In this document: positions 1 to 64,000 of the stretch, piece after piece
How the letters are laid out: each line of letters starts with the position of its first letter
Numbering within the stretch: the first letter of the stretch is position 1
Source of the DNA: an uncultured Isosphaeraceae bacterium
GTDB taxonomy: Bacteria > Planctomycetota > Planctomycetia > Isosphaerales > Isosphaeraceae
DNA: 64,000 nt
Assembly (NCBI GenBank): GCA_963832405.1
Contig: CAWHUG010000001.1
Location: forward strand, 375,021 to 439,020
Reading direction: 5' to 3'
Position numbers and translations under genes: made by a program
Notes under the pieces: model-generated
Seen by the model: the letters and a program-made list of their open reading frames with translations, nothing else
Database searches by the model: none
Told to the model about the DNA's origin: nothing

Positions 1-1606
1 CCTCTCCATCGACGACTTGCAGGGCCACACGCCGACCGCCGACGAGGATCGCGACCGGCTCGACCGTCTGGCCTCGGAGCTGATCGCCACGGTCCATCGC
101 GAGATCCTGCCGCGTCTGCCGCGCGAGCTGCCGCTGGAATCGCGCGAGGCGCGCGATGCCCTGGTGCTGCGTCTGGAGCACGAGATCGACGACATCGGCG
201 GGCGGCTCTTGAACCAGGGCGGCGACGACCTGGCCGATCACCTCGCCGGCCAGTGTGTGCACTCGGAGCTATTACGCACGCTCATCGATTTCAACACCGC
301 CCAGAGTCACGGCGCGGGCGATCGCGCCGTACAGAGCTTCTGGACGGAGATGGCCTCGGTCGTCCCCGAGCTGGAGCGCGATCTCGGCCGGCTCATCGCG
401 AAGGCGAGCCAGGTGCTCCGGCTGCATGACGCCGACCCGATCGAACAAAGGCTCGATCGCCTGGAACGCGGGTTCTGGAGCTTCTGGACGGCCCGCGCCG
501 CGGCGCTCGTCGATACGGGACTGCGCGACTACCTGGCCAAGCGCACGATCAAGAAGGATCTGAAGGATATCTTGTTTGGATATGGCCCGCTTGAGGACTT
601 GCTCCGCACGCCGACCGTCACCGAGATCATGGTGAACGACTCCGAGCATATTTTCATCGATCACAACCACACGATGAAGTGTTCGGGGCGGAGGTTTGTG
701 TCCGACGCGGTGACGCTCTCGATCATGGAACGGATCGTGGCGGCGGTCGGCCGGCGGATTGACAAGTCGAAGCCGGTGGTGGACGCGCGTCTTCCCGACG
801 GCAGCCGCGTCAACGCGGTGATCCCGCCGCTGGCGATTGACGGTCCTTGCCTGACGATCCGCAAGTTTCCCGACCGCTCGATCGACATGGCGACGCTGGT
901 GCGGACGGGCTCGCTGTCGGCGTCGGCCGCGCGGTTCCTGGATGCCGCCGTCCAGAACCGCCGCAACATCATCGTCTCGGGAGGGACCGGCTCGGGCAAG
1001 ACGACGCTGCTGAACTGCTTGAGTGACTGCATACCGGACCACGAGCGCATCCTGACGGTCGAGGACACCGCCGAGCTGCGGCTGCGACATAGCCACGTTG
1101 TGCGGCTCGAAACGCGGGACAAGAACCTGGAAGGGCAGGGGGCCTACACAATCCGCGACCTGGTGAAAAACGCGCTTGCGCATGCGGCCCGACCGGATCA
1201 TCGTGGGAGAGTGCCGCGGGCCGAGGCGCTCGACATGCTCCAGGCGATGAACACCGGCCACGACGGCAGCTTGACCACGATTCACGCCAACAGCCCGCTC
1301 GACGTGATCGGCCGTTTGGAAGTCATGGTGCAGATGGCCGCGGACCTGCCCCTGGCCGCCATCCACCGCCAGATCGCCTCGGGACTCGATCTGATCGTCC
1401 ATCTGGAGCGCGTCAACAACGTGCGCCGGGTGGTCCAGATCAGCGAGCTGACCGGGTTCGACCGCCGCGCGGGGACGATCCGCATCCGCGACCTCTACCG
1501 CATGACCTCGGACAACGGCCCCTTGCGCCCCACGGGCTGCCTGCCGACTTTCATCGATGACCTCGTGACACACGCGGGGCTGTGTTTGGAGACGTTCTAC
1601 GACTGA
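1..1606 (+). CDS. cpaF: Tad/Flp pilus assembly ATPase CpaF/TadA, 5'-partial (the ORF runs off the window start)
   Basis: Walker A 'GGTGSGKTTLL', 'LQAMNTGHDGS' and 'TIHANSP' motifs of VirB11/CpaF ATPases. A +T near 1176 and a -G near 1220 replace 'RMRPDRIIVGECRGAEA' with 'AHAARPDHRGRVPRAEA' and then return to frame. Confidence 0.9.
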   Translation, partial: LSIDDLQGHTPTADEDRDRLDRLASELIATVHREILPRLPRELPLESREARDALVLRLEHEIDDIGGRLLNQGGDDLADHLAGQCVHSELLRTLIDFNTAQSHGAGDRAVQSFWTEMASVVPELERDLGRLIAKASQVLRLHDADPIEQRLDRLERGFWSFWTARAAALVDTGLRDYLAKRTIKKDLKDILFGYGPLEDLLRTPTVTEIMVNDSEHIFIDHNHTMKCSGRRFVSDAVTLSIMERIVAAVGRRIDKSKPVVDARLPDGSRVNAVIPPLAIDGPCLTIRKFPDRSIDMATLVRTGSLSASAARFLDAAVQNRRNIIVSGGTGSGKTTLLNCLSDCIPDHERILTVEDTAELRLRHSHVVRLETRDKNLEGQGAYTIRDLVKNALAHAARPDHRGRVPRAEALDMLQAMNTGHDGSLTTIHANSPLDVIGRLEVMVQMAADLPLAAIHRQIASGLDLIVHLERVNNVRRVVQISELTGFDRRAGTIRIRDLYRMTSDNGPLRPTGCLPTFIDDLVTHAGLCLETFYD

Positions 1607-1621
1607 GAGGAAGGGGTTTTC

Positions 1622-1710
1622 GTAGGGTGGGTCAGCGGCGTCTGCTGCGCAACCCACCATCCGAATATGTCGGTGGGTTGCGCGGCGCAGACGCCGCTGA
1701 CCCACCCTAC
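1622..1710. repeat. Palindromic REP/MITE-like element, family C (GTAGGGTGGG...CCCACCCTAC termini around a nested GC stem)
   Basis: Long inverted repeat read directly from the sequence. Related copies at 2610, 30682 and 35878, a half-site at 4860-4880 and a variant at 10292. Confidence 0.8.
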
Positions 1711-1744
1711 AAGACGGGAAGTGACCCGTGGTGGAGTGTGCCCC

Positions 1745-2702
1745 ATGACCGTGTCCGGTCCCATCAGCGCCCTGTTATCGTCGATCGCTCTCGGGCTGGC
1801 CGTGGCGCTGGCCTTCGAGCCGGGCCTGCGGCTCTGGGACGAACTGGCGCTGCGGCGGGTGCGTGATTTCGTCACGCTCGGGCAATCGGTGGGGATCTCG
1901 GAAGAGCGCATCCGGTCCGGCATGCGGCTCTGGGGAATCCTTCTGGCGCTGTCACCGTGCGCGATCCTGTCGGTGTTCGGCTCGCTGGTGCTGGTGCCGA
2001 TCTGCGGCGGGCTGATCTATCAATCGCCCCGGTGGATTCTGCATTCGGTCATCCAGCGGCGTCGGCGGCGTTTGCGCGATCAGCTTGTCCCGGTCTGTTT
2101 CGCGCTGGCGAACACGGCGCGGGCCGGGCTCAGTCTCGCCCAGGGGTTGCGGCTGGCAAGCTGCGAGGCGCCGGAGCCGATCCGCGGCGAGATCCAGCGG
2201 ATCGTGCGGGAATACTCGCGCGGCCGCCCGCTGGCGCAGGCTATCGGCGATATCTCGGCGCGGCTCGACCTGAACGGCTTCCGCATGTTCGCCGCGGCGA
2301 CGCTCTGCTGCCTGGAGCACGGCGGCCCCTTGACCGAGACGCTCGACAGCCTGGCCCTGTCCGTGCAGGAGAACCAGCGGCTTCAGCTCAAGATGGACAC
2401 GCAGAGCGCCAGCGGACGGCTCACGCTGTGGTGCCTGGGTGTGTTCCCCGTCGTCTTCCTCCTGGTCAACTACCTCATCGAGCCGGTCTCGAGCCGGCTG
2501 ATGGTCACCACCATGCTGGGCCAGGTCTGCCTGACCACGATCATTCTGCTCACCTACTGGAGTGTCCGCATGGGCCTGCGGATCACGAGGTTTGAGAACA
2601 TCCTTTGGCGTAGGGTGGGCACCGCCCGCCATTCGAACCGGCGGCCACGGCGAAGAAGGTGGGCCATGCCCACCCTACAGAAGAGCCTCGACTCGCAAGT
2701 GA
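1745..2702 (+). CDS. tadB: Tad pilus inner-membrane protein TadB (T2SS-F domain), 3' end frame-disturbed
   Basis: TM-rich protein with the GspF/TadB-like core 'RGEIQRIVREYSRGRPLAQAIGDISARL'. The annotated frame reads through the family C palindrome at 2610-2678 and into tadC as far as 2947. A TGA at 2700-2702 in the -1 frame sits 15 nt before the tadC RBS and ATG, so I take that as the likely true stop. Confidence 0.7.
2610..2678. repeat. Family C palindromic element inserted at the tadB/tadC junction
   Basis: GTAGGGTGGGC...GCCCACCCTAC inverted repeat. Confidence 0.8.
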
Positions 2703-2717
2703 CAAGATCCCGGAGGA

Positions 2718-3689
2718 ATGGCCATGTACCCGGAGAGCGCGTCGGTCGCGACCACGCTGATGGCTCTCGAGCTGCTGGCCAGCGTGTTGCTGGGCCTGGG
2801 CGTGCTCGGCGTGGCCTGGCACATCACCGGGATCGTGCTGGCGGACCGGGGCGACGGGCGGCGGTGGGCGTCGTTCGAAACCGCGCGGCGGCAGACGCTG
2901 CGGCAGGCCAACCGGGTCTATCTCTGGTTCGAGCCGCTCGTCGATGAGCTGGCCGAGTACTACGCGACGCGCCGGCCGATGCTGCGGCAACGGATCGAGC
3001 GCGGCCTGCTGGCGCTGCCCGAGCAGCCGCCCTGGACGCCCGCGGAATGGCTGGCCGTGCAGCGGCTGACCGCCTCGGGCGGCATGATCGGCCTGGGCCT
3101 GGGCCTCGGCTGGTTGTGTCATTCCTGCCTCGGCATGCCCGCCCTCGGAATCCTGGGAGCGGCGCTCGTCTGGTTCATCACCTCGCGCCGACCGCTGCTG
3201 GAGCTCGAGGAAAAGGCCAACCGGGTCCGCTCGCAGATCCGCGGCCAGCTTCCGTTCGCCATGGATTTGATGCAACTGATGCTCAAGGCGGGATCGAGCT
3301 TCACCGAGGCCCTTCAGACCCTCGTGCGGCAGAACTGCGGCGCGGCCCTGGCCGGTCATCTGGAGATCGTCCTCCGCGAGATCGAGCGGGGGATCACGCG
3401 GTCCGAAGCACTCCGGCGGCTCCAGTTGCGCCTGAACATGGAAGAGATCAACGAGCTGGTCCTGGCCCTGCGCCAGGGGGACGAGCTGGGCACGCCGTTG
3501 ACGCAGATCCTCGAAAGCCAGGCCCTCCAGATCCGCAACCGGCAGGTGCAGGCGATCGAGAAGGCGGCCGAGCAATCGAAGGTCAAGTTCGCGGGTCCCA
3601 ACACGGTCGTCATGGTCGCCAGCATCATTGCCATGCTGGCCCCCTGGCTCCTCAAGGTGCTCTATGAAGCCACACCACTCTTCCATTGA
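2718..3689 (+). CDS. tadC: Tad pilus inner-membrane protein TadC (T2SS-F domain)
   Basis: GGAGG RBS then ATG. TM segments and a GspF-like 'LPFAMDLMQLMLKAGSSFTEAL' block. Follows tadB in the usual order. Confidence 0.85.
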   Translation: MAMYPESASVATTLMALELLASVLLGLGVLGVAWHITGIVLADRGDGRRWASFETARRQTLRQANRVYLWFEPLVDELAEYYATRRPMLRQRIERGLLALPEQPPWTPAEWLAVQRLTASGGMIGLGLGLGWLCHSCLGMPALGILGAALVWFITSRRPLLELEEKANRVRSQIRGQLPFAMDLMQLMLKAGSSFTEALQTLVRQNCGAALAGHLEIVLREIERGITRSEALRRLQLRLNMEEINELVLALRQGDELGTPLTQILESQALQIRNRQVQAIEKAAEQSKVKFAGPNTVVMVASIIAMLAPWLLKVLYEATPLFH

Positions 3690-4377
3690 GCGCGGAAATC
3701 CCGCCGCCGTACTGCCCCCAACGACGCCGTGGCTGGTCATCCACGCCGGCACGCAGCCGGCCTGTTCGGTCGCGCTCGATGCGCCCGTCGTCCGCGTCGG
3801 CAGCCATGCGAGCTGCGGGATTCGTCTTGCGGACGCCGAGCCGCACGCCTTGACCATCGAGCAACGGCCCCGCGGCGTCCGGGTCCATAACCGGACCGCC
3901 CGCCGCCTGCAACTCGATGAGGAATCCCTCGAACCGGGGACCGCGGCCATCTGGACGCCCGAGACCGTGCTGGTTCTTGGTCCGAGCCTGAGCGTGCGGC
4001 TGGCCCACGCGCCGACGCCGGCCGTTTCGGAATGCCCCGAGCCGAGTGCGGAGACACCCGCGGTGGAGGCGCCGCCCGCGGCCTATGCGTCCCGGCCGGC
4101 GCTGGTGCTCACGATGGTCTTGCTCATGATGGCGACGTGGGTGGTCGGCCTGTTGTTTCAGAGTCGCGGTCCGGTGCCGGCGCGGATCGAGGAAGACCGA
4201 CTCGCCGTTCTCGTGCGCGACCTGCGCCAGTGCGGCCCGGAGGGCCACTACATCGCCCAGGAACTCCAGCTTGCCTTGCAGGATCAGAACCTGGGGCGCG
4301 ACCTCGCCCGTGCGCGATCGACTGCTCCGCTTGAGCGATTGGATCCAGCACAATCATGGACGCCAGAGCCGGGTTGA
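3664..4377 (+). CDS. FHA-domain-like protein with a single TM helix, overlapping the tadC stop
   Basis: 'VVRVGSHASCGIRLADAEPHALTIEQRPRGVRVHNRTARRLQLDE' matches the FHA pattern (G-R ... S..HA.I ... N-T). A hydrophobic helix 'LVLTMVLLMMATWVVGLLF' follows. Confidence 0.55.
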   Translation: MKPHHSSIERGNPAAVLPPTTPWLVIHAGTQPACSVALDAPVVRVGSHASCGIRLADAEPHALTIEQRPRGVRVHNRTARRLQLDEESLEPGTAAIWTPETVLVLGPSLSVRLAHAPTPAVSECPEPSAETPAVEAPPAAYASRPALVLTMVLLMMATWVVGLLFQSRGPVPARIEEDRLAVLVRDLRQCGPEGHYIAQELQLALQDQNLGRDLARARSTAPLERLDPAQSWTPEPG

Positions 4378-4439
4378 TCCCCGGTTCCCGCCGTTCCAGA
4401 CCGTGGTCGACTGGATCGGGAACAACATTTGAAATTCTG

Positions 4440-4890
4440 TCCGGACAGCCCCGAAGGGGCGACAGTCAATAGCCAGGGGCGTCAGCCCCTGGACGGCGAG
4501 ACAAAGCCCCAAAGCGCCTCTCCGCAGGGGACTTTCTCAGCCGGGCGGACAAGTCCCGGACAGTTTCACTAGTGGACGTTCAGACAGTATCCAGGATGCA
4601 AAGGCTTGGGAACATTGGATTTGCTTCAGTGAACCCCTCGACCTTTGCCGCGTAAACTGTCCGCGCCGTTCAGGTGGTTGACCGCCGAGCGTGAGATAGT
4701 GCCCTCCGCAGCCCCTCAGGGGCGACAGAACCCATGGTTTCGCGGGATCTTCTGTCGCCCCTGCGGGGCTCCGGAAGAGGGTGGCGCGGGGACGGGACGG
4801 GTTCCAGGGGCTGACGCCCCTGGCTATTCACTTCCGCCCCTTCGGGGCTGAGAGGCGCGGACGCCGCTGACCCACCCTACGAAGCTACGA
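4440..4890. repeat. Composite palindromic element, family A (about 45-bp terminal inverted repeats AGCCAGGGGCGTCAGCCCCTGG / GCCCCGAAGGGGC, internal palindrome, about 200-bp lower-GC insert) plus a family C half-site at 4860-4880
   Basis: Termini at 4447-4492 and 4804-4850 are exact reverse complements. Compact copies of the same element lie at 27256-27493 and 59170-59405. Confidence 0.8.
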
Positions 4891-5016
4891 AGCCCTCGAA
4901 CTCGAACCGGTCCCCTCCCTGGCAAGTTCACGGCTCACGCAGCGTCCTTACTCCGTGATGGGTCTGGTCCCGCTGCCGAACCGGAGCCAGAGAGGCTCGC
5001 TTCGAGGGAGACCGCG

Positions 5017-8000
5017 ATGCACAACGATTACGAACTGCTCAACCCGATCGGAAAGGGACCGCTGGGGACCGTCTATCGGGGGCACGACTTGATCCAGAAT
5101 CGGCCCGTGGCCGTCAAGGTGCTCCATGCCTCGGTGCGGACACGGCTCCAGCGTCGCGACGACTCCTGGGACCGGCTCCGGCAGGTGGCGCAATTCAGCG
5201 CGTCGCGGCGGGACATGGTGCCCGTGCGAGACATTGATCTCGACTCGGGCTGGATCGTCTCCGACCTCATGCGGGGCCGGGTCCGACTCCGGCACGCGGT
5301 GGCGCCGAAGATCGTGGCCGGCATGATGCGGCAGGTGCTGCGGCCGTTGTCGCACCTGCACACCGATCTGGGCCAGCTCCACGGCGCGATTCATCGCCGG
5401 AACCTGCTCTATGACGACGACGGTTACGTCCGTCTCGCGGACCCGCGCGGGATGGCCCTGGGCGTGCCGTCGCCGCTCTTGAACCTGTGTGCCACGTCGG
5501 GCAATCCCGGCTCGGACGAGACGGGGGCGCACGTCGCCTGCAAGCACATGGCGCCCGAGTGGTTCGACGAGGACTTCGGCCCCGTGGGTCCGGCCAGCGA
5601 TCTGTACGCCCTCGGGCTGACCGCGCTGGAGCTGCTCATGGGACGGCGGTTCGCCCGGCTGTTCCGGGGCATCGGCCCCCAGTCGCTCAATCCGGCGGAT
5701 TCCTGGGACCGCTGGCATCGCGACCCGGCCCGCGCGCTGCCCGGCGCCGAGGGCCTGGTTCCGGGGCTGCCCGAGGATCTCGTCCGGGTCGTCGATGGCT
5801 TGACCCGCAAGCAGGTCGCGGAACGCTACCAGAGCGCTCTCGAAGTGCTGGACGACCTGAGCAACTACCGCAAGATCATCCCGATACGGGTGAAGACGAA
5901 GACGCGCAAAACGTCGCGGCACGACGACGGAGCGTCGCGGCCGACACCCGCGCAGCCGGCCTTGCCCGCGCCGGCGCGCCACGGCCCCATCAAGCCGTGC
6001 GCCGGTCGCCGTGCCCGTCGCGACGGTCGCGCCCGCGCCGGTCCGGCCGACCGTCAAGAACGTGGGCACCCGTTCCCCGGTGCGACTGCGCGTCACCCCG
6101 CCCCCCACGCTGAGCGACTACCTGACTGCGCGGGGGCCAGGCGGTTCAAACCCTGCTGCGGGAGAACCGGGCCAGCCAGTTCGGCGTGGCCATGATCGCC
6201 ATCCTGCTGGCCATCGCCGTGCTCTTCTCCGGACAGGTGCGGAACGAGGTCGAGGCCGAGTTCACCGTCGTCCCGCCCGGCCCGGCCGGCAGCAAGGAAG
6301 TCCACGCCGATCTGACGCTCGACCGGGTCGATCCCCGCACCGGCGCCCATACCCCGGTGCAGTCGCAGATCCGGTTGTCGCAGCACGTGTCCTTCAAGAA
6401 ATCGCTGCCGCCCGGGCGCTATGCCGCCACGGTGCGGGCCCGCCGTTCCGGCCGGTCGAGCAGACCTGCGAGGTCGGGCCGCAAGGCCCCAATCACTTCC
6501 GGTCCGCTACAAGGATCGCCGGTCCCCGATCCGCGAGGTTCAGTTGCCCGTCGAGGAGCCGGTCACGCTCTACCTGGAAGCGCCGGGCTACGAGTCGCGC
6601 CGGCTGAACTTGCAGATCCCCGATGGCGAGGGCCCGTACATGCCCGATGAGCTGGCCGAGCTGACCCGCTCGGCCACAACCGAGCGGCTGATCGTGGTCA
6701 AGACCACTCCCGAAACCGCCCAGCTCACCGTCGACGGCAAGCCGCAATCCTTGCGCACGATCAGCTTATCGACCGCCACCGAGCATACGTTCCGGGCGCA
6801 GGCCGAGGGCTTTCTCGAGACCTCCCAGACGCTCCGCGTGGCGGCCGGCGACCAGCCCCTGACCGTGGCGCTCGACCTGACGCCCGACCAGACGCACCGC
6901 AAGGTCCGGCCCCGGACCCATCCCCGGGCGGTCGTGACGCTCCGTCCCCATGGCCGCCCGGACCAGACCCGCACCTTGCACGACGGCGAGGAGTTCGAAT
7001 ACGCCGTCGGCGCCCGGCTGATCGCCTGCGTGATGCTCGACGGCGCGCTCATGTTGCGCGACCACGACGTGACCGTCGAGCGGGGCGAGGGCGTCCAGGA
7101 GCTGAACCTGACCACGCCCGACCCCGGCCGCGTACCGATCCTCGACTCGCCCTACGCCTTGAGGTTCCAGCCCGGCGGGACGTTCCGCAGCGGCTTCGAC
7201 CCCGTGGAATACGGCGCCATTCTCAAGGAGAAACGGATCACGCGGGCGGGGATCGCCTCCTTGCTCGATCCCGCCGGGGACCACGCGCCGAAACCCAGCT
7301 CGCTGTCCGCGGCGGCGGCATCGCTCCAGGCCGGCAATCTCGACAGCGGCCTCTTCGACCAGGCCCGCATCCACGGCGCCCAGAAAATCTGGGAGAACCG
7401 GCAGCAGTTCCGCGCGTCTCGCCGAACACCACGCCGCCCGCGAGATCGTCCTGTCCCACTTCCACGTCTCGGAAGTGCCCGTGACCTGGGATCTCTGGAC
7501 GGCCGTCATGGGCGCCACGGACCTGCCGGCCGCGGCGAGCCGCGAAGTCGGGTACCTCCAGGCCCACCGGGATGATCCCGCCGTCGGCATCAGCTACGTC
7601 CGCTGGCTGATCTTCTGCCGCCGCCTCACCGAGCTGATGCGGAGCGCAGGCCAAATCGACACGTCTTGCGAACTGACGCCCCCCCATGCGATCGAGGTCG
7701 AGTATCTTCTCCGCGGCGGCGCCCCCGACCCGGCCGAGAGTGAGGAGACCGCCGCCGCTCCCCCGGAGAAAGCGCCGCACCGGGACCGGCCCGATATCGC
7801 CTCTTGGCTTGTGGTCGAGTCCAACCTGGCCGTCTGCCGCAATCGCAAGCAGGCGCTCTCCGTGCTCGATCCGAACCTGCGGTCCAACAACCTGCACGTG
7901 ATGCTCGGGCCGGTCGCCACCTGGACGCTGGACGCCGCCGATCCGGACCATCAATACGTCGCGGGGCCGAGCTATCACACCCTGCCGAATGTGCCGAAGG

Positions 8001-8215
8001 TGCTCGCGTGGTCGGCCTCCTGGCCCGCGCCGGCCGTGTTCGGCCTGCCGGACCGGACCCACTTCGAGTTGCACGACCTGAAAGGGTACTGGCCCTGGCA
8101 GCGCGTCGCCCTGCCCAGCCGGACCAATCCGGAGAACCATGTCGGCCTGTACCTGGTCCTGCGCCCGGTCAGCACCCTGGCCGATCGCCGTCCCGCGGCG
8201 GACCTGCGACCGTGA
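5017..8215 (+). CDS. Ser/Thr protein kinase-fold protein (predicted pseudokinase) with a TM segment, PEGA-like repeats and a degenerate C-terminal FGE-sulfatase domain; at least 4 frameshifts
   Basis: Gly loop 'IGKGPLGTV', 'VAVKVL' and 'MAPEW' are present, but HRD is 'HRR' (5392-5400) and DFG is 'DPR'. TM 'MAMIAILLAIAVLFSG'. PEGA-like 'ERLIVVKTTPETAQLTVDGKPQ'. FGE-like 'VTWDLWTAVMGATDL...EVEYLLRGG'. The frames run 0, 1, 2, 0, 1 along the gene. Confidence 0.7.
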
Positions 8216-8256
8216 GTGAAGCCGCCGGAGAGGACGTCGCAGCCGCGTCGTCGTGC

Positions 8257-8386
8257 GTCCCTGAGCTTTCCAGGTTGAGAATGGGCGATACTGGACTGGA
8301 ACCAGTGACCTCCCTTGTAGGGCGGTTTGGTCTGCGTCCGCCATCTTCAGGAAGAGCAGGAAGGTGATCTGCTCGACGTAGGCCAT
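8257..8386 (-). pseudogene. hsdM: 5' stump (about 43 codons) of a type I restriction-modification methyltransferase gene
   Basis: 'MAYVEQITFLLFLKMADADQ...VPVQYRPFSTWKAQ' matches the HsdM N-terminal block (EcoKI 'YVNELASLLFLKMCKETGQEAEYLPEGYRWDDLKSRIGQ'). It then decays into the antisense of the upstream FGE gene. Based on 15-40 residues only. Confidence 0.4.
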
Positions 8387-8392
8387 GTAACG

Positions 8393-8626
8393 TCACTCCA
8401 TGTACTCCGCGAAGTCATCCAGCGGGGCATCGAAGTCCGGGGCTATCCAGAACGAACGGTCCTTGGCCGTGCCCGGCTGGCACGGCCAGCTCGTGCGGGG
8501 TGGACGGGTCACGATGGCAACGGGCTCGCCATCGCTCGTCAGCACCAACTCCTCGCCGGGGACCATACCGGACACGATCTCGGACGGGCTGGTTTGGGCG
8601 GCGGCCAGCGGCAACGTGCGTGGCAT
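8393..8626 (-). CDS. Antitoxin-like small protein: Phd/YefM-like N-terminus plus DUF2281 C-terminus; no cognate toxin nearby
   Basis: 'LVLTSDGEPVAIVTRPP' (Phd-like) and 'PGTAKDRSFWIAPDFDAPLDDFAEYME' (DUF2281 signature 'G.aKG.i..spDFDAPLeDFkeYM'). No PIN-domain ORF within 1 kb. Confidence 0.55.
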   Translation of the reverse strand: MPRTLPLAAAQTSPSEIVSGMVPGEELVLTSDGEPVAIVTRPPRTSWPCQPGTAKDRSFWIAPDFDAPLDDFAEYME

Positions 8627-9126
8627 GTGTAACTCGCTCTCCGTTAGCATCAGGCATAGGCTCTTGGCCGACTTCGAATGAGCGTGATACCCCATTCTAT
8701 ACCCGTGCGGCGATCGTTCCTCAGTGAGAGTACTCGAAGGAGGATCGGGGAACGTCTCACTCGGGGTTGGGCGAGCGACACCAAAAAGCCGCGTCGGGTC
8801 ACGCCCGCGGAGAAGGAGCCGCTCAGCGAAGCGCGGAGGAGGCCGTGAACGACGACACCGCGCCCGAGGAGAGCCCGCCCGAGGTCGGGTTCCCCGAATC
8901 AACCACAGACAATTGCCCCCATCGGTGAGTTCCGAACATGCACAGAGATAACAGCAGGGTCAACGGCTTGCGTCGGGTGCGTTGGCGCCGGACACTGGTC
9001 TTTACTCGAAAAACTGCCGCAGACGAACGGGCACGAATCGGTAGGTTCAAGAGCGTGAAGACTTTGAGGGGTCTCGGGCCGGAGTAACCCGAAGGTCACC
9101 GAAGAAGGTGTCGCGAAGCGATTCCC

Positions 9127-9705
9127 GTGAACCCGACTTCCGTCAGCCTCATCGACCGGCTCCGGAGGGCCAGCCCGGAGAACCCCGACTGGCTCCGCTT
9201 GCAGGAGATCTACCTGCCGCTGATCCGTCATTGGCTGGGTCGTGTGCCGAGCCTGGGCGATGAGGTCGCCGACCTGGCGCAGGAGGTCCTGATCGTCGTG
9301 GCGCGGGAAATCCCCCACTTCGACCGGCAGCGCGAGGGGTCGTTCCGGGCGTGGCTCCGCCAGGTGACCGTGAACAAAGTCAGGACATACCGCAGGTTAC
9401 AACAACGGCGGCCGGTCACCGGGTTGGATGCCGCGGACGGGTTCCTCGACCAACTGGCCGACCCACACAGCGAACTCGCCCGGGAGTGGGACATCGAGCA
9501 CGACCGGTACGTGGTGGAGAAACTGCTGGCGGTGGTTCGACCGGACTTCAGCGCCACGACCTGGGAGGCGTTCCAAAAGTTCGCCCTCGACGGCCTCCCG
9601 GCCGCGGACGTGGCCCGGGAACTGGGCCTGTCGGAAAATTCCGTGATCCAAACTAAGGCCAGGATTCTCAAGAGGTTACGAGAAGAGGCCGGCGACCTTC
9701 TGTGA
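9127..9705 (+). CDS. ECF-family RNA polymerase sigma-70 factor (GTG start)
   Basis: Sigma-70 region 2 'DLAQEVLIVVAREIPHFDR...FRAWLRQVTVNKV' and region 4 'LPAADVARELGLSENSVIQTKARILKRL'. Confidence 0.9.
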   Translation: MNPTSVSLIDRLRRASPENPDWLRLQEIYLPLIRHWLGRVPSLGDEVADLAQEVLIVVAREIPHFDRQREGSFRAWLRQVTVNKVRTYRRLQQRRPVTGLDAADGFLDQLADPHSELAREWDIEHDRYVVEKLLAVVRPDFSATTWEAFQKFALDGLPAADVARELGLSENSVIQTKARILKRLREEAGDLL

Positions 9706-9731
9706 ATTTTTTGGGATTTTTCGGGTTTTCG
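9681..9731 (+). terminator. Candidate intrinsic terminator of the ECF sigma gene
   Basis: GC hairpin AGAAGAGGCCGGCGACCTTCT overlapping the stop codon, followed by a T-rich tract TGAATTTTTTGGGATTTTTCGGGTTTTC. T-rich runs are rare in this GC-rich DNA. Confidence 0.35.
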
Positions 9732-9841
9732 CGGCATGTCCCCCGTTGTTCCGGCCTTTCTCTTATAGTTGGGCTGGTTTCGGTTTGACGCGGTAAGGTT
9801 TTGCAATGAGCTGAGCCAGCGCAAGAAGCGGACGCCCTACT

Positions 9842-10289
9842 ACCGGATCGAGGGAATCAGGTCTCCATTGTCGGCGGCAAGGGCTATCGCCTGCCGACGG
9901 AGGCGGAGTGGGAATATGCCTGCCGCGCGGGGAGCACGGCAAAGTATCCGTTTGGAGAGGGCGAAGCCGATCTGGGTAAGTATGCCTGGTACGACAAGAA
10001 TTCGGAGGATAAGACGCATCCGGTGGGCCAGAAGCAGCCGAACGGCTGGGGCCTGCACGACATGCTCGGGAATGTCTGGGAATGGTGCCAGGACGGCTAT
10101 GCTACCGATTATTACAAAGCAGCGCCGCCGGCTGACCCGCCGGGCCCTGCCGAGGCCCCGTCCCGGGTGTTCCGGGGCGGTTGCTGGCGCGACGACCCGG
10201 GGTGCTGCCGCCCGGCGTACCGGCTCAGGAGCACGCCGGCGATCCGGTCCTACATTCTGGGCTTCCGCCTGGCCGCAGTCCAGGACTGA
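9842..10289 (+). pseudogene. C-terminal about 140-aa stump of an FGE-sulfatase domain, the remnant of the ECF-associated Ser/Thr kinase; +1 frameshift in a CCC run at 10019
   Basis: 'GYRLPTEAEWEYACRAGSTAKYPFGE' and 'PNGWGLHDMLGNVWEWCQDGY...RVFRGGCWRDDPGCCRPAYR' are canonical FGE/SUMF1 blocks. No kinase domain lies upstream. The open frame starts directly after a stop at 9812. Confidence 0.6.
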
Positions 10290-10291
10290 GA

Positions 10292-10365
10292 GTTGTAGTT
10301 GTAGGGTGCGTGAAACGCACCATGTCCCACATCGCTTTGGGATTGGTGCGTTCCACGCACCCTAC
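10292..10365. repeat. Palindromic element, family C variant (GTAGGGTGCGTG..CACGCACCCTAC), preceded by a GTTGTAG x2 tandem
   Basis: Inverted repeat read directly; it shares the GTAGGGTG/CACCCTAC termini with family C. Confidence 0.7.
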
Positions 10366-10400
10366 CTTCTGAGCAGGTCCGGCCTGAAGTCCTCGACGAC

Positions 10401-11764
10401 ATGTTTCTGGAGCCCGATCATGTACCTCGTTCCGCTCGTCATGATCGCCGCTGGGTCTGGCGCCGGCAGGAAGGCAGGCGAGAGTCGCTCGATCCGCCCC
10501 AGAGAGTCGCGGTCCTGCCCGTGTTCTTCGTGCCGCAAGGGGAGTCGTCGCCGACGGAGGACCAGGCGATACGGCTGCACGATTACCTGAGATGGTGCCA
10601 GGCCCGGTACCGGGAGTTGCTGGGGGGCAAGGACACGTTCCTCATCGCCCAGGAGGCGCCCCTCATCTACGACAGCAAGCGGCCGCTGGCCGAGTTGAAA
10701 CGTCTGCCCGAGGACGCCGCTCCGCAGATCGTCAGCGAGTCCTGACGGCTTCCAGACAGAACCGATTTAATAGCAAGTACATCTTTGTCGCCGTCATCAT
10801 GAACCCGAACGACGGCTGGCCGGCGGGGGGCGGGCGACCGTTCAATGGTGGATTCAACACGGGCGGCGGGATCGTGATCATGTCCTCGAACGGTCTGGAC
10901 CGCGCGCCCAACTTCCAGTCCACCTTGCAGCACGAGCTCGGCCACGCATTCGGGCTGCCGCATGTGGATGTGTATGGCTATGACATGCAGACCAACATGT
11001 CGATGATGTCGTACAACCCGTCGCACCACACAAATGGTTTCGAGCCGTCGGCCACGCCCGGCCGGTTCATTCCCGAAGACCGCGCGGGCTGGCGCTGAAC
11101 CGGAGAGTCTTCGCAAACAAGAAGTTCGACCCCAAAGTCGATATGCCGACCGCCTACAAGCTGGCGAAGCTCGTCTGGCTGGGGCCAATGACGATCCCCG
11201 GCCAGCCCCCGTATGCGCCCGTCGTGACAACCACGTCGGGCGAGGACATCGGCACCAAGGCGGCCAACATCGTGGGAACGCGCAGTCGAGCCCAGCCTGG
11301 CGCCGGAGAACGTGGAGAGCGGCGGTACAAACTTCCACACCCAGACCATGTGGCAATCGCGCCCCTCCGCGACCGGATGGGTCGATGTCGAGGTTGCCTT
11401 TCCGACCGCCGTGACTCTCACAGCGGTCGGCGTTCATTCCCAGCACAGCGGCCGTTATCACGCCGCGGACCGTGTCCGCATCGAAGCCCGCCAGAAAACG
11501 GGAGTCACGGTCGTCGGCGAGAACACGCTCGAATCGGTCGACCAGGTGGTCCCGATCCCGCCAACCTCGGCTCAGGTCTGGCGCTTGTCGTTTCATGCGG
11601 CCAACAACACCACGGTCGTTCTCCGGGGACTCCAGTTCTTCACCAAGGGGGGCGAATCGTGCCCCCGATGGTGCCCGCAGGGCCGTGAGCATCTGAGAGG
11701 GTGTACGAGAGGTCTTCTCGTTCATCCTCCGACGTGCTCTCGACCCCCGCGCACTTTCCTGTGA
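10401..11764 (+). CDS. Secreted metzincin-type zinc metalloprotease with a C-terminal F5/8 type C (discoidin)-like domain; at least 3 frameshifts
   Basis: 'HELGHAFGLPH' (HExxHxxGxxH) plus Met-turn 'SMMSY'. C-terminal 'FHTQTMWQSRPSATGWVDVEVAFPTAVTLTAVGVHSQ...VWRLSF' is discoidin-like. The reading frame switches near 10740, 11098 and 11310. Confidence 0.6.
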
Positions 11765-11924
11765 ATGTTCAGCCGGCCGACTACGATGTTGATGGCGTAC
11801 AACCGCGCTCCATCGCGGCCCGCGTCTTTGGCAAGCCGGCTGCAAGTTGTCCCGATCCGGATTCTCGGGGCACAAACGAACCCAATGGGAGACCTTGCCG
11901 ATGATCACACCCGGCGGCTCGCGT

Positions 11925-12062
11925 GCCCGCGCAAACGAACCCAATTCCCGGGCACCGAACGAACCCAATCACCCCTTGACTTTGTCCCGAAAACCAGGTG
12001 TCCCCCGTCACAATGGGCCTTTCCGGGTATTGCGTCGCTTCCCATGGCGACTTGAAAGCCAA
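11925..12062. repeat. Dispersed repeat (about 85-130 bp, 'AACGAACCCAAT' sub-repeats). A second copy in inverted orientation lies at 43420-43590.
   Basis: 11925-12010 matches the reverse complement of 43500-43590 at about 90% identity. The shared GTCGCCATGGGA motif extends the similarity. Confidence 0.6.
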
Positions 12063-12180
12063 GCCCAGGCACAACTGATCCTGTGGTGTTCCAGGGAGTT
12101 ACGGCGTTCCACGCGGGTGGGCCACGGGTTCGTGTCGAGGCCACGAGGGGAAACCTGGGTCGGACATGGGTTTTACGGCT

Positions 12181-14535
<2,355 letters not shown>

Positions 14536-14803
14536 CGCGTCGGCCGGGCGCGCCGCGGAGTCGCCCGTCGGCGCAGCCCCCCGGCCGTCAGAGACTTCAC
14601 GGGCCGATCCGGTCTGCAACCCGGGAGAGGGACCAGTGTTCACGAAGGGCGAACTCCATGACACCTCGCGAAGGCCGCCCCCGACCGGGCTGGCAACCCG
14701 GCACCTTGACCGAACGGCCCCCACCCTGGTCATTATAGGATCATGGCCGCTCCGTCGGCGCGAGGAATCTGACCACGGCCCGCCTCATTTCCGGGACGCG
14801 ACA

Positions 14804-15157
14804 ATGCCGGCCTTTACCCACCACCTGTTCGTTTGTAGCCACATCCGCGCCCCAGGGGACCGTCGCGGCTGCTGCGATCCCACCGGCCGCCAGGACCTGC
14901 GCACGGCGTTTCAGCGCGCGCTCCTGAGCGCCGGCGCGGGTCCGCTCGTCCGCGTCAATCAGGCGGGTTGCCTGGACCAGTGTGAGCATGGTCCGGTCGT
15001 CGTCATTTACCCCCAGGGGATCTGGTACGGCCGCGTCACCCCCGGCGACGTGCCCCGCATCGTCGCGAAAACCCTCCTCGGCGGCGAGATCCTGGCCGAT
15101 CTGCTCATCGCCGAGGACTGTCTGAATAACCCCAGATGCCCGCATCGCGATCCGTGA
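14804..15157 (+). CDS. Thioredoxin-like [2Fe-2S] ferredoxin
   Basis: 'HLFVCSH...CCDPTG...GCLDQCEHGPVVVIYPQGIWYG' four-Cys pattern of Fdx-thioredoxin-fold ferredoxins. Confidence 0.7.
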   Translation: MPAFTHHLFVCSHIRAPGDRRGCCDPTGRQDLRTAFQRALLSAGAGPLVRVNQAGCLDQCEHGPVVVIYPQGIWYGRVTPGDVPRIVAKTLLGGEILADLLIAEDCLNNPRCPHRDP

Positions 15158-15207
15158 CCCCCGGCGCCGTTGCGCACTTTCGGGCCTCATGGGGTAGGAG
15201 TTGAACC

Positions 15208-16110
15208 GTGATGCCACTGCCTGTCGTGCTCGCCACCATCGCGGAAGTTCGCCAGAAAGTCCGGGAGGCCCGCGCACAAGGGTGCCGCATCGGCCTGGTA
15301 CCCACGATGGGAGCGCTCCACCAAGGCCACCGGCGGCTCATCCAGGCCGCCCGCGCCGAGGCCGATTGCGTGGTTGTCTCGATCTTCGTCAACCCGACGC
15401 AATTCGGGCCCTCGGAAGACTTTCAACGTTATCCGCGCACGCCCGAGGCCGACCGCGAGGTCTGTGCCGAAGGAGGCGCGCACCTGATCTTCGCTCCCGG
15501 CGTCGAGGACATGTATCCGGCGGGTCCGACCGCGACCTTCGTCGAGGTCGCCGGCCTCTCGGACATCGTCGAAGGCAAGAGCCGTCCGGGGCACTTCCGG
15601 GGCGTGGCCACGGTCGTCATGAAGCTCTTGCAGATCGTTGGCCCCGACCTGGCGGTGTTCGGCGATAAGGACTATCAGCAGCTCCAGGTCATCCGCCGCA
15701 TGGTCGCCGATCTGGACCTGCCGGTGCGGATCGTGCCGCATCCGACCGTCCGCGAACCCGACGGCCTGGCCCTGTCCAGCCGCAACCGCTACCTCAACCC
15801 GGTCCAGCGGCAAGCGGCGACCGTGCTGTTCCGGGCCTTGGAACAGGCCCGCGCGGCGGTCGCCGCGGGCGAGCGTTGCGCCGACCGGGTTCGACAGATT
15901 ATGGCCCGGACGGTAGAATCGGAACAGTTGGCGCAACTGGACTACGCCGAGGTGGCTGACGCGGATACGCTGGCTCGGCTCGATGAGCTGGTTCCTACCC
16001 GTCGCGCCGTCGCCTTGCTCGCCGCCCGCGTGGGACCGGCACGACTGATCGACCACGCGCCCTCTCTTGCCTGGATGACCCGGGATGCAGTTGAAGCTCC
16101 TGAAAAGTAA
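15208..16110 (+). CDS. panC: Pantoate--beta-alanine ligase
   Basis: 'VPTMGALHQGH', 'FVNPTQFG' and 'GKSRPGHFRGVATVV' PanC signatures. Confidence 0.9.
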   Translation: MMPLPVVLATIAEVRQKVREARAQGCRIGLVPTMGALHQGHRRLIQAARAEADCVVVSIFVNPTQFGPSEDFQRYPRTPEADREVCAEGGAHLIFAPGVEDMYPAGPTATFVEVAGLSDIVEGKSRPGHFRGVATVVMKLLQIVGPDLAVFGDKDYQQLQVIRRMVADLDLPVRIVPHPTVREPDGLALSSRNRYLNPVQRQAATVLFRALEQARAAVAAGERCADRVRQIMARTVESEQLAQLDYAEVADADTLARLDELVPTRRAVALLAARVGPARLIDHAPSLAWMTRDAVEAPEK

Positions 16111-16464
16111 GCTCCACATGGCCACCGCCACCCGGTGCGACCTGACCTATCATGGCAGCCTCACGATCGATCCCGAATTGATGGAGGCCGTCGGGATCGT
16201 CCCCTACGAGGCGATCCTGGTCAGCAACACCAGCACCGGCGCCGCGCGGAGACGTATGCCCTGCCGGGCGTGCCCGGCCGTCGCCAGATCGAGCTCAACG
16301 GCGCCATGGCCCGGCTCGGCGGCGTCGGGGACCGCCTGATCATCATGGCCTTCGCCCTGCTCGAGCCGCCCGAGATTGCCGGCCATCGCCCCAGAGTCCT
16401 CGTGCTCGATGCGCAGAACCGGATCGTCGAGCAGATTGACTACCGCCCGGCGGCATGTTCGTAG
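16085..16464 (+). CDS. panD: Aspartate 1-decarboxylase, interrupted by a single -G in a GGG run at about 16248
   Basis: 'MQLKLLKSKLHMATATRCDLTYHGSLTIDPELMEAVGI...' aligns with E. coli PanD. The C-terminal half is in the +1 frame. Confidence 0.8.
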
Positions 16465-16510
16465 GCTCTTTTGCTCGCAGGCTGTTCCTCTCCCATCCGT
16501 GAGTCCATCC

Positions 16511-17410
16511 ATGCGCCAGGTGCTGTTCGAGATCCCCGGCGTCCACGTACGGATCTTTGGTTACGGGCTGTTTCTCTGCCTGGCCTTGATCGCCTCCATC
16601 GCGCTGGCCGCCTGGCGGGCACGCCGCGAGAAGATCGACCCGGAGCTCATCTACGACCTGGCCTTCTGGCTGTTCCTGGGAGGCATCCTCGGCGCCCGGC
16701 TCTTCTTCGTGATCCAGTACTGGGGCGTGAAGGTCCACCGTCTCATCGACATCGTCAAGATCTGGGAAGGCGGAATCGTCCTCTACGGCAGCATCCTGGG
16801 CGGCCTGGCCGCGTTCCTTCTGTTCTGGGCACGGCGGCGCTTCCCGATGCGGGCGACCATGGACGTGATCGCCCCGTCCCTGGCGCTGGGAATCGCGCTG
16901 GGACGGCTGGGTTGTTTCATGAATGGATGTTGCTATGGCGATCAGTGCGACCTGCCCTGGGCCGTGTCGTTTCCCGGCCCACGGGTGGGCGTGCCGGGCA
17001 ACCCGGATCTGATGATTGCAGGCTCGCCGCCCTGGCAGGACCAGCACCGGCACGAGCTGATCCCCGAGACGACCCGCTGGTCGCTGCCGACCCACCCCAC
17101 GCAATTGTATTCCGCCCTCGACGGTCTGATCCTCTGTTTGCTCCTCGAGCGCTACTACCCGATCCGGCGCCGCGATGGCGAGGTGATGGCTCTGCTCATG
17201 TTGACCTATCCGATCACCCGGTTCCTGATCGAATGGCTCCGCAACGACGAGGGCGCGATTGTCGCCGGTATGACGATCTCCCAGCTTATCAGCATCCTGG
17301 TGCTGCTGGTCGGCGTGGTTTTCTGGTCGGCCCTGGCGCACCTGCCCGCAGTGCGTCTGGCGGACTCGGCCACGGATATTGTCGGCGAGACGACATCGGC
17401 CGCGATCTGA
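16511..17410 (+). CDS. lgt: Prolipoprotein diacylglyceryl transferase
   Basis: Lgt signature 'GGIVLYGSILGG' and 'LGRLGCFMNGCCYG'. Confidence 0.9.
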   Translation: MRQVLFEIPGVHVRIFGYGLFLCLALIASIALAAWRARREKIDPELIYDLAFWLFLGGILGARLFFVIQYWGVKVHRLIDIVKIWEGGIVLYGSILGGLAAFLLFWARRRFPMRATMDVIAPSLALGIALGRLGCFMNGCCYGDQCDLPWAVSFPGPRVGVPGNPDLMIAGSPPWQDQHRHELIPETTRWSLPTHPTQLYSALDGLILCLLLERYYPIRRRDGEVMALLMLTYPITRFLIEWLRNDEGAIVAGMTISQLISILVLLVGVVFWSALAHLPAVRLADSATDIVGETTSAAI

Positions 17411-17415
17411 TGGGT

Positions 17416-18402
17416 TCACGGCACCCGAATGTGATCCAGGATGCGGCCGATCAGGTGGTCGGCGGAGAGGCCCTCGGCATCGGCCTCGAAGCCAGGCACG
17501 ACGCGATGACGTAAGACGTCGCGGGCCAGGCTCTTGACGTCGTGGGGCGTGACGTAATCGCGGCCTTCCAGCAAGGCGTGCGCCTGGGCGACCTGGACCA
17601 GGCCGAGCGTGGCGCGCGGACTGGCTCCAAGCTCGATCAGGGGGGCCAGGTCCATTCCGTAGCGTGTCGGGTCACGCGTGGCACGGACGAGATCGACCAC
17701 ATACGCCTTGATCGCCGGCGCAACGCGCACCGCGGCGGTGTGGCTCCGCAGGGTGCGCACATCGGCCGGTCCCAGGACGGGCGGTAAAGGATCGGCCTTG
17801 TCCCACGTCATCAGGTCAGGCAGATCGAGCATGGCGAGTTCGGCCGCGCGATCGGGGTAGGTGACGACCAGCTTGAGCAGGAACCGGTCGAGCTGGGCTT
17901 CGGGCAGAGGGTAGGTGCCCTCGTGTTCGATCGGATTTTGGGTCGCCAGGACGAAGAACGGGTCGGGCAAGATCCGGGTTTCGTCGCCGATCGTCACCTG
18001 GCGATCTTGCATCGCCTCGAGCAGGGCGCTCTGGACCTTGGCCGGGGCGCGGTTGATCTCGTCGGCGAGCAGGACGCTGGTGACGATTGGCCCCGGGCGA
18101 GTCTCGAACGTCCCGCTGGCCGGGCGGTAGACCTGGGTGCCGGTCAGGTCGGCGGGGAGCAGATCGGGGGTAAACGGGATGCGCCGAAAGGGTAAGTCGA
18201 GGGCCTGGGCCAGCGCGGAGACGGCGCGCGTCTTGGCCAGACCGGGAACGCCCTCGATCAGGACGTGGCCCCCTGCCAGCAGGGCGATGACCAGCCGTTC
18301 CAGCAGGGGGCGTTGTCCCACCACGGCCCCTTCGAGACGCTCGAGCAGGGCCGGCAGGAGGGCTTGCGGGTGGGCTGCCGGCTTGTCTGCAAATTTCTGC
18401 AT
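17416..18402 (-). CDS. MoxR-family AAA+ ATPase
   Basis: 'GHVLIEGVPGLAKT', 'LLADEINRAPAKVQSALLEAM' and 'FFVLATQNPIEHEGTYPLPEAQLDRF'. Confidence 0.9.
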   Translation of the reverse strand: MQKFADKPAAHPQALLPALLERLEGAVVGQRPLLERLVIALLAGGHVLIEGVPGLAKTRAVSALAQALDLPFRRIPFTPDLLPADLTGTQVYRPASGTFETRPGPIVTSVLLADEINRAPAKVQSALLEAMQDRQVTIGDETRILPDPFFVLATQNPIEHEGTYPLPEAQLDRFLLKLVVTYPDRAAELAMLDLPDLMTWDKADPLPPVLGPADVRTLRSHTAAVRVAPAIKAYVVDLVRATRDPTRYGMDLAPLIELGASPRATLGLVQVAQAHALLEGRDYVTPHDVKSLARDVLRHRVVPGFEADAEGLSADHLIGRILDHIRVP

Positions 18403-18519
18403 GGCCGATGGAATGGATACCTGATACCTGATGACGGATGCGCGAGTCGATCATCCGTCATGCGTCATCAGGCATCGGTCTCCTTGGAAAGGCGGGACTC
18501 AAGGGATCGGCCCAACACG

Positions 18520-19554
18520 TCAACCGCCCCCCTTCTTGCGCTCGAGCATCTTCTTGAGGATCGCGTTGGCGGCCTCGCTGGAATCCTTGAAGGACGGCTT
18601 GGCCGCCTCCGGGGCGGGTGCGGGGCCGGCCTGAGGCGCTGTCTTTTTCTTGGCGGCGTAGAACGGGTTCGATTCGTCGACCCATTCCTCGGGCGTTCCC
18701 GCGGCGGCGCGGTCGGATTCCGTGCCTCCGGAAGCACCCTCTTCGGCCTCGTCCGCGGCGGGTTCCGGCTCGGCATCGCCCTGGCCCTCGGGGAGCGCCT
18801 CGATGAATTCGATCTCGTCCCAGATCGACTTGCGCACGGTCCCCGCCGTCGGTACCGGCGTGGTGCTGGCCGCGGGCTTCGCCGGCGCCGGTGCGGGCTT
18901 GGCTTCCGCGACGGGTTTCGGCGGCGGGACCGGGGCGGCCGGCGCGGGCGGCGGCGCGGGTTTCGTTTCGGCGACGGGCGGGGCGGGCGCAGGCGCGGGC
19001 TTCGCCGCTGCGGCCGGCGCGGGCGGCGGTGGGGCGGGAACCGGCTTGGTGGCGGACTCGGCGGTTTGCTTGGCTGCGCCTTCCTTGTCCTTATAGGCGG
19101 CGATGGTGGTCGTCTCGCCGTCGTAAACGCCCGAGGGCCGTTCGGGAACCGGGTGCTTTTCGTCGCCGATCAGCCAGGAGGCCACTTCCTCGTGTCCGAC
19201 TTCGTCGAGCGACTTGACGCCCGAGCCGGGCTTCGGAGCCGGGGCCGCCGTGGCCGGACCCTGGATCGACACGGCGAACGTCAGCGGCCCCACCTTGATC
19301 AGATCGCCGGACTTCAACACGGCCGGTTCGGCCACGGCACGGCCATTGAGGAAGGTGCCGTTGCGACTGCCCAGATCCCGCAAGGTGGCCGTCTCGGCGC
19401 CAATGGCAATCTCGGAGTGGCGGCGGCTGACCTCGTCGCTGCTGGGACGGAGGTGACACCCTTCGTCACGACCGATCACAAAAAGAGGACCCACCAGAGG
19501 GATCGTCTTGCCTTCCGGTTTGCCCTGAACAACGATCAGTTGCACTTTGATCAT
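18520..19554 (-). CDS. FHA-domain protein with a long Pro/Ala-rich linker and an acidic C-terminus
   Basis: 'FVIGRDEGCHLRPSSDEVSRRHSEIAIGAETATLRDLGSRNGTFLNGRAV' is a canonical FHA domain. Co-directional with moxR and immediately upstream of it. Confidence 0.8.
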   Translation of the reverse strand: MIKVQLIVVQGKPEGKTIPLVGPLFVIGRDEGCHLRPSSDEVSRRHSEIAIGAETATLRDLGSRNGTFLNGRAVAEPAVLKSGDLIKVGPLTFAVSIQGPATAAPAPKPGSGVKSLDEVGHEEVASWLIGDEKHPVPERPSGVYDGETTTIAAYKDKEGAAKQTAESATKPVPAPPPPAPAAAAKPAPAPAPPVAETKPAPPPAPAAPVPPPKPVAEAKPAPAPAKPAASTTPVPTAGTVRKSIWDEIEFIEALPEGQGDAEPEPAADEAEEGASGGTESDRAAAGTPEEWVDESNPFYAAKKKTAPQAGPAPAPEAAKPSFKDSSEAANAILKKMLERKKGGG

Positions 19555-19817
19555 GGCGAGCATCCCGATCAAATAGGCCGTGCGCCGGAAGAATACGGGC
19601 GAAACCACCGCGCTACGGCCTCGGACGGGAGGCCGTCAACCGAGCCGAGCCGAACGTGAGGACAACGACAATCGACGGTCGTGGTCGGGGGCGGCGTCCT
19701 GTCCGTTCCGTAGCGCCATCATAGTCCATTTGCACGCGAAGAGAACAGGGCCCTGACCTATTCCGTCCCGAGGCGCACAAGTCCAGGCCTGTCTTGCCGT
19801 TCGACGCGGCGGCAAGT

Positions 19818-20563
19818 TCAGCGGCGTTGATTCCAGGCGGCGCTGCGATAGCGTTCCCGCTCGAGCGCGACGGCCCGGGTGCGCTCCTCCGGCGTGACTT
19901 CGACGAAATGCGCCTCCAGGCCAAGCGCCGAGAGCAATGTCCCGCGGAGCGGCTCGACCCAGGACGCAGGGGTCGGATCGAGATCCGCCAGTTCGCGCAG
20001 GCCCGGCAGTTCCGGCGTGCGTCTGCGCGGGCCAGCAAGATCGAGCCGTGCTGGAGGACGGCGGCGTGCCAGCGCCGCTGGGCACTGCCGACCACCTTGC
20101 ACCTCCCAACGACGAGATCCTCCGGATCGCGGTCCTGGAAACAGAGAAACGGGCGGTCGGGACGATCCGGATCATCACCGCGCCGGCGGGCCAGCGCACC
20201 GGCCTTCTGGAGCATGGCGGCGATCGCCGCATGCACGCCCTGGTACAGGTCCACGGCACGGGCCCCGAGGCGATGGGCGCGGGGCACGACCACGGTATAG
20301 GTGATCTCATGCTCATGCCAGATCGCGCCGCCGCCCGTGGCTCGGCGCACGACGGCCGCGCCTTGCCAGCGCGGATCGGCCGTCGCGCTGAACTCCTGAA
20401 AATACCCCAGGCTCAAGGTCGGCTCCGACCAGGCATACGTCCGGATCACGGCCGCGGTCGGCTCCGCGCAGACCGACTCCAGCAACGCTTCATCGAGCGC
20501 CATCTGCGTGGGCCCGGAAGCAACCAGATGCGGCAAGATGCGGCCTTTCCATCGCTCACGCAT
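19818..20563 (-). CDS. Lipoate-protein ligase / octanoyltransferase (LplA/LipM family); one frameshift near 20040
   Basis: 'MALDEALLESV', 'RRATGGGAIWHEHEITYTVV' and 'KVVGSAQRRWHAAVLQHGSILL'. The C-terminal tail is recovered in the other frame (19818-20102). Confidence 0.75.
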
Positions 20564-22027
20564 GACCGTTGTCCGCAGGCGTCCAGCGCAAGCGCGGCGT
20601 CTTGGCTGCGGCGACCTCGTCCGGCCGGCTGATCGGCGTCGTCAAGGGGGCGTCATGCAAGGTCTGGGGGTCCTCGGCGGCGATCTCCAGCAGGACGCGC
20701 GCGAAGGTCTCCAGGGTAGCGCGGCTCTCCGTCTCGGTCGGCTCAATCATGAGCGCCTCGGAGACAAGCAACGGAAAATAGACCGTCGGCGCATGGATGT
20801 TGTGATCCAGCAACCGCTTGGCGATGTCCATCGCGCGGATGTTGCGATCGCGGGCCAGGGTCCGCGCCGAGGCGACAAATTCGTGCATGCAGCGCTCGCC
20901 GAACGGCACCGGGTACACAGGACGGACCAAGCTCATCAAATAGTTCGCATTCAGCACCGCGTGCTCGGCCACCTGCCGCAGTCCGTCGGGCCCCTGGCTG
21001 CGGATGTAGAAATAGGCCCGGAGCAAGATCCCCACGTTGCCGAAGTACGACCGGACCCGGCCGATCGACTGCGGGCGGTCATGATCCAGGAAGAACGTGC
21101 CCTCGGGACGCCGCGCCACGGTCGGCGCCGGCAAGAACGGCGCCAGGGCGCCCGCACCGCGATCGGACCGGCGCCAGGACCGCCCCCGCCGTGCGGTCCC
21201 GAGAAGGTCTTGTGCGGATTGTAGTGCATCAGGTCCACGCCCATCTCGCCGGGGCGGACCACGCCGAGAATCGCGTTCATGTTCGCGCCGTCGAGGTACA
21301 GCAAGGCGCCACGGTCGTGCAGCCGCCGCGCGATCGTGCCGACCTGCGGGTCGAACAGCCCGAGCGTGTTCGGATTGGTCATCATGAACACGGCCGTGCG
21401 ATCGTCGAGCTTGCCCTGCAAATCGTCCAGGTCGACAAACCCTTGCGCGTTGCTCTTGATCGTGACCGCCTCGAAGCCCGCCAGGTGCGCCGAGGCCGGG
21501 TTCGTGCCGTGGGCACTGTCAGGAATGAGGACCTTCGTGCGCGGCTCGCCCCGGCTGCGGAAATACGCCGCGGCGACCAGCAGGGCCGTCAGTTCTCCCT
21601 GCGCCCCCGCCGCCGGTTGCAGGCTGACGGCGTCCAGCCCGGCGATCTCGGCAAGGAACGCTTGCAATTCGTGCAGGATGTGCAACAGGCCCTGCATCGT
21701 CGATTCATCCTGGTAAGGATGGATCGACGCTAACCCCGGGAGTGCGGCCAGCCGCTCGTTGCGCTTCGGGTTGTACTTCATCGTACACGACCCGAGCGGG
21801 TAGAAATTCGTATCGATCGACATGTTGGCGACCGACAGATTGGTGTAGTGCCGCACCACGTCGAGCTCGCCCAGCTCCGGCAAAGGGGGCGGCGCCTCGG
21901 CGCGATACGCCGCCGGGATCAATTCATCGAGCGGCCGCGCGGGCACGTCCGCCGCCGGCACGATCTGGGTGCCGCGGCCGGGACGGCTGGTCTCGAAGAG
22001 CAGGGGGGGTGGATCGAGCTTGTACAT
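20556..22027 (-). CDS. gcvPB: Glycine dehydrogenase (decarboxylating) subunit 2; one frameshift near 21120
   Basis: 'GSCTMKYNP' and 'NPHKTFSGPHGGGGPGAGP' PLP-site blocks. The C-terminal half lies in ORF 20556-21134. Confidence 0.9.
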
Positions 22028-22052
22028 GATGAGATATCTTGATGGATTGAGA

Positions 22053-22700
22053 TCAGCGCCGCACGACCGTCAGCGCGAAATCACCGCCCAGGCCGCATTC
22101 GACGGCCAGGTGGATGTAGAAGAGTGCAAACGCCTCCAGCATGCGCGCCTTGTCGAGCGTGCCACTGTCGATGGGATCGAAGCCCGTCAGAGCGATCAGG
22201 TGGCGAACGATGGTCTTGGCTTCGTGGTCGTCCCCGCAATAAAAGCAGCTCAGGACTTTGCCCCCGAGCACGGCGCTGCCGATCGTGCTCGCGGCGACCG
22301 TGTTAAACGCCTTGACGACCCTCGCTCCGGGTGCCCAGCGTGTCATCTCTTCGGCGACCGACGTGCCCGGCGGCAAATCCAGACCCGACAGGTCGGGCGA
22401 GAGCGGGTTGATGCAATCGAGGACGATCTTGCCCGCCAGATCCCCGGCCTGGGCCACCACCTCCCGGACGACCGGCCAGGGTGTGGCCACGACCACGACC
22501 TCGCCGGCCTGGGCGGCCTCGGAAACGGTCGTCGCTCGTGCATGGCCGCCGAGTTCCGCCAGCAGGACCTGAATATCGGGGATGACGTGCTCCGGCAGTC
22601 CGAACACGATCTCATGCCCGGCCGCCGCCCAGACTCGCCCCAACCGGCCGCCGACCTGGCCGGCTCCCAGAATGGCAATACGCATCGAATTCTGTATCAT
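22053..22700 (-). CDS. NADP oxidoreductase of the coenzyme F420-dependent (F420_oxidored/Fno-like) family, embedded in the gcv operon
   Basis: Rossmann 'MRIAILGAGQVGGRLG' and family blocks 'VVVVATPWP' and 'KIVLDCINPL'. Confidence 0.75.
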   Translation of the reverse strand: MIQNSMRIAILGAGQVGGRLGRVWAAAGHEIVFGLPEHVIPDIQVLLAELGGHARATTVSEAAQAGEVVVVATPWPVVREVVAQAGDLAGKIVLDCINPLSPDLSGLDLPPGTSVAEEMTRWAPGARVVKAFNTVAASTIGSAVLGGKVLSCFYCGDDHEAKTIVRHLIALTGFDPIDSGTLDKARMLEAFALFYIHLAVECGLGGDFALTVVRR

Positions 22701-22702
22701 CG

Positions 22703-24061
22703 TTACAACACCAGGGATTCAAGGGCGCTTTGATACGATTCCGTCAATCCGTCAATCTCCGCCTTCGTCCGTTTCTCGGTGACGGCGACCAGGATACCGT
22801 CGGCCAGATCGGGATACCACGAGCCAAGCGCAATGCCGCCGTGGAAACCAAGCTCGCCGACCGCCTTGAGAACGGCCCGCGGATCGTGCGCCGAGCGGAT
22901 GACGAACTCCTTGAAGAACGGCCCGGGGAAGGCGAGCGAAAGGCCCGGTACGGCCGCCAGACGCTCGGCCGCGAAGTGGGCTTTCCGCGTGCTCGACTCG
23001 GCAACCTGCCGCAGGCCCGATGGACCCAGCAAGGCCAGGTAAATGCTCGCGCGCAAGGCGAGCAGGCCCTGGTTGGTGCAGATATTCGAGGTCGCCTTGT
23101 CGCGGCGGATGTGCTGCTCGCGAGTCTGGAGCGTCAGCACCCAGCACCGCCGGCCGCGCCGGTCCACCGTCTGGCCGACGAGCCGGCCGGGCATCTTGCG
23201 CACGAACGCCTCACGACAGGCCATGATCCCCAGGTAGGGCCCGCCGTAGGACAGGGGATTGCCGAGCGATTGGCCTTCGGCGACCACGATGTCCGCGCCG
23301 TAATCGCCCGGCCGCTTCAAAAGTCCCAGGCTGATCGGATCGACGCTGACGATCGCCAGCGCCCGGCGCGCGTGCGCCGCCGCGACCAGCGCCGCGACAT
23401 CTTCAAGCTGGCCGAAAACATTCGGCTGCTGGAGGACCAAGGCCGCCGTGCGTTCGTCGAGTGCGGGGGCCAGTCGTTCCGGGTCAACCCGGCCGTTGAC
23501 GGCAGGGACCGTGACGAGCTCAACCGCCAGGTTCGCCAGATACGTCCGGAGGATTCGGCGCGATTCCGGGTGGACGGAACCGGCCACCACGACGCGCCCG
23601 GACCGGCCGGTCGCGGCCAGGGCCATCAGCACCGCCTCGGCGACGGCGGAGCCGCCGTCGTAGAGACTGGCGTTGGAGACATCCAGGCCGGTGAGCTGGG
23701 TGATGAGCGTCTGGTACTCGAAGATCGCCTGGAGCGTTCCCTGGCTGGCCTCAGCCTGATAGGGCGTGTACGCCGTGTAGAACTCGCCGCGCGCGGCGAG
23801 CTGATCGACGGCCGCCGGGATGAAATGGTCGTACGCTCCCCCTCCCAGGAAGCAGACCCGCGCCTCGGCACCCTGGTTCCGCGCCGCCAGGGCCTGGACG
23901 TGCTGCGTGAGCTCGAGCTCGGAGAGGGCTGGCGGGATCGCCAGCGGACGCTGGAGGCGAAACTCGGCCGGGATCGCGTCGAACAGACCATCGAGCGACT
24001 CCAGCCCCAGCGCCGCGAGCATGGTCCGCACGTCGTCCGGCGTGTTCAGAATGTAGGCCAT
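22703..24061 (-). CDS. gcvPA: Glycine dehydrogenase (decarboxylating) subunit 1
   Basis: GcvPA blocks 'FLGGGAYDHFIPAAV' and 'YTPYQAEASQGTLQAIFEYQT'. Confidence 0.9.
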   Translation of the reverse strand: MAYILNTPDDVRTMLAALGLESLDGLFDAIPAEFRLQRPLAIPPALSELELTQHVQALAARNQGAEARVCFLGGGAYDHFIPAAVDQLAARGEFYTAYTPYQAEASQGTLQAIFEYQTLITQLTGLDVSNASLYDGGSAVAEAVLMALAATGRSGRVVVAGSVHPESRRILRTYLANLAVELVTVPAVNGRVDPERLAPALDERTAALVLQQPNVFGQLEDVAALVAAAHARRALAIVSVDPISLGLLKRPGDYGADIVVAEGQSLGNPLSYGGPYLGIMACREAFVRKMPGRLVGQTVDRRGRRCWVLTLQTREQHIRRDKATSNICTNQGLLALRASIYLALLGPSGLRQVAESSTRKAHFAAERLAAVPGLSLAFPGPFFKEFVIRSAHDPRAVLKAVGELGFHGGIALGSWYPDLADGILVAVTEKRTKAEIDGLTESYQSALESLVL

Positions 24062-24097
24062 GAATCTTCCTGTGCCAGGGAGCGGGCGCGATCGCGA

Positions 24098-24502
24098 TCA
24101 GTGGGGCGATTCCGCGATCTTCGCCTGGTAGGTGCTCTCGTCCATCAGATCGGCGACGGCCGCTTCGGGATCGGCCAGGCGGACCTTGACGAGCCAGCCT
24201 TTTTCGTACGGATCTTCAGCCAGGAGCTGGACGTTCTGCGTGAGGGCATCATTGACCGCGACGACCTCGCCCGAGACGGGCGCGTACAGATCGGCGACCG
24301 CCTTGACGCTCTCGATCTCGCCGAACGGCTTGCCCGCCTCCAGCTTGGCGCCGACGCCGGCCCGCCCCAGGTCGATCAGGATCAGGTCGGTGAGCTGGTC
24401 CACCGCGAAGCGCGAGACGCCGATCGTCGCCACATCGCCATCGACGTGGACCCATTCATGGCTTTCGCTGTACTTCAAGGCCTTGGGATCGATCATGGGC
24501 AC
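24098..24502 (-). CDS. gcvH: Glycine cleavage system H protein (lipoyl carrier)
   Basis: 'ESVKAVADLYAPVSGEVV' lipoyl-lysine context and 'YSESHEWV'. Confidence 0.9.
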   Translation of the reverse strand: MPMIDPKALKYSESHEWVHVDGDVATIGVSRFAVDQLTDLILIDLGRAGVGAKLEAGKPFGEIESVKAVADLYAPVSGEVVAVNDALTQNVQLLAEDPYEKGWLVKVRLADPEAAVADLMDESTYQAKIAESPH

Positions 24503-24517
24503 AGTCCTCGAATCCGG

Positions 24518-25649
24518 TCAGGGTTTGGCTCGATGGTAAAACGGCAACAGAACGACTGTGGCGGGCACGGCATAACCGCGCACGTCCACAGTCAACCGAG
24601 CGCCAGGAGCGGCCAGTGCGGGCTCCACGTACGCCATGGCCAGGCTGCGGTCCAAGGTCGGGGAGTAGGTTCCGGACGTGACGAGGCCGACGGACCTTCC
24701 CTCATGCCGCACGGCCTGATCCTGGCGGGCGATCCGCTTGCCTTCAAGAGCCAGGCCGATTCGTTTCCGATCGGTTGTTTTTTCCAGAGCCCGGAGCGCC
24801 TCGCGGCCGACGAATTCGCCCTTGTCCAGCTTCACGAAGCGTCCCAGCCCGGCCTCGAAGGGGTTGATGGTCTCGGACAGTTCGTGGCCGTACAGCGGCA
24901 TGGCGGCCTCGAACCGCAGGGTGTCGCGCGCTCCCAATCCGCAGGGACGGATGCCGAACTCGCGGCCGGCCGCCAAGAGGGCCTCCCAGAGTCGGGAAGC
25001 ATCCCCGCCGGGGACGATCAGTTCAAAACCGTCTTCGCCCGTATATCCGGTACGACTCACGGTCACATCGGCGGCGCTGACGTCATCCCGGGCGGCGCCG
25101 GAGGCCTCATGGTAGAACTTGAGACGGGCTAGCGGCGGGCCGTTCTCGATCCGGGCGACGACCTTCTGAACCGTCGCCAGCGCCTGTGGACCTTGCACGG
25201 CCAGCATGGCCGTGGAGGTGGTCTGGTCACCCAGAGCGGCGGCGCGAGCGCCGCGCAAGCGGTCCAGCTGAGCGATGACCTTGGCTCGATTCGAGGCGTT
25301 GCAGACGATGCCATAAAGACCCGACGGATGCCGCGAGACCAGCAGGTCGTCGAGGATGCCGCCTCGCTCATCGACCATCAGGCTGTACTGGACCTGGCCG
25401 GTGCGCGAGCTGCGCGACATCGTTGGTGGTGGCCTGGTTCAGCCAGGTGAGGGCGTCCGGCCCTTGAAAAAGAATGCGCCCCATGTGGCTGATGTCGAAC
25501 AGGCCAACGCCATTGCGGACGGCCTGGTGTTCCTCGGTGATGCTCGTGTACTGCACGGGCATCGACCAGCCGCCGAATTCGACCAGCCGGCCGCCGTGGT
25601 TCTGGTGCCAGGCAAACAGGGGTGTTCTCAAAGGCTCGGCAGCGGACAT
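24518..25649 (-). CDS. gcvT: Aminomethyltransferase (glycine cleavage T protein); one frameshift near 25400
   Basis: The N-terminus 'PLFAWHQNHGGRLVEFGGWSMPVQY' is in ORF 25368-25763. The remainder is in 24518-25420. Confidence 0.9.
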
Positions 25650-26228
25650 GGTGGATTCCCGTGGGAGACAATCTTCAGAGAGGCTGGATGATTGTAGCTC
25701 AAGAGGCCAAGTGCCGACAACCGGCCAGCGCGATGGCTCCCGGTCCCGCCGAGACCGAGCCACGCGAGAACGAATATCAATGCGTTAAATTAAGTTGAGG
25801 GGTAACATTTTCTGACCTCCTCTTGCTTTTCAGTGATATTCCCGTGGTCGGCCCTCCGGGATGTGCATTCGCGCCCCGTTTGCGGGATTCCCTCCCCCAT
25901 TGGCCCATGCCGGCTCGATGACCGCGCTTTCCTAGAAGCCCGAAGGCGCCGAGGCTCTGGCCGCCCGAGGGGCCAGTGAGTGTATGAGTCGGTCGCGTTC
26001 CCAGGCCGACGCCCGTGCTGGCGCTGCGGGCTGGCGGGGGTACACGCCGCCGCGGGACCAGCTCATTTGTGAAGCGATCGAGTTTGGTTTTCACCGAAGC
26101 TGTTCTTCCACCCGTAGATGAGGCAACCATGAAGCCGACACTCGCAAGTGAGCCGGCCAGGAAGCCCGGCTCGGCAATCTCGTTCCCATCTGGTCCGCGG
26201 CGACAATCGCAAGCGAGGAGACACGCAC

Positions 26229-27249
26229 ATGGTCGCCGCTCCTGGAACGGCTCGACGATCGCACCTTATTGAGTGCCGCGTTCGACCTCGTCGGCCTGAC
26301 GGCGGCGGCGCCGACCCGCTTCTTAGCGCGATCAATGGCGAGGGGATTGGCATCGTCAACATCGACACGGGGGTTTACGGGGCGAACCCGGAGATCGTGC
26401 CGAACCTGGTCTATTTCTACAACGCGGTGACCGGACAGGGCGGCGGCCCGACCACGTCGTTTGACCACAATGGGCACGGCACCCACACCGCGGGGACCGA
26501 GGCGTCGACCAACCCCGACATCGGCGTGGCGACGCACGCGACTTTGATCGGCGTTCACGGCCAGCCCGACCCGGGCGAGTCGGTGCCGCAGAACGTCGAC
26601 CCGGTCGCCGCCGGCCTCCAGTGGGTGATCAACAGCGTCGAGAACGGCAACCCTTACAACATCCGCGTCGTCAACATGTCGCTGGGGGTGCTGGGGACCA
26701 ACTTCAACAGCGTGCCGTCGAGCCCGAACAACGAGGCAGCGCTGATCCAGCACCTGCAGAGCCAGGACGGTGTCACCGTGGTGGTCGCGTCGGGGGCGGT
26801 CACGTTCACGGCGACCGTCAGTCCGGCCACCGCGACGGGGACCGTGACCTTCAAGGAGGGCACGACGACCCTCGGTACCGGCACGCTGTCCGCCGGCCGG
26901 ACCACTTTCTCGATCTCGACGCTGACACAGGGCACGCACACCATCACCGCCGTCTACGGGGGTAATACCACTTACGCGGGCTCGACCTCGGTCAACCTGA
27001 CGCAAACGGTGAAGAAGGCCAGCGCCACGACGCTCATCTCGTCCAAGAACCCCTCCGGCTCCGGTCAGTCGGTGACATTCAACGCCAGGGTCACAACCGG
27101 CGCAGACCGGCACCGTGACGTTCAAGGACGGCACGACGACACTGGGCACGGGCACGCTCACGGCCGCCGGCAAGGCGACGTTCGCGACAAGTGCGCTGGC
27201 AGTCGGCAAACACACGATCACGGCCGTCTACGGCGGCAATACCACTTAG
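26229..27249 (+). CDS. Subtilisin-like serine protease (S8) core with two C-terminal Big/Ig-like repeats; the N-terminus is uncertain and there is a frameshift near 27095
   Basis: 'NIDTGV' and 'HGTHTAGT' catalytic blocks. Tandem 'TGTVTFK(E/D)GTTTLGTGTL...HTITAVYGGNTT' repeats, the second in another frame. Confidence 0.5.
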
Positions 27250-27255
27250 AGGCTG

Positions 27256-27493
27256 ATCCGGAAGAGCCCCGAAGGGGCGGCAGCGCATAGCCAGGGGCGT
27301 CAGCCCCTGGTGGGGAGTGAACGACGCGTCGACGGCGCCCCTCCACAGCCCCGCAGGGGCGACAGAAAGCGAAGCGGCGCCACGGCTTCCGTCGCCCCTG
27401 CGGGGCTGCGGAGGCGAATGGCGCGGTCGCGGTCCCGTTTCCAGGGGCTGACGCCCCTGGCTACACGCGGCCGCCCCTTCGGGGCTAAAACCA
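27256..27493. repeat. Palindromic MITE-like element, family A (compact copy)
   Basis: GCCCCGAAGGGGC / AGCCAGGGGCGTCAGCCCCTGG termini mirrored at the other end, with an internal GGGGCGACAG...CTGTCGCCCC palindrome. Confidence 0.85.
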
Positions 27494-27931
27494 GACTTCC
27501 CGGATAGCCTCTTACGCTGGCTCGACATCGGGATCGCTGACCCAGACCATTCAAGCGGCCGGTCGTGTGGTCTCCCAATGCGACGGTCAGCAGCAGGGCG
27601 CCGGTCGCCACCGCGGTTGCCGCCCTGGTTCCGGTCCACCCGGCCACCTCTTCAACTGCAACGGCCGCCGCCGAAGCCGCGCAGGCCGTGGTCCCCAGCG
27701 GCCCGTGGGCGATCACGCTCATGGCGCCGACCGTGCGCCGAGGGCGTTCTCAGCGCGGAGTTGCGACGCCGCCTCGGGCGGCTCGCCCTGACCCAGCCCT
27801 GGTCGGTATGACCGGCGGCGTCATGTTTTTCGGGTGCGGTCGTCGTGAGGTTTGATTAGGATGGACTCCCGCCAACCCGTGCCTCGATTCCAGGGAGCAC
27901 GGGGGCGGGACTCTCCGAACCATCCGCCACG

Positions 27932-29274
27932 ATGGACATACTCGACATTCTGTACATCGCGTCGCTGGTCTTCGCCAACGGGTTTTTCGTGGCCGCCGAG
28001 TTCTCTCTGGTCAAGGTGCGCACGTCGCAGATTGACTTGCTCGCCGAACAGGGCCAGTGGGCGGCCAAGCTCACCAGCAAGGCCCTGGACCACCTCGACG
28101 CCTATTTGTCGGCGTCGCAGTTGGGCATCACCGTGGCCAGCCTGGCGCTGGGGACGGCCATCCATTCCAAGGTTCAGCCGGCGCTGCAGGCCGGGTTCGC
28201 CTGGATCGGCTTGCCGATCCGGCCGGTCGTCGTCGGCACGGTCGCCTTCTCGGTCGTGCCGCTGCTGGCACTGTCACTGGTGACGTTCCTTCACATGGCG
28301 CTGGGGGAGCAGCGCCGAAGAACCTGGCGATCCGCTCGCCGCGCGGGCTGGCGCTGATCACGGCGCCGGTGCTGGTGGTTTTTTACTATCTGTTCTGGCC
28401 GGTGATCTGGCTCTTGAACACGGCCAGCAACCTGACCCTGTACCTGCTCGGGCTGGGTGGTCGAAGACCGGCCGAGTTGGTCCACACCGAGGAAGAGCTG
28501 CGGCACATCCTGGGCGAAAGCGTCGCGGGCGGCGCCTTGTCCCGAAACGAGCGGGTGATGATCGAAAACGTCCTGAACCTGGAGGAAAAAACGGCCCGGC
28601 GGGTGATGGTGCCGCGTCCCGACATCGTGTATCTCAGCCTGGCCCGCTCGCTGGAGGACAACTTGCGGCTGGTGCGGCAGGCCAGCCACACCCGTTACCC
28701 GCTCTGCGAGGACGACCTGACGACCGTCCTGGGGATGATCCACGTCAAGGATCTGTTCCGCACGGGCACCGCCGCCAACGGCCGGCTCGATCTCCGCAAG
28801 CTGGTCCGCAAAGTGCCGTTCGTGCCCGAGTCCATCCACCTCGACGCTCTCCTGCTCCAGTTCCAGCAGGATCGGGTTCATCTGGCGATGCTGCTGGACG
28901 AGTACGGCGACGTCGTCGGCATGGTCACGCTCGAAAACGTGATCGAGGAGCTGGTCGGACCGATCCAGGATGAGTTTGACCGCGAGACGCCGCAGGTGGT
29001 CGCGCTGGGCAGGGAGGTCTTCGAGGTGGATGCGGCCTGCCCTCTGGACGTACTCGAGGATATGTGCGGCGTCCCGGTGCCCGAAACCGAGGCGGAGACA
29101 GCGGGCGGCCTGATCCTGGACCTTCTGGGACGGTTGGCGCAAATCGGCGACAGCGTCGTTGTGGACGGCCATCGCCTGGTCGTGATCCAAGCCGATCGCA
29201 CCCGCATCCGCCGCGTCCGCGTCGAACCGATCGAGGCCGCGCCGGAACCGACGGATGAGCCGGACGCCGAGTGA
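27932..29274 (+). CDS. CNNM/CorC/HlyC-family transporter (DUF21 + CBS pair + CorC_HlyC); one frameshift near 28310
   Basis: DUF21 'FFVAAEFSLVKVRTSQI'. CBS region 'RRVMVPRPDIV'. C-terminal 'GDSVVVDGHRLVVIQADRTRIRRVRV'. Confidence 0.85.
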
Positions 29275-29284
29275 GCCATTCCCT

Positions 29285-29376
29285 CGATTCCAGATTCCAG
29301 ATTCCAGATGCCCAGATGCCCAATGGCTGATGGCTGATGGCTGATGCCGGAATCTGGAATCTGGCATCTGGAATCG
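29285..29376. repeat. Palindromic element, family B (GATTCCAGATTCCAGATGCC...GGCATCTGGAATCTGGAATC with internal 7-8-nt tandem sub-repeats)
   Basis: Inverted repeat read directly. A larger composite copy lies at 34801-34990. Confidence 0.8.
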
Positions 29377-29386
29377 AGCAGAGTCC

Positions 29387-30630
29387 TCATCGGACGGCCG
29401 TCTGGGCCGATTCGCGAGAGCCGGAGGCGGCGCTCACGACACGGGCGTGCCGATCGTCAGGCTGTCGAGCAGGGTCGTGAGATGCTGGAGGATGCTGCGC
29501 GGTGCGCTGGTAGGTCTGGCGGTCGCAGCCGACGGGATCGGCGATGTCGCCGCCCTCGGCGTGCAGCGGCCGGACGCGCTGGGCGGCCTCGGGACAGACG
29601 TCGAGGATCGCGTCGCGGTGATCGGCGGTCATGGTCAGGATCAGGTCCGCCTGATCGATGAGGTCGGCGGTGAGCCCGCGGCTGCTATGGGATTCGAGCG
29701 CACCGCCCCAGTCGCGGACAACATCCTGGGCGTGGGACGCGGCGGGCATGCCATCGAGCGCGGCCACGCCCGCCGAGAGGACCACGTAGCCGCGCTCCGC
29801 GAGATCCTCGGGCGTGCCGCCGAGCCGTTGCGCCAGGAGGACCTTGCAGAGGGCTTCGGCCATCGCGCTGCGGCAGGTATTGCCCGTACACACGAACAGA
29901 ATCAGCCAGCCGGCGCGGCGAGTCAGTTCCTCGGCGGGGATCGGACCCGGCTGGCGGACCTCCCAGGCATCGCCGTCGAGGCGGACGACCGTCGTCGGGG
30001 ACGCCGCGCAGGATCGGGCCGCCGTCGAGGACCAGGTCCACACCGGTCTGAAGGGCCAGCGCCTCGGCCGTGGCGTCCGCACGGGCCAGGCCGCCGAGCA
30101 AGAGCGGACCGGCGAGCAGGTGCTGGATGTCGAGGACCGTCGGGTGCGCCGGGCATCGCAGACGAATCACCTGGTCGGCCGTGACCAGGCTGCGCACCGG
30201 TTCCGGCAGGCGCACGGCCAGGCTCCGTTCCAGGTTGCCACGGACCCATAACGTCAGCGGGCCGGGCCAGGATCGTCGCGCCAGGGCGCTGCCCCACGAC
30301 CGAAAGGTCGGGAACCCAGTCGGGGGCTTCGGCGGCGCCTTTGACCAGGAGCACCAGGTCGCGGCGTTGCCCCTCGTCCTGGAGCGTCTCCAACCGGGCG
30401 ACCGCATCGGGGCGCAGGCCGCTCGCCACGAATGCGTAGGAGACCTCCGTCGGCAAGGCGACCACCCCTCCCTGTGCCAGGCAGGCTACGGCGCGGTGGA
30501 TCACGTCACGGGGATCGTCGGCCCGCGCCAGATCAATCCGTTCCGGCCTCGGGCCGACCGAATCGCTCACGGGAAGGTCTCCGAGATTCCCATTCCTCAG
30601 TTCTCTTAGTTCTTCCCGGCGCCACCCCAC
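29387..30630 (-). CDS. L-threonylcarbamoyladenylate synthase (YrdC/Sua5 domain) fused to a low-molecular-weight protein-tyrosine phosphatase; at least 2 frameshifts
   Basis: YrdC 'GGVVALPTEVSYAFVASG' and 'TVVRLDGDAWEVRQPGPIPAEEL'. LMW-PTP P-loop 'ILFVCTGNTCRSAMAE' and 'DIADPVG'. Confidence 0.7.
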
Positions 30631-30681
30631 TGTACGACCCGCGCACCGCTACGGTCAACCTCCCGCCCGGGAGGTCTTTCC

Positions 30682-30747
30682 GTAGGGTGGGCTTGGCCCA
30701 CCATCCGGGCCCAGACGCCGAAGATGGTGGGCCAAGCCCACCCTACA
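30682..30747. repeat. Family C palindromic element
   Basis: CGTAGGGTGGGCTTGGCCCACC...GGTGGGCCAAGCCCACCCTAC. Confidence 0.8.
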
Positions 30748-30777
30748 AGAACCCTTTCACCCGTCTCGTACACCTTT

Positions 30778-31065
30778 TCAAAGTAACAGCTTCAGACCGA
30801 CGATGGCCTGGATCAAGTCGTAGATGGCGCGGACCTGCTCGGCGTTCTGAACCGTCAGGTCGAGCGTCAGGGCCACGTGGCGGCCATCCGGCGTGAACCG
30901 CGCCGAGCATTCCACATCGCTGGGGGCGGCCAGGACCTCGCCCACGGCGGCCAGGACCCGGCCTTCGAAATCGTCGGCCACCGTGCCGATGGCTTTGATC
31001 TGATAGGTGCCGGGGAACGAATGCACCGATTCGAGCAGCTCGACGGACGGGCGGTGGTCAGCCAT
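30778..31065 (-). CDS. YbeD/UPF0250 (DUF493) family small protein
   Basis: 'FPGTYQIKAIGTVADDFEGRV' matches the DUF493 core. Confidence 0.7.
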   Translation of the reverse strand: MADHRPSVELLESVHSFPGTYQIKAIGTVADDFEGRVLAAVGEVLAAPSDVECSARFTPDGRHVALTLDLTVQNAEQVRAIYDLIQAIVGLKLLL

Positions 31066-31415
31066 CGCTCGGGACTCCCGGATGGGGCAGGGGGGGTAGG
31101 CGGACCGGCCCGCTGATCCATTTCTCATTGTAAGGAGCAGTCGCGGGGGCGAGGCAAGGGCCGCTCCGTGGGACGACGAATTTCCATCCCGGCGGCAAAC
31201 TCGACCGGACCGGACGCCTCCGGTGGTAGAATAAACCTTGTTGAGTGCCGAACATCCTCTCAATCCGGACCAGGCGCGGTCATGTCGGCAAGCGCGAGGG
31301 CCGGAGGTGCTCCCATCGAGGTTGCCTATCCATGCAAGCCTTGCCAGGTCGAGACCGGGGCGATCGCGGCCCATGGGGCCGGGCTCTGCCCTTCGGCGCG
31401 GGGGCCGCGGTCGTC

Positions 31416-32982
31416 ATGGCGGTGGCCGCCTTGATCGTCGTCTTCGCGTCCTACAACGCCTGCCGTATCGAGGTGCCGACCGGCTTTCAGGCCGTCCTGA
31501 TCCATCGCACCGGAACGGACCTGCCTGCGGTGGCCGTCATCGCGCCCCCGGCCAAGAACGGCGGGTTCTCCAAGGGCATCCAGCCGGGGGTCCTGACCGA
31601 GGGACGCTACTTCTACAACCCGTTCTACTGGGACTGGGAGATCTACGAACAAAAAGAGATCCCCGTCGGCAAGATCGGCGTGCGCATCAGCCTGGCGGGC
31701 GAGGACTTGCCGCCCGGGGAGATCCTCGCCAAGGTGGGCCAGAAAGGCATCCTGGAGGAGGTCCTCAAGCCCGGCCGGTATCCCTACAACCCGTACGCCG
31801 AGGCGATCGTGCTGCACGATCCGGTGACGATCCCGGCCGGTTTCCAGGGCGTGGTCACACTGCTGGCCGGCAAGCCTCCCAAGGACCCCAACGTCTTCCT
31901 GGTCGGTCCCGGCGAGCGCGGGGTGCAGAAACAGACCCTGATGCCCGGCACGTACTTCCTGAATCCCTACGAGACGCGGGTCAGCCTCGTCGATTGCCGG
32001 TCGAAGCGGTTCAACCTCGGCGAGGGGAACCCGATGGATTTCCTCTCGGCCGACGGCTTCCCCATCACCCTCGACGGCGCCGTCGAGTTCCGGGTGATGC
32101 CCGACCAGGTCGCCGAGGTCTTCGTCAAGTACAACGAAGATGACAACGGCGACGCGATCGACGAGGAGATCATCACCAAGATCATCACCCCCGAGAGCCG
32201 CTCGCTCTGCCGGATCGGCGGCTCGAAGCTCACCGGCGGCGAGTTCATCAGCGGCGACGATCGCGAGAAGTTCCAGAGCAACTTCGACAAGAGCCTCAAG
32301 GCCAACTGCAAGAAGCAGGGGATCGAGATCCTGGCCGTCGCCATCACCTCGATCCGCCCCCCCGAGGCGATCGCCGGCCCGGTCCGCGATCGTGAGGTCG
32401 CCAAGCAACAGCTCCAGGAATACGAGCAGGAGAAGCTCCAGCAAGTCTCCGAGGCCAAGCTGCAGGTCCAGGAGATCCTGGCCGAGCAGAAGAAGTCGAT
32501 GGTCGAGGCCGATCAGGGGGTGATCGAGAAGACGACCAAGGCGCAGCAGGAACAGGCGGTCGCCATGACCCTGGCCGAGCAGAAAAACGGTCGCCAAGAT
32601 CGGCCTGGAGGCCGCCAAGGACAAGGCGTCGGCCATCATCGCCAAGGCCAAGGCCGAGCGCCGATGTGATCCGCGCCAAGAACAAGGCCGAGCTGGCCGG
32701 CCTCGCCGCCCGCGTCGCGGCCTTCGACGGCGACGGTGCGAGCCTGGCCCAGAACGTCATGATCGGCAAGCTCGCCCCCGCCTTCCGGACGATCCTGTCG
32801 AACTCGGAAGGCCCGCTGATGGAACTCTTCAGCCAGTTCAGCAAGCCGACATCCGCGTCATCGAGCACCCGCGCCGCGCGCCGGGCTTCGCCGCCGAGCC
32901 GTCCGAGAACCCAAACCCAGCGTCGCCCAAACGTACCGATGACACGGCCGCGAAGGACGCGACGACGGAGGCCAAGCCATGA
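31416..32982 (+). CDS. SPFH (band-7/flotillin-like) membrane protein, paralogue 1; at least 2 frameshifts; its TGA stop overlaps the next ATG
   Basis: N-terminal TM, SPFH blocks and a long Glu/Lys/Ala coiled-coil 'EYEQEKLQQVSEAKLQVQEILAEQKK'. The C-terminus is recovered in another frame ending 'TEAKP'. Confidence 0.75.
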
Positions 32983-34782
32983 ACCCACGAATCCTCTCTC
33001 GCATCCTCTCGGGCCTGGCTCTCGTCGTGGTGGTCTCCCTGGTCGGCTACCTGGTCCTCTGGCAGTGGACGATCTGCCGCTTCGAGGTGCCGGCCGGCAA
33101 GAGCCTGCTGCTCCGGTACAAGGGGCCGTTCCCGTTCGCCCTCCGGAAATGGGAACAGGCCCAGGAAGGCACCCTCGTCGAGCTCGACGCCGCCGGCCGC
33201 CCGACCAAGGTCGGCATCCTCGAGGACATGCCCGGACCGGGCCGCCATTTCTACTCGCCGCTGGAATATGTCCGCGAGCTCGTCGAGGACAACGTCATCG
33301 AACCCGGCAAGCTCGGCATCGTGACCTCGAAGGTCGGCAAGCCGCTGCCTGCCGGACAGATCCTGGCGGACGAAGCAGGGTATCGCGGCACCTGCGGCGG
33401 GTGCTGACCCCGGGCCGCTACCGGATCAACAGCTACGGCTACGAGGTCGAGGTCGTGGACGTGACCGCCTGCGTCGGCTCGGCTGTCGGCGTCCAGCCGC
33501 GTGAGGGCGACCCGACCTTGATCCCGCCCGGCTACGTGGGCGTGGTGACCAACAAGGCAGACAACCCGGCCGCCGACGAGAAGCAGGGCATCCAGGAGAA
33601 CGTCCTCCCGCCCGGCATCTACTTCCTGAACCCCGAGGAGAAGCGGGTCGACATCGTCAGCATCGGCTTCAACGAGACCACGCTGAGCGTCGAGACCGAG
33701 GGCGGCAAGACCGAGGGCGGCAAGACCGAGGGCCGCAAGTCCTCTCCCGGCTGTTGAACCGGATGATGGGTTACAACGAGACGCCGCCGAGTGTCGAGTC
33801 CGACGGGAGCAAGGCCGGTCGCGGGTCGCGTGCCGCGGACACGCAGGTCGCGTTGACCACCGAGGCGGACCCCATTTACCTCCCCGGCAAGGGGATCGAG
33901 TTCCCCTCCAGCGACGGCTTCCCGATCCACCTGGACTACACGGCCATCTGGGGCATCCTCCCCGACCAGGCCCCCGACGTCGTCCGCCAGTTCGGCACGC
34001 TCAAGGACGTCGAGCAGAAGGTCATCCTGCCCCAGATCGGCTCGATCTGCCGGCTGCACGGCTCGAAGCGGGGCGCGGTGGACCTGCTGGTGGGCGACAC
34101 CCGCGAGGAGTTCCAGACCGACACCGCCGCGGAGCTGGAACGGGTGCTGGAGTCGAAGAACCTGACCCTCCTCTTCGGCCTGACCCGGCACATCTACGTG
34201 CCCGCCCAGGTCCGCGAGCCGATCCAGAAGGCAAACATCGCCGACGAGCTGACCAAGACCGCCGACCAGGAGCAGCTCACCGCCAAGGCGCAGGCCGACC
34301 TGACCGAGGCCAAGGCCAAGGTCACGCTCGAAGAGCGCAAGACCCAGGCCGAGACCGCCAAGCTGGTCGCCGAGGCCGTGGCCGAGGGCGAGAAGAAAGC
34401 CAAGGAGATCGAGGCGAAGACCGAGAAGCTCATGGCCGAGATCGACGCCAAGACCGCCGCCATCGAGGCGCAAATCACGACCACGATGGGCGAGGCCGAG
34501 GCCAAGAAGACCGAACTGACCAACCAGGCCGAAGCCGATCGCTATCGCCAGTACGTCGAGATCCTGGGCGGCCCCGAGGCCTACAACCGCTACGTCTTCG
34601 CCGAGGGTCTTCCCGACGACCTTCGCCTGGGCGTCTTCTACGCCGGCCCCGGTACCTTCTGGACCGACTTGAAGGGCATGGAGCAGACCTTGCTCGGCAA
34701 GCTGAACAACGAATCCTCCCAGGCGAAACCCACCGCCGCCGCAAGCCGCCCTCGAATCACGCCGCCCGCGCCGAAGCGTTGA
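32979..34782 (+). CDS. SPFH (band-7/flotillin-like) membrane protein, paralogue 2; 2 frameshifts (about 33400 and about 33750)
   Basis: Same architecture as the upstream paralogue (N-terminal TM 'LALVVVVSLVGYLVLW', SPFH blocks, long coiled-coil 'EAKAKVTLEERKTQAETAKLVAEAVAEGEKKAKEIEAK'). Confidence 0.75.
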
Positions 34783-34800
34783 CAAAGCCCCGGCGTTTGA

Positions 34801-34990
34801 TTCCGGATTCCAGATGCCAGATTCCAGATTCCAGATGACTGATAGCGGACGACTGATGGCGGACGCCCAATGCCAGACGTGCTTGTCATCCTCGGAATCG
34901 AGGACCCAGCATCCGGCATCAGTCATCCGGCATCAGTCGTCCGCTATCAGTCATCTGGAATCTGGAATCTGGCATCTGGAATCCGGCATC
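34801..34990. repeat. Family B composite palindromic element
   Basis: TTCCAGATGCCAGATTCCAGATTCCAGATGACTGATAGCGGACGACTGATGGCGGACG mirrored by ...CATCAGTCGTCCGCTATCAGTCATCTGGAATCTGGAATCTGGCATCTGGAATCC. Confidence 0.75.
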
Positions 34991-34998
34991 CTCTTTCC

Positions 34999-35865
34999 CT
35001 ACGCGGACAGCCCCGCGATCGGCCGGACGCCGGCCACGAGCGTCTCGATGGTGATCGGTCCGGCGGCCGGGAACAGGCAGCCGGTCGGGTTGGGATCGGT
35101 CCCATCGAGGATGAGCTGGCGATGGTTGGCTTGCTGGAAGCCCTGTTCGCAGGGCTGATGGCCGCAGACGAACAGGTCGGCGTCGATCATCGCGGCGAAG
35201 CGATCGGCCGTCTCGGGGCTGGTGTCGCGGCCCCAGGTCAGTGCGTAAATCGTCCCGCCCCGATGAAGCGACTCGGGCGGCCAGACGCCGGAGCGGACGA
35301 TCTCGAGATCGAGCCGGTCGAGCTCGTGCCCGTTCGGCAGCGTGTGGCAAACCAGCACGCGGTTGCAGGTGCGCACCCCCAGCGGCAGCGCGGCGAAGAG
35401 GTCCCGGTACGCGTTCAGGATCGCTTCCGCCCCCGTGCCGTAGGATTTTTCGACGCCCTGGCGGAACAGCACGTTGAGATGGACGCCCTTCTTGCCGATC
35501 GAGCGTCCGGTCAGCTCCGACAGTTCGTGATTTCCCAGGATCAGATGCACGCGCGTGGGATACTGGCACTTCAACGCGCAGACCAGATCCACGAGCCGGT
35601 GGGATTGGTCGAGGCCCGAGTCCGGGTCGATGCGCGGATCGTGGACCAGCTCTTGAAAGACAAGATGCCGGTGCGTCTGGCGATCGAGCGCGGCCAGCTT
35701 CAAAGCCTGGGCGAAGATGTGGACATGGCCGTGCAGGTCGCCGATGACCAGCACGTCCGCATCCTCGTCCTCCACGTGGACGAGAGACCCTGTCCGGCCT
35801 GGTGTGGTCCGGAACAATTCGGTCGCGCGCCGGACTGTCGCCAGGATTTTTGAGGGGTCGGGCAT
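34999..35865 (-). CDS. Metallophosphoesterase of the PPP family (Ser/Thr phosphatase / diadenosine tetraphosphatase-like)
   Basis: 'GDLHGH' and 'GNHE' metal-binding blocks. Confidence 0.8.
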   Translation of the reverse strand: MPDPSKILATVRRATELFRTTPGRTGSLVHVEDEDADVLVIGDLHGHVHIFAQALKLAALDRQTHRHLVFQELVHDPRIDPDSGLDQSHRLVDLVCALKCQYPTRVHLILGNHELSELTGRSIGKKGVHLNVLFRQGVEKSYGTGAEAILNAYRDLFAALPLGVRTCNRVLVCHTLPNGHELDRLDLEIVRSGVWPPESLHRGGTIYALTWGRDTSPETADRFAAMIDADLFVCGHQPCEQGFQQANHRQLILDGTDPNPTGCLFPAAGPITIETLVAGVRPIAGLSA

Positions 35866-35877
35866 AGGACGGTATTT

Positions 35878-35939
35878 GTAGGGTGGGCTCGGCCCACCTT
35901 GCACTGGCTTTGTGGATTGGTGGGCCAAGCCCACCCTAC
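35878..35939. repeat. Family C palindromic element
   Basis: GTAGGGTGGGCTCGGCCCACC...GGTGGGCCAAGCCCACCCTAC. Confidence 0.8.
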
Positions 35940-35957
35940 AACAGGGCGAGACCTTTT

Positions 35958-37859
35958 TCAGGTATTCAATTCTAGAGCTTCCTCCCAGTGCTCGTACAGG
36001 CTGGCGAGACCGGCCTGGAGCTGATCGTAACGCTCGCGGGTCGAACGGGCGCGATCGGCATCGCGCCAGGTATCGGGGAGGGCGAGGGCGGCTTCGAGCG
36101 CGGCGATCTCGGTCTCGGTCGTGGCGATCTCGCGCTCGATGTCGGTCGGCTTGCGATACGGGAACTTGCGCTTGCGTTTGTTGCTGGCAGCCGTGGCGGT
36201 CGCGGCCAGCGCCGTGGGGGCGGCCGACCGCGTGGCCGCCGCGGCGGCCGCGTCCTGTTCGAGCTTGGCCAGCCGTTGGTAGGTTTCGTAATCCCCCTCG
36301 ATGACCCGGGCGCGGCCGTCGGCAATGGCGATGATCCGGTCGGCCACCTGGTTCAGGAAGTAGCGGTCGTGGCTGACGACCAGCACCGTGCCTTCGAACT
36401 CGCGGATCGAGCGTTCGAGCGAGGCGCACGACCAGAGGTCGAGGTGGTTGGTCGGCTCGTCCATGACCAGGACGTTTGCGCACGTGGCCGCCAGCCGGGC
36501 CAGCGCCGCCTTGCCGGTCTCGCCGCCGGAGAGCTGCCCGACGGTCTGGAACGCCCGATCGCCGGTCAGTCCGAACCGCGCCAGCAGGTCGCGGGTATCC
36601 TGATCGATCCAGGTGGGATCGTCTTCCGGACGGATCGCGCGGAGCAGGGGGGTATCGGGGGGAAGCGTTTCGAGTCCCTGGTCGTAGTAGCCGATCTGGA
36701 CCTTGTGCCCGATCCGGACCTCGCCCCGGTCGGGCTTGAGCCGGCCGATGAGGATCTTCACCAGCGTCGTCTTGCCGGAGCCGTTGGGCCCGAGGATGCC
36801 GACACACTGCCCGCGCTCGACGGCCAGGCTGAAATCCTCAAAGAGCGGCTGGTCATACGCCTTGGCGACCTTGCGCGCCTCGACGACGACATCGCCGGTG
36901 CGGTCCACCTCGCCGAAGCCCATCGGCGGGCCGACGATCTCGTGCATCGTCTCGACCTGCTCGATACGTTCCAGCTTCTTCTCGCGGTCCTTGGCCTGCT
37001 TGGCACGCTGGCCGGCGGCGTACTTGGCGATGTATTCCTGCAAGTCGGCGATCTGCTCGGCCTGCCGCTCGGCCTGCCGTTCGAGGACCTTGGCCCGTTC
37101 CTCGCGCAGCTTCCAGTATTGCGAGTAATTGCCGGGGTAGGGGGTCAGTTGCCCCCGGTGCAACTCCCAGATGCGGGAGACAACCGCGTCCAGGAAATAA
37201 CGATCGTGGCTGACCACGACCATGGCGACCGGCTGGCGCGACAGGTAGCTTTCGAGCCACTCGGTCGTCTCGATGTCGAGATGGTTCGAGGGCTCGTCCA
37301 GAAGCATCAGGTCGGGGCTTTCGAGCAGGAGCTTGGCGAGCATCAGCCGCGATTGCTGGCCTCCCGAAAAGGTGCACGCGGGGCGCGGAAAATCGGCCGT
37401 GCCGAAGCCGAGACCGGACAGGATCTCCTCGACGCGGTGGTCGATCGTGTAGGCGTCCTGGTGCTCGATCTGGTCCTGGATGGCCGTGTACCGGCGCATG
37501 GCGCGGAGGCGGTCGGTCTCGTCGTCGGCTTCGGACAGCTCGCGGGCGGCCTCTTCGAGCTCGCGCTGAAGATCGACGAGCGAGGCCAGGCCGGACCGGG
37601 CCACGTCGAGCAGCGTCTCGTCGGGACCGAACTCGGGATGCTGTCGCAAGAGGCTGACGCGAATCCCCGGGCGGACGTAGATCTGGCCGTATTCGGGCCG
37701 ATCCTGACCGGCCAGCAACCGCAGCAGGGTTGTCTTGCCCGCGCCGTTGGTCCCGACCAGACCGATGCGATCACCGGCGCGGACCTCGAACGCAAGCCCC
37801 GTGAAAATGGGATCGCCGGCATACTGGCGGCCGAGGTCGTGGGCGGAAAGGAGGATCAT
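35958..37859 (-). CDS. ABC-F family ATPase (two ABC cassettes, no TMD; EttA/Uup/YheS-like)
   Basis: Two Walker A 'GxNGAGKTT' sites, two 'LSGG' signatures, an inter-domain linker and a C-terminal coiled-coil. Confidence 0.9.
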   Translation of the reverse strand: MILLSAHDLGRQYAGDPIFTGLAFEVRAGDRIGLVGTNGAGKTTLLRLLAGQDRPEYGQIYVRPGIRVSLLRQHPEFGPDETLLDVARSGLASLVDLQRELEEAARELSEADDETDRLRAMRRYTAIQDQIEHQDAYTIDHRVEEILSGLGFGTADFPRPACTFSGGQQSRLMLAKLLLESPDLMLLDEPSNHLDIETTEWLESYLSRQPVAMVVVSHDRYFLDAVVSRIWELHRGQLTPYPGNYSQYWKLREERAKVLERQAERQAEQIADLQEYIAKYAAGQRAKQAKDREKKLERIEQVETMHEIVGPPMGFGEVDRTGDVVVEARKVAKAYDQPLFEDFSLAVERGQCVGILGPNGSGKTTLVKILIGRLKPDRGEVRIGHKVQIGYYDQGLETLPPDTPLLRAIRPEDDPTWIDQDTRDLLARFGLTGDRAFQTVGQLSGGETGKAALARLAATCANVLVMDEPTNHLDLWSCASLERSIREFEGTVLVVSHDRYFLNQVADRIIAIADGRARVIEGDYETYQRLAKLEQDAAAAAATRSAAPTALAATATAASNKRKRKFPYRKPTDIEREIATTETEIAALEAALALPDTWRDADRARSTRERYDQLQAGLASLYEHWEEALELNT

Positions 37860-37865
37860 CGGGAC

Positions 37866-38171
37866 TCAACGATTTGGAATCAAGATTTCCGGACGCACCA
37901 CGTACGGTTCCAGCCGCCGCCAGAGCGGTTCCCAGTCGGAGACGTCATCAGGGGTAAGACGGTCGATGTACGAGGCCCGTTCGATCTGCCAGTAATAAAC
38001 AAGTCGCTCTCGCGAGAAGTCTGCAAGCAGGGCGGGGAGGTTATGGAGGTGATCGGCCTCGACCGCGCATGGCTCGGCCCGACCTTCCCAACCCAGGGCG
38101 CGGATCCGGAGCAGACCACGTTCGAGAAGCGCCACCAAAATATCGGCTATCTCCGCGGGGCAGCGCATCAT
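37866..38171 (-). CDS. Hypothetical 101-aa protein, translationally coupled to the upstream ParB-like ORF (stop, 1 nt, then ATGATG)
   Basis: Open frame with start overlap geometry. I recognise no family. Confidence 0.45.
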   Translation of the reverse strand: MMRCPAEIADILVALLERGLLRIRALGWEGRAEPCAVEADHLHNLPALLADFSRERLVYYWQIERASYIDRLTPDDVSDWEPLWRRLEPYVVRPEILIPNR

Positions 38172-38172
38172 A

Positions 38173-38484
38173 TCACCTCACGGGCAAATCCATGATGGAT
38201 CGGGCTTTCGGTTTGGCCGGCAGTGCCGAGACCACGACAATCACGGTCTGGCCCTCCTCCGCAGCGGCTCGGACAGCATGATGACCATCGACGATGACCC
38301 CATCGGGAGTCACTTGAATCGGTGTCCAACGAGTCTGTCCCGACCGGAGCAAAGCCCGCTGAGCCTCCAATCGCAGACGAATCAAGTCATCACGAGCCGG
38401 CCGGAGCCGGGTCGGATCGACGTCCAACTGAGTTTGTCCAGGCGTGGAGACGATCGGATTGACCCAGGGATCGGACCCGCTCAT
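38173..38484 (-). CDS. Small ParB/Srx-fold (ParB-like nuclease domain) protein
   Basis: 'PIQVTPDGVIVDGHHAVRAAAEEGQTVIVVV' matches the 'DGHHR..AA...G' core of PF02195-type domains. The start is uncertain because of a 95-nt overlap with the convergent-frame 3' end of the upstream membrane-protein ORF. Confidence 0.5.
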   Translation of the reverse strand: MSGSDPWVNPIVSTPGQTQLDVDPTRLRPARDDLIRLRLEAQRALLRSGQTRWTPIQVTPDGVIVDGHHAVRAAAEEGQTVIVVVSALPAKPKARSIMDLPVR

Positions 38485-39976
38485 TCCCTCCTGACTCCAG
38501 GCCGATGAACTCGCCTCCCCGTTCTTCTCGCGGTTGGATTGTATCAAATGCCCGCCGGTTCGTCGGGACAGGTTTCTTCGGGAGCACTCCCATCCGCACG
38601 AAGATCCGCCGCAATCGGAAATTCGGCCCCTCGGCCAGACACCGCGAGAGCTCCGAGTCCCGCCAGTCCCACAACCGTTCGTGGTGCCAGTCGATACTCG
38701 TCGGCTTCGAACACCAGGTGCTCGGGAAACACGCCGCGCCGATCGCTTGCACCCCGACCGACCAGGCGATTGCCAGGACGAACGGCACCAGTGCGAGCCG
38801 CCCGCGCCGGAATGCCCCGTCAAGACCGAACGCGAGCGGAACCGCCAGGATGGGTATGGCCTCGGTCCAGTAGCGCGGGCCGAAGCAATAGCCGCCCCAC
38901 CAGACCGAATACTTCGACAGGATCAACCCGAACGGCACCATCGCCGCCAGGAACCAGACCACCACATGCCCGCGCGGTAGCCGACGGAGCATCCCGGGAA
39001 TGCACAAGACGGCCAGCAGCGTCCAGGGCGAGAAGACGAACAGGCCCCGAGAGGGACTCCACAGCGTCCCCGCGGCCCCCTCCCAGAGATTCCCCGTCCA
39101 GGTCCCGGCCGTCGCGTGCAGCTTCGGGTGCAGAGATTCCAGCACCGCCATGCCCCCCAGCGGCGAGCCGAAGACATGCAGATTGAACGCGATCGGCAGG
39201 CCGACGATCGGCACCATCGGCAGCCCGAACGCCGCCAGCCGGCGCGGATGGTTCCACGCGACCCAGCCCAGGGCGGCCAGCGCGAACACCACGTCCATCG
39301 CGCGCGACGCCACCAGCAAACCCGCCGCGCCTCCCGCCAGCATCGCGCGCCAGCGCGGCAGTTCGCGGGGTGAGAGGAGGACGCTCGTCAAGGCGATGGC
39401 GAGTGCCGCCGGCCCGTGTTGCCAGGGCGCCTGGCTGGCGGTGGTCCACAGGCTCGATCCCAGGCACGCCGCCAGCGTCGCGGACCAGGCTGCGCATCGA
39501 CCGACCCCCAGAGACACCAGCAGTTGCAGCAGCAGGACGCCGATCAACGCCGTCAGCATCGCCACGCTGTTCTTGGCCAGGAACGCCAGATCGCTGAGCG
39601 CCGAACGCGACTGTTCCCAGCCGGGTTTCCACAGGTCCATCAGTCCAACCTGGGGCGCGTGCAGCGGGGTCAAAAGCACGCCGGGCGCCAGCGGATAGAG
39701 GGGGACAATGTGCCCGTGCCAGCGGGTGAAGTCGCCTTCGAGAAGGCCCTGGTCGTCCGTGATCAGACGCTCGAACCGGTCCAGGTAGACGCCGTCGCCG
39801 TGGAGCAGCGCCACGGGCACCAGGGTGGCCGCCGTGGTATCGCCGGAGCCGAGCGTATTCAGGTTGGCTGCGTAGACCAGCCACAGCAGAACCGCAAACC
39901 GCGCCGAGACGCGGCCACTGATCGGGCGGTCGGCCGCCGGCCCCGGGCTCGATGACTCCTTCATCGATCGTCGCAC
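38390..39976 (-). CDS. Polytopic integral membrane protein (at least 10 TM), possibly a GT-C/DUF2029-like glycosyltransferase
   Basis: Hydrophobicity pattern only. The C-terminal 60 residues look non-native and may hide a frameshift. Confidence 0.6.
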   Translation of the reverse strand: MRRSMKESSSPGPAADRPISGRVSARFAVLLWLVYAANLNTLGSGDTTAATLVPVALLHGDGVYLDRFERLITDDQGLLEGDFTRWHGHIVPLYPLAPGVLLTPLHAPQVGLMDLWKPGWEQSRSALSDLAFLAKNSVAMLTALIGVLLLQLLVSLGVGRCAAWSATLAACLGSSLWTTASQAPWQHGPAALAIALTSVLLSPRELPRWRAMLAGGAAGLLVASRAMDVVFALAALGWVAWNHPRRLAAFGLPMVPIVGLPIAFNLHVFGSPLGGMAVLESLHPKLHATAGTWTGNLWEGAAGTLWSPSRGLFVFSPWTLLAVLCIPGMLRRLPRGHVVVWFLAAMVPFGLILSKYSVWWGGYCFGPRYWTEAIPILAVPLAFGLDGAFRRGRLALVPFVLAIAWSVGVQAIGAACFPSTWCSKPTSIDWHHERLWDWRDSELSRCLAEGPNFRLRRIFVRMGVLPKKPVPTNRRAFDTIQPREERGGEFIGLESGGNERVRSLGQSDRLHAWTNSVGRRSDPAPAGS

Positions 39977-40004
39977 TCCTGGTCAAGGAATCTGGACGGT
40001 TGGG

Positions 40005-41345
40005 TCAGGACTCGGCGTCTTCTCCCAGGGTGCGCTTGGAACGGAGCATGTGATGGTAATGCTGGGCGAAGCGGTGCGCCTCGTCGCGGACGTACTGAAG
40101 CAGCCGCAGCGCGAACGACCGGCGGCCCAGCACGATCGGCTCGGCGCGGTCCGGCAGATAGATCTCCTCGTTCTGCTTGGCCAGTCCGAGGATCACCGGC
40201 GGGGTTTCCCCCAGCGCCGTGAAGGCTTCGAGCGCCGCGTTGAGCTGGCCCCGGCCGCCGTCGATCAGCAGGATGTCGGGATGCGGCTCGTCGCGCTCGC
40301 GCAAACCCTGAATGCGGCGCGAGACCACCTCGCGGATCGACGCGAAATCATCCACCCCGGCCACGCTCCGGATCTTGTAACGCCGATAGGCCGGCTTGAA
40401 CGGCAGACCGTCCAGGAACGTGACCAGCGCGCCGACGGTCTCGGTGCCTCCCAGGTGGGCAATGTCGATGCCGTGGATCGTCCGCGGCAGCGATTCCAGG
40501 TGCAAGACCTTCTGCAAACCCTTGAGGCCCTTGCGCGGATCGACGTAAAACACTTCGGGCTGGGCGTGTTTGGCCAGATCGCCGCGGAGGTTCAACGTCT
40601 TGAGCGCCTGAATTTCATCTCGCAGCCGGGCCGCCTTCTCGAACTGGAGCGCCTTGGACGCCTCCTTCATCTCGGCTTCGAGCTCGGCCAGCACCTGGTC
40701 TTTCTGGCCGTCCAGGAACAGCCGCAGGCGGCGGATGTCGCGGCGGTACGCCTCGCGGTCGATCCGGAAATTACAGGGGGCCGTACACTGGTCGATCGCG
40801 TGCAGCAGGCAGGGCCGGAACCAGCGCCAGCGGGGGTTGTCCTCCTCGATGTCGAGCGAACAGGTGCGGAACTTGAAGATCTTTTGCAGCACCTGAATGG
40901 CCCCGCGCAGGCTCTTGGCGCGTGGGAAGGGGCCGTAGAGCTTCACGCCCCTTTCGAGCGGCTCGCGGGTGAAGTTGACGCGGGGGAAATCTTCGCCCGT
41001 CGTGATCTGGAGATAGGGGAACGACTTATCATCCTTGAGGTCGGCATTGTGTCTGGGCTGGATGTCCTTGATCAGCCGCGCTTCCATCAAGAGCGCATCG
41101 ACCTCGCTGTCGGCCGCGAGGTAGTCCACATCGACGACCTCGCCGATCCAGTCCTTGATGCGTTCGTCTTCCGCGGCCGTCTTGTGGAAGTACGATCCGG
41201 CCCGCGCGCGCAGATTCTTGGCCTTGCCGATGTAAACGACCCGGCCCTGGGCATCCTTCATGAGATAGACGCCCGGGCCGGTCGGAAACTGGCGGATCTT
41301 GGCGGCGGGGCCGAGCGCGGCAGTCGAATCGGCGGCGTCGGCCAT
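40005..41345 (-). CDS. uvrC: UvrC-like excinuclease subunit, short form lacking the C-terminal (HhH)2 domain
   Basis: GIY-YIG 'GVYLMKDAQGRVVYIGKAKNLRAR', UvrC homology region and RNase H-like 'DEAHRFA'. The protein stops about 55 aa early relative to E. coli UvrC. Confidence 0.8.
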   Translation of the reverse strand: MADAADSTAALGPAAKIRQFPTGPGVYLMKDAQGRVVYIGKAKNLRARAGSYFHKTAAEDERIKDWIGEVVDVDYLAADSEVDALLMEARLIKDIQPRHNADLKDDKSFPYLQITTGEDFPRVNFTREPLERGVKLYGPFPRAKSLRGAIQVLQKIFKFRTCSLDIEEDNPRWRWFRPCLLHAIDQCTAPCNFRIDREAYRRDIRRLRLFLDGQKDQVLAELEAEMKEASKALQFEKAARLRDEIQALKTLNLRGDLAKHAQPEVFYVDPRKGLKGLQKVLHLESLPRTIHGIDIAHLGGTETVGALVTFLDGLPFKPAYRRYKIRSVAGVDDFASIREVVSRRIQGLRERDEPHPDILLIDGGRGQLNAALEAFTALGETPPVILGLAKQNEEIYLPDRAEPIVLGRRSFALRLLQYVRDEAHRFAQHYHHMLRSKRTLGEDAES

Positions 41346-41396
41346 GCGTCCCTCGCTTCCCTCCCCCGGGCCGGGCCGAGGCGAGGACGGCCGTCC

Positions 41397-43248
41397 CTAC
41401 CCCTCCGACTTGATCAGGGCATCCTTGACGTATTTTTCGATGTCGCGGGCCATGGCGTCAAGCCGCTGCTCGGTCTGCCGTTTGATCTCAGGCAGCCGGG
41501 CGACGTCGTGGATGCCGTCGGTGGCGGTCCGCGCGAACAGGTAGAACTTGATCTTCGGCTCGGTCCCGGAAGGCCGGACGGCGAAGCGCGTGCCGGGGGC
41601 GGACAACGCGAAGATGAGCAAGTCGCCGTCGGGTTCGGGCAAGAGGCTCGGTCTTGCCTTGCGCGGCCACGGGGCGGATCTCGTGCAGCTTGTAGTCGTG
41701 GACTCTCAGCACGTCGAGGCCGCCGACGTGCATCGGCGGCAGCTCGCGGAAGTCGGCCATGAGCTGCTGGATCTGCTCGGCTCCCTTGCGGCCCTCCAGA
41801 CCCAGGTTGATCAGCTTCTCGTCGTAGTGGCCGACGTCGATGTACAGATCGTCCAGGAACTCGAGCACGGTCTGTTTTCGGTCCTTGACGGTGGCGGCCA
41901 GCTCGGCGAAGAGCAGCGCGGCGACGGCGGCGTCCTTGTCGCGGGCGTAATTGCCTTTCAGGTAGCCGTGCGACTCCTCGAAGCCGAACACAAAGCCGGC
42001 CGCGCCCGCCTGGTCGATCCGCTCGGCGATCCACTTGAAGCCGACGAGCAGGTTGTCCTCGACCCGCACGCCCTCGCGCTGGGCGATGGCCCCGGGCATC
42101 TGGCTGGTGACCAGGGTGGTGACGATGTAATGGTCGTGGCGGAGCCGGCCGGCGGCCTCGGTCTGCTTGAGGATGAAGGCCGTGAGCAAGCCGCCGATCT
42201 GATTGCCGGAAAGCGTGGTCCAGTCCCCCTTGGGATCACCCGAGACGGGCACGGCCACGCCGATGCGGTCGGCGTCCGGATCGCTGGCGATGACCAGGTC
42301 CGCGCCGGTGGTCTTGGCCTCGGCGATGGCCGCCTCCAGCGTCCGGGGGATCTCGGGGTTCGAGACGTGGCCGGGGACGTTGGGGAAGTCGCCGTCGGGG
42401 GTGCGCTGGGAGGCCAGCACGTTGACGTCCGGGAAACCGGCCCGTTTCAAGGCGGCGGCGACCGAGGTTTCCCCCACCCCGTGCAAGGGCGTGTAGACGA
42501 TCTTCAGCCCGCGCGCGTGGCTGACCGACTCGGCCACGACGGCGTTCAGGTAGACATCATCCAGCTCGGCACCGACGAGCTGGATCGAGCCGTCCGACCG
42601 GCCCTGGGCGAAGTCCTTCTCGGGGATCTCCCGGTCGGAGGCCGCCTCGACACAGGCGATGATGCCCGCGTCGTCGGGCGGGACGACCTGACCGCCGCTG
42701 GCCGCATAACACTTGAAGCCGTTATCCGCCGGGGGGTTATGCGAGGCGGTGATCATGATGCCCGCGTCGCACTTCAGGTGGCGCACGGCCGTCGAGAGCA
42801 GGGGGGTGGAGCGGGCCTCGGGAAACAGATAAACCTGAAACCCGGCCGCCGCCAGCACTTGCGCGCAGAGCTCGGCGAACGCCTGCGAATTGTGCCGGGT
42901 ATCACGGGCGATGACGCACGACCGGGGCGCATCGGCCCCTTTCCGGGCCGTGATGTAGTCGGCCAGCCCGCGGGCACTCTCGGCGATCGTCCGGCTGTTC
43001 AGGACGTTCGTCCCGACCGGGTACATGCGGCCCCGCCGGCCCCCCGTACCAAAGGGCAACACGGTATAAAACGCATCGTCGAGCTCTTTCCAGCGACCGG
43101 CCGCGATGTCCGCGGTCAAGCGTGCGCGGTACGCCGCAAAGGGCGCCTCGGTCAACCAGCGACGGATCCCGGCCGCGGCCGAAGCCGACAACGAACCGCC
43201 CGCCTCGGCCGCTCCGACGTGCTCCAGGGTCGCCTCCAGCGTATCCAT
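41397..43248 (-). CDS. Phosphoglucomutase/phosphomannomutase family protein; one frameshift near 41640
   Basis: 'GIMITASHNPPADNGFK' (active Ser), 'DPDADR' and 'GFEESHG'. The C-terminus is in ORF 41397-41642. Confidence 0.85.
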
Positions 43249-43419
43249 GAACCGTGATTCTCCGGGATGCGTGCGGGCTGGACAATCGAGCCCCTCAAAT
43301 TATCGCCAAGCTCGCGGAACCCGCAAGTCCAGGCCGCGCGCTGCGCGCTCGGCGCGAACCTGCGACCGGCCCGGGAATAGCACCGTAACCCCTTGTAAGG
43401 AATCACGTTTAGCCGCGAT

Positions 43420-43590
43420 CGTGCATGGCTCTGATGTCGCCATGGGATGATGTCCTGTCGCCATGGGATGATGTCCGGTGGTCGGGAAAGACCGGTTGTA
43501 ACACGGGACACCTGGTTTCCGGGACAAAGTCAAGGGGCGATTGGGTTCGTTCGGCGCCCGGGAATTGGGTTCGCTCGGCGCAGCCATGGG
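43420..43590. repeat. Second, inverted copy of the 11925-12062 dispersed repeat, including a 21-bp direct tandem (TGTCGCCATGGGATGATGTCC x2)
   Basis: See 11925-12062. The tandem at 43432-43473 was read directly. Confidence 0.6.
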
Positions 43591-44264
43591 CAGGATCGGG
43601 GTAGACGCAAGACGGATTGCCAGAGAACAAGAGGACGGCGGTGGCGCGGTCGTGCATCATCATGATCGTAGTCCGCCGATCGCACCTTCACCCGAAACAC
43701 GCGGGCACCAAGCAAGGGGAGGACGCTTGGGTTCGGATCAGCTAAAATTACATACTTGATACATGAATACCGTTAGAGAGCGTCCCAGGCCGCGTGCGTT
43801 CGATCGAGGGGAGGACCATGACGTGCGGCGGCCCCATCGTGTCCAGAAAGAACGTCCGGCGCAACCCCTCCAGACGGACCGAAACGGGTTCGGTCGGTGG
43901 ACGTAAAGCGAGACTTGAGAGAAATTTCGGGAAAATCCCCTTGTAAAAAACGACCCAGCACGAGGCCGGACGAATCGATCTTGACACGTCCTCGGGCCGC
44001 GCCGCGGACGCCTCACGCCATTCCATTTCGATCGATTTTTTCTAACATCAAGAGACAGGTCCAGTTCGAGCCAAACAAGGGCCTTTGACTCGCGTCTGCG
44101 GACGGTTCTGGCACATGGCGTGCATAAGGGGCAACCGCCGAGCCGGCACGGATGCCAACGCAAGGAGGCTCAACACGTCGGATCGGCGACTTTCCTTGCT
44201 CCCATCCGGGGAGTGCGAGAGACGGCCCACGCCCTCCGGGGCGCACGACGATACGGAGGTCCTC

Positions 44265-45377
44265 ATGGCTCGGGCGACCAAGCGACGGATGCTCACTGTG
44301 GAATGTCTCGAACAACGCGAAGTCCTCAGCGCGGGAGGTCCCACGCAGGCCGCCCAGTACCTTCTCGAAACCATCAATGATTTCCGTACCAATCCCGGCT
44401 ATGCCGCTCAGTGGGTGCAGAATCATCTTGACCCGCTGATCCAGAGCAACATCCAGGCCTACAATGTGGACCTGCCCGCGGTCCTGAATGCGATTACCTC
44501 GACCACTCCCAAGCAGCCCCTGGCCTTCAATGCCCAGTTGACGGACGCCGCGCAGGGCCAGAGCCAGGATATGGCCCAGAATGGTTACCAGTCGCACACC
44601 AATTCCAAGGGCCAGGATCTCAACGCCCGGTTGAACCAGGTCGGCTACAACGGCGCCACCCGCTCCACCGAAGACGCCTTCGCCTACGCCCAGTCGCCCG
44701 ACAACGCCTTGCAGTCCTTCCTGATCGACTGGGGCGTGCCCGACGCCGGCCACCGCAAGGGCCTCTTCGATGTCGGCGTCTCCGCCCCGAATTCGGCCTC
44801 CGAGGTCGGTATCGGCGTGGCGACCTCCACCAAGGTCGGCCCGCAGGTCGTCACCATTGACTTTGCCCACCGCCCCAGCTCGAGCGTTGATCTCGTCGGC
44901 ACCGTCTATGACGACAGCGCCGGCACCGGCCACTTCGCCCTGGGTTCGGGCATCGGCAACGCCACGATCCGCGTCACCAACCAGCAGACCGGCGCGGTCC
45001 AGACCACCCAGACCTGGGACGCGGGCGGGTATCAGCTTGCCCTCAGCCCCGGCTCCTACGCGGCCACCGCGACCGTCAATGGTCAGAACCTGGGAACCCA
45101 CACCTTCACCATCAACGACCAGAACGTCCACATCGACTTCCGCCTCCAGGATGCCCAGCCCGCCGTCGTCGCCGCGCCGGCCGCCGCGGCGGCTCCCCGC
45201 CAGGCCACCGTGACCACGACTCCCGTCGTCCCCAAGGCCGCCGTCATGACCGCGCCGACGCCCACCACCACCACCAGCAGCGTGAACAGCCAGGCCCCGA
45301 GCTCGGGCCTCCTCGATGATTGGGACCCCAGCGCGACCCCGATCAACTGGTACTCGTCCTGGTCCGGCGCCCATTGA
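44265..45377 (+). CDS. Secreted CAP/SCP/PR-1-like domain protein with a Planctomycete-type N-terminal motif and a C-terminal beta-sandwich plus Thr/Pro/Ala-rich tail
   Basis: GGAGGT RBS. 'MARATKRRMLTVECLEQREVLSAGG'. CAP-like 'GYQSHTN...GQDLNARLNQVGYNG...W..PDAGHRKGLF'. Confidence 0.6.
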   Translation: MARATKRRMLTVECLEQREVLSAGGPTQAAQYLLETINDFRTNPGYAAQWVQNHLDPLIQSNIQAYNVDLPAVLNAITSTTPKQPLAFNAQLTDAAQGQSQDMAQNGYQSHTNSKGQDLNARLNQVGYNGATRSTEDAFAYAQSPDNALQSFLIDWGVPDAGHRKGLFDVGVSAPNSASEVGIGVATSTKVGPQVVTIDFAHRPSSSVDLVGTVYDDSAGTGHFALGSGIGNATIRVTNQQTGAVQTTQTWDAGGYQLALSPGSYAATATVNGQNLGTHTFTINDQNVHIDFRLQDAQPAVVAAPAAAAAPRQATVTTTPVVPKAAVMTAPTPTTTTSSVNSQAPSSGLLDDWDPSATPINWYSSWSGAH

Positions 45378-45393
45378 TCCGCGACGATCCGTT

Positions 45394-45455
45394 CGCACGC
45401 ACAAGGACCGCCCGCAGGCCGGCAAGGCTTGCGGGCGGTCGTTGTGCGTTGCGGT
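45394..45455 (+). terminator. Imperfect 22-24-bp GC-rich hairpin immediately after the CAP-domain gene stop
   Basis: CGCACGCACAAGGACCGCCCGCAG ... CTTGCGGGCGGTCGTTGTGCGTTGCG. No T-tract follows. Confidence 0.35.
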
Positions 45456-45719
45456 CGGTCACCAGTAAGCCGGCCAAGGAAACATAAGGTCCATTATCAG
45501 ACGATGCCGCGCCGTGTCTCCAGAGGGGAAACCTCGCGGTCCCCGTGCCCGGAGCGATGGCCAAGCCCCGCAGGACAGGTCACGCCGTCCCTGGTGTGCG
45601 GCTCGTTGACGTCGCCGTCCGGCTAACTGCGGGATGCTCTCGGCCGCGAATCGCCGGCCGCTGGCCCGCGTTCCTCCTGCGTATTGGCTTCGCCTCGTTT
45701 CCGAGCGGCCGCGCGAAAC

Positions 45720-45905
45720 GGCGGCCCTGGCGGTCCTTCACAATCGATGCGCCCCCGCGGAACACCGCGACCAGCCACGCAAGCAAGGGTGCATGCATAG
45801 AGTGCCGACGCGGAACTGGGTGGGTTGGCACCACCACATGACGTTGTCGCTGCTGGCGGCGTGGTTCTTGGTGGGCGAGACGCGGCGCGGGAAAAAAGCA
45901 GGCAC
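45720..45905 (+). mobile_element. C-terminal remnant (about 60 aa) of an IS701/IS4-like DDE transposase
   Basis: 'RNWVGWHHHMTLSLLAAWFLVGETRRGKK' matches the conserved 'RsW.GWhrH.tL..lAhaFL' tail of these transposases. No upstream DDE core was found. Confidence 0.4.
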
Positions 45906-46042
45906 CGGCCGTGACACTGCCCCAAGCCCGCGCCGGCCTGGCATTGACCTTTCGGAAAGCGTGCCGCTGCGATACCCAGGCCCGCAGTGCGCGGCAACGG
46001 ACGCGCTGGCTGGAGCGCAACGAACTGGCGCGGCTGTACCAC

Positions 46043-46137
46043 TATTACCCCGGCAAGAAAGTAGGTCGGACAATCCTGTCCGACAGGCCGGGGGAGTCGG
46101 ACAGGATTGTCCGACCTACTTTCTTGCCGGGGTAATA
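46043..46137. repeat. Palindromic MITE-like element, family D (TATTACCCCGGCAAGAAAGTAGGTCGGACAATCCTGTCCGAC | mirror)
   Basis: Near-perfect 42-bp arms. A second copy lies at 54327-54429. Confidence 0.85.
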
Positions 46138-46188
46138 CGAACGCTCCGCGCGCGGACTCAGGGCGGAATTGTACGCCGGGGACGATTC

Positions 46189-46807
46189 CTACCGGCGTGC
46201 CTCTTCCGGGGGGCCGTGTCGACGCCAATCTTCCCAGGTGTCGATGTCCCGCCGGACGGGCAACTGGCCGACGGACCAGCCGTGGGACTGCGCAGAGGGC
46301 CAGGTGAGCGGCGAGGGTGGACGGCGTGGACCACGGAATCTTCTCGAAGAAACTCGGAAGATCCCGGGCCGTCCCCACGAGGTAATACCCACCGTCTTCC
46401 GCCGGGCCGAAGACCGCATCCTTCTGCGCCAAGGTCTCGAACGCCGTGCGGACCAGAGGTGTCTCCAGCTCGAGGCAGTCCGTCCCCACCGCGACCACCG
46501 GCGCACCGACCGCGTGGGCCATCGCGAAACCAACGCGCAACCGCTCCCCGAGATCGCCCGCGGGCTGCCGCCACCAGTCGTCCGCCAGCGTCCGCCACGG
46601 CGCGAAGGCCGCTTCCGGGGCGCCGTCGAAGTACCCGACGACGCGGGTCGCATCCCGGAGCGGTTGGAGCTGGTGGAGCACCAATCCAATCCATTCCCGG
46701 TACAAGGCGGCCGCCCGCTCCGCGCCGAGGGACGCGGCCAGACGTGTCTTCACCGTCCCGGGGGACGGGTACTTCAGCAGGACGAGCAGGGTGGGCATTC
46801 CGGTCAC
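46189..46807 (-). CDS. DUF2064-family (TIGR04282-like, GT-A-like nucleotidyltransferase fold) protein; one frameshift near 46290
   Basis: 'MPTLLVLLKYPSPGTVKTRLA', 'GPAEDGGYYLVG' and the C-terminal 'LPVRRDIDTWEDW' (in the alternative frame 46189-46689). Confidence 0.7.
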
Positions 46808-46825
46808 TCCGCATTTCCGGGGCCG

Positions 46826-47862
46826 TCAGGGAACGACTGCGCCCTGGCAACCGGAGCCGGCGCCGGCCGTGCAGCCGTAGCAGTGCTGGCCCACCCGGAT
46901 CGGCCGGCTCCGGAGCGATTCCGCGAAATCCCCGATGTGCCGCGGCCAGCCGGGGGCGAGTGGCAGTTCGAGCATCTGGTTGAAGTCGCAGTCGGAGAGA
47001 TGACCGTCCCAGCCGACCGACAGGGTGGTCCGGCACATCAGGCCCGCGACCGTGGCCGGGTTGAACGCGGCGATCAGAGCCTCCATGTATTGATCGAAAG
47101 CGCCGGTCCGCACGAGATCGTCCAGGAACCGGCTGATGGGCATGTTGGCGATCGTGTGGAGACGGTTGAAGACGATCCCGTAGCGGGCCGCGAGTTCGCG
47201 CCGGTAATCGGCTTCGAGTGTGTCCTGTTTCGGCGGGAGCCGCGGTCCGGCCGGGTTGTAGACGAGCGTCAGATCGAGATCGCTCCCCGGCCAGCCATAT
47301 CCCACTTCGTTCAGCCGGCGCAGAGCCTCGATCGACCGCTCGAAGACGCCGTCGCCCCGCTGGGCGTCGGTATTGCCCGCCGTGTAGCACGGCAGCGACG
47401 CGACGATCTCCACCCGCTGCCCGGCCAAGAATGCGGGAAGGTCCTGATATCCCGGCGCGCACAGGATCGTCAGGTTGCACCGGTTGATGACGTGCGCGCC
47501 CAGACACCGGGCCTCGGCGACCAACCAGCGGAAGTGCGGGTGGAGCTCGGGGGCCCCGCCGGTGATGTCCACGCACGGAATCCGGCGCGCGAAACGGCCT
47601 CCAGGCAAAGCTGCATCGTCGCGCGGCTCATCGCCTCGCGGCGGTCCGGCCCCGCATCCACATGGCAATGGCGACAGGTCTGATTACACCTCTTGCCGAC
47701 GTTCATCTGGAGGATCTGGATGCCCGCGGCGCGCAGGGGATCGAGACTGTGCTCGGACAGGACCTGTCCGAAGGGCGCGTGCCGGTCCCGGGGAGCGAGG
47801 ATCTCGCGTTGCCGGGCGGCGTCCGAGAAGGGATGTCGCTGATGAAGGAGGCTCGATCCCAT
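46826..47862 (-). CDS. Radical SAM / Cys-rich domain protein of the ArsS-like family (TIGR04167-like); one frameshift near 47590
   Basis: 'GKRCNQTCRHCHV' (Cx3Cx2C), 'ITGGAPELHPHFRWLVAEARCLGAHVINRCNLTIL' and a C-terminal Cys-rich 'CYGCTAGAGSGCQG'. Confidence 0.75.
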
Positions 47863-47997
47863 TCCGTCTCCTCAAGAGGGCCTCATCGGGTGCGGGGTGG
47901 GAGTGCCATCCGGGCCTGGTTTGCCACCGGTCTCTCATGTTACCTTCGGTCGCGGGTTCCACACGAGAGGGCCGGGTCGAGGGGATGATACGAGATC

Positions 47998-48750
47998 ATG
48001 GAGAACACCCCGCACGAAGCGCGCAATCCCGCCGTGTCGATCGTGATCCCGACTCTCGACGAGGCGGACCGGCTCGGCGCGACCCTCGACGCGGTGGGAC
48101 GGTTGCGGACGGGGGTTGAAGTCGAAGTCCTTGTCGTCGACGGTGGGAGCCGCGACGAGACGATCGCGATTGCGGAGCAGCACGGCGCCACCGTCGTCGT
48201 CGCCGCGCGCGGTCGCGGAGCGCAGCTCCACGCTGGCGCCGGAACCGCGGAGGGCGCCGTGCTCTGGTTCCTCCACGCCGATACACATCCGCCCCTCGAT
48301 GGCATCGAACAGATTCTGGAGGCGCTCGAAGACCCGCGCGTGGTTGCCGGGAACTTCCGGCTGGCCTTCGACGGTGGCGGCCGGTCGGCGCGATTCCTCA
48401 CCTGGCTCTATCCCCGCCTGCGCTGGCTCGGGATTCGCTACGGCGATTCGGCTCTCTTCGTGCGCCGCGAGGTGTACGCTCGGGCGGGCGGATTCCGCCC
48501 GTTGCCGATCTTTGAGGACCTGGATCTGTTGCGGCGACTCCGCCGATCCGGGCGCTTCGTGTGTGTTCCGAGTACGGTTGTCACCTCCGCGCGGAATTTT
48601 GAGGGCCGGAGCTTCGCCGCGGTGTTCACGCGCTGGACAGCGCTCCAGATCCTCTTCTGGCTGGGCGTGCCGCCACGCGTCCTCGGCCGGTTCTACGGGC
48701 GGCGCGGCCGGAGATGGCGTCGGACGCCGCGGGTGGAGAGCGATGAGGGC
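47998..48750 (+). CDS. Family 2 glycosyltransferase (TIGR04283-like); 3' end uncertain
   Basis: 'VSIVIPTLDEADRL', 'VLVVDGGSRDETIAIA' and 'DSALFVRREVYARAGGF'. The annotated ORF continues as non-native sequence into the next gene. Confidence 0.7.
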
Positions 48751-48805
48751 CTGGACCGCCACGAAAATGGGCGTGGGCGTGAAATTGACCACAAGGAGCC
48801 TTGCC

Positions 48806-51353
48806 ATGAAGCGTCGCGTGTGCGTGTTTTCGATCGTGACCGCGCTGTGCGCACTCGGCGGCCCCGGCCGGGCCCTGGACCTGGCCGACATCCCCGCCGA
48901 CGCCCCCGACGACGCGATCATGGCCCCGCCGGCCGAGATCGCCGAGATGGCCGCGTGGGCCGGGAGTGGCTTCGAAAGCAAGCCGCCGCAGGCCGCGCCG
49001 GACCGGGTCACGCTTCAGGTCAAGCGGCAAGACCACAACGTCATGCGGCTCCGGCAGTCGATCATGGAGTCACCCATCCGCCTCCAGGGCCGCGCGTTCG
49101 CTCATGGTCTCGGCACGCACGCCAACAGCGAGATCGTCGTCGGCTTGCCCCGCGGCGCCCAAAGATTCAAAGCGATGGCCGGTCTCGACGACAATCCCGT
49201 GACCCGCAGCAGCGGCAAGGGCAGCGTGCAGTTCGTCGTGGAGATCGGCGGCAAGGAGGCGGTGCGCACGGCGACCTTGCACGTCGGCGACGAGCCCGTA
49301 GCGATCGATGTGCCGATCCCCGCGGGCACGTCGCAGATCGTCTTGAAAACCGATGCCACCGCCGACGGCACCGGCTGGGACCATGCCGACTGGGCCGATG
49401 CGCAGGTCCTTGCGGTTCAAGGCCGAACATGGTGGCTCGATCAGGGCGACTCCGGGCCGATCCTCGCTCCCGGGGGGCCACCGTTTTCGTTCGTCCTTGG
49501 CGGCAAGTCGTCGGCGCAACTCTTGAAGGACTGGCCGCGCACGGTTGAGAGCAAGCCGCTGCCGGGCAAGACCGTGCACCAGGTCGCGTGGACCGATCCT
49601 CACTCGGGCCTGCGCGTGGCGGCCGAGCTGGCGGTCTACACGCGCTATCCGGCGGCCGACTGGGTGTTGCGTTTCGAGAACACCGGCACAAACGACAGCG
49701 AGATCATCGCGGACATCCAGGCCCTGGATGTCTCGCTCCGGACCAGTCAGGCGGACCGCCCGGGTATGCTGCACACGCTGGCGGGCGACGATTGCAGCCC
49801 GCGGTCATTCGTGCCGCTGGACATGCCTCTCGCCGCGGGCAGCGCCCTTCACCTGGCGCCCAACGGCGGACGTCCGTCCAATGGCACGTTCCCGTTCTTC
49901 AATTTCGAGTATGATGGCCGCGGGCTGTTCGCGGCCATCGGCTGGTCCGGCCAGTGGGCGGCCGCACTCGAACGCGATCGGACCGGATCGACGCGGCTCC
50001 GCGCGGGCATGGAGCGGACCCACCTCCGGCTGCACCCGGGCGAGTCGATCCGGAGCCCGCGGATCCTCCTGATGTCCTGGCAGGGCGACCGGCAGGCCGC
50101 GCACAACCGTTTCCGGCGGCTGATCCTGTTCCACTACACGCCGCGGCAGGAGAACCGCCCGCTGGCCGTACCCATCTTCTGGCAGGGATACGACCGCTAC
50201 AACGCCCACCCGTCCTGGCCTACGGAAGCCGGCCAGCTTCATGCCGCCGCAGTGGCCGCCAAAGCGGGCTGCGAGTTCCTCTGGCTCGACGCCGCCTGGT
50301 TCACCGGCAACTTTCCGAATGGGGTCGGCAACTGGTTCTGCAAGCCCGCCGCGTTCCCGCACGGCCTCAAGCCGGTCAGCGATGCCTGCCACAAGCTGGG
50401 CATGAAGTTCATCGTCTGGTTCGAGCCCGAGCGGGTCGCCCCCGGCACGGCGATCGCGCGCGAGCATCCCGAGTTCGTCTCGGGAGGCACCAACGGCGGC
50501 CTGTTCAAGCTCGACGACCCGGCCGCCCGGCGCTGGCTGGCCGACCTGCTCATCGCGCGCATTCGAGATTTCGGCATGGACTGGTACCGCAATGACTTCA
50601 ACATGGACCCCCTGCCCTTCTGGCGGCAGAACGACCCGCCCGAGCGCCAGGGCATGACCGAGATCCGCTACGTCGAGGGGCACTACGCGCTCTGGGACGA
50701 GATCCGCGCGAGCCGTCCCGGCCTGTTCATCGACAACTGCGCCAGCGGCGGCCGGCGGATCGACCTGGAGACCATCCAGCGCTTCGATCGCCCTCTGGCG
50801 GAGCGACACGGCCTGCACCACGGGCCGCGGTGACTGGCACCAGTCGCAGGCGTTCGGCATGAACTTCTTCCTGCCGCTGCACGAGATCTGCGCCTGGACG
50901 CCTGACGCCTACGAGATGCGCAGCACCTCGGCCGGCGCGATCGTGCAGTACGATTTTCTGGCCCCGGGCTACGCTCCCGAAGCCGCCCGGCAAGCCATCG
51001 CCGAGGTCAAGGCAAACCAGAAGTATTTCTATGGCGATTTCTACCCTCTGACGGCCTGCTCGACCGCGCCCGACCAGTTCCTCGCCTACCAGATGCACCG
51101 GGCCGACCTCGACGCGGGGCTAGTGCTGGCCTTTCGCCGCGCACAGTGCAACACCCTGGCGCTCAGTGTGCCGCTCGGCGGTCTGAAGGCCGACGCCACG
51201 TACGAGGTCACGTTCCTCGACGAACACCGCCAGGCGACCGTCAAGATGATGACCGGCCGGATCATGGCGCACGACTTTCCCCTCATGATCCCGGAACGCG
51301 GGGCCAGCCTGCTGGTCCGTTATCATGAGGCCGGTCCGCGAAGCCCCCAGTGA
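48806..51353 (+). CDS. Secreted alpha-galactosidase (GH36) with an N-terminal NPCBM carbohydrate-binding module; one frameshift near 50830
   Basis: AAGGAG RBS and signal peptide 'MKRRVCVFSIVTALCALGG'. NPCBM-like 'RLQGRAFAHGLGTHANSEIVV'. GH36 'FIVWFEPERV' and 'FIDNCASGGRRIDLE'. The C-terminus is in ORF 50859-51353. Confidence 0.8.
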
Positions 51354-51609
51354 GTGAGGAATGGACCGCCAGCGCGGCGGGGTGGCCGGGTCAAGAACGA
51401 GTGGAAAAGAAGAGACTGTAGCAAGGCGATCGGGACCCGTCTGGCCAGCGGTTGGCTCGGTGCCGTGTGGGACAGCCGCCCCCGGCTGTTCTGATCCGGG
51501 ACAGGGACAGCCGGGGGCGGCTATCCCACATTCGGCTGATTCCGATCCACCCGGCCACCCGTTCGCTGGAACTCACGCCAGAATTCCTGTGTGGCGTGCC
51601 GGGGACTCC

Positions 51610-53395
51610 TCAATGCCCCGGCGCGTCGATTCCCTCTCCCGCAGAGAGAGCCGAAACGGCGCGTTGCGTCTTGGGTATGCTCCGGGACGTGGTGTTGGCC
51701 GCAATGCCTGCGACCCGTACCGCCGTTTCGGGACCGTCGGGCGAGTTCGTTTCGAAGAATGTCGGCGGCTCATAGGTCCAACCGTTCCGCAAGCGTTGCT
51801 CCTCCGACCGCAAGGCTTCTTCGAGGGAGGGACCGACGATCGCCGCGGCCAAGCGGGCGCGCCGACCGAACTCGGCATACAGTTCGTCCTGGACTTCGGA
51901 GATCAAGCGCGACTGATGGGGATCGTCCTGGTATCGGCGCTGGGCGGCCCAGAGCGCCCCCGCATACCCAACGGCGAGAGGGGAGGCCTCATGCGCGAAG
52001 CGATCGCGGATGCGCGGATTGGAGTGGTCCTTGTACGACTTCCAACCGCGCAGCAGCGTGCGGATGATGCGGACGACACTCGGGCCGTTGACCGCGAAGT
52101 CCCGCTCGAACGCGCGCAGCAGGAACTCGCCTTCCTGCCCCTCCCGGATATGAGGGTGCCGGAAATTGAACTTCAGTTGTCCGTGAATGTCCGCCACCGG
52201 TAGTTCGGCCACGCCCAGCAGCGTGCCCTTGGCCTCCTCCGCGGAGTAAAGCGGAGTTCCCGGGATCGGCGTGTAGAGCATGAACTGATGAAAATCCGAG
52301 TTATGGGCGACCGCGTGATCGATGACTTCATCGATGTTCCCGGGCGTGTGCTCCTTGAGGCCGATGATACTGGAACCGAGCACGTGGATGCCGTGGCGTT
52401 GCAGGGCGCACCCGTTGGATCGTGTCGGTCCGCGCAGCTTCGCATACTGGGCGTCCTTTCCCTCCAAGCCCATCCAGACCCACGTCACGCCGAGTGCGAC
52501 CAGTTGCTCGATGGTGTACTGCTGGAGCACGTCCACGGAGCTGAAGACCTTCAGGTGCCACGGCTTGCCGTGCTCCTCCATCAGTCGAAGCAGACGGAGC
52601 GTACGCTCCTTGTTGATCAAGAAGTTCTCGTCCATGACGAAGAAGCCGCGGACGCCCAGGTCCGACTCCAACGCGCACATGATCTCGAACAGTTCGTCGC
52701 CGGTCCGGTAGAACTCGATGTGTTTTCCCTTGCCGCCGAACAGGGCCGACGTGGAGCAGAAATTGCAGCCCTTCGGACATCCCACGGACGGAATGAGCGT
52801 CGCTTCGTCCAACCCGGGGTGGTCGTGAAGGGACACACCCATGATCCGTGACGAAAGGTACGTGATGCTCCGGGGATGAAGAACCGGTTGGTTCTCATCC
52901 TCTCCCAGGAACCTGCGCATCCAGCGCACGCCTTCTCCCTGAACGACATGGTCCACGTTGGCGCATCGTGTCAAGTCCGGCACGTTCGCGATGTGTCCAC
53001 CGACGACGATCGTGGCCTTCGGCTGGTGCTTGCGGATCAGGCGGCACATCCTCCGCACCTTGAACAGGTTCGACATGATCGAACTGATGCCGATGATGTC
53101 GTATTCCCTCGTCCTGAGTTCCTCGACGAACCTCTCTTCCGAGGGAAAGTCGAGCAGCGTGCAGGGGGCCTCGATGTTCACCTGGATGAGCATCAGGCCC
53201 CAGGACCGATGAAAGGCGCGCAGCGAGAAGGCGTGCTGGACCCGTGTCACCTGATTGTGATAGAGCTCCATCGGGTTGATCAGGCGACTGCCGTACGGAT
53301 CATCACTGCGCAAACGGGCCGAAGACGCTGGTCAGCAGCACGCGCGCTCGCGAGCCGAGCGGATGGGCGGGATGGTGGACAGCAGGTTCGGTCAC
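51610..53395 (-). CDS. B12-binding-domain radical SAM enzyme (class B); the N-terminal 30 codons sit in another frame (GTG at 53395)
   Basis: B12-binding 'YDIIGISSIM...KATIVVGGHIA'. rSAM 'GCPKGCNFC'. Recovered N-terminus 'RVLLTSVFGPFAQ'. A lower-GC promoter-like tract at 53400-53500 sits upstream. Confidence 0.8.
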
Positions 53396-54043
53396 GGCTT
53401 TTCCTCTTGCATGCAAATTACCAACTCCCACCAGGCCGTCTTCTTGCCGTCATCTTCATAAAATACACCTGAGAAGACAATAGACACATCAGACAATGCC
53501 GACCGTCGGAGTTCTCCGTGGCACCGCGAACGAAGCGACTTGCGGTCGATATCCGTCGTCACCCCGGGCAACGGTTCGGCCCGGTCGATCGTCGCGGTCG
53601 CCGCCGACGAATGGCACGATCACCCTGACACGGCGCATCTTTCCTATCCTTTCCTTTTTCCCGCCATGCGCAGCAACTCTCTCTAGTATCGGCTCACCGT
53701 CGAGGTTATTCCAGTTCAGGCGAACGCCACAGGCGTCGTCATGATCAGCGGGATGTCCATCTTCCCGGGCGCCCACGTCGTGGTTACCCGAAATCCCGTC
53801 TTCTCGTCCAGGAGGGATCGGATGGCCGTGCGGCAGCCCCAAGGGATTCAACGCCGCATTCTGGGCCAGGGTTTCGTGGGTACAGGTGTTCCCGTGCGGG
53901 GCACGCCCAGGTTTTCCCGCGTAATCCTTCCACCGGCCCTGTTCGCGGCGAATTACTGATCGCTGCGAGGACGTGACCGCGGTGTCTTGGCGGGCCGGCG
54001 TCGCCGACGAGAGTTGGGGCTGCGGCGTCTCGCCGGCGATTAG

Positions 54044-54322
54044 GACAACGACGGGCATGTCGATCTTTATGTCACCAATTTCGGGCCGAATCGGCTCTAC
54101 CGGAACCGGGGGGATGGCACTTTCGAGCAAGTGGCCGAACGGACCGGCGTCGCGGATCCCGGCTGGAGCACCTGCGCCAGCTTCTTCGATGCCGACGGCG
54201 ACGGTGACCTCGACCTGTATGTCGCACATTACGTTCGGGCCTCGATGGACGACGTCGATGTTGAAGCGCTCCGCCTGGGAGCCGAACATCGCGAAGCCGT
54301 CGTGGTGCTTGGAGGTGATCAC
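54044..54322 (+). pseudogene. Fragment of an ASPIC/UnbV-type FG-GAP repeat protein: in-frame TAG inside the conserved GDYDNDG motif, a 1-nt deletion, and truncation by the family D MITE
   Basis: '[63 protein letters not shown]' preceded by 'GD' then TAG (54041-54043). The frame then runs into element D2 and stops inside it. Confidence 0.5.
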
Positions 54323-54326
54323 CAGA

Positions 54327-54429
54327 TATTACCCCGGCAAGAAAGTAGGTCGGACAATCCTGTCCGACTCCCCCGGCCTGTCGGACAGGATTGTCCGACC
54401 TACAGGAGATCTTCTTTGCCGGGGTAATA
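54327..54429. repeat. Family D palindromic MITE-like element (copy 2)
   Basis: Same arms as 46043-46137. Confidence 0.85.
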
Positions 54430-54835
54430 CTTCATGCCCGCGTCCTGCGCCAGTTCGCCCTGCCTCGGCGTCGAACTTCACCGGGTTGAGATGACGCGGA
54501 TCGCGGACCACCACCTGGCCTGGGCGCAGGGCTTCGTGGACAGCGCGGTGCCCGGAGTGGTTCGCAACAAGTGGCTCGAACGCCGGCACCAGCTCCACCA
54601 CGTCGCGCGGGCACCGCGACCGCAGTCCCGAGTTCCAGACGGCCTTCATGAACGGCACGGGCACGATGGTCTGGGACAACGTGTTCGGTAGCTGGGTCGG
54701 CTTTCGGGGCGAAGTGTCTGTTGACCTGGGCCGGACTGGATCGCTGCGCCACCGTCGGCTTCCGCTACGTCGTGGATTTGAAAGGCTAGAGCGACTTCAC
54801 GGATGCGTTGGGCACAGGAGTGGCTCCCCCCTCAC

Positions 54836-55022
54836 CCGCCTGCTGCGCAGGCGACCTCTCCCGCGAGGGGAGAGGTGGGACGAACCGGCCGTCCGAACAC
54901 CTCTCCCCTGGCGGGAGAGGTCGGGTGGCATGCCCACGTCTGCGTGGGCATGGTCCCCCGCGCCGGGGCGCGCCGACATGCCCACGCAGACGTGGGCATG
55001 CCACCCGGACACAAGGGGTTGC
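54836..55022. repeat. Family E cluster of nested palindromes (CTCTCCCGCGAGGGGAGAGG, CTCTCCCCTGGCGGGAGAGG, CATGCCCACGTCTGCGTGGGCATG x2)
   Basis: Four hairpins in 190 bp, read directly. Intergenic. Confidence 0.7.
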
Positions 55023-55072
55023 GGCTCCGCCGCGCAACGAAAACAGGCCCAGGAGACGCGCGACACGTACAC

Positions 55073-57640
55073 TTATTCCGCCACGTCACCGAGGCCGACG
55101 TCGATGCCCTGGCCGCCTTCTGTTTGGTGACAATGAACGGCGACCAGGATCTTGCGCCGGGTTTCATCGCGGCACGCGCTTCGCGCGAGATTTCCAGCGG
55201 CACATAGCTCGTCGTGAAACCCCCTTCCGTCGCGGCCGGGATGCCGTTGACGTAAATCTCCACATCCTCGTCGTGATAGCACGATGAATTGGAGATTGGG
55301 ATGCGCTCCCTCGGGGATCGTGATCTCGCCGCGCAGCCAGATGTCGTCGGTCTTCCATTCCGATGTGCTGGACGAATCCCGGCGGACGCGTGCCGAAACC
55401 GGCGCGGCCTTCCTTCCAACCCGTCATGTCGAAATCGGTCTTCGTCCAGTTGTCCGCGGGTTTCCGCGTCGTGTAGTGCCACGTCTGCTGGGTGGGCACG
55501 ACCATGCTGGTTTTCGGCGGCGTGGGCAGCGGCGACCAGTTCGCGGGCTTCAGGTGATCGCGGGAGGCCCACTTCTTCCAGGTCGCGCGGTCGGTCAGCA
55601 TCTTGATGAAGAATCCGCCGACAACCGGCCGGGCGTGCATGCCGCCGCTCTGGACCTTGTCGGTCACATACGAATCGGCGATCGGATCACGCGCGGTCGT
55701 TTCGTTCAGGTAGTCGTAGATCGGCGCGATGATGGCTTCGAAGTCAGACGGCTTCTCCGCCAGCGTCGCGCTCCAGAACGACCAGTCGGTCTTCGTCAAG
55801 TGCGTGCGCGAATCGAGCGGCACGCCGTAGCGCAGCATCACGTTCTTATAGTGCGCGACTTCCTTCCGCGCGACGGACGGCGGGAAGACGTTCAAGCCGA
55901 GGATGCGGTCCCAGACGAGGTTGTATTTCTGGCTCCAGGTTCCCGGCTTGTCGAACGCGAGCCGGTAATGATCCCCCTCGGCGGCGACCTTCATCCAGTG
56001 CTCCGCGTCGGCTTTCGCCAGGCCGGCGTACTTCTTCGCGGTGTCCTCATCGCCGCGCATCCGGCACAGATCGCCGTAGGCCGCGAGGCCGAGGATCGCC
56101 TTCACGGAGAGATTCGCGTTGTGCGCGAGATGGCCCATGAAATCGTCCGTGCAAAGCTGCTCCTCAGGGTCCAGGCCGTACTTTTCCAGGTACTTCGCCC
56201 ACTGCGTGAGCGCCGGCCACCAGGGCGCGACAAAGTCCGCGTTGCCTTCCGCGTGCGCGATGGCGTCGCAGAGGATCAACATGTTGCCGCTCTCCTCCAC
56301 GGGCATGCCCTCGCCGCCGTCATCGCGGCCGGTGACGATCGGATACGTCCCCAGATCGTGCGGCGCGTTGGGGAATTTCCAGTGCGGTGATTCGGAGTAC
56401 ATGAGCACATGAACCAGTGATGCCTTCGCCAGGGTCGGACTGAGCAGGATCCAGATCGGGTCCATGGGGAAGAACACGTCCACCGTCGCGATATCACCGT
56501 TGCTGGTGTTTTCCTTCGTGAAGAACAGCGGCTGCTTGTTCGCATCGGCGGCGAGGCCGTTCGCGGCGACGCATTCGCGGTAGGAGAGCGCGGTGATCTT
56601 CGCATATTTCTCGCCACCGAGCCTGGTCATGTCCGCCATCAACTCGTTGTCGAACGCCTCGCATCGCGCGAGCAGCTTCGCGTAGTCCTGCGACGCGGTC
56701 TGCAAGAGTCCGGCGATCTTCACGCCGTTCCGCGCCCAGTAGGGGAGCAGCTTCTGGCCGAAATACTTGATCGCGAAGATCTCGTCGTACGCGACGATCA
56801 CCTGCCGCTCGACGGCTTGTCCGCCGACGCTGCCCAGCGCGAACGCGAATGCCATCACGGGCTCGGCGTCGCTGGCCGCGCGGGGCATGCGCGCATCGTC
56901 GGCCGCGGGCAGGCCGCCGTTCTCGGCGAACGTGTTCTCCAGAACCGCGCTGGCGCCGATCGCGGATGTCGATTGCCCGCGCGGCGCAGCGGCGTAGGCG
57001 TAGCCCCAGTTGATGCGGTGATCGTCGCCACTGGAGCCGAGAACACTCTGCGCTTGCGTGCCGCGCGCAAGAGCGTCAAATCGCCGGCCGTTTGCCGCGA
57101 CCACTCGACAAGCTCCGTGGTCTTGTTCACGGCAAGTTGCGAGCTCGTGCTGTCATAGAGTTCAATCTTGTGCTTCGCGCCGTCGCACGAGCGGACATTC
57201 CAGGTGATGTAGCTCAGCGGCCACGAATAAACGTCGAGATCGTCGGGCAGCGCGGGCTGCATGAAGGTCATCGTCACGTGGACGCCCGCGTCCTCGAACT
57301 CGTAGATGCTGCGTGTCGGCAAGACCACGACGGACTTCTGCGTGAAGGCCGGCGCCGTTTTCGGTTCCACGCCCATCAGCCGGTACGTCTTCCCGTCGAT
57401 GCGGATCAGGCTCACGAGCGCATGGTCGTGCCGTGTCCAGTGCTTCGTGGTCGCGTCGTTCAGATGGTCGGCTTCCGACCAGATGCTGAGGAACGGATTG
57501 TACGTGACGAGGGGAACCGCGGGCGGTCGGAAATCGGCCCGTGCCGAGAACGCGATCCCCAGGCTGCTGGCAAGCAGTGCGAGGACAAGCCGCGCGGCGC
57601 AGTCTTGGAGATTCTTCTCATCGAGGGACTCCTTGGCATG
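55073..57640 (-). CDS. Secreted glutaminase-A-like (GtaA; DUF4964/DUF5127/DUF4965/DUF1793) six-hairpin glycosidase-like protein with a C-terminal beta-sandwich; at least 3 frameshifts
   Basis: N-terminus 'VPLVTYNPFLSIWSEADHLND...WTRHDH'. Core 'FFPMDPIWILLSP'. C-terminal 'KILVAVHCHQTEGGQGIDVGL'. Signal peptide 'LVLALLASSLGIAFSARA'. Confidence 0.7.
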
Positions 57641-57760
57641 GACATCGGATCGGTCGAGGCACAGTCAGACGCAACGTTCGTGGTCGGGCGATCCCGGCTC
57701 AATAAACTAGCACAGAACGTTCCCCAGTTCACGCCCTGAGAGGATGTACGAGAAGGGGTC

Positions 57761-57837
57761 TTCTGTGTAGTGGCGGCCGTCGCGGCCGCTCCGGGTTCCC
57801 GAACCGGAGCGGCCGCGACGGCCGCCACTACACAGAA
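57761..57837. repeat. Perfect 32-34-bp-stem hairpin (CTGTGTAGTGGCGGCCGTCGCGGCCGCTCCGG / loop GTTCCCGAA / mirror) between the P450 and GtaA-like genes
   Basis: The reverse complement was checked base by base. Possible terminator or insulator, or another palindromic element. Confidence 0.7.
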
Positions 57838-57894
57838 AGGCCCCTCTGTACCGAACGACACGAAGAAACGGAACCGGGGGATCGAGGAAGCCGG

Positions 57895-58909
57895 CTACGC
57901 AGTCGAGGGAAGAGAGTCGAGCGGCTCGCGTCGCAGCACCACCGGAAGCGATGCCGGCGCTCGGATCGCGAATCCGCCGATCCACTCCACCTCGCCGACC
58001 AGTTCGACCGCGCTCGTCATGCTGAGCAGCGCGTCCGTCGCGACCGCGACCGCCATGCGGATCAACGGCGCACCGGGACAGGAGTGCGCTCCTCCGCCGA
58101 ACGCCAGGTGCCCCGCGGCGTCGCGGCGGACGTCGAGCCGGCCGGGCTCCGGAAACCGCGCCGGGTCGTGGTTGGCCGCCGAGAGCATCAGGATGACGCG
58201 ATCGCCCGGGGCGACGCGCGCGCGGCCGATCGACAGTCTCGGCGAGCGCGTGCCGGAAGACCGCGCGGGCGGGGCCGGCGTGACGCAACAGCTCTTCGAC
58301 CGCCCCGGGCATCAGTTCGGGCTGCGCTGCGCAAGCGGTCGGCCTCATCCGGACGCCGGAACAGCTCGAGCCACGCGCTGGCGAGGAAGCACGGCAGCGT
58401 CTGCGAGAGCGCGACGTAGGTTTGCACATCGGCGGACGCACCCGCACCCGGAAAGCGACTCGCCAGCTCCGCGACCGCGGCCTGCGCCCGCGGCGGAAAT
58501 CCGGCATCCGTCGCACGAGGCCGCCGCCAGGAACACGTCTCGAGCGAGCCGGTCGAGTCGTTCCGCGTCCGCGGGCGGGGCGCCGGTCGCTCGGACCGCG
58601 AGCGTGACCGACCAGGGCCGGGCGAACGCCCCCACCAGGTCCACGGGCACGCCCGCGGGCAGACGCTCGGTCAGGACGCGGGCGGACGCCTCGGCCTCGG
58701 CGCGCCAGGCGGCCAGCCGTGCCGGCGGACAGCGCGTGCGCGGCCGCGTCGCGCACCGCGACGTGCGCCGCATCCCCGTCGGCGCTCGTGCCCGAGACCG
58801 ACAATCGCGGGTCGCGCAGGGCGGCGGAAACGTCCGCGTAGCGGGTCAGGACCCAGGCGCCGAGCGCGGAATCGAATCGCGCCTCGCCGGGCTGATCGGC
58901 CTCATCCAT
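57895..58909 (-). CDS. Cytochrome P450; at least 3 frameshifts
   Basis: Heme-binding loop 'FGGGAHSCPGAPLIRMA' (57895-58188). N-terminus 'FDSALGAWVLTRYADVSAALRDPRLS'. The middle segment is in ORF 58345-58773. Confidence 0.7.
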
Positions 58910-59169
58910 GGTCGTGCACCGAGATCACCAGACAGTCCTCCAGCTTCCCGCGATTCTGGCCTGTCCTTCTCGCCCACGTGTGGCCTCTCATCGAACGCGG
59001 GCGATCCCGTCCTGCCGCCGGCGTCGATGGCGTCGCCGCCCTCAAGACGGGCGGCGTCCGAACTGGCGATCCATCAGCCGTAGCATCCAGTCACGGTGCG
59101 ATCGGATGTATTCGTCGAACGCCTCGGGGGGGCGGCCGTCGTGACGGCCCACGAAGCGGTTCTTTAGAG

Positions 59170-59405
59170 TCTGTTCCAAAAGCCCCGAAGGGGCGAAAGT
59201 GAATAGCCCGGGGCGTCAGCCCCGGGAACCGGAAACGACGCGCTACAAGCCCTCTCCGAAGCCCGAAGGGGCGGCCGATGTCTTTGTCCCACAGGCCCTT
59301 CTGTCGCCCCTTCGGGGCTTCGGAGGAAGACTCTCTCGTCGCAGCTTTCCGGTTCCCGGGGCTGACGCCCCGGGCTATTCACTTTCGCCCCTTCGGGGCT
59401 TTTGG
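59170..59405. repeat. Family A palindromic MITE-like element (copy 3)
   Basis: GCCCCGAAGGGGCG...ATAGCCCGGGGCGTCAGCCCCGGG mirrored, with an internal GGGGCGACAG-type palindrome. Confidence 0.85.
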
Positions 59406-59461
59406 AACAGACTCTTATGGTTCGATCTCCGAGTCGCCCGGCCCTGACGTGAGGGTCCGCA

Positions 59462-62400
59462 TCATCGCGGCTTTCCGCTTGTCTGCCCGATGCGAAGAAT
59501 GCGGTTTCCCCAGGGGCCGTCCAGAGGTACGTCGAGCGTCGTCCCGGCCGATTCGGCCAGGATTTCGCCGGTCTCGGCATCGGACACGTGCCGGCCCGCG
59601 GGCGCTCCCTCGATGCGCACCGTCGCCGTCACGGGCGTCTCGGACCAACTGGCCAGGACGAGGAGCATCGCGTCCGGGTCGCGGCGAGTCAAAGCCAGCC
59701 ATTTCACCGAACCGGGCGTCACCCGCACGAGGGGATGATCCTCCCAGTAGTTGTGGACCGTCACCACGGGGTCGCCGTACCCGAAGTCCCGGAGCCATTT
59801 CTCTTGCGGCCCGGTGCGCTGGATCTCGTGCACCGCCCGCAGGCCCCACTCGATGCGATCGGCCTGGTCCCTGGGCAGGGAGCGGATGGTCTTGTTGTCC
59901 CTCCCGGCAACTTCATAGAGCGAGAGCGGCAGGTTGCCGACCTGGCGGCCGATGGTCTCCGCCTGGAGCCATTCGGGCGCGAACGGCCGCGCGACGGCCA
60001 GCTCATGATCCAGGTCGACCGTGCCCCAGGTGTGGACCGGCAGGACGAGCGTGTTGGTCATGTGCAGCGTCCATTCGAGGGGCTCGGGCCGCTCCCGACG
60101 ACGCTGCTGGAGCAGGTGCCAGACCCGCTTGTGGTACTCGCGCACGTTCCAGATGGTCAAGGCCGGCTGGATGTAGCCGTCCTCGGCACGATAGGCGGCG
60201 GTCGTCAGGGTGTTATAGGAGGGATACAGATATGTATTGTCCCAGTACAGGCTGATACCGCGCCGGAGCCATTCGTTGGCCATCCACACGCCGAAGTCGG
60301 CGTAGGAGCGGGGGAAGGTGATCTCGGAGATGTCGCTGAGCGCACGATGACCGCCGCGCAGATCGAGGCCGTCCGGTTCGTTGCGCGCCCGCGGGCCGTC
60401 GTCGGTCTTCCACTCGTCCTGGTAGACGATCCACTCGGGGCGGGAATGCGCCGCGCGCATCTCCTCCTGGTAGACCGCCAGGGGGCGGGATAACCCCACG
60501 TCTTTGGCCCGCTGGGCGAAGTGGTGCATGAAATAGGTCCAGTCGGCCTCGCCGTGGACGCGCGGCGGTTGATGCCGCCGGGCGTAATCGGCCAGCCAGT
60601 CCTCGTCGAACGGCTGACCGCGGTGCGCCTCCAGCACCTTCTCGACGATCGTCCAGTCGTCGGCGAACGGTCCCTGCGAGGCGCATTGCAGACCGCCCCA
60701 CGGGACGACCGCCAGCCCTCCCGGCGCATCCGGCAGGCGCCGGCGCCAGTCCTCGGGCATCGGCTTGGTGGGTGACGCCTGAAGACCGACGGTGAGCGTG
60801 CGGGGCTCGGTCAGGACCGCCGGCCGATTGATCAGGTACGCGCGCAGGATCAACCGGCCGTCCTCGCGGATCAACTCCTGGATCGGCGTCTTGCTCCGGG
60901 CCTTCTCGGTGATCCAGCCGCGGTCGTTCTCGGCGAAGACGGCCAGCCCGCGTTCGGCCGCGCCGAGCCAGATGTAGGGGACGAAGGCGTTGCGCCACCG
61001 CGCCGAGCGGGCGGCTTTCGTGCCGTCCCAGACCACGCCCTGTCCGGCCGGCGTCGCGCCCGAGTAGTTATTTCGGAGCCCGTCGCCGATCGCGTGCATC
61101 AACGGGACTTCGGCGTCCTTGAGCGGGATCTCGATCCAGAGTTTGCGGACCTCGACCGGGGATCGCCCCGGCGCCAGCGTCAGATCGACCCGCATGCAGC
61201 CGTCCACCTCGATCGCGGAGCGTGCCTTGAGGGTGACAGCATCGGCCTGGGCGGTCCCTTCGAACACGGCGCGCCCGGCGGTCCTCGTGGCGAGATGGCC
61301 GTCGGACCGGGTCCAGGTACCGGGACCGTCCGCCGTCTCGAAGCGCACTGCGCATCGGGGCGGCGAGCAGGTCGCGGCCGAGGGTCTGGACCTCGTCCCA
61401 CAGTCCGAAGTCGTTCCACGTCATCGTGCGGCCGACCACCGCGACCCGCCGCCCTTGGACCGTCACCGGCTCGAACGGCGGGAAGACCTCGTCGGTGATC
61501 CCCAGCGTGTTCCCCACCCAGGGGAAACGCCGCGCCAGGAACGGGAACGACCGCCCGGGCCGTTCCCGACCGTCCCGGGCGACGAGGATCGGCGTCAGCG
61601 TGTACGCGCCATCCGCCAGTTCGGGAAGTTCGAACTCGCCGACCAGGGGCTCGGCCCAGGCCGTGCGGACCTCGCTCACGAGCGTGTTCTTCTCGTCTCG
61701 CAGCGCGAAACGGACGGCCGCGGCGTCGTCGGACACGTCACGAGGTGTCACCGTGTAACGGATCGCCTGCCGGCTCGGCAGGTACTCGCCGATCAGGTCG
61801 AGTGCCGGCAGCCGCACGTCGGCGATGAGCTTCGCCGGGTCGCGATAGCGCCAGTAGGCATTGGACGCCTCCTCGGACAGGAGCGCCCGGTCGTAGATCC
61901 GGACCTCGTCGATCAGGCCGATCGTCTCGGAGGCGTTGAAGACGAACCGATCGGCCTCGGTCCGGCCGTTCGGGACGAGCGGGCGGCCGATGGTGTGTCC
62001 CCTCAGCGTCCCGTCCAGATAGATCGCGATGTCGGGACCGCGCCAGGTGAAGACGACGTGATACCAGCGTCCCGGATGCATCTCCACGGGCGCGGGGACG
62101 AAGTGCAGGCCCTGCTCGCGGTCGTCGAAAAACAGCGTCGGCTCGTGCGAGGCGCCGTTGAGCAGGTAGAAGGGGAACGGCTCGCCGAGGAAGTAGCGGT
62201 TGCGATCCGAGAGGCTGTTGACGCCCGTCGGCCGGAGCCAGAATTCCAGGCTCCCCTCGGCGCTGCGGAACAGCCCGGGGGCCGTGATGGTGATCTTGCC
62301 GGCGTAGGCTTTGCCCCGCACACCGGGACGGAACGCGCCTGCACCGAGCTCGACCTTCGCCCCCGGCACCTCGGAAATTGGCTCGTCGAGCGGGAGGCTC

Positions 62401-63238
62401 ACGCGAGCCGCGTGCGCGGCGACGAAGTGGGGCGGCCCCGACGCGATGGCCCGGGTCGCCTTCGGGTCGGTCCAGGAGTCGTCTTCAGGAGGCCAGAATT
62501 TGAGCACATTCCGATGCACCCGGACTTGATCCATCAGGCCGGTCAAGCCGGCGTCGCCGGTGTCATCGTTGCCGATGAAGATCGCTGGCGGCTCGGTCTC
62601 CGTGAGGTCCTGGAGCCCTTCTCCGTAGTGCAGCGGCTGATCGGCGACCATCCGGCCGTCCACGAAGAGTCGCCGGCCCGGTCCCGAGATGCCCGCCACG
62701 TGGACCCACTTGCCGAGCGGCACCGCGGCGGGCGGACTGCTTGTCCGGAGGCGACGGCCGGAGGCGTTGACCGTCTCCAGGTGGAGCCCGCCCCGATTGT
62801 CCACCGCGAGCGCGAAGCCCTGGCTTCGGCCCGCGCCCGCCGCCGCGCGGCGGAAGAGAACATAGCCGTTCTGCTCGGGGTACCGCTCCAGCTTGACCCA
62901 CGCCTCCAGGCTCACGAGTCCGCCCGCGAACGCGGCGCGCGGCTGGCAGCGAACGCCGCCCCTGCCGTTCAGCCTGAGCCCCTTGCCGAAACGGCCCTCC
63001 TCGACCACGACCGCGCCCGGGGTCGTCTCCACCCGCGCGACCGGACCCCCGGCCTGGACCGGCTCCCCGTCGAACGACAACAGCACGTACGTGTTCCCGT
63101 CATCCGGGTCCGGCCGGTACTCCGACCAGAAGGCCACGTCCGTGGCCAGACCGGGGCGCCGGTCAGGAGCATCAGCATCATCGCCCCCAGCGAGATGAGG
63201 GGGCGCAGGCCGGTTGTGGCAGGGCCGAAGCAGAACAC
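59462..63238 (-). CDS. Large secreted protein: signal peptide, two LamG/concanavalin-like domains and a C-terminal glycoside-hydrolase-like region of unassigned family; 2 frameshifts
   Basis: Signal 'ISLGAMMLMLLTGAPV' (alternative frame at 63130-63238). LamG-like 'LEAWVKLE...LHYGEGLQD' and 'LEFWLRP...RIYDRAL'. The C-terminal 628-aa ORF has no family I can name. Confidence 0.6.
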
Positions 63239-63452
63239 GGGTCACTCCGGGAGGTCAAAAAGAAGGCCGGGCGGGTATCACGGCGCTCCGCCGCGGGAAC
63301 GATCACCGTCGGCGCGGCCGACGTGGCCGTAAGGATAGCCGAGGTGTCTTGTGTCGGGAACCCGGTACACCGAAACGGGTGCGGGAGACCCGGGGCGCCG
63401 CGCCACGGCGAACCACCTCTCTGGAAGAGCGGTTCCCGCTCGAACCTGGCTG

Positions 63453-64000
63453 CTACTCAGGCCCCGCCCCGCCACTCGACCGGCCTTTCCCGCGGAGCGC
63501 ACCGATCTGAACGTTCTTCAGCTCGACGCCCTCCGTGCGGAAGACCATCTTGTTCACGGTGAGGTCCGGGCGATACGAAATCATTGTGCGCCGGCCGGCG
63601 ATCTCGGCGTCGATCAGGGAGCCTCCGAGCTTCTCACTGGTTTGGACGATCACGCGCACCGGGAACGGCCTGTCCACACCGATGAGGTTCTCGATCGCAT
63701 AGTTGCCGGCCTGATGAGGCGCCCCGCCTTCGCGCAAGCTCTTCTCACGACCCGCGAAGCGAGTCAGGGAACCAGGCGCGAATTGCGCTCGGAGTTCATC
63801 GAGACGAATCTGCAATTCGCAGGCGGGCTGCGCACCGTCCTCGGGCAGAAACGAAATGCCGACCCGACCCGGGTTCGTCTCCGCGGGCTGGACGTGGAAG
63901 GCCAGCAGGAACGATTTGCTGTCTGTCCGGAAGGTGGCCGTTCCGGCGACCCGCGCCGCCAGCGTGGCCGGTGGCTCGGATTCGGGCGTGGCTTCCTTCA
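63453..64000 (-). CDS. Hypothetical protein, 3' part only (its 5' end lies beyond the window)
   Basis: Open frame to the window edge. No family recognised. Confidence 0.35.
   Translation of the reverse strand, partial: KEATPESEPPATLAARVAGTATFRTDSKSFLLAFHVQPAETNPGRVGISFLPEDGAQPACELQIRLDELRAQFAPGSLTRFAGREKSLREGGAPHQAGNYAIENLIGVDRPFPVRVIVQTSEKLGGSLIDAEIAGRRTMISYRPDLTVNKMVFRTEGVELKNVQIGALRGKGRSSGGAGPE

Follow-up and report, generated by a model that had tools for sequence, protein, structure and literature searches.

In cluster 2 of the M. xanthus Kil system (kilG-kilH-MXAN_4649-MXAN_4648), two genes for GspF-type platform proteins are followed by a gene for an FHA domain/PrgH-like protein, which adjoins the platform gene kilH, and the next gene encodes a protein with FHA and TPR domains and a PknG-like HHpred match. 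The KilF ATPase itself bears an FHA domain at its N terminus. In T7SSb, a bitopic membrane pseudokinase, YukC/EssB, with a cytoplasmic kinase fold, a transmembrane (TM) segment, and an extracellular domain, is encoded with the secretion ATPase; YukC contacts the FHA2 domain of YukB, and the FHA domain of EssC, which has no pThr site, binds the EssB pseudokinase in an assembly that is independent of phosphorylation. The T3SS ring protein SctD (YscD/PrgH) has an N-terminal cytoplasmic FHA fold that lacks pThr-binding residues, a single TM helix, and a large periplasmic part with three ring-building motifs. For class III CpaF proteins and for Fha1 and PpkA of the T6SS, the FHA domain lies on or beside a secretion or pilus ATPase with a membrane Hanks-type kinase nearby, PpkA being an active kinase and Fha1 a pThr-binding protein in the T6SS.

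The locus described here opens a stretch of 64,000 nucleotides (nt) from an uncultured Isosphaeraceae bacterium (GenBank assembly GCA_963832405.1, contig CAWHUG010000001.1; hereafter the window), and at the start of the window lies what is best read as a Kil-like Tad (type IVc) pilus locus of the Planctomycetota, of which the 3' part is present. The genes of this part lie on the forward strand. The product of the cpaF/tadA secretion ATPase gene (positions 2 to 1606) matches T2SSE in Pfam (E = 1.4e-49) and the TadA family in NCBIfam (E = 4.8e-87, under the curated cutoff), and it is 75% identical to CpaF of the related locus L014. The gene is followed by those for the platform proteins TadB (1667 to 2608; T2SSF, E = 2.6e-16; 70% identity to L014 TadB) and TadC (2718 to 3689; T2SSF, E = 3.8e-12; 57% identity to L014 TadC and 32 to 38% to those of 11 Planctomycetota metagenome-assembled genomes), as the initial annotation had proposed. 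That annotation overlooked that the window edge truncates cpaF at its 5' end: the alignment with L014 CpaF places position 2 at residue ~100, and the ~100 N-terminal residues falling outside the window are the region that carries an FHA-like domain in 13 related loci, as in KilF. A prepilin peptidase, Flp pilin or pseudopilins, a secretin, and TadZ would be expected upstream, beyond the window edge. Peptidase_A24 does occur upstream in L014 and L016, the loci closest to the window, and PF13400 (Tad) occurs upstream in L014 and L019; no secretin or TadZ was recognized among the precomputed Pfam matches upstream in L014, L016, and L019.

Directly 3' of tadC lies the gene for a bitopic FHA-like protein (3664 to 4432), which reads as stopping at 4377 but encodes ~255 amino acids (aa) and ends at 4432 once a +1 frame change near 4309 is corrected. 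It comprises an FHA fold (~3727 to 4008), a TM helix (~4096 to 4155), and a periplasmic tail of three predicted helices (to 4429). The protein belongs to a family with 120 representatives, nearly all of 230 to 295 aa. The FHA domain named in the initial annotation is borne out by structure, which has the eleven-stranded beta-sandwich of the FHA fold, and by family-wide Pfam searches, in which Yop-YscD_cpl was matched by 12 of 29 members and FHA by 2 of 29 (E ≤ 0.01); the window sequence alone supports the assignment weakly, since it matched only Yop-YscD_cpl (E = 0.005; 17 bits against a cutoff of 33) and gave no Pfam match to PF00498 (FHA). Like SctD, the protein combines an N-terminal cytoplasmic FHA fold with a single TM helix, but its periplasmic part amounts to only ~85 residues past that helix and contains none of the ring-building motifs. 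Its gene product is best read as a conserved inner-membrane accessory subunit of the Tad machine.

The next gene (5017 to 8215) encodes a receptor-like pseudokinase of ~1065 aa when stitched across five frame changes. The kinase domain (5017 to ~5880) is followed by a proline-rich linker, a TM helix (~6180 to 6236), a PEGA-like beta-sandwich region (~6240 to 7200), and an FGE-sulfatase-like C-terminal domain (7415 to 8212). This topology, with a cytoplasmic pseudokinase, a TM helix, and an extracellular domain, is seen both in the stitched protein and in its L014 orthologue. The Ser/Thr-kinase fold reported initially is confirmed by a Pkinase match (E = 1.6e-13), and the description of the domain as kinase-dead fits its residues: in alignment with MST3, the glycine-rich loop and the VAIK lysine are kept (GKGPLGTV and VAVKV), whereas HRDIK of MST3 reads HGAIH, such that alanine replaces the catalytic aspartate in the window as well as in L014, L015, and P0123. 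The catalytic-loop asparagine is also kept, and DFG reads DPR with its aspartate retained; together, the retained residues leave nucleotide binding or atypical catalysis possible.

The ectodomain assignments are weaker. Two segments of the region described as PEGA repeats score 15 to 17 bits for PF08308 (E = 0.02 and 0.004; cutoff, 20.8), the E values for PEGA ranging overall from 0.004 to 0.04, and the region also matches CarboxypepD_reg (E = 0.003). The degenerate FGE-sulfatase domain is likewise a subthreshold match to PF03781 (E = 0.033 in the window and 0.01 in L014, both under the 23.3-bit cutoff). When compared with three genuine FGE domains, it gave an hhalign E value of 0.033 at a probability of 1.5% with colinear motifs; it had no sequence match in the PDB, and a single-sequence AF2 model (pLDDT of 35) was unusable.

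The initial annotation presented 5017 to 8215 as a single 1050-aa protein, overlooking that it is not one open reading frame (ORF). Stops occur at 6195, 6650, and 7575, and the coding signal passes through frames 1>2>0>2>1>2, which meet at junctions near 5998, 6134, 6441 to 6445, 6499, and 7414. The intact 1084-aa orthologue in L014 is colinear with the window across these junctions (frames +1, +2, +3, +1, and +2), and the stitched protein contains no internal stops and is 39 to 57% identical to it along its length. Within 8.2 kb, the frame changes of the indel type number nine and one stop has been lost, which could mark a decaying locus whose pseudokinase gene, FHA-like gene, and tadB have truly become pseudogenes through frameshifts, loss of a stop, and insertion of a miniature transposable element (MITE). 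The lost stop is that of tadB: it is expected at 2606 to 2608, where L014 TadB terminates in the alignment (...RITRFEHLV-TGA), but the window has TGG, and the ORF therefore extends to 2947 as an arginine-rich tail that lacks coding signal, the GC3 signal being gone past ~2610. Decay would also accommodate the insertion of a repeat element between the FHA-like gene and that for the pseudokinase, the public annotation of the contig, which calls only truncated products of 237 and 392 aa, and the presence of other window genes that are long and intact (for example, that at 12184 to 14784, 867 aa). We nevertheless consider decay highly improbable. In cpaF, the catalytic motif that is most conserved, RMRPDRIIVGECRG, is correct in frame 0 only and is scrambled by a compensated pair of frameshifts 50 nt apart (~1177 to 1228); gcvPB, a housekeeping gene, is split as well, and so is an FGE gene at 9.8 kb; several junctions are located in G/C runs; and the frame segments combine strong GC3 with an orthologue identity and a freedom from stops that are unexpected for old pseudogenes. 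Because similar indels occur in the cpaF catalytic motif, the FHA-like gene, and gcvPB, the broken frames most likely represent errors of assembly, not biology.

From the premise that FHA domains bind phospho-Thr, the initial annotation proposed a phospho-signaling module. The residues that make those contacts are missing from the FHA-like family: the canonical pThr-contacting arginine of the GR motif is absent from 117 of 119 members (serine occupies the position in 99), and the pThr-contacting serine of SxxH is absent from all 119 (leucine, valine, isoleucine, or alanine in 105), although the structural histidine (111/119) and asparagine (108/119) are retained. The best Pfam match of the family is of the YscD type, which does not bind phosphate. 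Moreover, every kinase domain encoded directly 3' of the FHA-like gene is catalytically degenerate; in L008, L009, and L010 the degeneracy affects other catalytic positions, but the C-lobe motifs W..WH and DLYxLG are shared. True phospho-signaling would call upon an active Ser/Thr kinase encoded elsewhere, which phosphorylates either a component of the Tad machine or the pseudokinase linker rich in Thr and Pro, with the FHA-like domain reading the mark through a noncanonical pocket and switching pilus assembly. Judging from residue conservation, such a noncanonical phosphate site is possible: the loops making up the peptide-binding side of the FHA fold carry two basic residues that hardly vary in the family (R44 in 113/119 and R77 in 107/119), together with S47. 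Additionally, L012 has a 1,597-aa Pkinase encoded upstream, and L019 adjoins two Pkinase genes (by Pfam score only), and FHA proteins of the kil clusters have been discussed as candidate phospho-dependent regulators. On the other side, the first 12 kb of the window showed neither a PP2C phosphatase nor an active kinase, and we regard phospho-signaling as unlikely. The difference from the T6SS lies in the same residues, the window kinase lacking its catalytic aspartate and the FHA-like protein its canonical pThr contacts.

The tadC-FHA order is conserved among relatives: the FHA-like gene lies directly 3' of tadC in all 19 other distinct loci (L001 to L011, L012/13, L014 to L019, and the P0003 contig). 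The kinase part of the proposed synteny is less general. A homologous pseudokinase gene comes next in 6 of the 12 other loci whose downstream gene is readable and is absent from that position in L001, L004, L005, L006, L012/13, and L016, indicating that it is an accessory and not a core part. The two genes are also separated, as initially reported (~650 bp), but ~405 nt of that gap is a palindromic MITE-like repeat element (4446 to 4850). Its inverted repeat is 94% complementary, Rfam Acido-Lenti-1 (RF01687) is matched by its terminal inverted repeats of 48 nt (55 to 56 bits; gathering score, 37), and further copies occur in the window at 27265 to 27486 and 59181 to 59400.

Such a distribution could mean that the FHA-like protein acts alone, as a structural inner-membrane subunit that anchors CpaF in the manner of YscD/PrgH, and that the pseudokinase is an unrelated neighbor. 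The 584-nt spacer with its mobile repeat fits this reading, and Ser/Thr kinase genes abound in planctomycetes, so some of the adjacency could be due to chance. It is made doubtful by the relationships among the pseudokinases themselves. Their N-domains at the post-FHA position are homologous to one another (window versus L008, 34% identity, E = 1e-41, whereas the best generic kinases reach ~30% and E = 1e-13) and recur with three unrelated C-terminal architectures: PEGA/FGE-like in the window and L014, He_PIG immunoglobulin-like repeats in L008, and an FHA domain together with another degenerate kinase in L009 and L010. In the Fimbriiglobus version, the pseudokinase carries a fused FHA domain that belongs to the same noncanonical type. 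Furthermore, the spacer shrinks to just 35 nt in L014 (163 nt in L015).

The initial observation is thus confirmed in part, and its interpretation is supported in part: an inactive kinase serving as a scaffold fits the data, whereas the phospho-signaling half does not find support. Since the residues for phospho-signaling are lacking from both the FHA-like protein and the pseudokinase, a scaffold role is the most likely one for the pair. We favor, at a probability of about 0.5, a phospho-independent FHA-pseudokinase scaffold on a Kil-like Tad machine, by analogy with YukC-YukB of T7SSb. The resemblance to YukC is one of domain logic and topology, with no detectable sequence relationship; the PDB profile matches of the window kinase domain are canonical kinases, and no YukC chain is among the top ones. 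T7SSb is, moreover, a different machine, with an FtsK-type ATPase and in monoderm bacteria, and its FHA domains occur solely as fused parts of the ATPase, whereas the window locus adds a separate bitopic FHA protein. The likeness to Kil cluster 2, drawn from annotation, extends to the order of two platform genes and an FHA/PrgH-like gene, but in place of a cytoplasmic FHA-TPR protein the Planctomycetota locus has a membrane pseudokinase that bears an ectodomain, the phylum is different, and predation is without evidence in the Planctomycetota case.

In the scaffold model, the FHA-like subunit has a cytoplasmic FHA fold, joined through one TM helix to a small periplasmic helical domain. In the lineage of the window, it is accompanied by a receptor-like bitopic pseudokinase whose cytoplasmic kinase fold lacks the catalytic aspartate and whose TM helix leads to a putative ectodomain of beta-sandwich and lectin-like parts. 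The pseudokinase domain may bind FHA-fold domains, whether these belong to the bitopic protein, to CpaF, or to both, with no need for phosphorylation, and the resulting scaffold would dock on, or gate, the CpaF-TadB-TadC platform and might in this way affect pilus assembly. The variable ectodomain of the pseudokinase may then supply input from the envelope or the cell surface.

The region has a G+C content of about 67%, its coding track is clear from third-position G+C, and it carries on the forward strand cpaF (2-1606; Pfam T2SSE, E = 1.4e-49; NCBIfam TadA family, E = 4.8e-87), tadB (from 1667; T2SSF, E = 2.6e-16), and tadC (2718-3689; T2SSF, E = 3.8e-12). One T2SSE and two T2SSF matches thus confirm the cpaF-tadB-tadC run of the initial annotation, and the reported overlap of the tadC stop with the start of the next gene, which encodes an FHA-like membrane protein, also holds: its ATG lies at 3664 (+), and the two genes share 26 nt. 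A pseudokinase gene begins on the same strand at the ATG at 5017. The start of the window truncates cpaF, with position 2 corresponding in the alignment to residue ~100 of CpaF (632 aa) from L014, the closest of the other tad loci compared. The N-terminus, absent from the window, is an FHA-like domain in 13 related loci, including L014 (Yop-YscD_cpl, E = 7.8e-5; FHA, E = 0.002), and this makes it a "class III" CpaF as PMC12019362 uses the term.

The FHA-like protein of the window has only a subthreshold Pfam match (Yop-YscD_cpl, E = 0.005), and an NCBIfam search returned no match. A word-indexed homologue search yielded the protein itself alone, and a profile search of the word-indexed database yielded just 4 proteins, but an exhaustive HMMER search recovered 120 representatives (E <= 1e-3), nearly all 230 to 295 aa in length, which rules out an orphan gene. 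The family is compact and widespread, forms about 120 clusters at 50% identity, and is represented by neither a Pfam nor an NCBIfam model. Among 29 sampled members, 12 match Yop-YscD_cpl (best E = 5.9e-9) and 2 match FHA; a PDB search with the full family profile gave one spurious match and nothing else. An AF2 model built from the family alignment (pLDDT of 83, and >94 over residues 21 to 110) predicts a beta-sandwich, a transmembrane helix at residues 145 to 164, and three C-terminal helices. The FHA domain originally proposed therefore stands as a fold, through this model and the family-level Pfam matches, but not as a sequence match in the window, which stays below threshold.

Alignment of the family profile with GarA allowed the phosphothreonine (pThr) site to be counted in 119 members. 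The Arg of the "GR" motif is retained by 2 members and replaced by Ser in 99, and the Ser of "SxxH" is Leu, Val, Ile, or Ala in 105 and Ser in none, indicating that the canonical pThr pocket has been lost, as it has in YscD, PrgH, and EssC. The structural His (111 of 119) and Asn (108 of 119) are retained, and three further positions are near-invariant and family specific: R44 (113 of 119), R77 (107 of 119, plus 8 with Lys), and W97 (115 of 119). From these sequences, a noncanonical anion site is still conceivable, and true phospho-signalling through such a pocket is an unlikely alternative. Of the two roles first suggested for this locus, phospho-signalling or scaffolding, the latter is favored, and signalling through pThr is doubtful because the canonical Arg and Ser contacts are gone.

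TadC-based and protein-based look-ups provided 19 further distinct loci, with L012 and L013 counted as one, and all named records among them are Planctomycetota metagenome-assembled genomes. In every one, a family ORF of 240 to 345 aa lies directly 3' of tadC (that of L002 is a contig-end fragment). A pseudokinase occupies the following position in 6 of the 12 other loci in which the downstream gene is readable. Orthologues are next downstream in L014 (1,084 aa, with a 35-nt spacer) and L015, and L008 has a homologous pseudokinase with a He_PIG/Ig-repeat ectodomain (34% identity, E = 1e-41). In two Fimbriiglobus loci, L009 and L010, the encoded protein joins a related degenerate kinase domain to an FHA domain and then to another degenerate kinase domain. 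Other gene types follow the FHA-like gene in L001, L004, L005, L006, L012/L013, and L016, and in L019 it is followed by a convergent Pkinase-AAA gene on the opposite strand; the remaining loci are cut off here or give no readable gene. The survey indicates that the FHA protein is a fixed component and the pseudokinase a recurrent accessory, such that the expected tadC-FHA-kinase synteny is conserved throughout for its first two members and in half of the readable loci for the third. That the kinase is an unrelated neighbor, as its replacement by other gene types could imply, is improbable. The fusion genes (L009, 11792-13906; L010, 11651-13786) carry an internal FHA domain of the noncanonical "GS...PRHA" type, as in the FHA-like family; in their second kinase domain, HRD is HRS or HRN and VAIK is VAVR or VALR, and by these motifs each encodes two pseudokinase domains on either side of the FHA domain.

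The N-terminal 290 aa of the pseudokinase match Pkinase (E = 1.6e-13). Aligned with MST3, the window reads "QLHGAIHRRNLL...VRLADP" against "KIHRDIKAANVL...VKLADF", so that the catalytic Asp is replaced by Ala and the catalytic-loop Lys by His. The G-loop is retained, along with the VAIK Lys, the Asn, and the DFG Asp. The same HGA occurs in L014, L015, and the database protein P0123 (55 to 60% identity), indicating a family trait rather than an indel artifact. A Ser/Thr-kinase fold with a predicted loss of catalysis, as initially proposed, is thereby upheld. The kinase domain is followed by a Pro-rich linker, a transmembrane helix (VAMIAILLAIAVLF), and ectodomain segments resembling PEGA (E = 0.004 and 0.02). 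The C-terminal domain matches FGE-sulfatase at an E of 0.033 (0.01 in L014), and hhalign against three genuine FGE domains recovered the expected motif order (W..FC..L; LP..E.EY..RGG; GxV..W) at an E of 0.033 and a probability of 1.5%. For this domain, a PDB profile search returned no match and a single-sequence model was unusable (pLDDT of 35); a metagenome scan with the pseudokinase alignment also returned no match. At these E values, the PEGA and degenerate FGE assignments are plausible but unproven, and weaker than first stated.

The single 1,050-aa protein originally described does not exist as one ORF: 5017-8215 is interrupted by stops at 6195, 6650, and 7575, and the coding track passes through frames 1, 2, 0, 2, 1, and 2, with junctions near 5998, 6134, 6441-6445, 6499, and 7414. 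The 1,084-aa ORF of L014 is colinear with window frames +1, +2, +3, +1, and +2, and a database fragment, P0122, spans the first junction in a single frame. Upstream genes are also affected. In cpaF, the universally conserved motif RMRPDRIIVGECRGP reads only in frame 0 (~1177-1228) within an ORF in frame 2, evidently through two 1-nt indels that compensate each other. The FHA-like gene leaves frame 1 for frame 2 near 4309, and because the frame-2 continuation, VRDRLLRLSDWIQHNHGRQSRVDPRFPPFQTVVDWIGNNI*, agrees with relatives through the last residue, the gene ends at 4432 and not at 4377. In tadB, TGG at 2606-2608 replaces the TGA stop of L014, extending the ORF to 2947; a frameshifted ending in frame 1 ("...HEV*") is ruled out, as tadB of L014 terminates with ...RITRFEHLV-TGA in the frame that the window uses, and the stop has been lost.

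We read the frame breaks as probable assembly indel errors rather than decay, since housekeeping genes and essential motifs are among the sequences hit, G/C runs contain several of the junctions, each frame segment has a strong GC3 signal and lacks internal stops, and identity to the intact orthologue is 39 to 57% throughout. Independent evidence comes from the glycine cleavage gene gcvPB (20556-22027, -), which is broken, directly after a conserved HKTFSGPHGGGGPGAGPIAV motif, into a pair of overlapping ORFs that are read in different frames (20951-22027 and 20556-21134), and a canonical FGE-sulfatase gene (9.8-10.3 kb) is likewise split. With the roughly 10 indels of 1-8215 corrected, the FHA protein would be 255 aa long and the pseudokinase about 1,065 aa. 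Real pseudogenization of the locus is improbable. In another public assembly (GCA_046350015.1), the annotation likewise divides the orthologous FHA-CpaF gene, that of L016 (6197-8103), into two ORFs (271 and 364 aa), so this contig is not alone in having frameshifted calls for these long GC-rich genes. As a practical matter, contig indels are frequent, and public protein calls of these genes are truncated (P0001, 237 aa; P0121, 392 aa).

The FHA-like and pseudokinase genes are separated by 584 nt, most of which is a 405-nt palindromic repeat element (4446-4850) that recurs at 27265-27486 and 59181-59400. Its 46- to 48-nt terminal inverted repeats match Rfam RF01687, "Acido-Lenti-1 RNA" (48 to 58 bits, against a gathering score of 37), always as divergent pairs 128 to 311 nt apart in the window, and this "sRNA" motif behaves here, in a Planctomycetota genome, like the inverted repeat of a MITE-like element. 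A promoter and terminator scan of 4300-8700 found none above background, and a tRNA near 8300 (peptide "GDTGLEPVTS") was ruled out, with none found by ARAGORN or Rfam. Directly 3' of the pseudokinase gene, 8240-8653 (-) contains a fragment of 19 residues resembling HsdM_N (E = 0.008) and a small ORF resembling DUF2281 (E = 7.5e-5), which look like remnants of mobile or defense DNA. At 9127-10290 (+), an ECF sigma factor (Sigma70_r2, E = 2e-11) precedes the C-terminal half only of a canonical FGE-sulfatase domain (profile positions 99 to 254, E = 3.6e-36 once frames 1 and 0 are joined near 9850); together they may be what is left of a gene pair for a sigma factor and an FGE-domain protein. The reverse strand at 12184-14784, 4 kb downstream of the pseudokinase gene, encodes an intact sensor histidine kinase of 867 aa that has four PAS domains (PAS_9, E = 9e-56; HATPase_c, E = 2e-23).

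The best-supported interpretation is a phospho-independent FHA-pseudokinase scaffold, in which the FHA-fold subunit and the pseudokinase, both bitopic, would join the CpaF-TadB-TadC platform, with the variable ectodomain serving as a sensor or an anchor; we infer both the FHA-pseudokinase interaction and any effect on the pilus. A direct precedent is T7SSb, in which the ATPase YukB/EssC has FHA domains that lack a pThr site and are bound by the membrane pseudokinase YukC/EssB. At the level of the locus, the precedent is Kil cluster 2 of Myxococcus xanthus (kilG, kilH, MXAN_4649, MXAN_4648), whose ATPase KilF is FHA fused and whose platform gene kilH adjoins a gene for a PrgH-like FHA protein, followed by one for an FHA-TPR protein, both still uncharacterized. 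More broadly, we give a probability of about one in four that this scaffold type, described to date for T7SSb alone, was independently recruited to a Planctomycetota Tad/Kil-type motor, where a dedicated bitopic FHA subunit would link the FHA-bearing CpaF to an envelope or surface cue relayed by a receptor-like pseudokinase, whose ectodomain would be exchangeable (PEGA/lectin-like, Ig-repeat, or a cytoplasmic FHA-kinase fusion).

FHA-domain proteins are overrepresented in Kil/Tad-like clusters and have repeatedly been proposed as phospho-signalling links, but no such protein has been characterized. The locus defines an FHA-like family that is fixed directly 3' of tadC, has clearly lost the canonical pThr contacts, and is paired with catalytically degenerate kinase domains in several lineages. 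It offers a concrete, testable alternative to phospho-signalling, a structural scaffold like YukC-YukB, with R44, S47, R77, and W97 of the FHA domain and the W..WH C-lobe motif of the pseudokinase as the residues at stake. If the scaffold type was indeed recruited independently to a Tad/Kil-type motor, the unexplained FHA proteins of kil/tad clusters in general would be structural adaptors and not phospho-readers.

Follow-up and report, generated by a model that had tools for sequence, protein, structure and literature searches.

Short palindromic repeat families in an Isosphaeraceae chromosome: non-autonomous mobile elements, one of them probably derived from a Y1 transposase unit

Introduction

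What are the palindromic sequences that crowd one stretch of the chromosome of an uncultured Isosphaeraceae bacterium, and how did they come to be there? Perfect stems of 14 bp or more, with loops no longer than 120 nt, occur at 14 sites in the window (the whole stretch of 64,000 nucleotides that was analysed), whereas 30 dinucleotide shuffles gave 0.1 such sites on average and never more than 1. A preliminary description had distinguished families A to E, which were found where it placed them or a few bases away, and had read them as non-autonomous transposable elements or REP/BIME-like structured repeats. The former reading is borne out by TIRs and target-site duplications in A, D and an element nested in A, and by two restored coding sequences; the latter agrees with the inverted pairs of GTAG-tagged hairpins in family C, the core of family D and an element at 57751. 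Both the nested element (G) and the 57751 element (F) had been overlooked.

Short DNA repeats that form hairpins fall into at least seven families in the window, and these are small non-autonomous mobile elements. Probably, the chromosome carries several unrelated families of such mobile palindromes, gathered mostly 3' of genes, of which family A is derived from a Y1 transposase unit. No transposase gene of any kind was found in the window by gene annotation or tblastn.

Family A and its nested element

Family A has three copies in the window, each a palindrome of approximately 250 bp with five hairpins (outer arm, inner hairpin, loop, inner hairpin, outer arm), outside which lie inverted termini of 14-25 nt (GAG(T/G)CTG.TCC). 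Its target duplication is 3 bp, TNA.

4431-4850: A1, composite family A copy; left terminus degenerate (GAAATTCTGTCCGGAC), right outer terminus absent; hosts the nested 176-bp element
4447-4492, minus strand: A1 left arm, RF01687 (Acido-Lenti-1), 56.1 bits (cut-off 37)
4528-4703: nested element G, 176 bp; imperfect TIRs of ~22 nt (GGGACTTTCTCA.../...TGAGATAGTGCC); 8-bp direct repeat CTCCGCAG at 4520-4527 and 4704-4711
4804-4849, plus strand: A1 right arm, RF01687, 55.2 bits
27249-27511: A2, in an Ig-like (Big_3_5) repeat-protein coding sequence; TTA at 27246-27248 and 27512-27514
27265-27310, minus strand: A2 left arm, RF01687, 52.6 bits
27441-27486, plus strand: A2 right arm, RF01687, 48.2 bits
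59167-59414: A3; 70-nt arms 100% complementary; termini GAGTCTGTTCC/GGAACAGACTC; TTA at 59164-59166 and 59415-59417
59181-59226, minus strand: A3 left arm, RF01687, 58.5 bits
59355-59400, plus strand: A3 right arm, RF01687, 58.5 bits

All six arms match the full 46-position RF01687 model with 48-58 bits (cut-off 37), including both hairpins, the CUGACG loop and the GGCUA linker. The hairpin formerly taken to have a UUCG tetraloop is a GCCCC/GGGGC stem of 5 bp that closes a loop of 3 nt, and covariation supports it.

Excision of 27249-27514 mends the reading frame interrupted by A2, so that AVYGGNTTY is followed directly by AGSTSGSLTQTIQ, as in a paralogous repeat (...AVYGGNTTYAGSTSVNLTQTV), and a Big_3_5 match spans the junction (profile positions 21-87 of 88, 69.6 bits) only once A2 is removed. 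Element G is an insertion into A1: it is bounded by the 8-bp duplication, and A1 without it aligns colinearly with A2 and A3. No second copy of G was found in the window, and none was seen outside it.

Families C and D and the 57751 element

The window has 5.5 copies of family C, classical REP dimers with a GTAG tag, and two copies of family D, with a TA duplication.

1622-1710: family C long variant, GTAG-tagged REP dimer GTAGGGTGGGT...ACCCACCCTAC with extended inner hairpin; between the T2SSE ATPase gene and tadB
2610-2678: family C REP dimer; 3' end of the tadB-like gene
4851-4880: family C long variant, half copy (...GACGCCGCTGACCCACCCTAC); abuts the A1 right arm; 89% identical to 1675-1710
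10301-10365: family C variant REP dimer (GTAGGGTGCGTG...CACGCACCCTAC); 11 nt past the stop of ORF 10023-10289
30682-30746: family C REP dimer; between convergent genes 30070-30609 (plus strand) and DUF493 30778-31374 (minus strand)
35878-35940: family C REP dimer; 18 nt 3' of the stop of the ABC-F gene (35958, minus strand)
46045-46135: D1, family D; 18-nt outer TIR TTACCCCGGCAAGAAA.. around the GTAG hairpin dimer GTAGGTCGGACAATCCTGTCCGAC; TA at 46043-46044 and 46136-46137
54329-54427: D2, family D, orientation opposite to D1; splits a GH29 alpha-L-fucosidase coding sequence (pseudogene); TA at 54327-54328 and 54428-54429
57751-57847: element F, 97 bp; palindrome with 44-nt arms and a GTAG-tagged hairpin dimer core (GTAGTGGCGGCCGTCGCGGCCGC); GTAC at both flanks

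The dimer at 10301 had been given a start 9 nt too early (10292). The read-through of one copy by tadB holds mechanically, as ORF 1667-2947 is open across the dimer at 2610-2678. More than 120 metagenome stretches match family C; they include 45 dimers, whose spacers are unrelated and which have no duplication. Within 660 kb of metagenome loci, no Y1 gene was found beside a family C element. Family C is a plain GTAG-tagged, REPIN-like dimer that lacks TIRs and duplication and presumably owes its spread to a REP-associated Y1 transposase whose gene lies elsewhere.

D2 is an insertion, and it truncates a gene, as had been proposed: excising it with one TA restores the fucosidase reading across the junction (Alpha_L_fucos positions 101-138, 45.3 bits versus 21.5 before repair). 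Family D was not seen outside the window. Its two-layer design is that of family A, here with a GTAG hairpin dimer within outer TIRs, and the 57751 element probably shares it.

The TIRs and duplications of A, D and the nested element, together with the two reading frames mended by excision, are direct evidence that these elements have moved by transposition.

Families B and E

Family B consists of inverted arms built of period-7 tandem units, a heptad-repeat hairpin not assignable to a known class; none was seen outside the window.

18416-18480: B-like hairpin, third copy (heptads GATACCT GATACCT GATGACG ...); between MoxR ATPase and FHA genes
29283-29378: B1, period-7 repeat hairpin GATTCCA.../...GGAATCT; between the convergent stops of the CNNM/CorC and LMW phosphatase genes
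34799-34990: B2, heptad-repeat hairpin, stem ~75 bp, -150 kcal/mol; between the SPFH gene (stop 34782) and a minus-strand coding region
54852-55007: E, two long nested hairpins (GACCTCTCCC... and GGGTGGCATGCCCACG...), single-copy

The family status formerly given to E does not hold: it occurs once in the window and in none of the 230 fetched loci, and is thus a hairpin cluster, not a demonstrated family. The mobility of E and G is judged from structure alone or from one duplication.

Family A arms and Y1 transposase genes in other genomes

Neither family A nor family C is unique to this locus. Family A arms are present in more than 102 genome stretches, and when 100 loci were searched with the arm model, 99 of them yielded a total of 191 arms; among 80 adjacent arm pairs, 54 have the '-,+' layout of the window, with a gap mostly of 80-130 nt. 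In nine loci, a Y1_Tnp gene (PF01797; NF033573 above cut-off) is located at or between arms, directly flanked by the inner hairpins, and encodes a protein of ~150 aa with the HUH (DH[VI]H), WQ and Y---Q--HH motifs and a conserved C-terminal tail. Conversely, when loci were fetched by Y1 homology alone, arm-model matches flanked the gene in all seven (six distinct units, one recovered twice) from five genomes. Matches on both sides were strong in the Blastopirellula marina unit (57 and 60 bits) and in locus L224 (34 and 41 bits), and the gene-adjacent match was weak or partial (8.7-37 bits) in the remaining units. Copies without a gene outnumber those with one (191 arms versus nine genes). Family A corresponds to an IS200-like Y1 transposase unit minus its gene. 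Of the two kinds of autonomous element that had been suggested, the REP-associated tyrosine transposase was found for family A, in other genomes only, and an IS with matching ends was not.

Mobilization of family A

The left and right trinucleotides agree in every intact copy: TTA/TTA for A2 and A3, and TCA/TCA and TGA/TGA for two copies (L090 and L058) from another Planctomycetota genome. TNA stands directly outside 13 of the 16 family A termini; a TNA target reads TNA on either strand. Elements of other lineages that end at the outer hairpin have no duplication.

The core of family A is probably a Y1 (HUH, IS200-like, subclass-1.2-type) transposase unit whose gene was deleted, and in the source lineage the palindrome has outer inverted termini as well and inserts with a 3-bp TNA duplication. 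Such a duplication indicates that the last moves were made by an enzyme that cuts its target with a 3-nt stagger. As to the enzymes that move the elements in the source genome, we infer that this one is most likely an IS1031-type DDE transposase, from the IS5 family, that acts in trans; a 3-bp TNA duplication with GAG ends is what we take to be typical of IS1031-type IS5 elements (ISfinder). No autonomous IS bearing GAGTCTGTTCC termini was found in the 230 loci, a result that would also be expected if the element's own Y1 (HUH) transposase acted on both strands of the palindrome at TNA and so generated the 3-bp duplication with no DDE enzyme involved. This alternative accords with the descent of the core from a Y1 unit; moreover, Y1-bearing units such as that of Blastopirellula marina also carry 15-30 nt of inverted sequence beyond the outer hairpin, which suggests that terminal extensions belong to such units, and the L224 flank GACAAGACTG is weakly similar to GGAACAGACTC. 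It is nevertheless unlikely, because IS200/IS605-type enzymes leave no target duplication, in conflict with Y1 as the active enzyme, and their established transposition is single-stranded (IS608/ISDra2 biochemistry); nor is there any duplication in the lineages whose elements stop at the outer hairpin. The Y1-bearing units inspected, two of them from an Isosphaeraceae MAG, have neither GAGTCTGTTCC termini nor a recognisable duplication. Thus, the link of the window copies to Y1 is one of descent and does not imply current mobilization by Y1, and a DDE transposase acting in trans remains the preferred explanation.

Genomic position and possible functions

The window elements are located between convergent or co-directional genes and never in divergent intergenic regions (gene map), which fits the published behaviour of REPs. 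The claim that all are intergenic or at gene 3' ends applies to most, but not to A2 and D2, which are both inside coding sequence.

This placement might mean that the hairpins are kept as bidirectional terminators or stabilisers of mRNA 3' ends, and that their repetition reflects selection for function and not transposition. B1, B2 and the family C dimer at 30682 are exactly between convergent stop codons, and most other elements are just 3' of a stop codon; the family D hairpin followed by CTACTTTCTT has a terminator-like score in both directions, the GCCCC-hairpins of A3 are followed by TTTT on both strands, and a published hypothesis gives REPs a role at the 3' ends of RNAs (PMC3733652). 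However, terminator-like sites are not enriched over shuffles (3 versus 5.2 in 26000-37000; 9 versus 8.3 in 45000-60000), A, B and C are not flagged as terminator-like in these regions, and two copies break coding sequences and one element is nested in another, outcomes of insertion rather than of selection for termination. Selection for function is therefore an improbable source of the repetition; a termination role, if real, would be secondary and would leave the origin of the elements unexplained. Roles for the host, for example in termination or in the stabilisation of RNA 3' ends, we infer only in this conditional sense.

The RF01687 matches might instead be genes for a small structured RNA, the repeats being multiple sRNA loci and not mobile DNA. 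All six matches exceed the Rfam gathering score, covariation is strong in both stems, and the motif was judged a likely RNA from covariation (Weinberg et al. 2010, PMC2864571). In the arm alignment, however, 98.9% of cells are paired, with 179 double-sided changes and G-U in only 2 of 1791 cells; this scarcity of G-U and predominance of double-sided changes is expected for a two-strand DNA palindrome but unusual for RNA, indicating that the stems are kept at the DNA level. Furthermore, the matches are always inverted pairs on opposite strands of one palindrome, A2 sits in a coding sequence with a target duplication, Y1 transposase genes are flanked by arms in many genomes, and tandem and inverted arrays were already in the original seed alignment. 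The small-RNA explanation is accordingly very improbable, and Acido-Lenti-1 looks like mobile DNA, not an sRNA.

Frameshifted-looking genes in the window (CNNM, Big_3_5, GcvP and GH123) indicate that this long-read metagenome assembly probably has indel errors, but there is practically no chance that the palindromes are assembly or sequencing artefacts, a reading refuted by the recurrence of the same elements in the same layout across over 100 independent genome assemblies and over 120 metagenome contigs, obtained with different technologies, and by copies that differ through compensatory substitutions.

Comparison with known systems

REP dimers or REPINs are known with REP-associated tyrosine transposases (Bertels & Rainey 2011, PMC3116915), and GTAG-tagged REP families, including those of Planctomycetes, form inverted hairpin pairs defined as REP dimers or REPINs, some embedded in longer palindromes (Di Nocera et al. 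2013, PMC3733652). Family C, the family D core and the 57751 element fit this definition, being short GC-rich hairpins with an unpaired GTAG tag that form inverted dimers with variable spacers near convergent or co-directional genes, occasionally within genes, and the design of family D is that of a REP dimer in a longer palindrome. Outer TIRs and a TA duplication set family D apart from plain REPINs; neither the window nor 660 kb of metagenome loci showed a RAYT gene with window-type REPs on its flanks, and the stems (GGTGGGC...GCCCACC, GTCGGACA...) match no published consensus among the named families checked.

The arm-flanked Y1 genes resemble REPtrons and TIRtrons (Di Nocera 2013) in that the repeats are inverted around the gene and geneless copies are commoner, and their Y---Q--HH motif is the one by which TnpA-Y1 subclass 1.2 is defined (Quentin et al. 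2018, PMC6006769). They differ in belonging to Planctomycetota, Acidobacteriota and Verrucomicrobiota and in having elaborate double hairpins on both sides; the window itself has no such gene.

Acido-Lenti-1 was described as a likely sRNA of unknown function in Acidobacteria and Lentisphaerae (Weinberg et al. 2010). Family A arms fit the whole model, but here the host is a planctomycete, the motif is always paired as two arms of one DNA palindrome, it is inserted with target duplications, its pairing is DNA-like, and it is associated with Y1 transposase genes. The arm sequence of family A is the one listed by Rfam as a small RNA, and that this motif looks like mobile DNA is a moderately interesting by-product.

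Like classical MITEs (Correia/NEMIS of Neisseria, IS5- and IS630-derived elements), A, D and G are noncoding, 90-260 bp long, have TIRs and duplications (TNA, TA and 8 bp, respectively) and can enter genes and each other, whereas inside A and D there are hairpin dimers of the REP type in place of DDE IS remnants, and a parent IS sharing the ends of A or D was not found. Family A is also comparable to PATEs (IS200/IS605-derived) as a geneless Y1 transposon derivative that keeps subterminal hairpins, but it is a true palindrome with a 3-bp duplication, whereas IS200/IS605 ends are not mutually inverted and make no duplication. The MITE/REP type of element is ordinary, and the families of the window are additions to known kinds.

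Gene content and hairpin repeats of the window

The window has a G+C content of 67% and, according to a gene map of ORFs selected by GC3 and Pfam, contains ordinary chromosomal genes: those of a Tad pilus operon, a Ser/Thr kinase, a PAS histidine kinase, panC, lgt, a MoxR ATPase, the glycine cleavage system, SPFH proteins, an ABC-F protein (nearest named relatives in the Isosphaeraceae of the Planctomycetota; closest non-identical protein 76% identical), UvrC, phosphoglucomutase and several glycoside hydrolases. The window has no transposase gene in this gene map or by Pfam, and tblastn with Y1 (HUH, IS200-like) transposase proteins was also negative. Genes for CNNM/CorC, a GcvP subunit, GcvT, a Big_3_5 protein and a GH123-like protein are split between frames (27932-29274, 20556-22027, 25368-25763/24518-25420, 26148-27290 and 59462-63245), owing either to indel errors of long-read assembly or to real pseudogenes, and these splits bear on every ORF-based statement about the window.

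Each family of hairpin repeats in the preliminary description was recovered by a repeat finder at the place it had given, and each was then read individually. At 14 sites, the window has a hairpin with a perfect stem of 14 bp or more and a loop no longer than 120 nt, versus a mean of 0.1 sites in dinucleotide shuffles. The catalogue of noted families stood, but it had missed four features, which are marked as additions below.

Hairpin repeats of the window with their coordinates
~4431-4850: A1, copy of family A
4528-4703: G, 176-bp element nested in A1 (addition)
18416-18480: third heptad hairpin, beside B1 and B2 (addition)
27249-27511: A2, copy of family A
29283-29378: B1, heptad hairpin of family B
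34799-34990: B2, heptad hairpin of family B
46045-46135: D1, copy of family D
51474-51522: plain hairpin with a 16-bp stem (addition)
54329-54427: D2, copy of family D
57751-57847: 97-bp palindrome (addition)
59167-59414: A3, copy of family A

The hairpin at 51474-51522 is isolated, GC-rich (AGCCGCCCCCGGCTG...CAGCCGGGGGCGGCT), located between convergent genes and unrelated to the repeat families. An 89-nt non-palindromic repeat containing TTGACTTTGTCCCGAAAACCAGGTGTCCC, perhaps a small RNA or a regulatory site that both places share, is present in two copies of opposite orientation (11936-12024 and 43485-43573, 90% identity), both in long intergenic gaps; a perfect 21-nt tandem duplication (43435-43476) adjoins the second copy.

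Insertion of families A, D and G

The three copies of family A share a five-hairpin palindrome, composed of an arm, a spacer, a central hairpin, a spacer and a mirror-image arm. The outer arm consists of a hairpin GCCCC-GAA-GGGGC, an 8-nt linker, TAG and a hairpin CC(A/C)GGGGC-GTCA-GCCCC(T/G)GG, this inner hairpin being preceded by NTAG (ATAG 53%, GTAG 29%), and a further two GCCCC/GGGGC hairpins, inverted relative to each other, make up the central hairpin. The 46-nt arm corresponds to the Rfam motif Acido-Lenti-1 (RF01687, gathering score 37 bits), which has six matches in the window. Each of them spans all 46 model positions, at 48.2-58.5 bits, and every family A element has one on each strand. 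When tested as MITEs, the elements measure 91-263 bp and contain no ORF, with three copies of A and two of D in the window; G and the hairpin cluster E are present in one copy each.

Insertion can be read directly where a gene was interrupted. A2 sits in the second Ig-like repeat of the Big_3_5 protein, and deletion of 27249-27514 (A2 and one TTA) joins ...AVYGGNTTY to AGSTSGSLTQTIQ, which is the sequence of the neighbouring paralogous repeat; the Big_3_5 Pfam match, which ended at profile position 74 (56.7 bits) before removal, then extends to position 87 of 88 (69.6 bits). A3 is likewise flanked by TTA on each side, just beyond the perfectly inverted termini GAGTCTGTTCC/GGAACAGACTC. The terminal inverted repeats (TIRs) of family A, GAG(T/G)CTG.TCC.../...GGA.CAG.CTC, were also found among the fetched loci in two further lineages of planctomycetes, where TNA follows 13 of 16 family A-type termini and two further complete elements are flanked by matching TCA/TCA and TGA/TGA. 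Since all four intact elements (the two window copies with TTA, those of relatives with TCA and TGA, ends GAGTCTG/GAGGCTG) have identical flanking trinucleotides that vary from element to element, these represent a genuine 3-bp duplication of the target rather than an end encoded by the element.

The right terminus of A1 is missing, and this copy adjoins half of a long-variant family C repeat. Nested within A1, G (176 bp) has an imperfect TIR of ~22 nt and an 8-bp duplication (CTCCGCAG); without G, A1 is colinear with A2 and A3.

Family D has 18-nt outer TIRs (TTACCCCGGCAAGAAA/TTTCTTGCCGGGGTAA) that enclose a dimer of GTAG-tagged hairpins, with the core GTAG-GTCGGACA-ATCC-TGTCCGAC. D1 and D2 are in opposite orientation, with the central 11 nt inverted between copies, and TA is present on both sides of each. 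D2 splits a GH29 fucosidase gene: removal of the element and one TA restores a single frame across the junction, which the fucosidase Pfam match then crosses (45.3 bits versus 21.5 before), and the rest of the gene is decayed. The exact duplication is thus confirmed by repaired coding sequences for both A2 and D2. The TA duplication of D fits IS630- or IS427-type enzymes, the duplication of IS427 being 2 bp (PMC3281130). With two copies only, D may instead have inserted into T^A without duplication. Beyond the preliminary description, it is proved directly here that three families have inserted. The interpretation given there, that the repeats are MITE- and REP-like, is supported by insertions into genes with duplications and by the GTAG dimers described next.

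GTAG-tagged dimers and heptad hairpins

Family C is represented in the window by five dimers and one half copy, in which a GTAG-G-hairpin, a spacer and a hairpin-C-CTAC follow one another (half-site GTAG-G-GTGGGC-nnn-GCCCAC-C), and the hairpin of the element at 57751 reads GTAG-T-GGCGGCCG-TCG-CGGCCGC. REPs are imperfect palindromes of 20-40 nt that bear an unpaired GTAG on one side; family C, the D core and the 57751 element agree with this description, and the inverted dimers of C can be folded as one hairpin, as in REPINs. A metagenome scan with one C half-site matched at least 120 stretches, on contigs of 34-71% G+C; among the matches listed, 45 dimers have unrelated spacers of ~10-50 nt and no duplication. 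If 5.5 copies per 64 kb were typical, C would be abundant in the genome. REP-associated tyrosine transposases (RAYTs) are usually single-copy genes. No Y1 gene adjoins C in 660 kb of REP-containing metagenome loci, whose six-frame ORFs were searched with an HMM built from five Y1 proteins (one hit lies 1.7 kb off), which is uninformative because RAYTs are single-copy and the sample is too small.

B1, B2 and the element at 18416 are long hairpins with arms of tandem 7-nt units (GATTCCA, GATGCCA, GATGACT and others), which are degenerate around a constant GAT (GATnnCn) and recur as a mirror image in the opposite arm. In the longest of these hairpins the stem measures ~75 bp (-150 kcal/mol), and B1 and B2 lie exactly between convergent stop codons. 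We know of no described repeat class like these heptad-built hairpins. E is one cluster of two nested hairpins, and C, B and E have no TIR apart from their hairpins. In 103 motif-selected and 120 metagenome loci, no copies of B, C, D, E or G were found except the C copies selected by pattern.

Relatives of family A and Y1 transposase units

A genome scan of one genome per species with the inner-hairpin core as the pattern matched at least 102 stretches, and the taxa among the matches listed include Planctomycetota of all classes, Acidobacteriota (Thermoanaerobaculia), Verrucomicrobiota, Bacteroidia, Ignavibacteria and others. A covariance model of the arms, built from the published Acido-Lenti-1 seed and the window arms, identified 191 arms among the matches listed, in 99 of 100 loci searched; of 80 adjacent arm pairs among the same matches, 54 have the '-,+' layout of the window, with a gap of mostly 80-130 nt. 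A viral origin of the motif was rejected, arms having been found on just one viral contig.

In nine motif-selected loci, a gene of ~150 codons is located at or between arms, flanked directly by the two inner hairpins. The product is a Y1 HUH transposase (Pfam Y1_Tnp, PF01797, E=1e-22 to 4e-27), with matches to both PF01797 and NCBIfam NF033573 (IS200/IS605 transposase) above the cut-offs. These proteins have the HUH motif as DHVHLV or DHIHLL (DH[VI]H), together with WQ and Y---Q--HH (for example YVANQEQHH, YVNGQQAHH, YIQTQEVHH and YIQTQQEHH), and this combination is the signature of TnpA-Y1 subclass 1.2 (Quentin et al., PMC6006769).

The association was also approached from the other side, with seven loci fetched by protein homology alone. 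As one unit was recovered twice, these loci amount to six different units, and they come from five genomes: one Isosphaeraceae MAG (two units), Blastopirellula marina, Rhodopirellula islandica and two others. Arm-model matches flank the Y1 gene in all seven loci, and are strong on both sides for two units (57 and 60 bits in B. marina, 34 and 41 bits in locus L224) and weak or partial for the other four (8.7-37 bits for the arm beside the gene). One locus (L086) has gene-bearing and gene-less units with the same ends side by side. Given this pair and the arms that flank Y1 genes elsewhere, family A has the layout of a gene-deleted unit.

In the B. marina locus (L226, 1240-1330), the Y1 unit with Acido-Lenti-1 arms lies between a gatA-like amidase gene and gatB, and it is preceded by GTAG-tagged hairpins (GTAGGGTCCGCTATGCGGACC) that resemble family C; thus, both repeat types coexist in other planctomycetes too. 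In Centralia_MAG_412 (Isosphaeraceae, short-read), six of the seven fetched loci (L013, L026, L030, L044, L066 and L094) have arms within ~210 nt of the contig start. Evidently the family A repeat breaks this assembly, and family A is probably very abundant in that genome. The Planctomycetota MAG MFD02579.bin.2.36 has two A-type elements (L090, 713-2930; L058, 5129-7411), each with a nested insertion of ~2 kb at or beside the GGGGCGTCA hairpin loop of the arms: an IS4-like IS with ends TGACGCCCTCGTTGTAC in the first, and in the second an element with ends GACGCCCCCAACAATGTTGC that encodes a 575-aa large serine recombinase. The ends of both insertions read ...GGGCGTCA, and this mimicry of the loop sequence suggests that they are elements that target family A hairpins.

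Acido-Lenti-1 as DNA or RNA

Acido-Lenti-1 was presented by Weinberg 2010 (PMC2864571) as probably an sRNA, with a function yet to be found and 'sometimes near group II introns', is typed in Rfam as 'Gene; sRNA', and according to a 2026 preprint is still little known; the published seed includes tandem and inverted arrays in Lentisphaera and two Rhodopirellula copies. When 150 arms are compared, standard pairs account for 98.9% of the pair cells. Double-sided changes number 179, as exemplified by pair 3/18 (A-T 52, T-A 42, G-C 22, C-G 21), and G-U is found in only 2 of 1791 cells. The fetch pattern fixed most of the first stem, leaving pair 3/18 and the whole second stem free to vary. This pairing supports a constraint on a DNA palindrome able to pair on either strand: wobble pairs are common in RNA and nearly absent in the arms, which therefore do not look like RNA. 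Considered together, the paired inverted copies, the scarcity of G-U, the target duplications and the flanking of transposase genes argue indirectly against an RNA function.

Many of the Lentisphaera sequences in the seed have, on the Rfam strand, an A.C mismatch as pair four of the first stem (CCUAGC...GCCAGG), and the same position read on the opposite strand would be a G.U pair. If RNA is made from the Lentisphaera copies, the annotated strand may be wrong. Other RNA assignments were rejected: A3 matches Rfam Dictyoglomi-1 weakly over its full length (38.9 bits versus a cut-off of 150, with low posterior probabilities), which is a generic long-hairpin fit, as are the matches to mir-671 and isrG.

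Enzymes that may move family A

IS200/IS605-type Y1 enzymes act by single-strand insertion and leave no target duplication. The GAGTCTGTTCC termini are absent from the Y1-bearing units inspected, no target duplication is recognisable around those of B. marina and loci L099, L224 and L225, and lineages with elements that end at the outer hairpin have no duplication. From these observations together, we infer that family A bears a second layer, which would be served by a DDE transposase: in Isosphaeraceae-like lineages, the Y1-derived palindrome would lie inside TIRs of 14-25 nt with a 3-bp TNA duplication. The duplications and GAG ends of family A would fit the IS1031 group of the IS5 family.

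Neither the window nor the 230 loci searched yielded an autonomous IS bearing GAGTCTGTTCC ends, and no IS5-family element sharing the ends of family A was present in the fetched loci; the sole elements with GAGTCTGTTCC ends found beside plain copies are two 2.2-kb family A MITEs with nested foreign insertions. A less likely rival explanation is that a Y1 enzyme acts on both strands at a symmetric TNA and so would produce the 3-bp duplication.

Two linked readings, in which Acido-Lenti-1 is a Y1 hairpin module and hybrid 'REP-core MITEs' exist, are put forward tentatively and are jointly somewhat doubtful. According to the first, the Acido-Lenti-1 'sRNA' may be a DNA hairpin module recognised by the widespread, little-studied subclass-1.2 clade of Y1 transposases, which had been considered to lack terminal structures (PMC6006769). 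According to the second, GTAG REP dimers of the kind seen in D, and likewise the palindrome that lacks a gene, may have gained DDE-type inverted termini in Isosphaeraceae-like planctomycetes; if this is true, 'REP-core MITEs' would be able to use two unrelated transposition systems. In the boldest version of these readings, the Y1 enzyme itself would insert the palindromes with a 3-bp TNA duplication, and HUH transposition would then have a new mode.

Position of the repeats, host role and annotation

Intergenic copies are all located between convergent or co-directional genes, and none is found in those gaps of the window that are divergent and bear promoters; the same avoidance of divergent gaps is published for REPs (PMC3733652). 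A classical terminator role was rejected, as it receives no support when 26000-37000 and 45000-60000 are scanned for the terminator consensus and compared with shuffles: only the D hairpins are flagged, in both directions, and none of A, B and C in these regions, with totals not above the shuffles. TTTT follows the outer hairpins in A3 alone. Given the D-only flags and such totals, a role as terminator or stabiliser can at best be surmised.

The elements affect annotation by making pseudogenes (Ig-repeat protein, fucosidase) and lengthening ORFs, as in tadB, which does read through a repeat as described previously; they probably also break short-read assemblies, and Rfam-based pipelines now label family A arms as sRNA genes.

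Comparison with known systems

The repeats of the window are of REP type and MITE type, ordinary in kind, and constitute no new kind of system. GTAG REP dimers have been reported in Planctomycetes (PMC3733652), and family C matches the published ones in its tag, inverted dimers, unrelated spacers and lack of duplication. REPtrons and TIRtrons have a Y1 gene between inverted repeats, as do the arm-flanked units of relatives (Di Nocera 2013, PMC3733652); a statement of their identity with Acido-Lenti-1 was not found in the literature searched. Unlike the IS200/IS605 PATE, which have no duplication and non-inverted ends, family A has a 3-bp duplication and perfectly inverted ends, and is therefore not to be filed as one, though its core is Y1-derived. 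What is added here is the linking of Acido-Lenti-1 with a clade of Y1 transposases, which connects a named 'orphan' RNA motif with these enzymes across Planctomycetota, Acidobacteriota, Verrucomicrobiota and other phyla, and the two-layer design of A and D, a REP core inside a TIR/duplication element, in which the packaging of REP-type dimers is relevant to how REPs and REPINs are moved.

Follow-up and report, generated by a model that had tools for sequence, protein, structure and literature searches.

What became of the genes that lie between the stop codon of a large kinase gene and the next gene, 2.2 kb further on, in an uncultured Isosphaeraceae bacterium, and did one event or several leave them in their present state? 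The patch occupies positions 8216–10400 of a 64,000-nt stretch of DNA (hereafter the window), in which the kinase gene ends at 8215 and the next gene begins at 10401. A sequence-only reading had seen here a piece of a type I restriction-modification (R-M) methylase gene, a lone antitoxin gene, an ECF sigma factor gene and a stump of an FGE domain, and had taken them together as a scar of deletion or rearrangement. The observation is real: profile searches, tblastn and DNA alignments agree, and all four elements lie where they had been placed or close by, each far above chance. The patch probably consists of relics of at least three independent deletions in a variable region of an Isosphaeraceae-like chromosome. 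Two of its genes, for an antitoxin and for an ECF sigma factor, are intact, but each stands without its partner gene, and a short decayed methylase piece lies alongside. This is ordinary genome decay and not a new system. The following features are found in the patch.

8230..8389, minus strand: decayed, non-functional piece from within a type I R-M methylase gene (hsdM, codons ~26–95; DNA alignment, tblastn, profile).
8387..8396, minus strand: junction, in which the GTG start and first few nucleotides of a deleted vapC (PIN) gene overlap the vapB stop and are joined to hsdM codon 26 (alignments).
8393..8626, minus strand: intact vapB-type antitoxin gene, 77 aa, with a Phd/YefM-like N-terminus and a DUF2281 C-terminus, its toxin gone (homologues, profiles, GC3 signal).
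8627..9126, no strand: 500-bp stretch that separates the divergent vapB and sigma genes and contains no recognisable gene (flat codon-position GC profile).
9127..9705, plus strand: intact gene for a 192-aa ECF sigma factor; in its planctomycete family, zf-HC2 Ser/Thr kinase genes lie downstream (Pfam, NCBIfam, homologues).
9728..9758, plus strand: promoter-like motif TTCGCGGCA-N17-GCCTT, found ahead of the module family's kinase genes (conserved block ~9714–9769).
9775..10289, plus strand: what is left of the kinase's extracytoplasmic FGE-sulfatase domain (profile positions 99–254 of 255), with a 1-nt frame change at ~9853–9856 (Pfam, tblastn).
10301..10365, no strand: strong hairpin directly past the relic's stop codon (22-nt arms, 95% complementary).

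The antitoxin gene has 365 homologues, mostly of 77 aa and 73–88% identical over full coverage; its best matches are hundreds of 77-aa DUF2281/VapB-type antitoxins that are 83–88% identical over the full length. The GC3 frame signal is that of a coding sequence. The DUF2281 assignment finds qualified agreement in the profiles, since DUF2281 (Pfam, E=7e-5) and TA_VapB (NCBIfam, E=2.5e-7) both score below their cut-offs, but all of the 77 aa are covered at up to 88% identity to VapB/DUF2281 antitoxins, and the homologues carry precomputed PF10047.

In four separate contexts (loci L035, L036, L043–45 and L046) vapB is followed, with a 4-nt overlap, by a PIN gene of 128–129 aa. The window has no toxin ORF after the full-length vapB, and PIN queries found no match by tblastn in the 64 kb, in keeping with the antitoxin without a toxin partner described earlier. 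The start of the missing gene can still be seen. The window reads GTGACGTTAC, compared with GTGACGCTGCTC and GTGACGCTCCTA of intact cassettes, and its match to intact vapBC covers the vapB stop and the first 5–10 nt of vapC and then ends; local alignments to L035 and L036 stop at 8391, and homology to hsdM runs from 8389. This abrupt end bears out the proposal that the toxin gene was lost by deletion. As in type II VapBC systems (a DUF2281/Phd-YefM-type VapB with a PIN VapC), the antitoxin has the usual length, and the GTGA overlap and first toxin bases remain, but the toxin is absent from about its second or third codon, leaving an orphan antitoxin only.

On the far side of the junction, window positions 8389–8337 align with nt 76–128 of the hsdM genes of L037 and L038 at 52 of 53 nucleotides (local DNA alignment). 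There follow a 2-nt gap, 22 near-identical nucleotides, a loss of ~55 nt, and a distal part with several 1-nt gaps and a 5-nt insertion, up to the end of the alignment at hsdM nt 285. One of the N-termini of planctomycete HsdM proteins (...DDGLSYMAYVEQITFLLFLKMADEQTKPPYNRKPIVP...) matches the window by tblastn at E=1e-8, and the relic is identical at 17 of 17 residues to MAYVEQITFLLFLKMAD of these proteins. The HsdM_N profile (Pfam) reaches E=0.009, below its cut-off. Its sole PDB match is to residues 31–64 of the StySJI M protein, and 15 of 17 weak tblastn matches in plasmids fall within DNA-methyltransferase genes.

The piece had been called a 5′ stump of hsdM. Its origin stands, but not its position, for it starts at codon 26, reaches ~codon 95 and has suffered many indels. 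In HsdM proper 26 residues precede MAYVEQ, and the ATG at 8386 corresponds to methylase Met27; this ATG is fortuitous and the piece internal. The hsdM frame is broken by the 2-nt gap after 17 codons, and the ORF opening at 8386 runs antisense to the kinase gene past ~8300, where it lacks a coding signal of its own. HsdM_N and N6_Mtase are not found together in one open frame, codons 26–95 in a broken frame being all that is present. By tblastn, neither the catalytic part (queries: the last 444 aa and the last 373 aa of two HsdM proteins) nor further hsdM sequence was detected elsewhere in the 64 kb, and the HsdR and HsdS proteins of L037 gave no significant match in the window. Compared with HsdM of the EcoKI/StySJI type (HsdM_N plus N6_Mtase), the relic lacks the N6_Mtase domain, hsdS and hsdR, and carries frame-breaking indels. 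A tRNA 3′ half at 8270–8340 (minus strand), as a possible mark of an integration site, was considered and rejected: ARAGORN found no tRNA in the window and Rfam none at E≤1, and hsdM codons explain the tRNA-like look.

From the junction we infer that a vapB-vapC cassette formerly lay directly upstream of hsdM on the minus strand. A deletion of ~0.45 kb, a size that assumes vapC and hsdM abutted as the PIN gene and hsdM do in L037, would have joined vapC nucleotides 5–10 to hsdM codon 26. A second loss would have taken hsdM from ~codon 95 onward. The remaining 160 bp are dead and have gained indels since, whereas vapB has its own start, length and sequence preserved. It probably continues to be expressed and to act as an orphan antitoxin or autorepressor. 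None of the four vapBC homologue contexts examined adjoins hsdM, so the adjacency is read from the junction itself. L037, where a PIN gene abuts hsdM within a type I operon, is an architectural parallel only, because its PIN gene has no similarity to the vapC of the window's family. The complete R-M/toxin–antitoxin (TA) “defence island” that had been envisaged may have existed at this site.

The vapBC cassettes of the window's family lie in unrelated contexts in every genome examined, and therefore move. Together with hsdM 5′ regions that are 85–98% identical in DNA between different genomes, which suggests exchange, this lends some weight to a different course of events, in which the vapB/vapC-start/hsdM piece arrived already truncated, by illegitimate recombination or horizontal transfer, and only the kinase deletion described below occurred in place. 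The G+C content of the patch (0.59–0.64, against 0.69–0.72 in the adjoining kinase gene) and the lack of hsdS, hsdR and the rest of hsdM in the window, or of any trace of them in the 500-bp gap, point the same way. However, the orientation of the junction and the logic of the 4-nt overlap match an operon with a PIN gene abutting hsdM, as in L037, and the far stronger decay of hsdM than of vapB fits a long stay as dead DNA beside a selected gene, although it does not determine where the decay took place. We regard such a pre-truncated arrival as rather unlikely and favor deletions in place.

The 500-bp gap at 8627–9126 yielded no hsdS or hsdR relic. Searches of this stretch by tblastx and blastn against the fetched loci and the rest of the window gave no match of note, and it has no Rfam match among those at E≤1 for 7500–11500. 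A sigma-70 consensus scan of 8100–10500 revealed no recognisable promoter upstream of the sigma gene, and the sequences upstream of the sigma homologues vary too much for alignment with the window.

The sigma factor itself is intact. Sigma70_r2 (E=2e-11) and TIGR02937 (E=1.4e-18) score above their respective cut-offs and Sigma70_r4_2 (E=3.8e-5, 23.7 bits) just below, and the protein has the two-domain form (regions 2 and 4 only) and the length of ~190 aa by which such factors are recognised. It is 94% identical to P0132, shares 65–73% identity along its whole length with homologues from Isosphaeraceae and Tundrisphaera, and carries 70 of the 70 invariant columns of a 25-sequence alignment that includes the window sigma itself.

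Downstream of the homologues lie one to three large genes that combine a zf-HC2 anti-sigma domain, a Ser/Thr kinase and a sensor domain (zf-HC2, Pkinase, PEGA and FGE or another sensor domain). Such a zf-HC2-STK gene was found in nearly every locus examined, often in tandem, and it starts at most 900 bp away in 13 of 18 copies and ~1 to 4.5 kb away in the other five. The partner is thus also an anti-sigma-domain protein, an aspect missing from the sequence-only reading. In the window no zf-HC2 or kinase sequence follows position 9705, the sole match being the unrelated upstream kinase (~25% identity, no zf-HC2); the earlier description of an ECF sigma factor without its expected Ser/Thr kinase is correct. 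ECF sigma factors linked to Ser/Thr protein kinases make up groups ECF43, ECF59–62, ECF217, ECF267 and ECF283 of the ECF classification, and for most groups regulation of the sigma factor by the kinase protein, through phosphorylation or sequestration, is a hypothesis in the literature (PMC7826278). The window family resembles these groups in having a two-domain ECF sigma factor followed, in almost every homologue locus, by a Ser/Thr kinase gene. It differs in that the kinase gene adds an N-terminal zf-HC2 anti-sigma-type zinc finger; the window copy differs further in having no kinase gene.

What is kept of the kinase gene is the motif upstream of it and the last 60% of its FGE domain, and the suspicion that most of a sigma-linked kinase gene was deleted here is well founded. 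The stump at 9855–10289 matches FGE-sulfatase (Pfam) at E=1.6e-34 over profile positions 109–254. It had been described as the last ~140 codons of the domain, starting abruptly after a stop; the stump is confirmed, and 26 more FGE codons lie at 9775–9855 in another frame. With the 1-nt shift repaired, the relic covers positions 99–254 of 255 at E=3.3e-36, the first 98 positions of PF03781 being missing. The kinases of L004 and L007 match the window by tblastn at 9784–10274 only, with residues 790–898 and 388–551. The relic is 56–64% identical to the C-terminal-side FGE-sulfatase (SUMF1-like) sensor of these planctomycete kinases, but differs in that all protein upstream of position 99 is gone. 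All three reading frames are closed by stop codons between 9766 and 9812, downstream of the sigma gene's end at 9705, and the stump therefore belongs to no intact gene. Relocation of the missing part within the window was also rejected, as tblastn gave no match.

The motif ends 17 nt before the FGE relic in the window, and because it runs directly into FGE position 99, ~2.3–2.4 kb are missing. The deletion begins 6–16 nt past the motif and ends at FGE position 99. Lost with it were the leader, both the zf-HC2 anti-sigma and the kinase domains, the membrane segment and the initial portion of the sensor. With the kinase gene deleted, the sigma factor is left without a cis-encoded regulator. That sigma-kinase modules do decay by deletion is evident from L020, an Illumina-assembled MAG with an independent, different deletion in a paralogous module. 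The hairpin at 10301–10365 (−56.4 kcal/mol, z=−7.7 versus shuffles) may have served the former kinase gene as its terminator; no other copy occurs in the window or the loci, and a repeated element was rejected.

The upstream kinase (5017–8215) and the FGE stump were also considered as one gene split by an insertion. This was rejected: the last kinase domain has no FGE match, and it aligns to within 8–10 residues of the C-terminus of the closest long homologues (693 and 1073 aa), from which we conclude that the end of this kinase is natural and the scar lies outside it.

In all likelihood the FGE piece can neither fold nor be exported and has no function. It retains a coding-like codon-position G+C, and if the shift at ~9855 is a sequencing error an ORF of ~173 codons (TTG 9769 to 10289) begins 11 nt after the motif; likewise, the ATG at 8386 lies 6 nt past the vapB stop in the same frame. 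One could suppose from this that the pieces were recruited to new functions: the retained promoter-like motif might, for example, drive a short independent protein made of the FGE fragment, or translation of the hsdM N-terminal peptide might be coupled to that of vapB, with the peptide replacing the toxin. Such recruitment is scarcely credible, given that the FGE piece lacks 98 of 255 profile positions and any signal or membrane segment, and that the hsdM frame is broken early and runs on as antisense sequence. We continue to treat both pieces as relics.

At least three separate breakpoints are present: one between vapC and hsdM at ~8390, one where hsdM breaks off on its 3′ side (~8230) and one at 9764–9774, left by the kinase deletion. 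Since they flank an intact sigma gene, several events are indicated rather than one. These breakpoints, what each piece derives from, the intact state of vapB and sigma and the usual gene layout of the homologues are observed directly, whereas the former gene order, how many events took place and in which sequence, and any activity of vapB and the sigma factor today are inferred. The view of the patch as a deletion scar therefore holds for the loss of toxin and kinase, but not as a single event. Similarity to HsdM is present and the FGE stump lies outside any intact gene, which are the two points on which that view could have failed.

Could the deletions have arisen in assembly, from error-prone long reads, while the real genome has intact vapC, hsdM and kinase genes? 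The window shows ~15 frameshift-like frame changes in 64 kb, some of which fall inside a single Pfam domain of a housekeeping gene and break it in two (CNNM, DUF5127, glycine cleavage P-protein); the “big kinase” before 8215 is read in four frames, and the source contig looks like the long-read MAG contigs from which most of the related loci come. These small 1-nt changes are probably assembly errors. Being window-wide, they are no evidence of decay, and they make base-level details such as 1–2-nt gaps uncertain. However, 1-nt indel errors cannot make losses of 0.45–2.4 kb, none of the junctions lies in a collapsible repeat, and the internal loss of ~55 nt and 5-nt insertion of the hsdM relic are typical of old dead DNA. 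A comparable deletion also occurs in a related module in the short-read assembly L020. An artefact is very unlikely, and we retain real deletions as the explanation.

The window's flanking genes are shared by none of the 24 closest sigma loci, and a sigma-factor genome scan of at least 34 loci found, among the matches listed, none with these flanking genes. The next-closest sigma factor, P0133 (78%), sits at a contig end in an unrelated context. A metagenome scan with the kinase C-terminal domain and an exact search for the vapB/hsdM junction gave no match.

For annotation, which is the main value of this analysis, neither the start of the hsdM-like ORF nor the FGE ORF deserves a gene call, both being relics; vapB and sigma are orphans, and the long antisense ORF at 7238–8386 is spurious. 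The many 1-nt frame changes of the assembly should not be read as pseudogenisation.

The one reusable by-product is the motif between the sigma and kinase genes. TTCGCGnCA-N17-GCCTT, a criterion defined here from the homologues and not a published one, has one match in the window versus 0 expected, and 19 matches in 13 loci, all on the sigma strand and all with the 17-nt spacer. Of the 19, ten follow a sigma stop at a distance of 12–14 nt, and 14 have a zf-HC2-STK start downstream of them. An RNA structure for 9714–9769 was rejected, the central 17 nt being unconserved and the pairing inconsistent over 13 aligned copies; the fixed 17-nt spacer is better suited to a two-box DNA site. The motif, with its fixed spacing before zf-HC2 kinase genes, is a testable candidate promoter for the ECF family. 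We suggest, tentatively and as the less probable case, that TTCGCGnCA-N17-GCCTT(TCTCT) is the promoter for this planctomycete ECF sigma family and the window a natural “regulator knock-out” of an ECF-kinase module. Sigma-dependent transcription would then start ~7–10 nt after GCCTTTCTCT, and where a module is intact, expression of its zf-HC2-kinase regulator or regulators would be driven by the sigma factor itself. The window's sigma factor would be unrestrained or dependent on paralogous kinases, and the promoter would now lead only into the dead FGE fragment or, beyond the hairpin, into the metalloprotease-like gene downstream. The locus is an example of the turnover of TA, R-M and ECF-kinase modules in planctomycetes, which are rich in paralogous copies.

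G+C content is about 0.59-0.75 over the first 20 kb of the window, and a plot of G+C by codon position gives a very clean separation of coding frames in this genome. Around the patch at 8216-10400 the plot resolves the following:

5017-8215, plus strand: upstream large kinase gene, coding signal with three frame changes (frame 1 to 3 to 1 to 2); its four reading frames run from 5017 to about 5990, from 6186 to about 6440, from about 6466 to 7425 and from 7403 to 8215
8393 to about 8650, minus strand: antitoxin gene, coding signal
8650-9126: stretch without coding signal
9127-9705, plus strand: sigma gene, coding signal
about 9900-10290, plus strand: FGE piece, coding signal

Frame changes are not confined to this region. 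A heuristic searching for places where one coding stretch gives way directly to another in a different frame, with a non-coding tail or head on each, finds about 15 frameshift-like junctions across the 64 kb, or about one per 4 kb (for example at about 2672, 6468, 7414, 11067, 21156, 28315, 33723, 41647, 47590, 50807, 57003 and 61295). Several divide one Pfam domain in ordinary genes. CNNM is split between ORF 27860-28357 (profile 4-102) and ORF 28036-29274 (profile 101-181), and DUF5127 between the minus-strand ORFs 56855-57664 (profile 1-89) and 55164-57152 (profile 81-229); the glycine cleavage P-protein gene (20556-22069, minus strand) is divided at about 21150. The related loci are mostly long-read MAG contigs, and the window-wide frame changes are most likely consensus indel errors of a long-read assembly, which bear on every pseudogene call in the window. 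Because frame changes of 1-2 nt were taken as probable consensus errors, our argument is built on large structural features only.

The antitoxin gene (8393-8626, minus strand) encodes a 77-aa product. Its homologues number in the hundreds, almost all of exactly this length, with 73-88% identity over full coverage, and carry the annotations DUF2281, Phd/YefM or "antitoxin of toxin-antitoxin stability system". In all four separate genomic contexts compared (the loci L035, L036 and L046, and the three near-identical JGI contigs L043-L045, counted once), the next gene overlaps the antitoxin gene by 4 nt and encodes a PIN-domain protein of 128-129 aa, and the genes around the cassette are different in each. 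Judged from these neighborhoods, the cassette of this antitoxin family is a mobile vapBC. The window DNA is about 80% identical to L035 and L036 across the entire antitoxin gene, its stop codon and the overlapping GTG toxin start (junction sequence GTGACGTTAC in the window, GTGACGCTGCTC and GTGACGCTCCTA in the intact cassettes). Local alignment stops at 8391, with no similarity past the junction, whereas the mutual alignment of L035 and L036 goes on to the end of vapC. A tblastn search of the 64 kb with PIN queries found no PIN sequence. This end of similarity just after the toxin start, together with the lack of PIN sequence in the window, shows that the vapC toxin gene has been deleted from about its second or third codon on, in agreement with the sequence-only reading of the patch as a deletion or rearrangement scar. 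The remaining vapB is intact and near the family consensus. Expression probably continues, with the product acting as an orphan antitoxin or autorepressor that could possibly neutralise paralogous VapC toxins.

Directly past the vapC breakpoint, the same reading frame continues as (R)YMAYVEQITFLLFLKMADADQTALQG... This piece has a weak match to Pfam HsdM_N (E=0.009, profile 21-40) and a single, weak PDB match, to residues 31-64 of the StySJI M protein; 15 of its 17 weak tblastn matches to plasmids fall inside DNA methyltransferase genes. Planctomycete HsdM N-termini from a large protein collection read MSTDTQQVVSKAWNFAHVLRDDGLSYMAYVEQITFLLFLKMADEQTKPPYNRKPIVPAGYDW..., and the ATG at 8386 therefore corresponds to an internal Met27, the first 25 codons being missing. 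What had been described as a 5′ stump of hsdM is thus hsdM-derived but has no 5′ end. The HsdM proteins compared are encoded in genuine type I loci: in L037, hsdR (ResIII, EcoEI_R_C) and hsdS (Methylase_S) are followed by a 316-aa gene and by a PIN gene that leads into hsdM with a 4-nt overlap, and L038-L041 encode HsdM_N followed by N6_Mtase. Aligned with L037, the relic reads as follows:

8389-8337, minus strand: hsdM nt 76-128 of L037, 52 of 53 positions identical
next, minus strand: 2-nt gap that breaks the frame
next, minus strand: 22 nt near-identical to hsdM
next, minus strand: loss of about 55 nt
next, minus strand: recognisable stretch CAGTATCGCC... (QYRHILEKLG region), interrupted by several single-nucleotide gaps and an insertion of 5 nt
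end, at window 8230: hsdM nt 285, 15 bp from the kinase stop codon

The density and size of these indels are far above the window error rate, and the relic is therefore old, dead DNA, presumably without function. No other part of HsdM, and nothing of HsdS or HsdR, was found in the 64 kb by tblastn. The ORF that starts at the ATG at 8386 (7238-8386, minus strand) is antisense to the kinase gene past about 8215 and shows no coding signal of its own in the codon-position G+C plot.

In L038-L041, hsdM is split into ORFs of 60 and 444 aa by a +1 frameshift near codon 46 (L038 hsdM, 8001-9603). The 60-aa product is identical on seven contigs, and the split was read directly in four loci, each of a different assembly. 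The frameshift may be genuine, and either inactivating or phase-variable, in that population. In L037 (2071-15246) the first hsdM is called only as a 64-aa ORF. About 1.4 kb downstream stands a cluster of integrase (rve) and AAA-ATPase genes, and hsdM occurs a second time 5.7 kb beyond that.

The large kinase gene that ends beside the relic (about 1066 codons) encodes an N-terminal Pkinase domain, has no zf-HC2 and gives weak PEGA-like matches. Its C-terminal domain (7475-8215) falls in no Pfam family but has homologues at the C-termini of 693- and 1073-aa proteins. The alignment with these closest long homologues stops only 8-10 residues short of their C-terminus; the gene is therefore complete at its 3′ end and was not cut by the downstream events.

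The sigma ORF encodes a complete two-domain ECF sigma factor, 65-73% identical, among the matches listed, to genes of Tundrisphaera sp. TA3 and Isosphaeraceae/Isosphaerales MAGs; the nearest relative on record (P0132) is 94% identical. These matches mark the source as an Isosphaeraceae-like planctomycete. Its alignment with 24 homologues is gap-free, and it has all 70 of the columns invariant across the 25 sequences, itself included. The gene following sigma in homologous loci encodes a 900-1300-aa protein that begins with a zf-HC2 zinc finger of the anti-sigma-factor type and continues through a Ser/Thr kinase domain and a membrane segment to PEGA-like repeats and an outer domain. The outer domain varies: L004, L007, L019 and L024 have FGE-sulfatase, and L001 has 3-keto-disaccharide hydrolase together with C-type lectin. 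Among the 18 sigma copies with enough downstream sequence, the zf-HC2 kinase gene starts less than 900 bp away in 13 and about 1 to 4.5 kb away in the other five, and many loci have two or three such genes in tandem. ECF groups associated with kinases have been described, above all from planctomycetes, and control by phosphorylation has been proposed for them (PMC7826278).

The 70 nt past the sigma stop in the window are more than arbitrary spacer DNA. At many loci the sequence ahead of the kinase genes matches them, with the consensus TTTTCGCGGCA(G/T)GTCC-N-CGGCCTTTCTCT. A strict form, TTCGCGnCA-N{16,18}-GCCTT, occurs once in the window (9728-9758, plus strand), where none is expected. It has 19 instances in 13 sigma/kinase module loci (L001, L002, L004, L005, L007-L011, L018, L023, L024 and L042), all on the sigma strand and all with a 17-nt spacer; the extended form is TTCGCGnCA-N17-GCCTT(TCTCT). 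Ten instances lie 12-14 nt past the sigma stop codon, and 14 precede residue 1 of a zf-HC2 kinase, by 50-68 nt or, in six cases, 257-380 nt; second and third tandem kinases are among those preceded by the motif. Its two boxes are invariant and always 17 nt apart, and the spacer between them is not conserved. It looks like a promoter, and it is a candidate promoter of the sigma-kinase module family that this sigma factor itself might read.

In the window, FGE homology sets in just 17 nt past the motif, with the Trp codon at 9775. The relic runs first in frame 1 (WFRFDAVRFCNELSQRKKRTPYYRIEG) and, after a 1-nt shift at about 9853-9856, in frame 3 to a stop at 10289; with the frame repaired, it covers FGE-sulfatase profile 99-254 of 255 (E=3.3e-36). 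The L004 and L007 kinases match the window by tblastn in the FGE stretch only (residues 790-898 and 388-551, respectively). The interval from the motif to the same residue is 2425 nt in L004, 2324 nt in L007 and 26 nt in the window, and about 2.3-2.4 kb is therefore missing. By comparison with these loci, everything from the leader through zf-HC2, the kinase domain, the membrane segment and the PEGA region has gone, along with the first 40% of the FGE domain, which bears out the proposed loss of most of a sigma-linked kinase gene. Stops in all three frames between 9766 and 9812, together with the end of the sigma gene at 9705, rule out the alternative that the FGE stump is part of an intact gene read in a different frame. 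The FGE piece is presumably without function. Directly 3′ of its stop, a hairpin (10301-10365; 22-nt arms, -56.4 kcal/mol, z=-7.7) is probably the terminator of the old kinase gene; each arm holds its own small palindrome, no U-tract follows, and no second copy was found in the window or the fetched loci.

The next gene (10401-11764, plus strand) is seen in three or four frames, one piece carrying an HExxH metalloprotease-like motif (LQHELGHAFGLPH) and weak Reprolysin_5 and Peptidase_M66 matches. It is probably a single gene whose frame was disrupted by errors like those elsewhere in the window. The Rfam Acido-Lenti-1 RNA motif has six intergenic copies in the window, all above gathering score, which form three inverted pairs with starts 174-357 nt apart and resemble the termini of small repeat elements:

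4447-4492 (minus strand) and 4804-4849 (plus strand): Acido-Lenti-1 pair
27265-27310 (minus strand) and 27441-27486 (plus strand): Acido-Lenti-1 pair
59181-59226 (minus strand) and 59355-59400 (plus strand): Acido-Lenti-1 pair

At least three breakpoints (about 8230, about 8390 and 9764-9774) lie on both sides of the intact sigma gene, and the patch is therefore the product of more than one event. In the simplest history of the left part, a vapBC cassette would have stood immediately upstream of hsdM. A parallel exists in L037, where a PIN gene, unrelated in sequence to this vapC family, abuts hsdM. A deletion of about 0.45 kb would have fused vapC to hsdM codon 26, the remaining hsdM would have been lost, and the 160-bp remnant would have decayed slowly. 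It is unlikely that the left part was instead imported as an already truncated fragment. The right part is a clean deletion within the sigma-kinase module. The elements first noticed in the patch are all present. Where toxin and kinase are concerned, their interpretation as a deletion scar is essentially right, but it was imprecise for hsdM; a whole "defence island" formerly at the site is unproven. The patch is made of known gene kinds and known modes of decay, with no departure from either.

A paralogous module in L020 (10001-12472), from a short-read Isosphaerales MAG, has an independent, different deletion. Here sigma ends prematurely, past residue ~139. The ORF that follows (627 aa) has its start at the membrane segment and retains 3keto-disac_hyd and FGE outer domains, with no zf-HC2 and no kinase. 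Sigma-kinase modules are therefore visibly under birth-and-death turnover.

The sigma factor of the window would today be without a cis-encoded regulator. The upstream large kinase was rejected as its present partner, having no zf-HC2 and a kinase domain only about 25% identical. If sigma is normally sequestered by the zf-HC2 domain, the sigma factor would now be free; if it needs phosphorylation, it would be silent, or it may be served by one of the many paralogous kinases. Only the fixed-spacing motif ahead of the kinase genes might repay follow-up.

Follow-up and report, generated by a model that had tools for sequence, protein, structure and literature searches.

A probable copy of the NCBIfam arsenosugar cassette, next to unrelated GH36 and B12 radical SAM genes, in an uncultured Isosphaeraceae bacterium

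Within the 64 kb window (the whole stretch of DNA that was analysed), the segment from 46189 to ~48710 is best read as one copy of an already-named bacterial arsenosugar cassette, with GH36 and B12 radical SAM neighbours that are unrelated to it and with frameshifts that are long-read assembly errors, a reading to which we assign a probability of roughly 0.8. A preliminary description had placed five genes between 46189 and 53500, and all five are present at those positions and on those strands, as borne out by coordinates and family matches: a trio made up of DUF2064 (TIGR04282), the radical SAM enzyme ArsS (TIGR04167) and a family 2 glycosyltransferase (GT2; TIGR04283), followed by a GH36-NPCBM gene and a gene for a B12-binding radical SAM enzyme. 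The three TIGRFAM models it had named for the trio also match, all above their curated cut-offs (148, 362 and 217 bits, respectively, from raw open reading frames, ORFs), and NCBIfam labels each of them "arsenosugar biosynthesis".

The trio had been described as a cassette of unknown function, a label that is out of date and is replaced here by the arsenosugar assignment. NCBIfam already has models and names for the cassette, and ArsS has been characterised biochemically (Xue 2019; Cheng 2021), so that the locus carries little weight as a discovery. In its layout, ArsS and then DUF2064 occupy the minus strand, while the GT2 gene is divergent on the plus strand, leaving a spacer of 135 bp (47863..47997, from the coordinates of both start codons) between ArsS and GT2. 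A scan at Rfam gathering thresholds of the region at 45-55 kb found no riboswitch or other RNA element.

ArsS and the two GT-like proteins

The gene for ArsS (345 aa; 46826..47862, minus strand) carries a one-base deletion near 47581, between GCCGGA and TTCCG, and is therefore split over two reading frames, one (ORF 47470-47862) encoding the CX3CX2C part of the protein and the other (ORF 46826-47668) its Cys-rich DUF3641 part. The frame switch was seen by tblastn with the closest ArsS relative (P0002), which is 76% identical and has the same divergent arrangement of GT2 against ArsS-DUF2064. Once joined and corrected for the indel, ArsS scores 442 bits against TIGR04167 over profile positions 2-303 of 303, where the curated equivalog cut-off is 300 bits; the raw C-terminal ORF alone accounts for 362 bits over positions 53-303, and the N-terminal ORF covers positions 2-55. 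The C-terminus matches Pfam PF12345 (DUF3641) with E=3e-51. Alignment with 17 homologues is nearly gapless, and in the resulting set of 18 sequences the motif CNQTCRHC (C59, C63, C66) is invariant, as are C277, C292, C328, C331 and C339; the protein here is of the Cys rather than the Sec form. On the 2.5-Mb source contig, ArsS had been called as a fragment of 248 aa. The best hits come from MAGs of Isosphaeraceae and Planctomycetia, in keeping with a planctomycete-like genome of high GC.

At the family level, it is established outside this window that an ArsM methyltransferase turns arsenite into dimethylarsenite. ArsS then cleaves SAM reductively, the 5'-deoxyadenosyl radical attacking arsenic to yield 5'-deoxy-5'-dimethylarsinoyl-adenosine (DDMAA). 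Adenosylation of dimethylarsenite to DDMAA in vitro is reported in the literature for the Synechocystis enzyme only (Xue 2019; Cheng 2021), and a link of ArsS to arsM in vivo has also been published. The ArsS encoded by arsM-arsS of Synechocystis sp. PCC 6803 (Xue et al. 2019; Cheng et al. 2021, Angew Chem 60:7570) belongs to the same TIGR04167 family and shares with the protein here both the CX3CX2C motif and a C-terminal DUF3641 domain rich in Cys. The same reaction, adenosylation of dimethylarsenite to DDMAA, is expected of the ArsS in this locus. The gene arrangements differ, however: arsS of Synechocystis is co-transcribed with arsM, whereas here DUF2064 comes after ArsS, GT2 lies opposite, and the 64 kb contain no arsM.

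The TIGR04282/DUF2064 protein (GT-A-like, ~206 aa; 46189..46807, minus strand) begins 19 bp after the stop codon of ArsS and has a single indel near 46289-46296, correction of which raises its TIGR04282 score from 148 to 169 bits, over profile positions 1-189 of 189 (cut-off 134). Homologues from loci L014, L084, L088 and L092 follow the gene in frame -1 as far as 46292 and, between ~46296 and 46216, in frame -2. The protein also matches Pfam PF09837 (E=4e-27) and PDB entry 3cgx (E=7e-21). The TIGR04283 GT2 gene (47998..48708, plus strand) scores 217 bits over positions 1-221 of 221 (cut-off 182), with a match to PF00535 (E=5e-20) and PDB matches to 9omh, GpgS and dolichyl-phosphate mannose synthase (DPMS). 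Its homologues align over 48004-48672, but its 3' end is uncertain because an in-frame stop is reached only at 49548.

Weak but significant similarity connects DUF2064 with the 2-phospho-L-lactate guanylyltransferase CofC (E=0.006), and GT2 with MftF and GpgS (E=1e-16 and E=3e-11). Since the CofC, MftF, GpgS and DPMS scores fall far under the respective family cut-offs, neither GT-like protein belongs to those families; at the level of sequence, the likenesses suggest an activate-then-transfer logic on a small acceptor. We found no papers testing TIGR04282 or TIGR04283, and the roles given to the two proteins rest on naming by context. In the route that we propose, the two GT-A-fold proteins would complete the pathway after DDMAA, one resembling the nucleotidyltransferase CofC and the other small-molecule and polyprenyl-phosphate glycosyltransferases. 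Acting on DDMAA or on a re-activated arsenoribose, the pair may replace the adenine with an acceptor, either a lipid or one of glycerol type.

Arsenic genes around ArsS, here and elsewhere

As a comparison set, we used the surroundings of ArsS at 160 loci in other genomes and metagenomes, which comprise 2.08 Mb with flanks of up to 10 kb on each side. An ArsM-like methyltransferase gene stands near ArsS in 78 of the 160 loci and a TIGR04169 "arsenosugar-associated peroxidase-like" gene in 51, and the corresponding counts for DUF2064 and GT2 are 34 and 22. DUF2064 and/or GT2 adjoin ArsS in 35 loci, and in six loci the two are fused in a single ORF, in agreement with the co-occurrence of the three families given in the preliminary description. 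Nearly all of these GT-bearing loci (31/35) also have ArsM or TIGR04169, a GT-bearing layout that has neither being rare (4/35). Together with the DUF2064-GT2 fusions, this association gives modest added support to the GT-like pair as candidates for the conversion of DDMAA into an arsenosugar.

Measured against the NCBIfam arsenosugar set (TIGR04167, TIGR04169, TIGR04282 and TIGR04283), whose members cluster with ArsS in other genomes, the locus has three of the four families, adjacent to one another and above cut-off. It differs in that TIGR04169 was not found in the window and in that GT2, both here and beside the closest ArsS relative, is divergent rather than co-directional. A tblastn search of the 64 kb, queried with as many as 40 sequences per neighbour family, detected no ArsM-like, TIGR04169, ArsR, MerA-like FAD-containing disulfide oxidoreductase or DUF547 gene; because no ArsM-like gene is present, the supplier of the ArsS substrate was not seen in the window. 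An LMWPc protein at 29390-30166 was considered as ArsC and set aside, its match being weak (46 bits, where the cut-off is 174).

An alternative is that in this lineage the trio is uncoupled from ArsM and adds a 5'-deoxyadenosyl or ribosyl unit to some other metalloid or nucleophile instead of dimethylarsenite. Neither arsM nor TIGR04169 occurs in the 46 kb to one side of the trio or the 16 kb to the other, the closest relative is likewise ArsM-less, and some members of the ArsS family are selenoproteins. Against such a change of substrate, the ArsS here shares 52-70% identity with ArsS proteins encoded directly beside ArsM and its match of 442 bits is at equivalog level, and an arsM gene may sit elsewhere in the source genome; we therefore consider the idea very unlikely. 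Less probable again, to the point of being barely credible, is an extension in which the module, separated from ArsM and TIGR04169, may attach a 5'-deoxyribosyl unit, arsenic-containing or other, to a lipid or glycan of the envelope, and the secreted GH36-NPCBM protein would act on the same polymer.

The GH36 and B12 radical SAM genes and the palindromic element

Beyond the arsenosugar cassette, the fourth gene (48806..51353, plus strand) contains an extra base near 50783-50786 and encodes a secreted glycosidase of the GH36 type, which carries an NPCBM module and whose N-terminus resembles a signal peptide. It matches Pfam NPCBM (E=6e-29) and Melibiase PF02065 (E=2e-21), and the joined protein matches AgaA in the PDB (4fnr) with E=1e-25 over residues 260-674. 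The Melibiase catalytic domain has its Asp motifs, YRNDFN and GGRRID, which on inspection would provide the nucleophile and the acid/base.

The fifth gene (51610..~53401, minus strand) encodes a B12-binding (class B) radical SAM enzyme and is interrupted by at least three indels, one at ~53305 and a compensating pair at ~52430/~52405, which were located by alignment and three-frame reading. Pfam matches cover B12-binding (E=2e-12) and Radical_SAM (E=4e-9), and the best NCBIfam match, to HpnJ, reaches 65 bits where the cut-off is 578. An N-terminal B12-binding domain and a radical SAM core with CPKGCNFC are shared with HpnJ/HpnR, BchE, PhpK and AprD4, but the HpnJ, HpnR, BchE and PhpK subfamily cut-offs are not reached and the likeness is one of general architecture. 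Sequence comparison places the enzyme in an unnamed family conserved in Planctomycetes, with homologues that are 65-82% identical.

The preliminary description had joined all five genes into a single pathway that tailors an envelope glycan or glycolipid containing galactose, in which the B12 radical SAM enzyme would, for example, carry out C-methylation. The genes are indeed contiguous with short spacers, several of them have sugar-related folds, and two copies of a palindrome bracket exactly these five. The co-localisation check nonetheless failed. None of the 160 ArsS loci has a homologue of the B12 radical SAM enzyme within its flanks, and a GH36 homologue is near ArsS in one (L039, 5 kb away and without GTs). 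At the closest ArsS relative both neighbours are missing, sigma-70 and kinase genes standing where the GH36 and B12 genes stand here, and four relatives of the B12 enzyme are found in four unrelated contexts that have no conserved neighbours and no ArsS, GT or GH36; a gene-by-gene check of these five contexts (one ArsS relative and four B12 relatives) found no combination of the genes. In one and the same metagenome sample, relatives of ArsS (76% identical) and of the B12 radical SAM enzyme (78% identical) are encoded on different contigs. Moreover, the strand switches three times across the five-gene block, which is therefore not one operon, and one of the two bracketing palindromes is a solo insertion in a fucosidase remnant (see below). 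We regard the five-gene pathway as extremely unlikely, the first reading having been misled by gene adjacency alone. Both the glycosidase and the B12 enzyme are chance neighbours and lie outside the arsenosugar cassette.

The bracketing element is a perfect, MITE-like palindrome of 95 nt, found just downstream of DUF2064 (46043..46137) and, as an inverted second copy, inside the remnant of a GH29 fucosidase gene (54327..54421). These are its only two copies in the window, against an expectation of 0, and its DNA fold has a predicted energy of -54.4 kcal/mol (z = -17.9). A peptide spliced across the copy at 54327 matches PF01120 positions 88-134, and since the halves of the GH29 remnant are contiguous across this copy, it represents a solo insertion. 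A composite transposon, in which the two inverted palindromes would bracket the five genes, was rejected on this ground and because the five genes do not travel together elsewhere. At ~45800-45900 there is also a transposase-like peptide, GWHHHMTLSLLAAWFL, which has no Pfam match and is listed as a candidate only.

Single-base indels across the window

Single-base indels affect the DUF2064, ArsS, GH36 and B12 radical SAM genes, amounting to at least six in 7.2 kb, and put out of frame the C-terminal ends of DUF2064 and GH36 as well as the N-terminal end of the B12 enzyme. There are no in-frame stop codons, and every invariant residue of ArsS is kept. Similar splits are found elsewhere in the window, in the pgm, gcvT, CorC, P450, GtaA-like, GH123-like and sulfatase-modifying enzyme genes. 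Since housekeeping genes throughout the window show splits of the same kind, the pattern of indels points to long-read assembly error rather than to pseudogenes, and the genes are therefore probably intact in the organism.

Were the locus instead made up of real pseudogenes decaying amid mobile-element debris, one could account for frameshifts in as many as four of the five genes, for the palindromic MITE-like copies on either flank, and for the truncated GH29 gene, the FG-GAP fragment and the transposase-like peptide in the region. Such decay sits poorly with the presence of like single-base splits in distant housekeeping genes, including pgm, gcvT and CorC, with the lack of premature stop codons and with the retention of all invariant ArsS columns, and we judge it unlikely. 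Because the assembly is rich in single-base indels, any apparent pseudogene or odd ORF in the window should be treated with distrust. Two of the indels in the B12 radical SAM gene, ~25 nt apart, compensate each other, as is typical of base-calling noise.

The arsenosugar cassette and the genes beside it

Since the window has a G+C content of ~67%, ORF lists made mechanically were crowded with spurious frames, and coding frames were picked by third-position GC and afterwards by family searches. All five genes named in a preliminary description of this DNA were found: a DUF2064 protein (TIGR04282; 46189-46807, minus strand), the radical SAM protein ArsS (TIGR04167; 46826-47862, minus), a family 2 glycosyltransferase, GT2 (TIGR04283; 47998 to about 48708, plus), a GH36 enzyme (48806-51353, plus) whose N-terminus resembles a signal peptide and which carries an NPCBM module and a B12-binding radical SAM enzyme (51610 to about 53401, minus). 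The first three exceed the curated cut-offs of their NCBIfam models, with scores of 217 bits for TIGR04283 (cut-off 182), 148 bits raw and 169 bits after mending of one indel for TIGR04282 (cut-off 134), and, for TIGR04167 (cut-off 300), 362 bits when only the C-terminal ORF is scored and 442 bits, end to end, for the likewise corrected ArsS. The trio is an already known cassette, as the preliminary description had recognised. Its function, there called unknown, is now reflected in the family names: NCBIfam lists TIGR04167 as "arsenosugar biosynthesis radical SAM (seleno)protein ArsS" and both TIGR04282 and TIGR04283 as "arsenosugar biosynthesis glycosyltransferase".

Published work backs the ArsS part of this assignment. 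In Synechocystis, arsS is reported to be co-transcribed with arsM and to encode the first committed step towards arsenosugars, starting from the ArsM product (Xue 2019), and purified ArsS is reported to carry out a redox-neutral radical reaction that adenosylates dimethylarsenite to 5'-deoxy-5'-dimethylarsinoyl-adenosine (DDMAA; Cheng 2021). The steps shown at family level are the formation of dimethylarsenite by ArsM and its conversion to DDMAA by ArsS. Based on the equivalog-level match and the conserved cysteines, we infer that ArsS of this locus would likewise turn dimethylarsenite into DDMAA. The two GT-A-fold proteins, DUF2064 and GT2, may then exchange adenine for an aglycone, a step predicted from sequence; a literature search for experiments on the role of TIGR04282 and TIGR04283 found none. 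For DUF2064 there is weak similarity to the nucleotidyltransferase CofC and to 3cgx, a structural-genomics protein; GT2 is similar to MftF, GpgS and dolichyl-phosphate mannose synthase. These likenesses are compatible with an activate-then-transfer scheme whose acceptor would be a lipid or of glycerol type.

Frame interruptions across the window

The five-gene block carries at least six indels in 7.2 kb. ArsS lies in two frames, its CX3CX2C part in ORF 47470-47862 (profile positions 2-55) and the remainder in ORF 46826-47668 (positions 53-303), and a tblastn comparison with a 76%-identical homologue, together with the DNA itself, locates the loss of a single base at GCCGGA|TTCCG, near 47581. 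DUF2064 changes frame near 46289-46296, and a surplus base in GH36, near 50783-50786, moves the conserved ...IALWRSD... that follows into the next frame. The N-terminus of the B12 enzyme, HPLGSRARVLLTSVFGPF, sits in a different frame, and the same gene contains a compensating indel pair ~25 nt apart around 52405-52430. For GT2 the first in-frame stop lies at 49548, so the 3' end given above is uncertain. In the source 2.5-Mb contig, ArsS is called as a 248-aa fragment.

We judge these indels, from their pattern, to be long-read assembly noise and not biology, with a probability of roughly 85-90%. In-frame stop codons are absent, and corrected ArsS retains every invariant residue of an 18-sequence alignment. 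That the indels are real and the locus a set of pseudogenes, as the mobile-element debris of the region might suggest (a palindromic element present twice, a transposase-like peptide and remains of GH29 and FG-GAP sequences), is unlikely, since distant housekeeping genes are broken in the same fashion. The CorC/CNNM transporter (27860-29271) is split, pgm (41400-43299) has domain IV in a separate frame, a GtaA-like gene (55167-57664) is split within DUF5127, only the C-terminus is left of a P450 (57898-58311), a GH123-like/LamG gene (59465-63254) is split, gcvT (24521-25438) is without its N-terminus and a sulfatase-modifying enzyme (9810-10286) is truncated. Indel density in the assembly is apparently of the order of one per 1-2 kb, and with so many single-base splits, apparent pseudogenes here deserve distrust.

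ArsS neighbourhoods in other genomes

We fetched 160 ArsS loci, 80 of them from species-representative genomes and 80 from metagenomes (2.08 Mb in total), and searched their flanks with the window proteins and with recurrent neighbours found by clustering. Representatives of two such clusters were an ArsM-like methyltransferase and a member of TIGR04169, "arsenosugar biosynthesis-associated peroxidase-like protein" (176 bits). Homologues of the former occurred in 78 of the 160 loci and of the latter in 51, with DUF2064 in 34 and GT2 in 22; ArsM or TIGR04169, if present, mostly lies immediately upstream of ArsS. Among the 80 loci L001-L080 the gene just upstream is usually one of the two, ArsM-like mostly in Planctomycetes and Nitrospira and TIGR04169 mostly in Bacteroidota and Acidobacteriota, and only four loci have both. 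DUF2064 and GT2 form a single uninterrupted ORF in six loci (L001 6257-7441; L029 11055-12347; L082 744-1931; L097 1284-2576; L101 8506-9795; L110 6341-7693), a natural fusion that argues for joint function.

ArsM or TIGR04169 accompanies 31 of the 35 glycosyltransferase-bearing loci. Neither was found anywhere within the 64 kb window, which counts against a complete pathway here and places this layout in a minority (4/35). That the trio acts on a non-arsenic substrate in such ArsM-less lineages seems to us very improbable.

The preliminary description had joined all five genes in one glycan or glycolipid tailoring pathway and tied this to their co-localisation in other genomes. They are not co-localised elsewhere, homologues of the B12 enzyme being found in the flanks of 0/160 ArsS loci and of GH36 in 1/160, and the extended pathway is thus unsupported; we regard it as highly improbable. 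The sole GH36 match (L039), in an acidobacterial MAG, is 5 kb away from ArsS, and the glycosyltransferase genes are missing there. The closest ArsS relative found (P0002, 76% identity) shares the divergent GT2 / ArsS-DUF2064 layout; past GT2 it has genes for a sigma factor and a WD40 kinase. The neighbourhoods of four B12-enzyme relatives are unrelated to one another, and ArsS, the glycosyltransferases and GH36 are absent from all of them; a 78%-identical B12 homologue occurs in one metagenome sample with the 76%-identical ArsS, on separate contigs. The strand also switches three times along the block. Among PDB entries GH36-NPCBM is most like the alpha-galactosidase AgaA, and it seems to be a secreted planctomycete glycosidase of an ordinary kind. 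The B12 enzyme (51610-53401, minus) has no conserved gene neighbours; its unnamed family, 65-82% identical across Planctomycetes (Pirellulales, Thermoguttaceae, Bythopirellula), has HpnJ as best named relative at only 65 bits, and this strongly conserved stand-alone enzyme may merit separate study.

Palindromic element and other features

Two copies of a perfect 95-nt palindrome (42-nt arms, 11-nt loop, TA at each end; DNA fold -54 kcal/mol, z = -17.9), inverted relative to each other, bracket exactly the five genes at 46043-46137 and 54327-54421. The element, found in 0/164 fetched loci, looks like a MITE. We dropped the reading of the pair as delimiting a mobile block: copy two is simply inserted within what remains of a GH29 fucosidase gene, as splicing the peptide across it gives a match to PF01120 positions 88-134, and elsewhere the five genes do not move as a unit. 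From the B12 enzyme to the GtaA-like gene (53490-55100) the DNA is a patchwork of fragments, with the N-terminal fucosidase remnant (minus), an FG-GAP/VCBS repeat fragment (53990-54240, plus) and G+C-rich hairpins (54852-54923, 54922-55007). Adjoining the first palindrome copy, peptide NWVGWHHHMTLSLLAAWFLVGE (45790-45900, plus) is like a DDE transposase C-terminus, an unconfirmed likeness with no Pfam match.

Six Rfam matches to Acido-Lenti-1 (RF01687) above the gathering score form three inverted pairs (4447-4492/4804-4849; 27265-27310/27441-27486; 59181-59226/59355-59400), spaced 175-357 nt start to start, an arrangement closer in appearance to a small mobile element's terminal inverted repeats than to free-standing sRNA genes. 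At 20954-25438 (minus), the glycine-cleavage genes gcvT, gcvH and gcvPA are followed by an F420_oxidored/ProC-like ORF (22056-22718) between gcvPA and gcvPB, which is either a genuine gene insertion or an artefact of frame errors.
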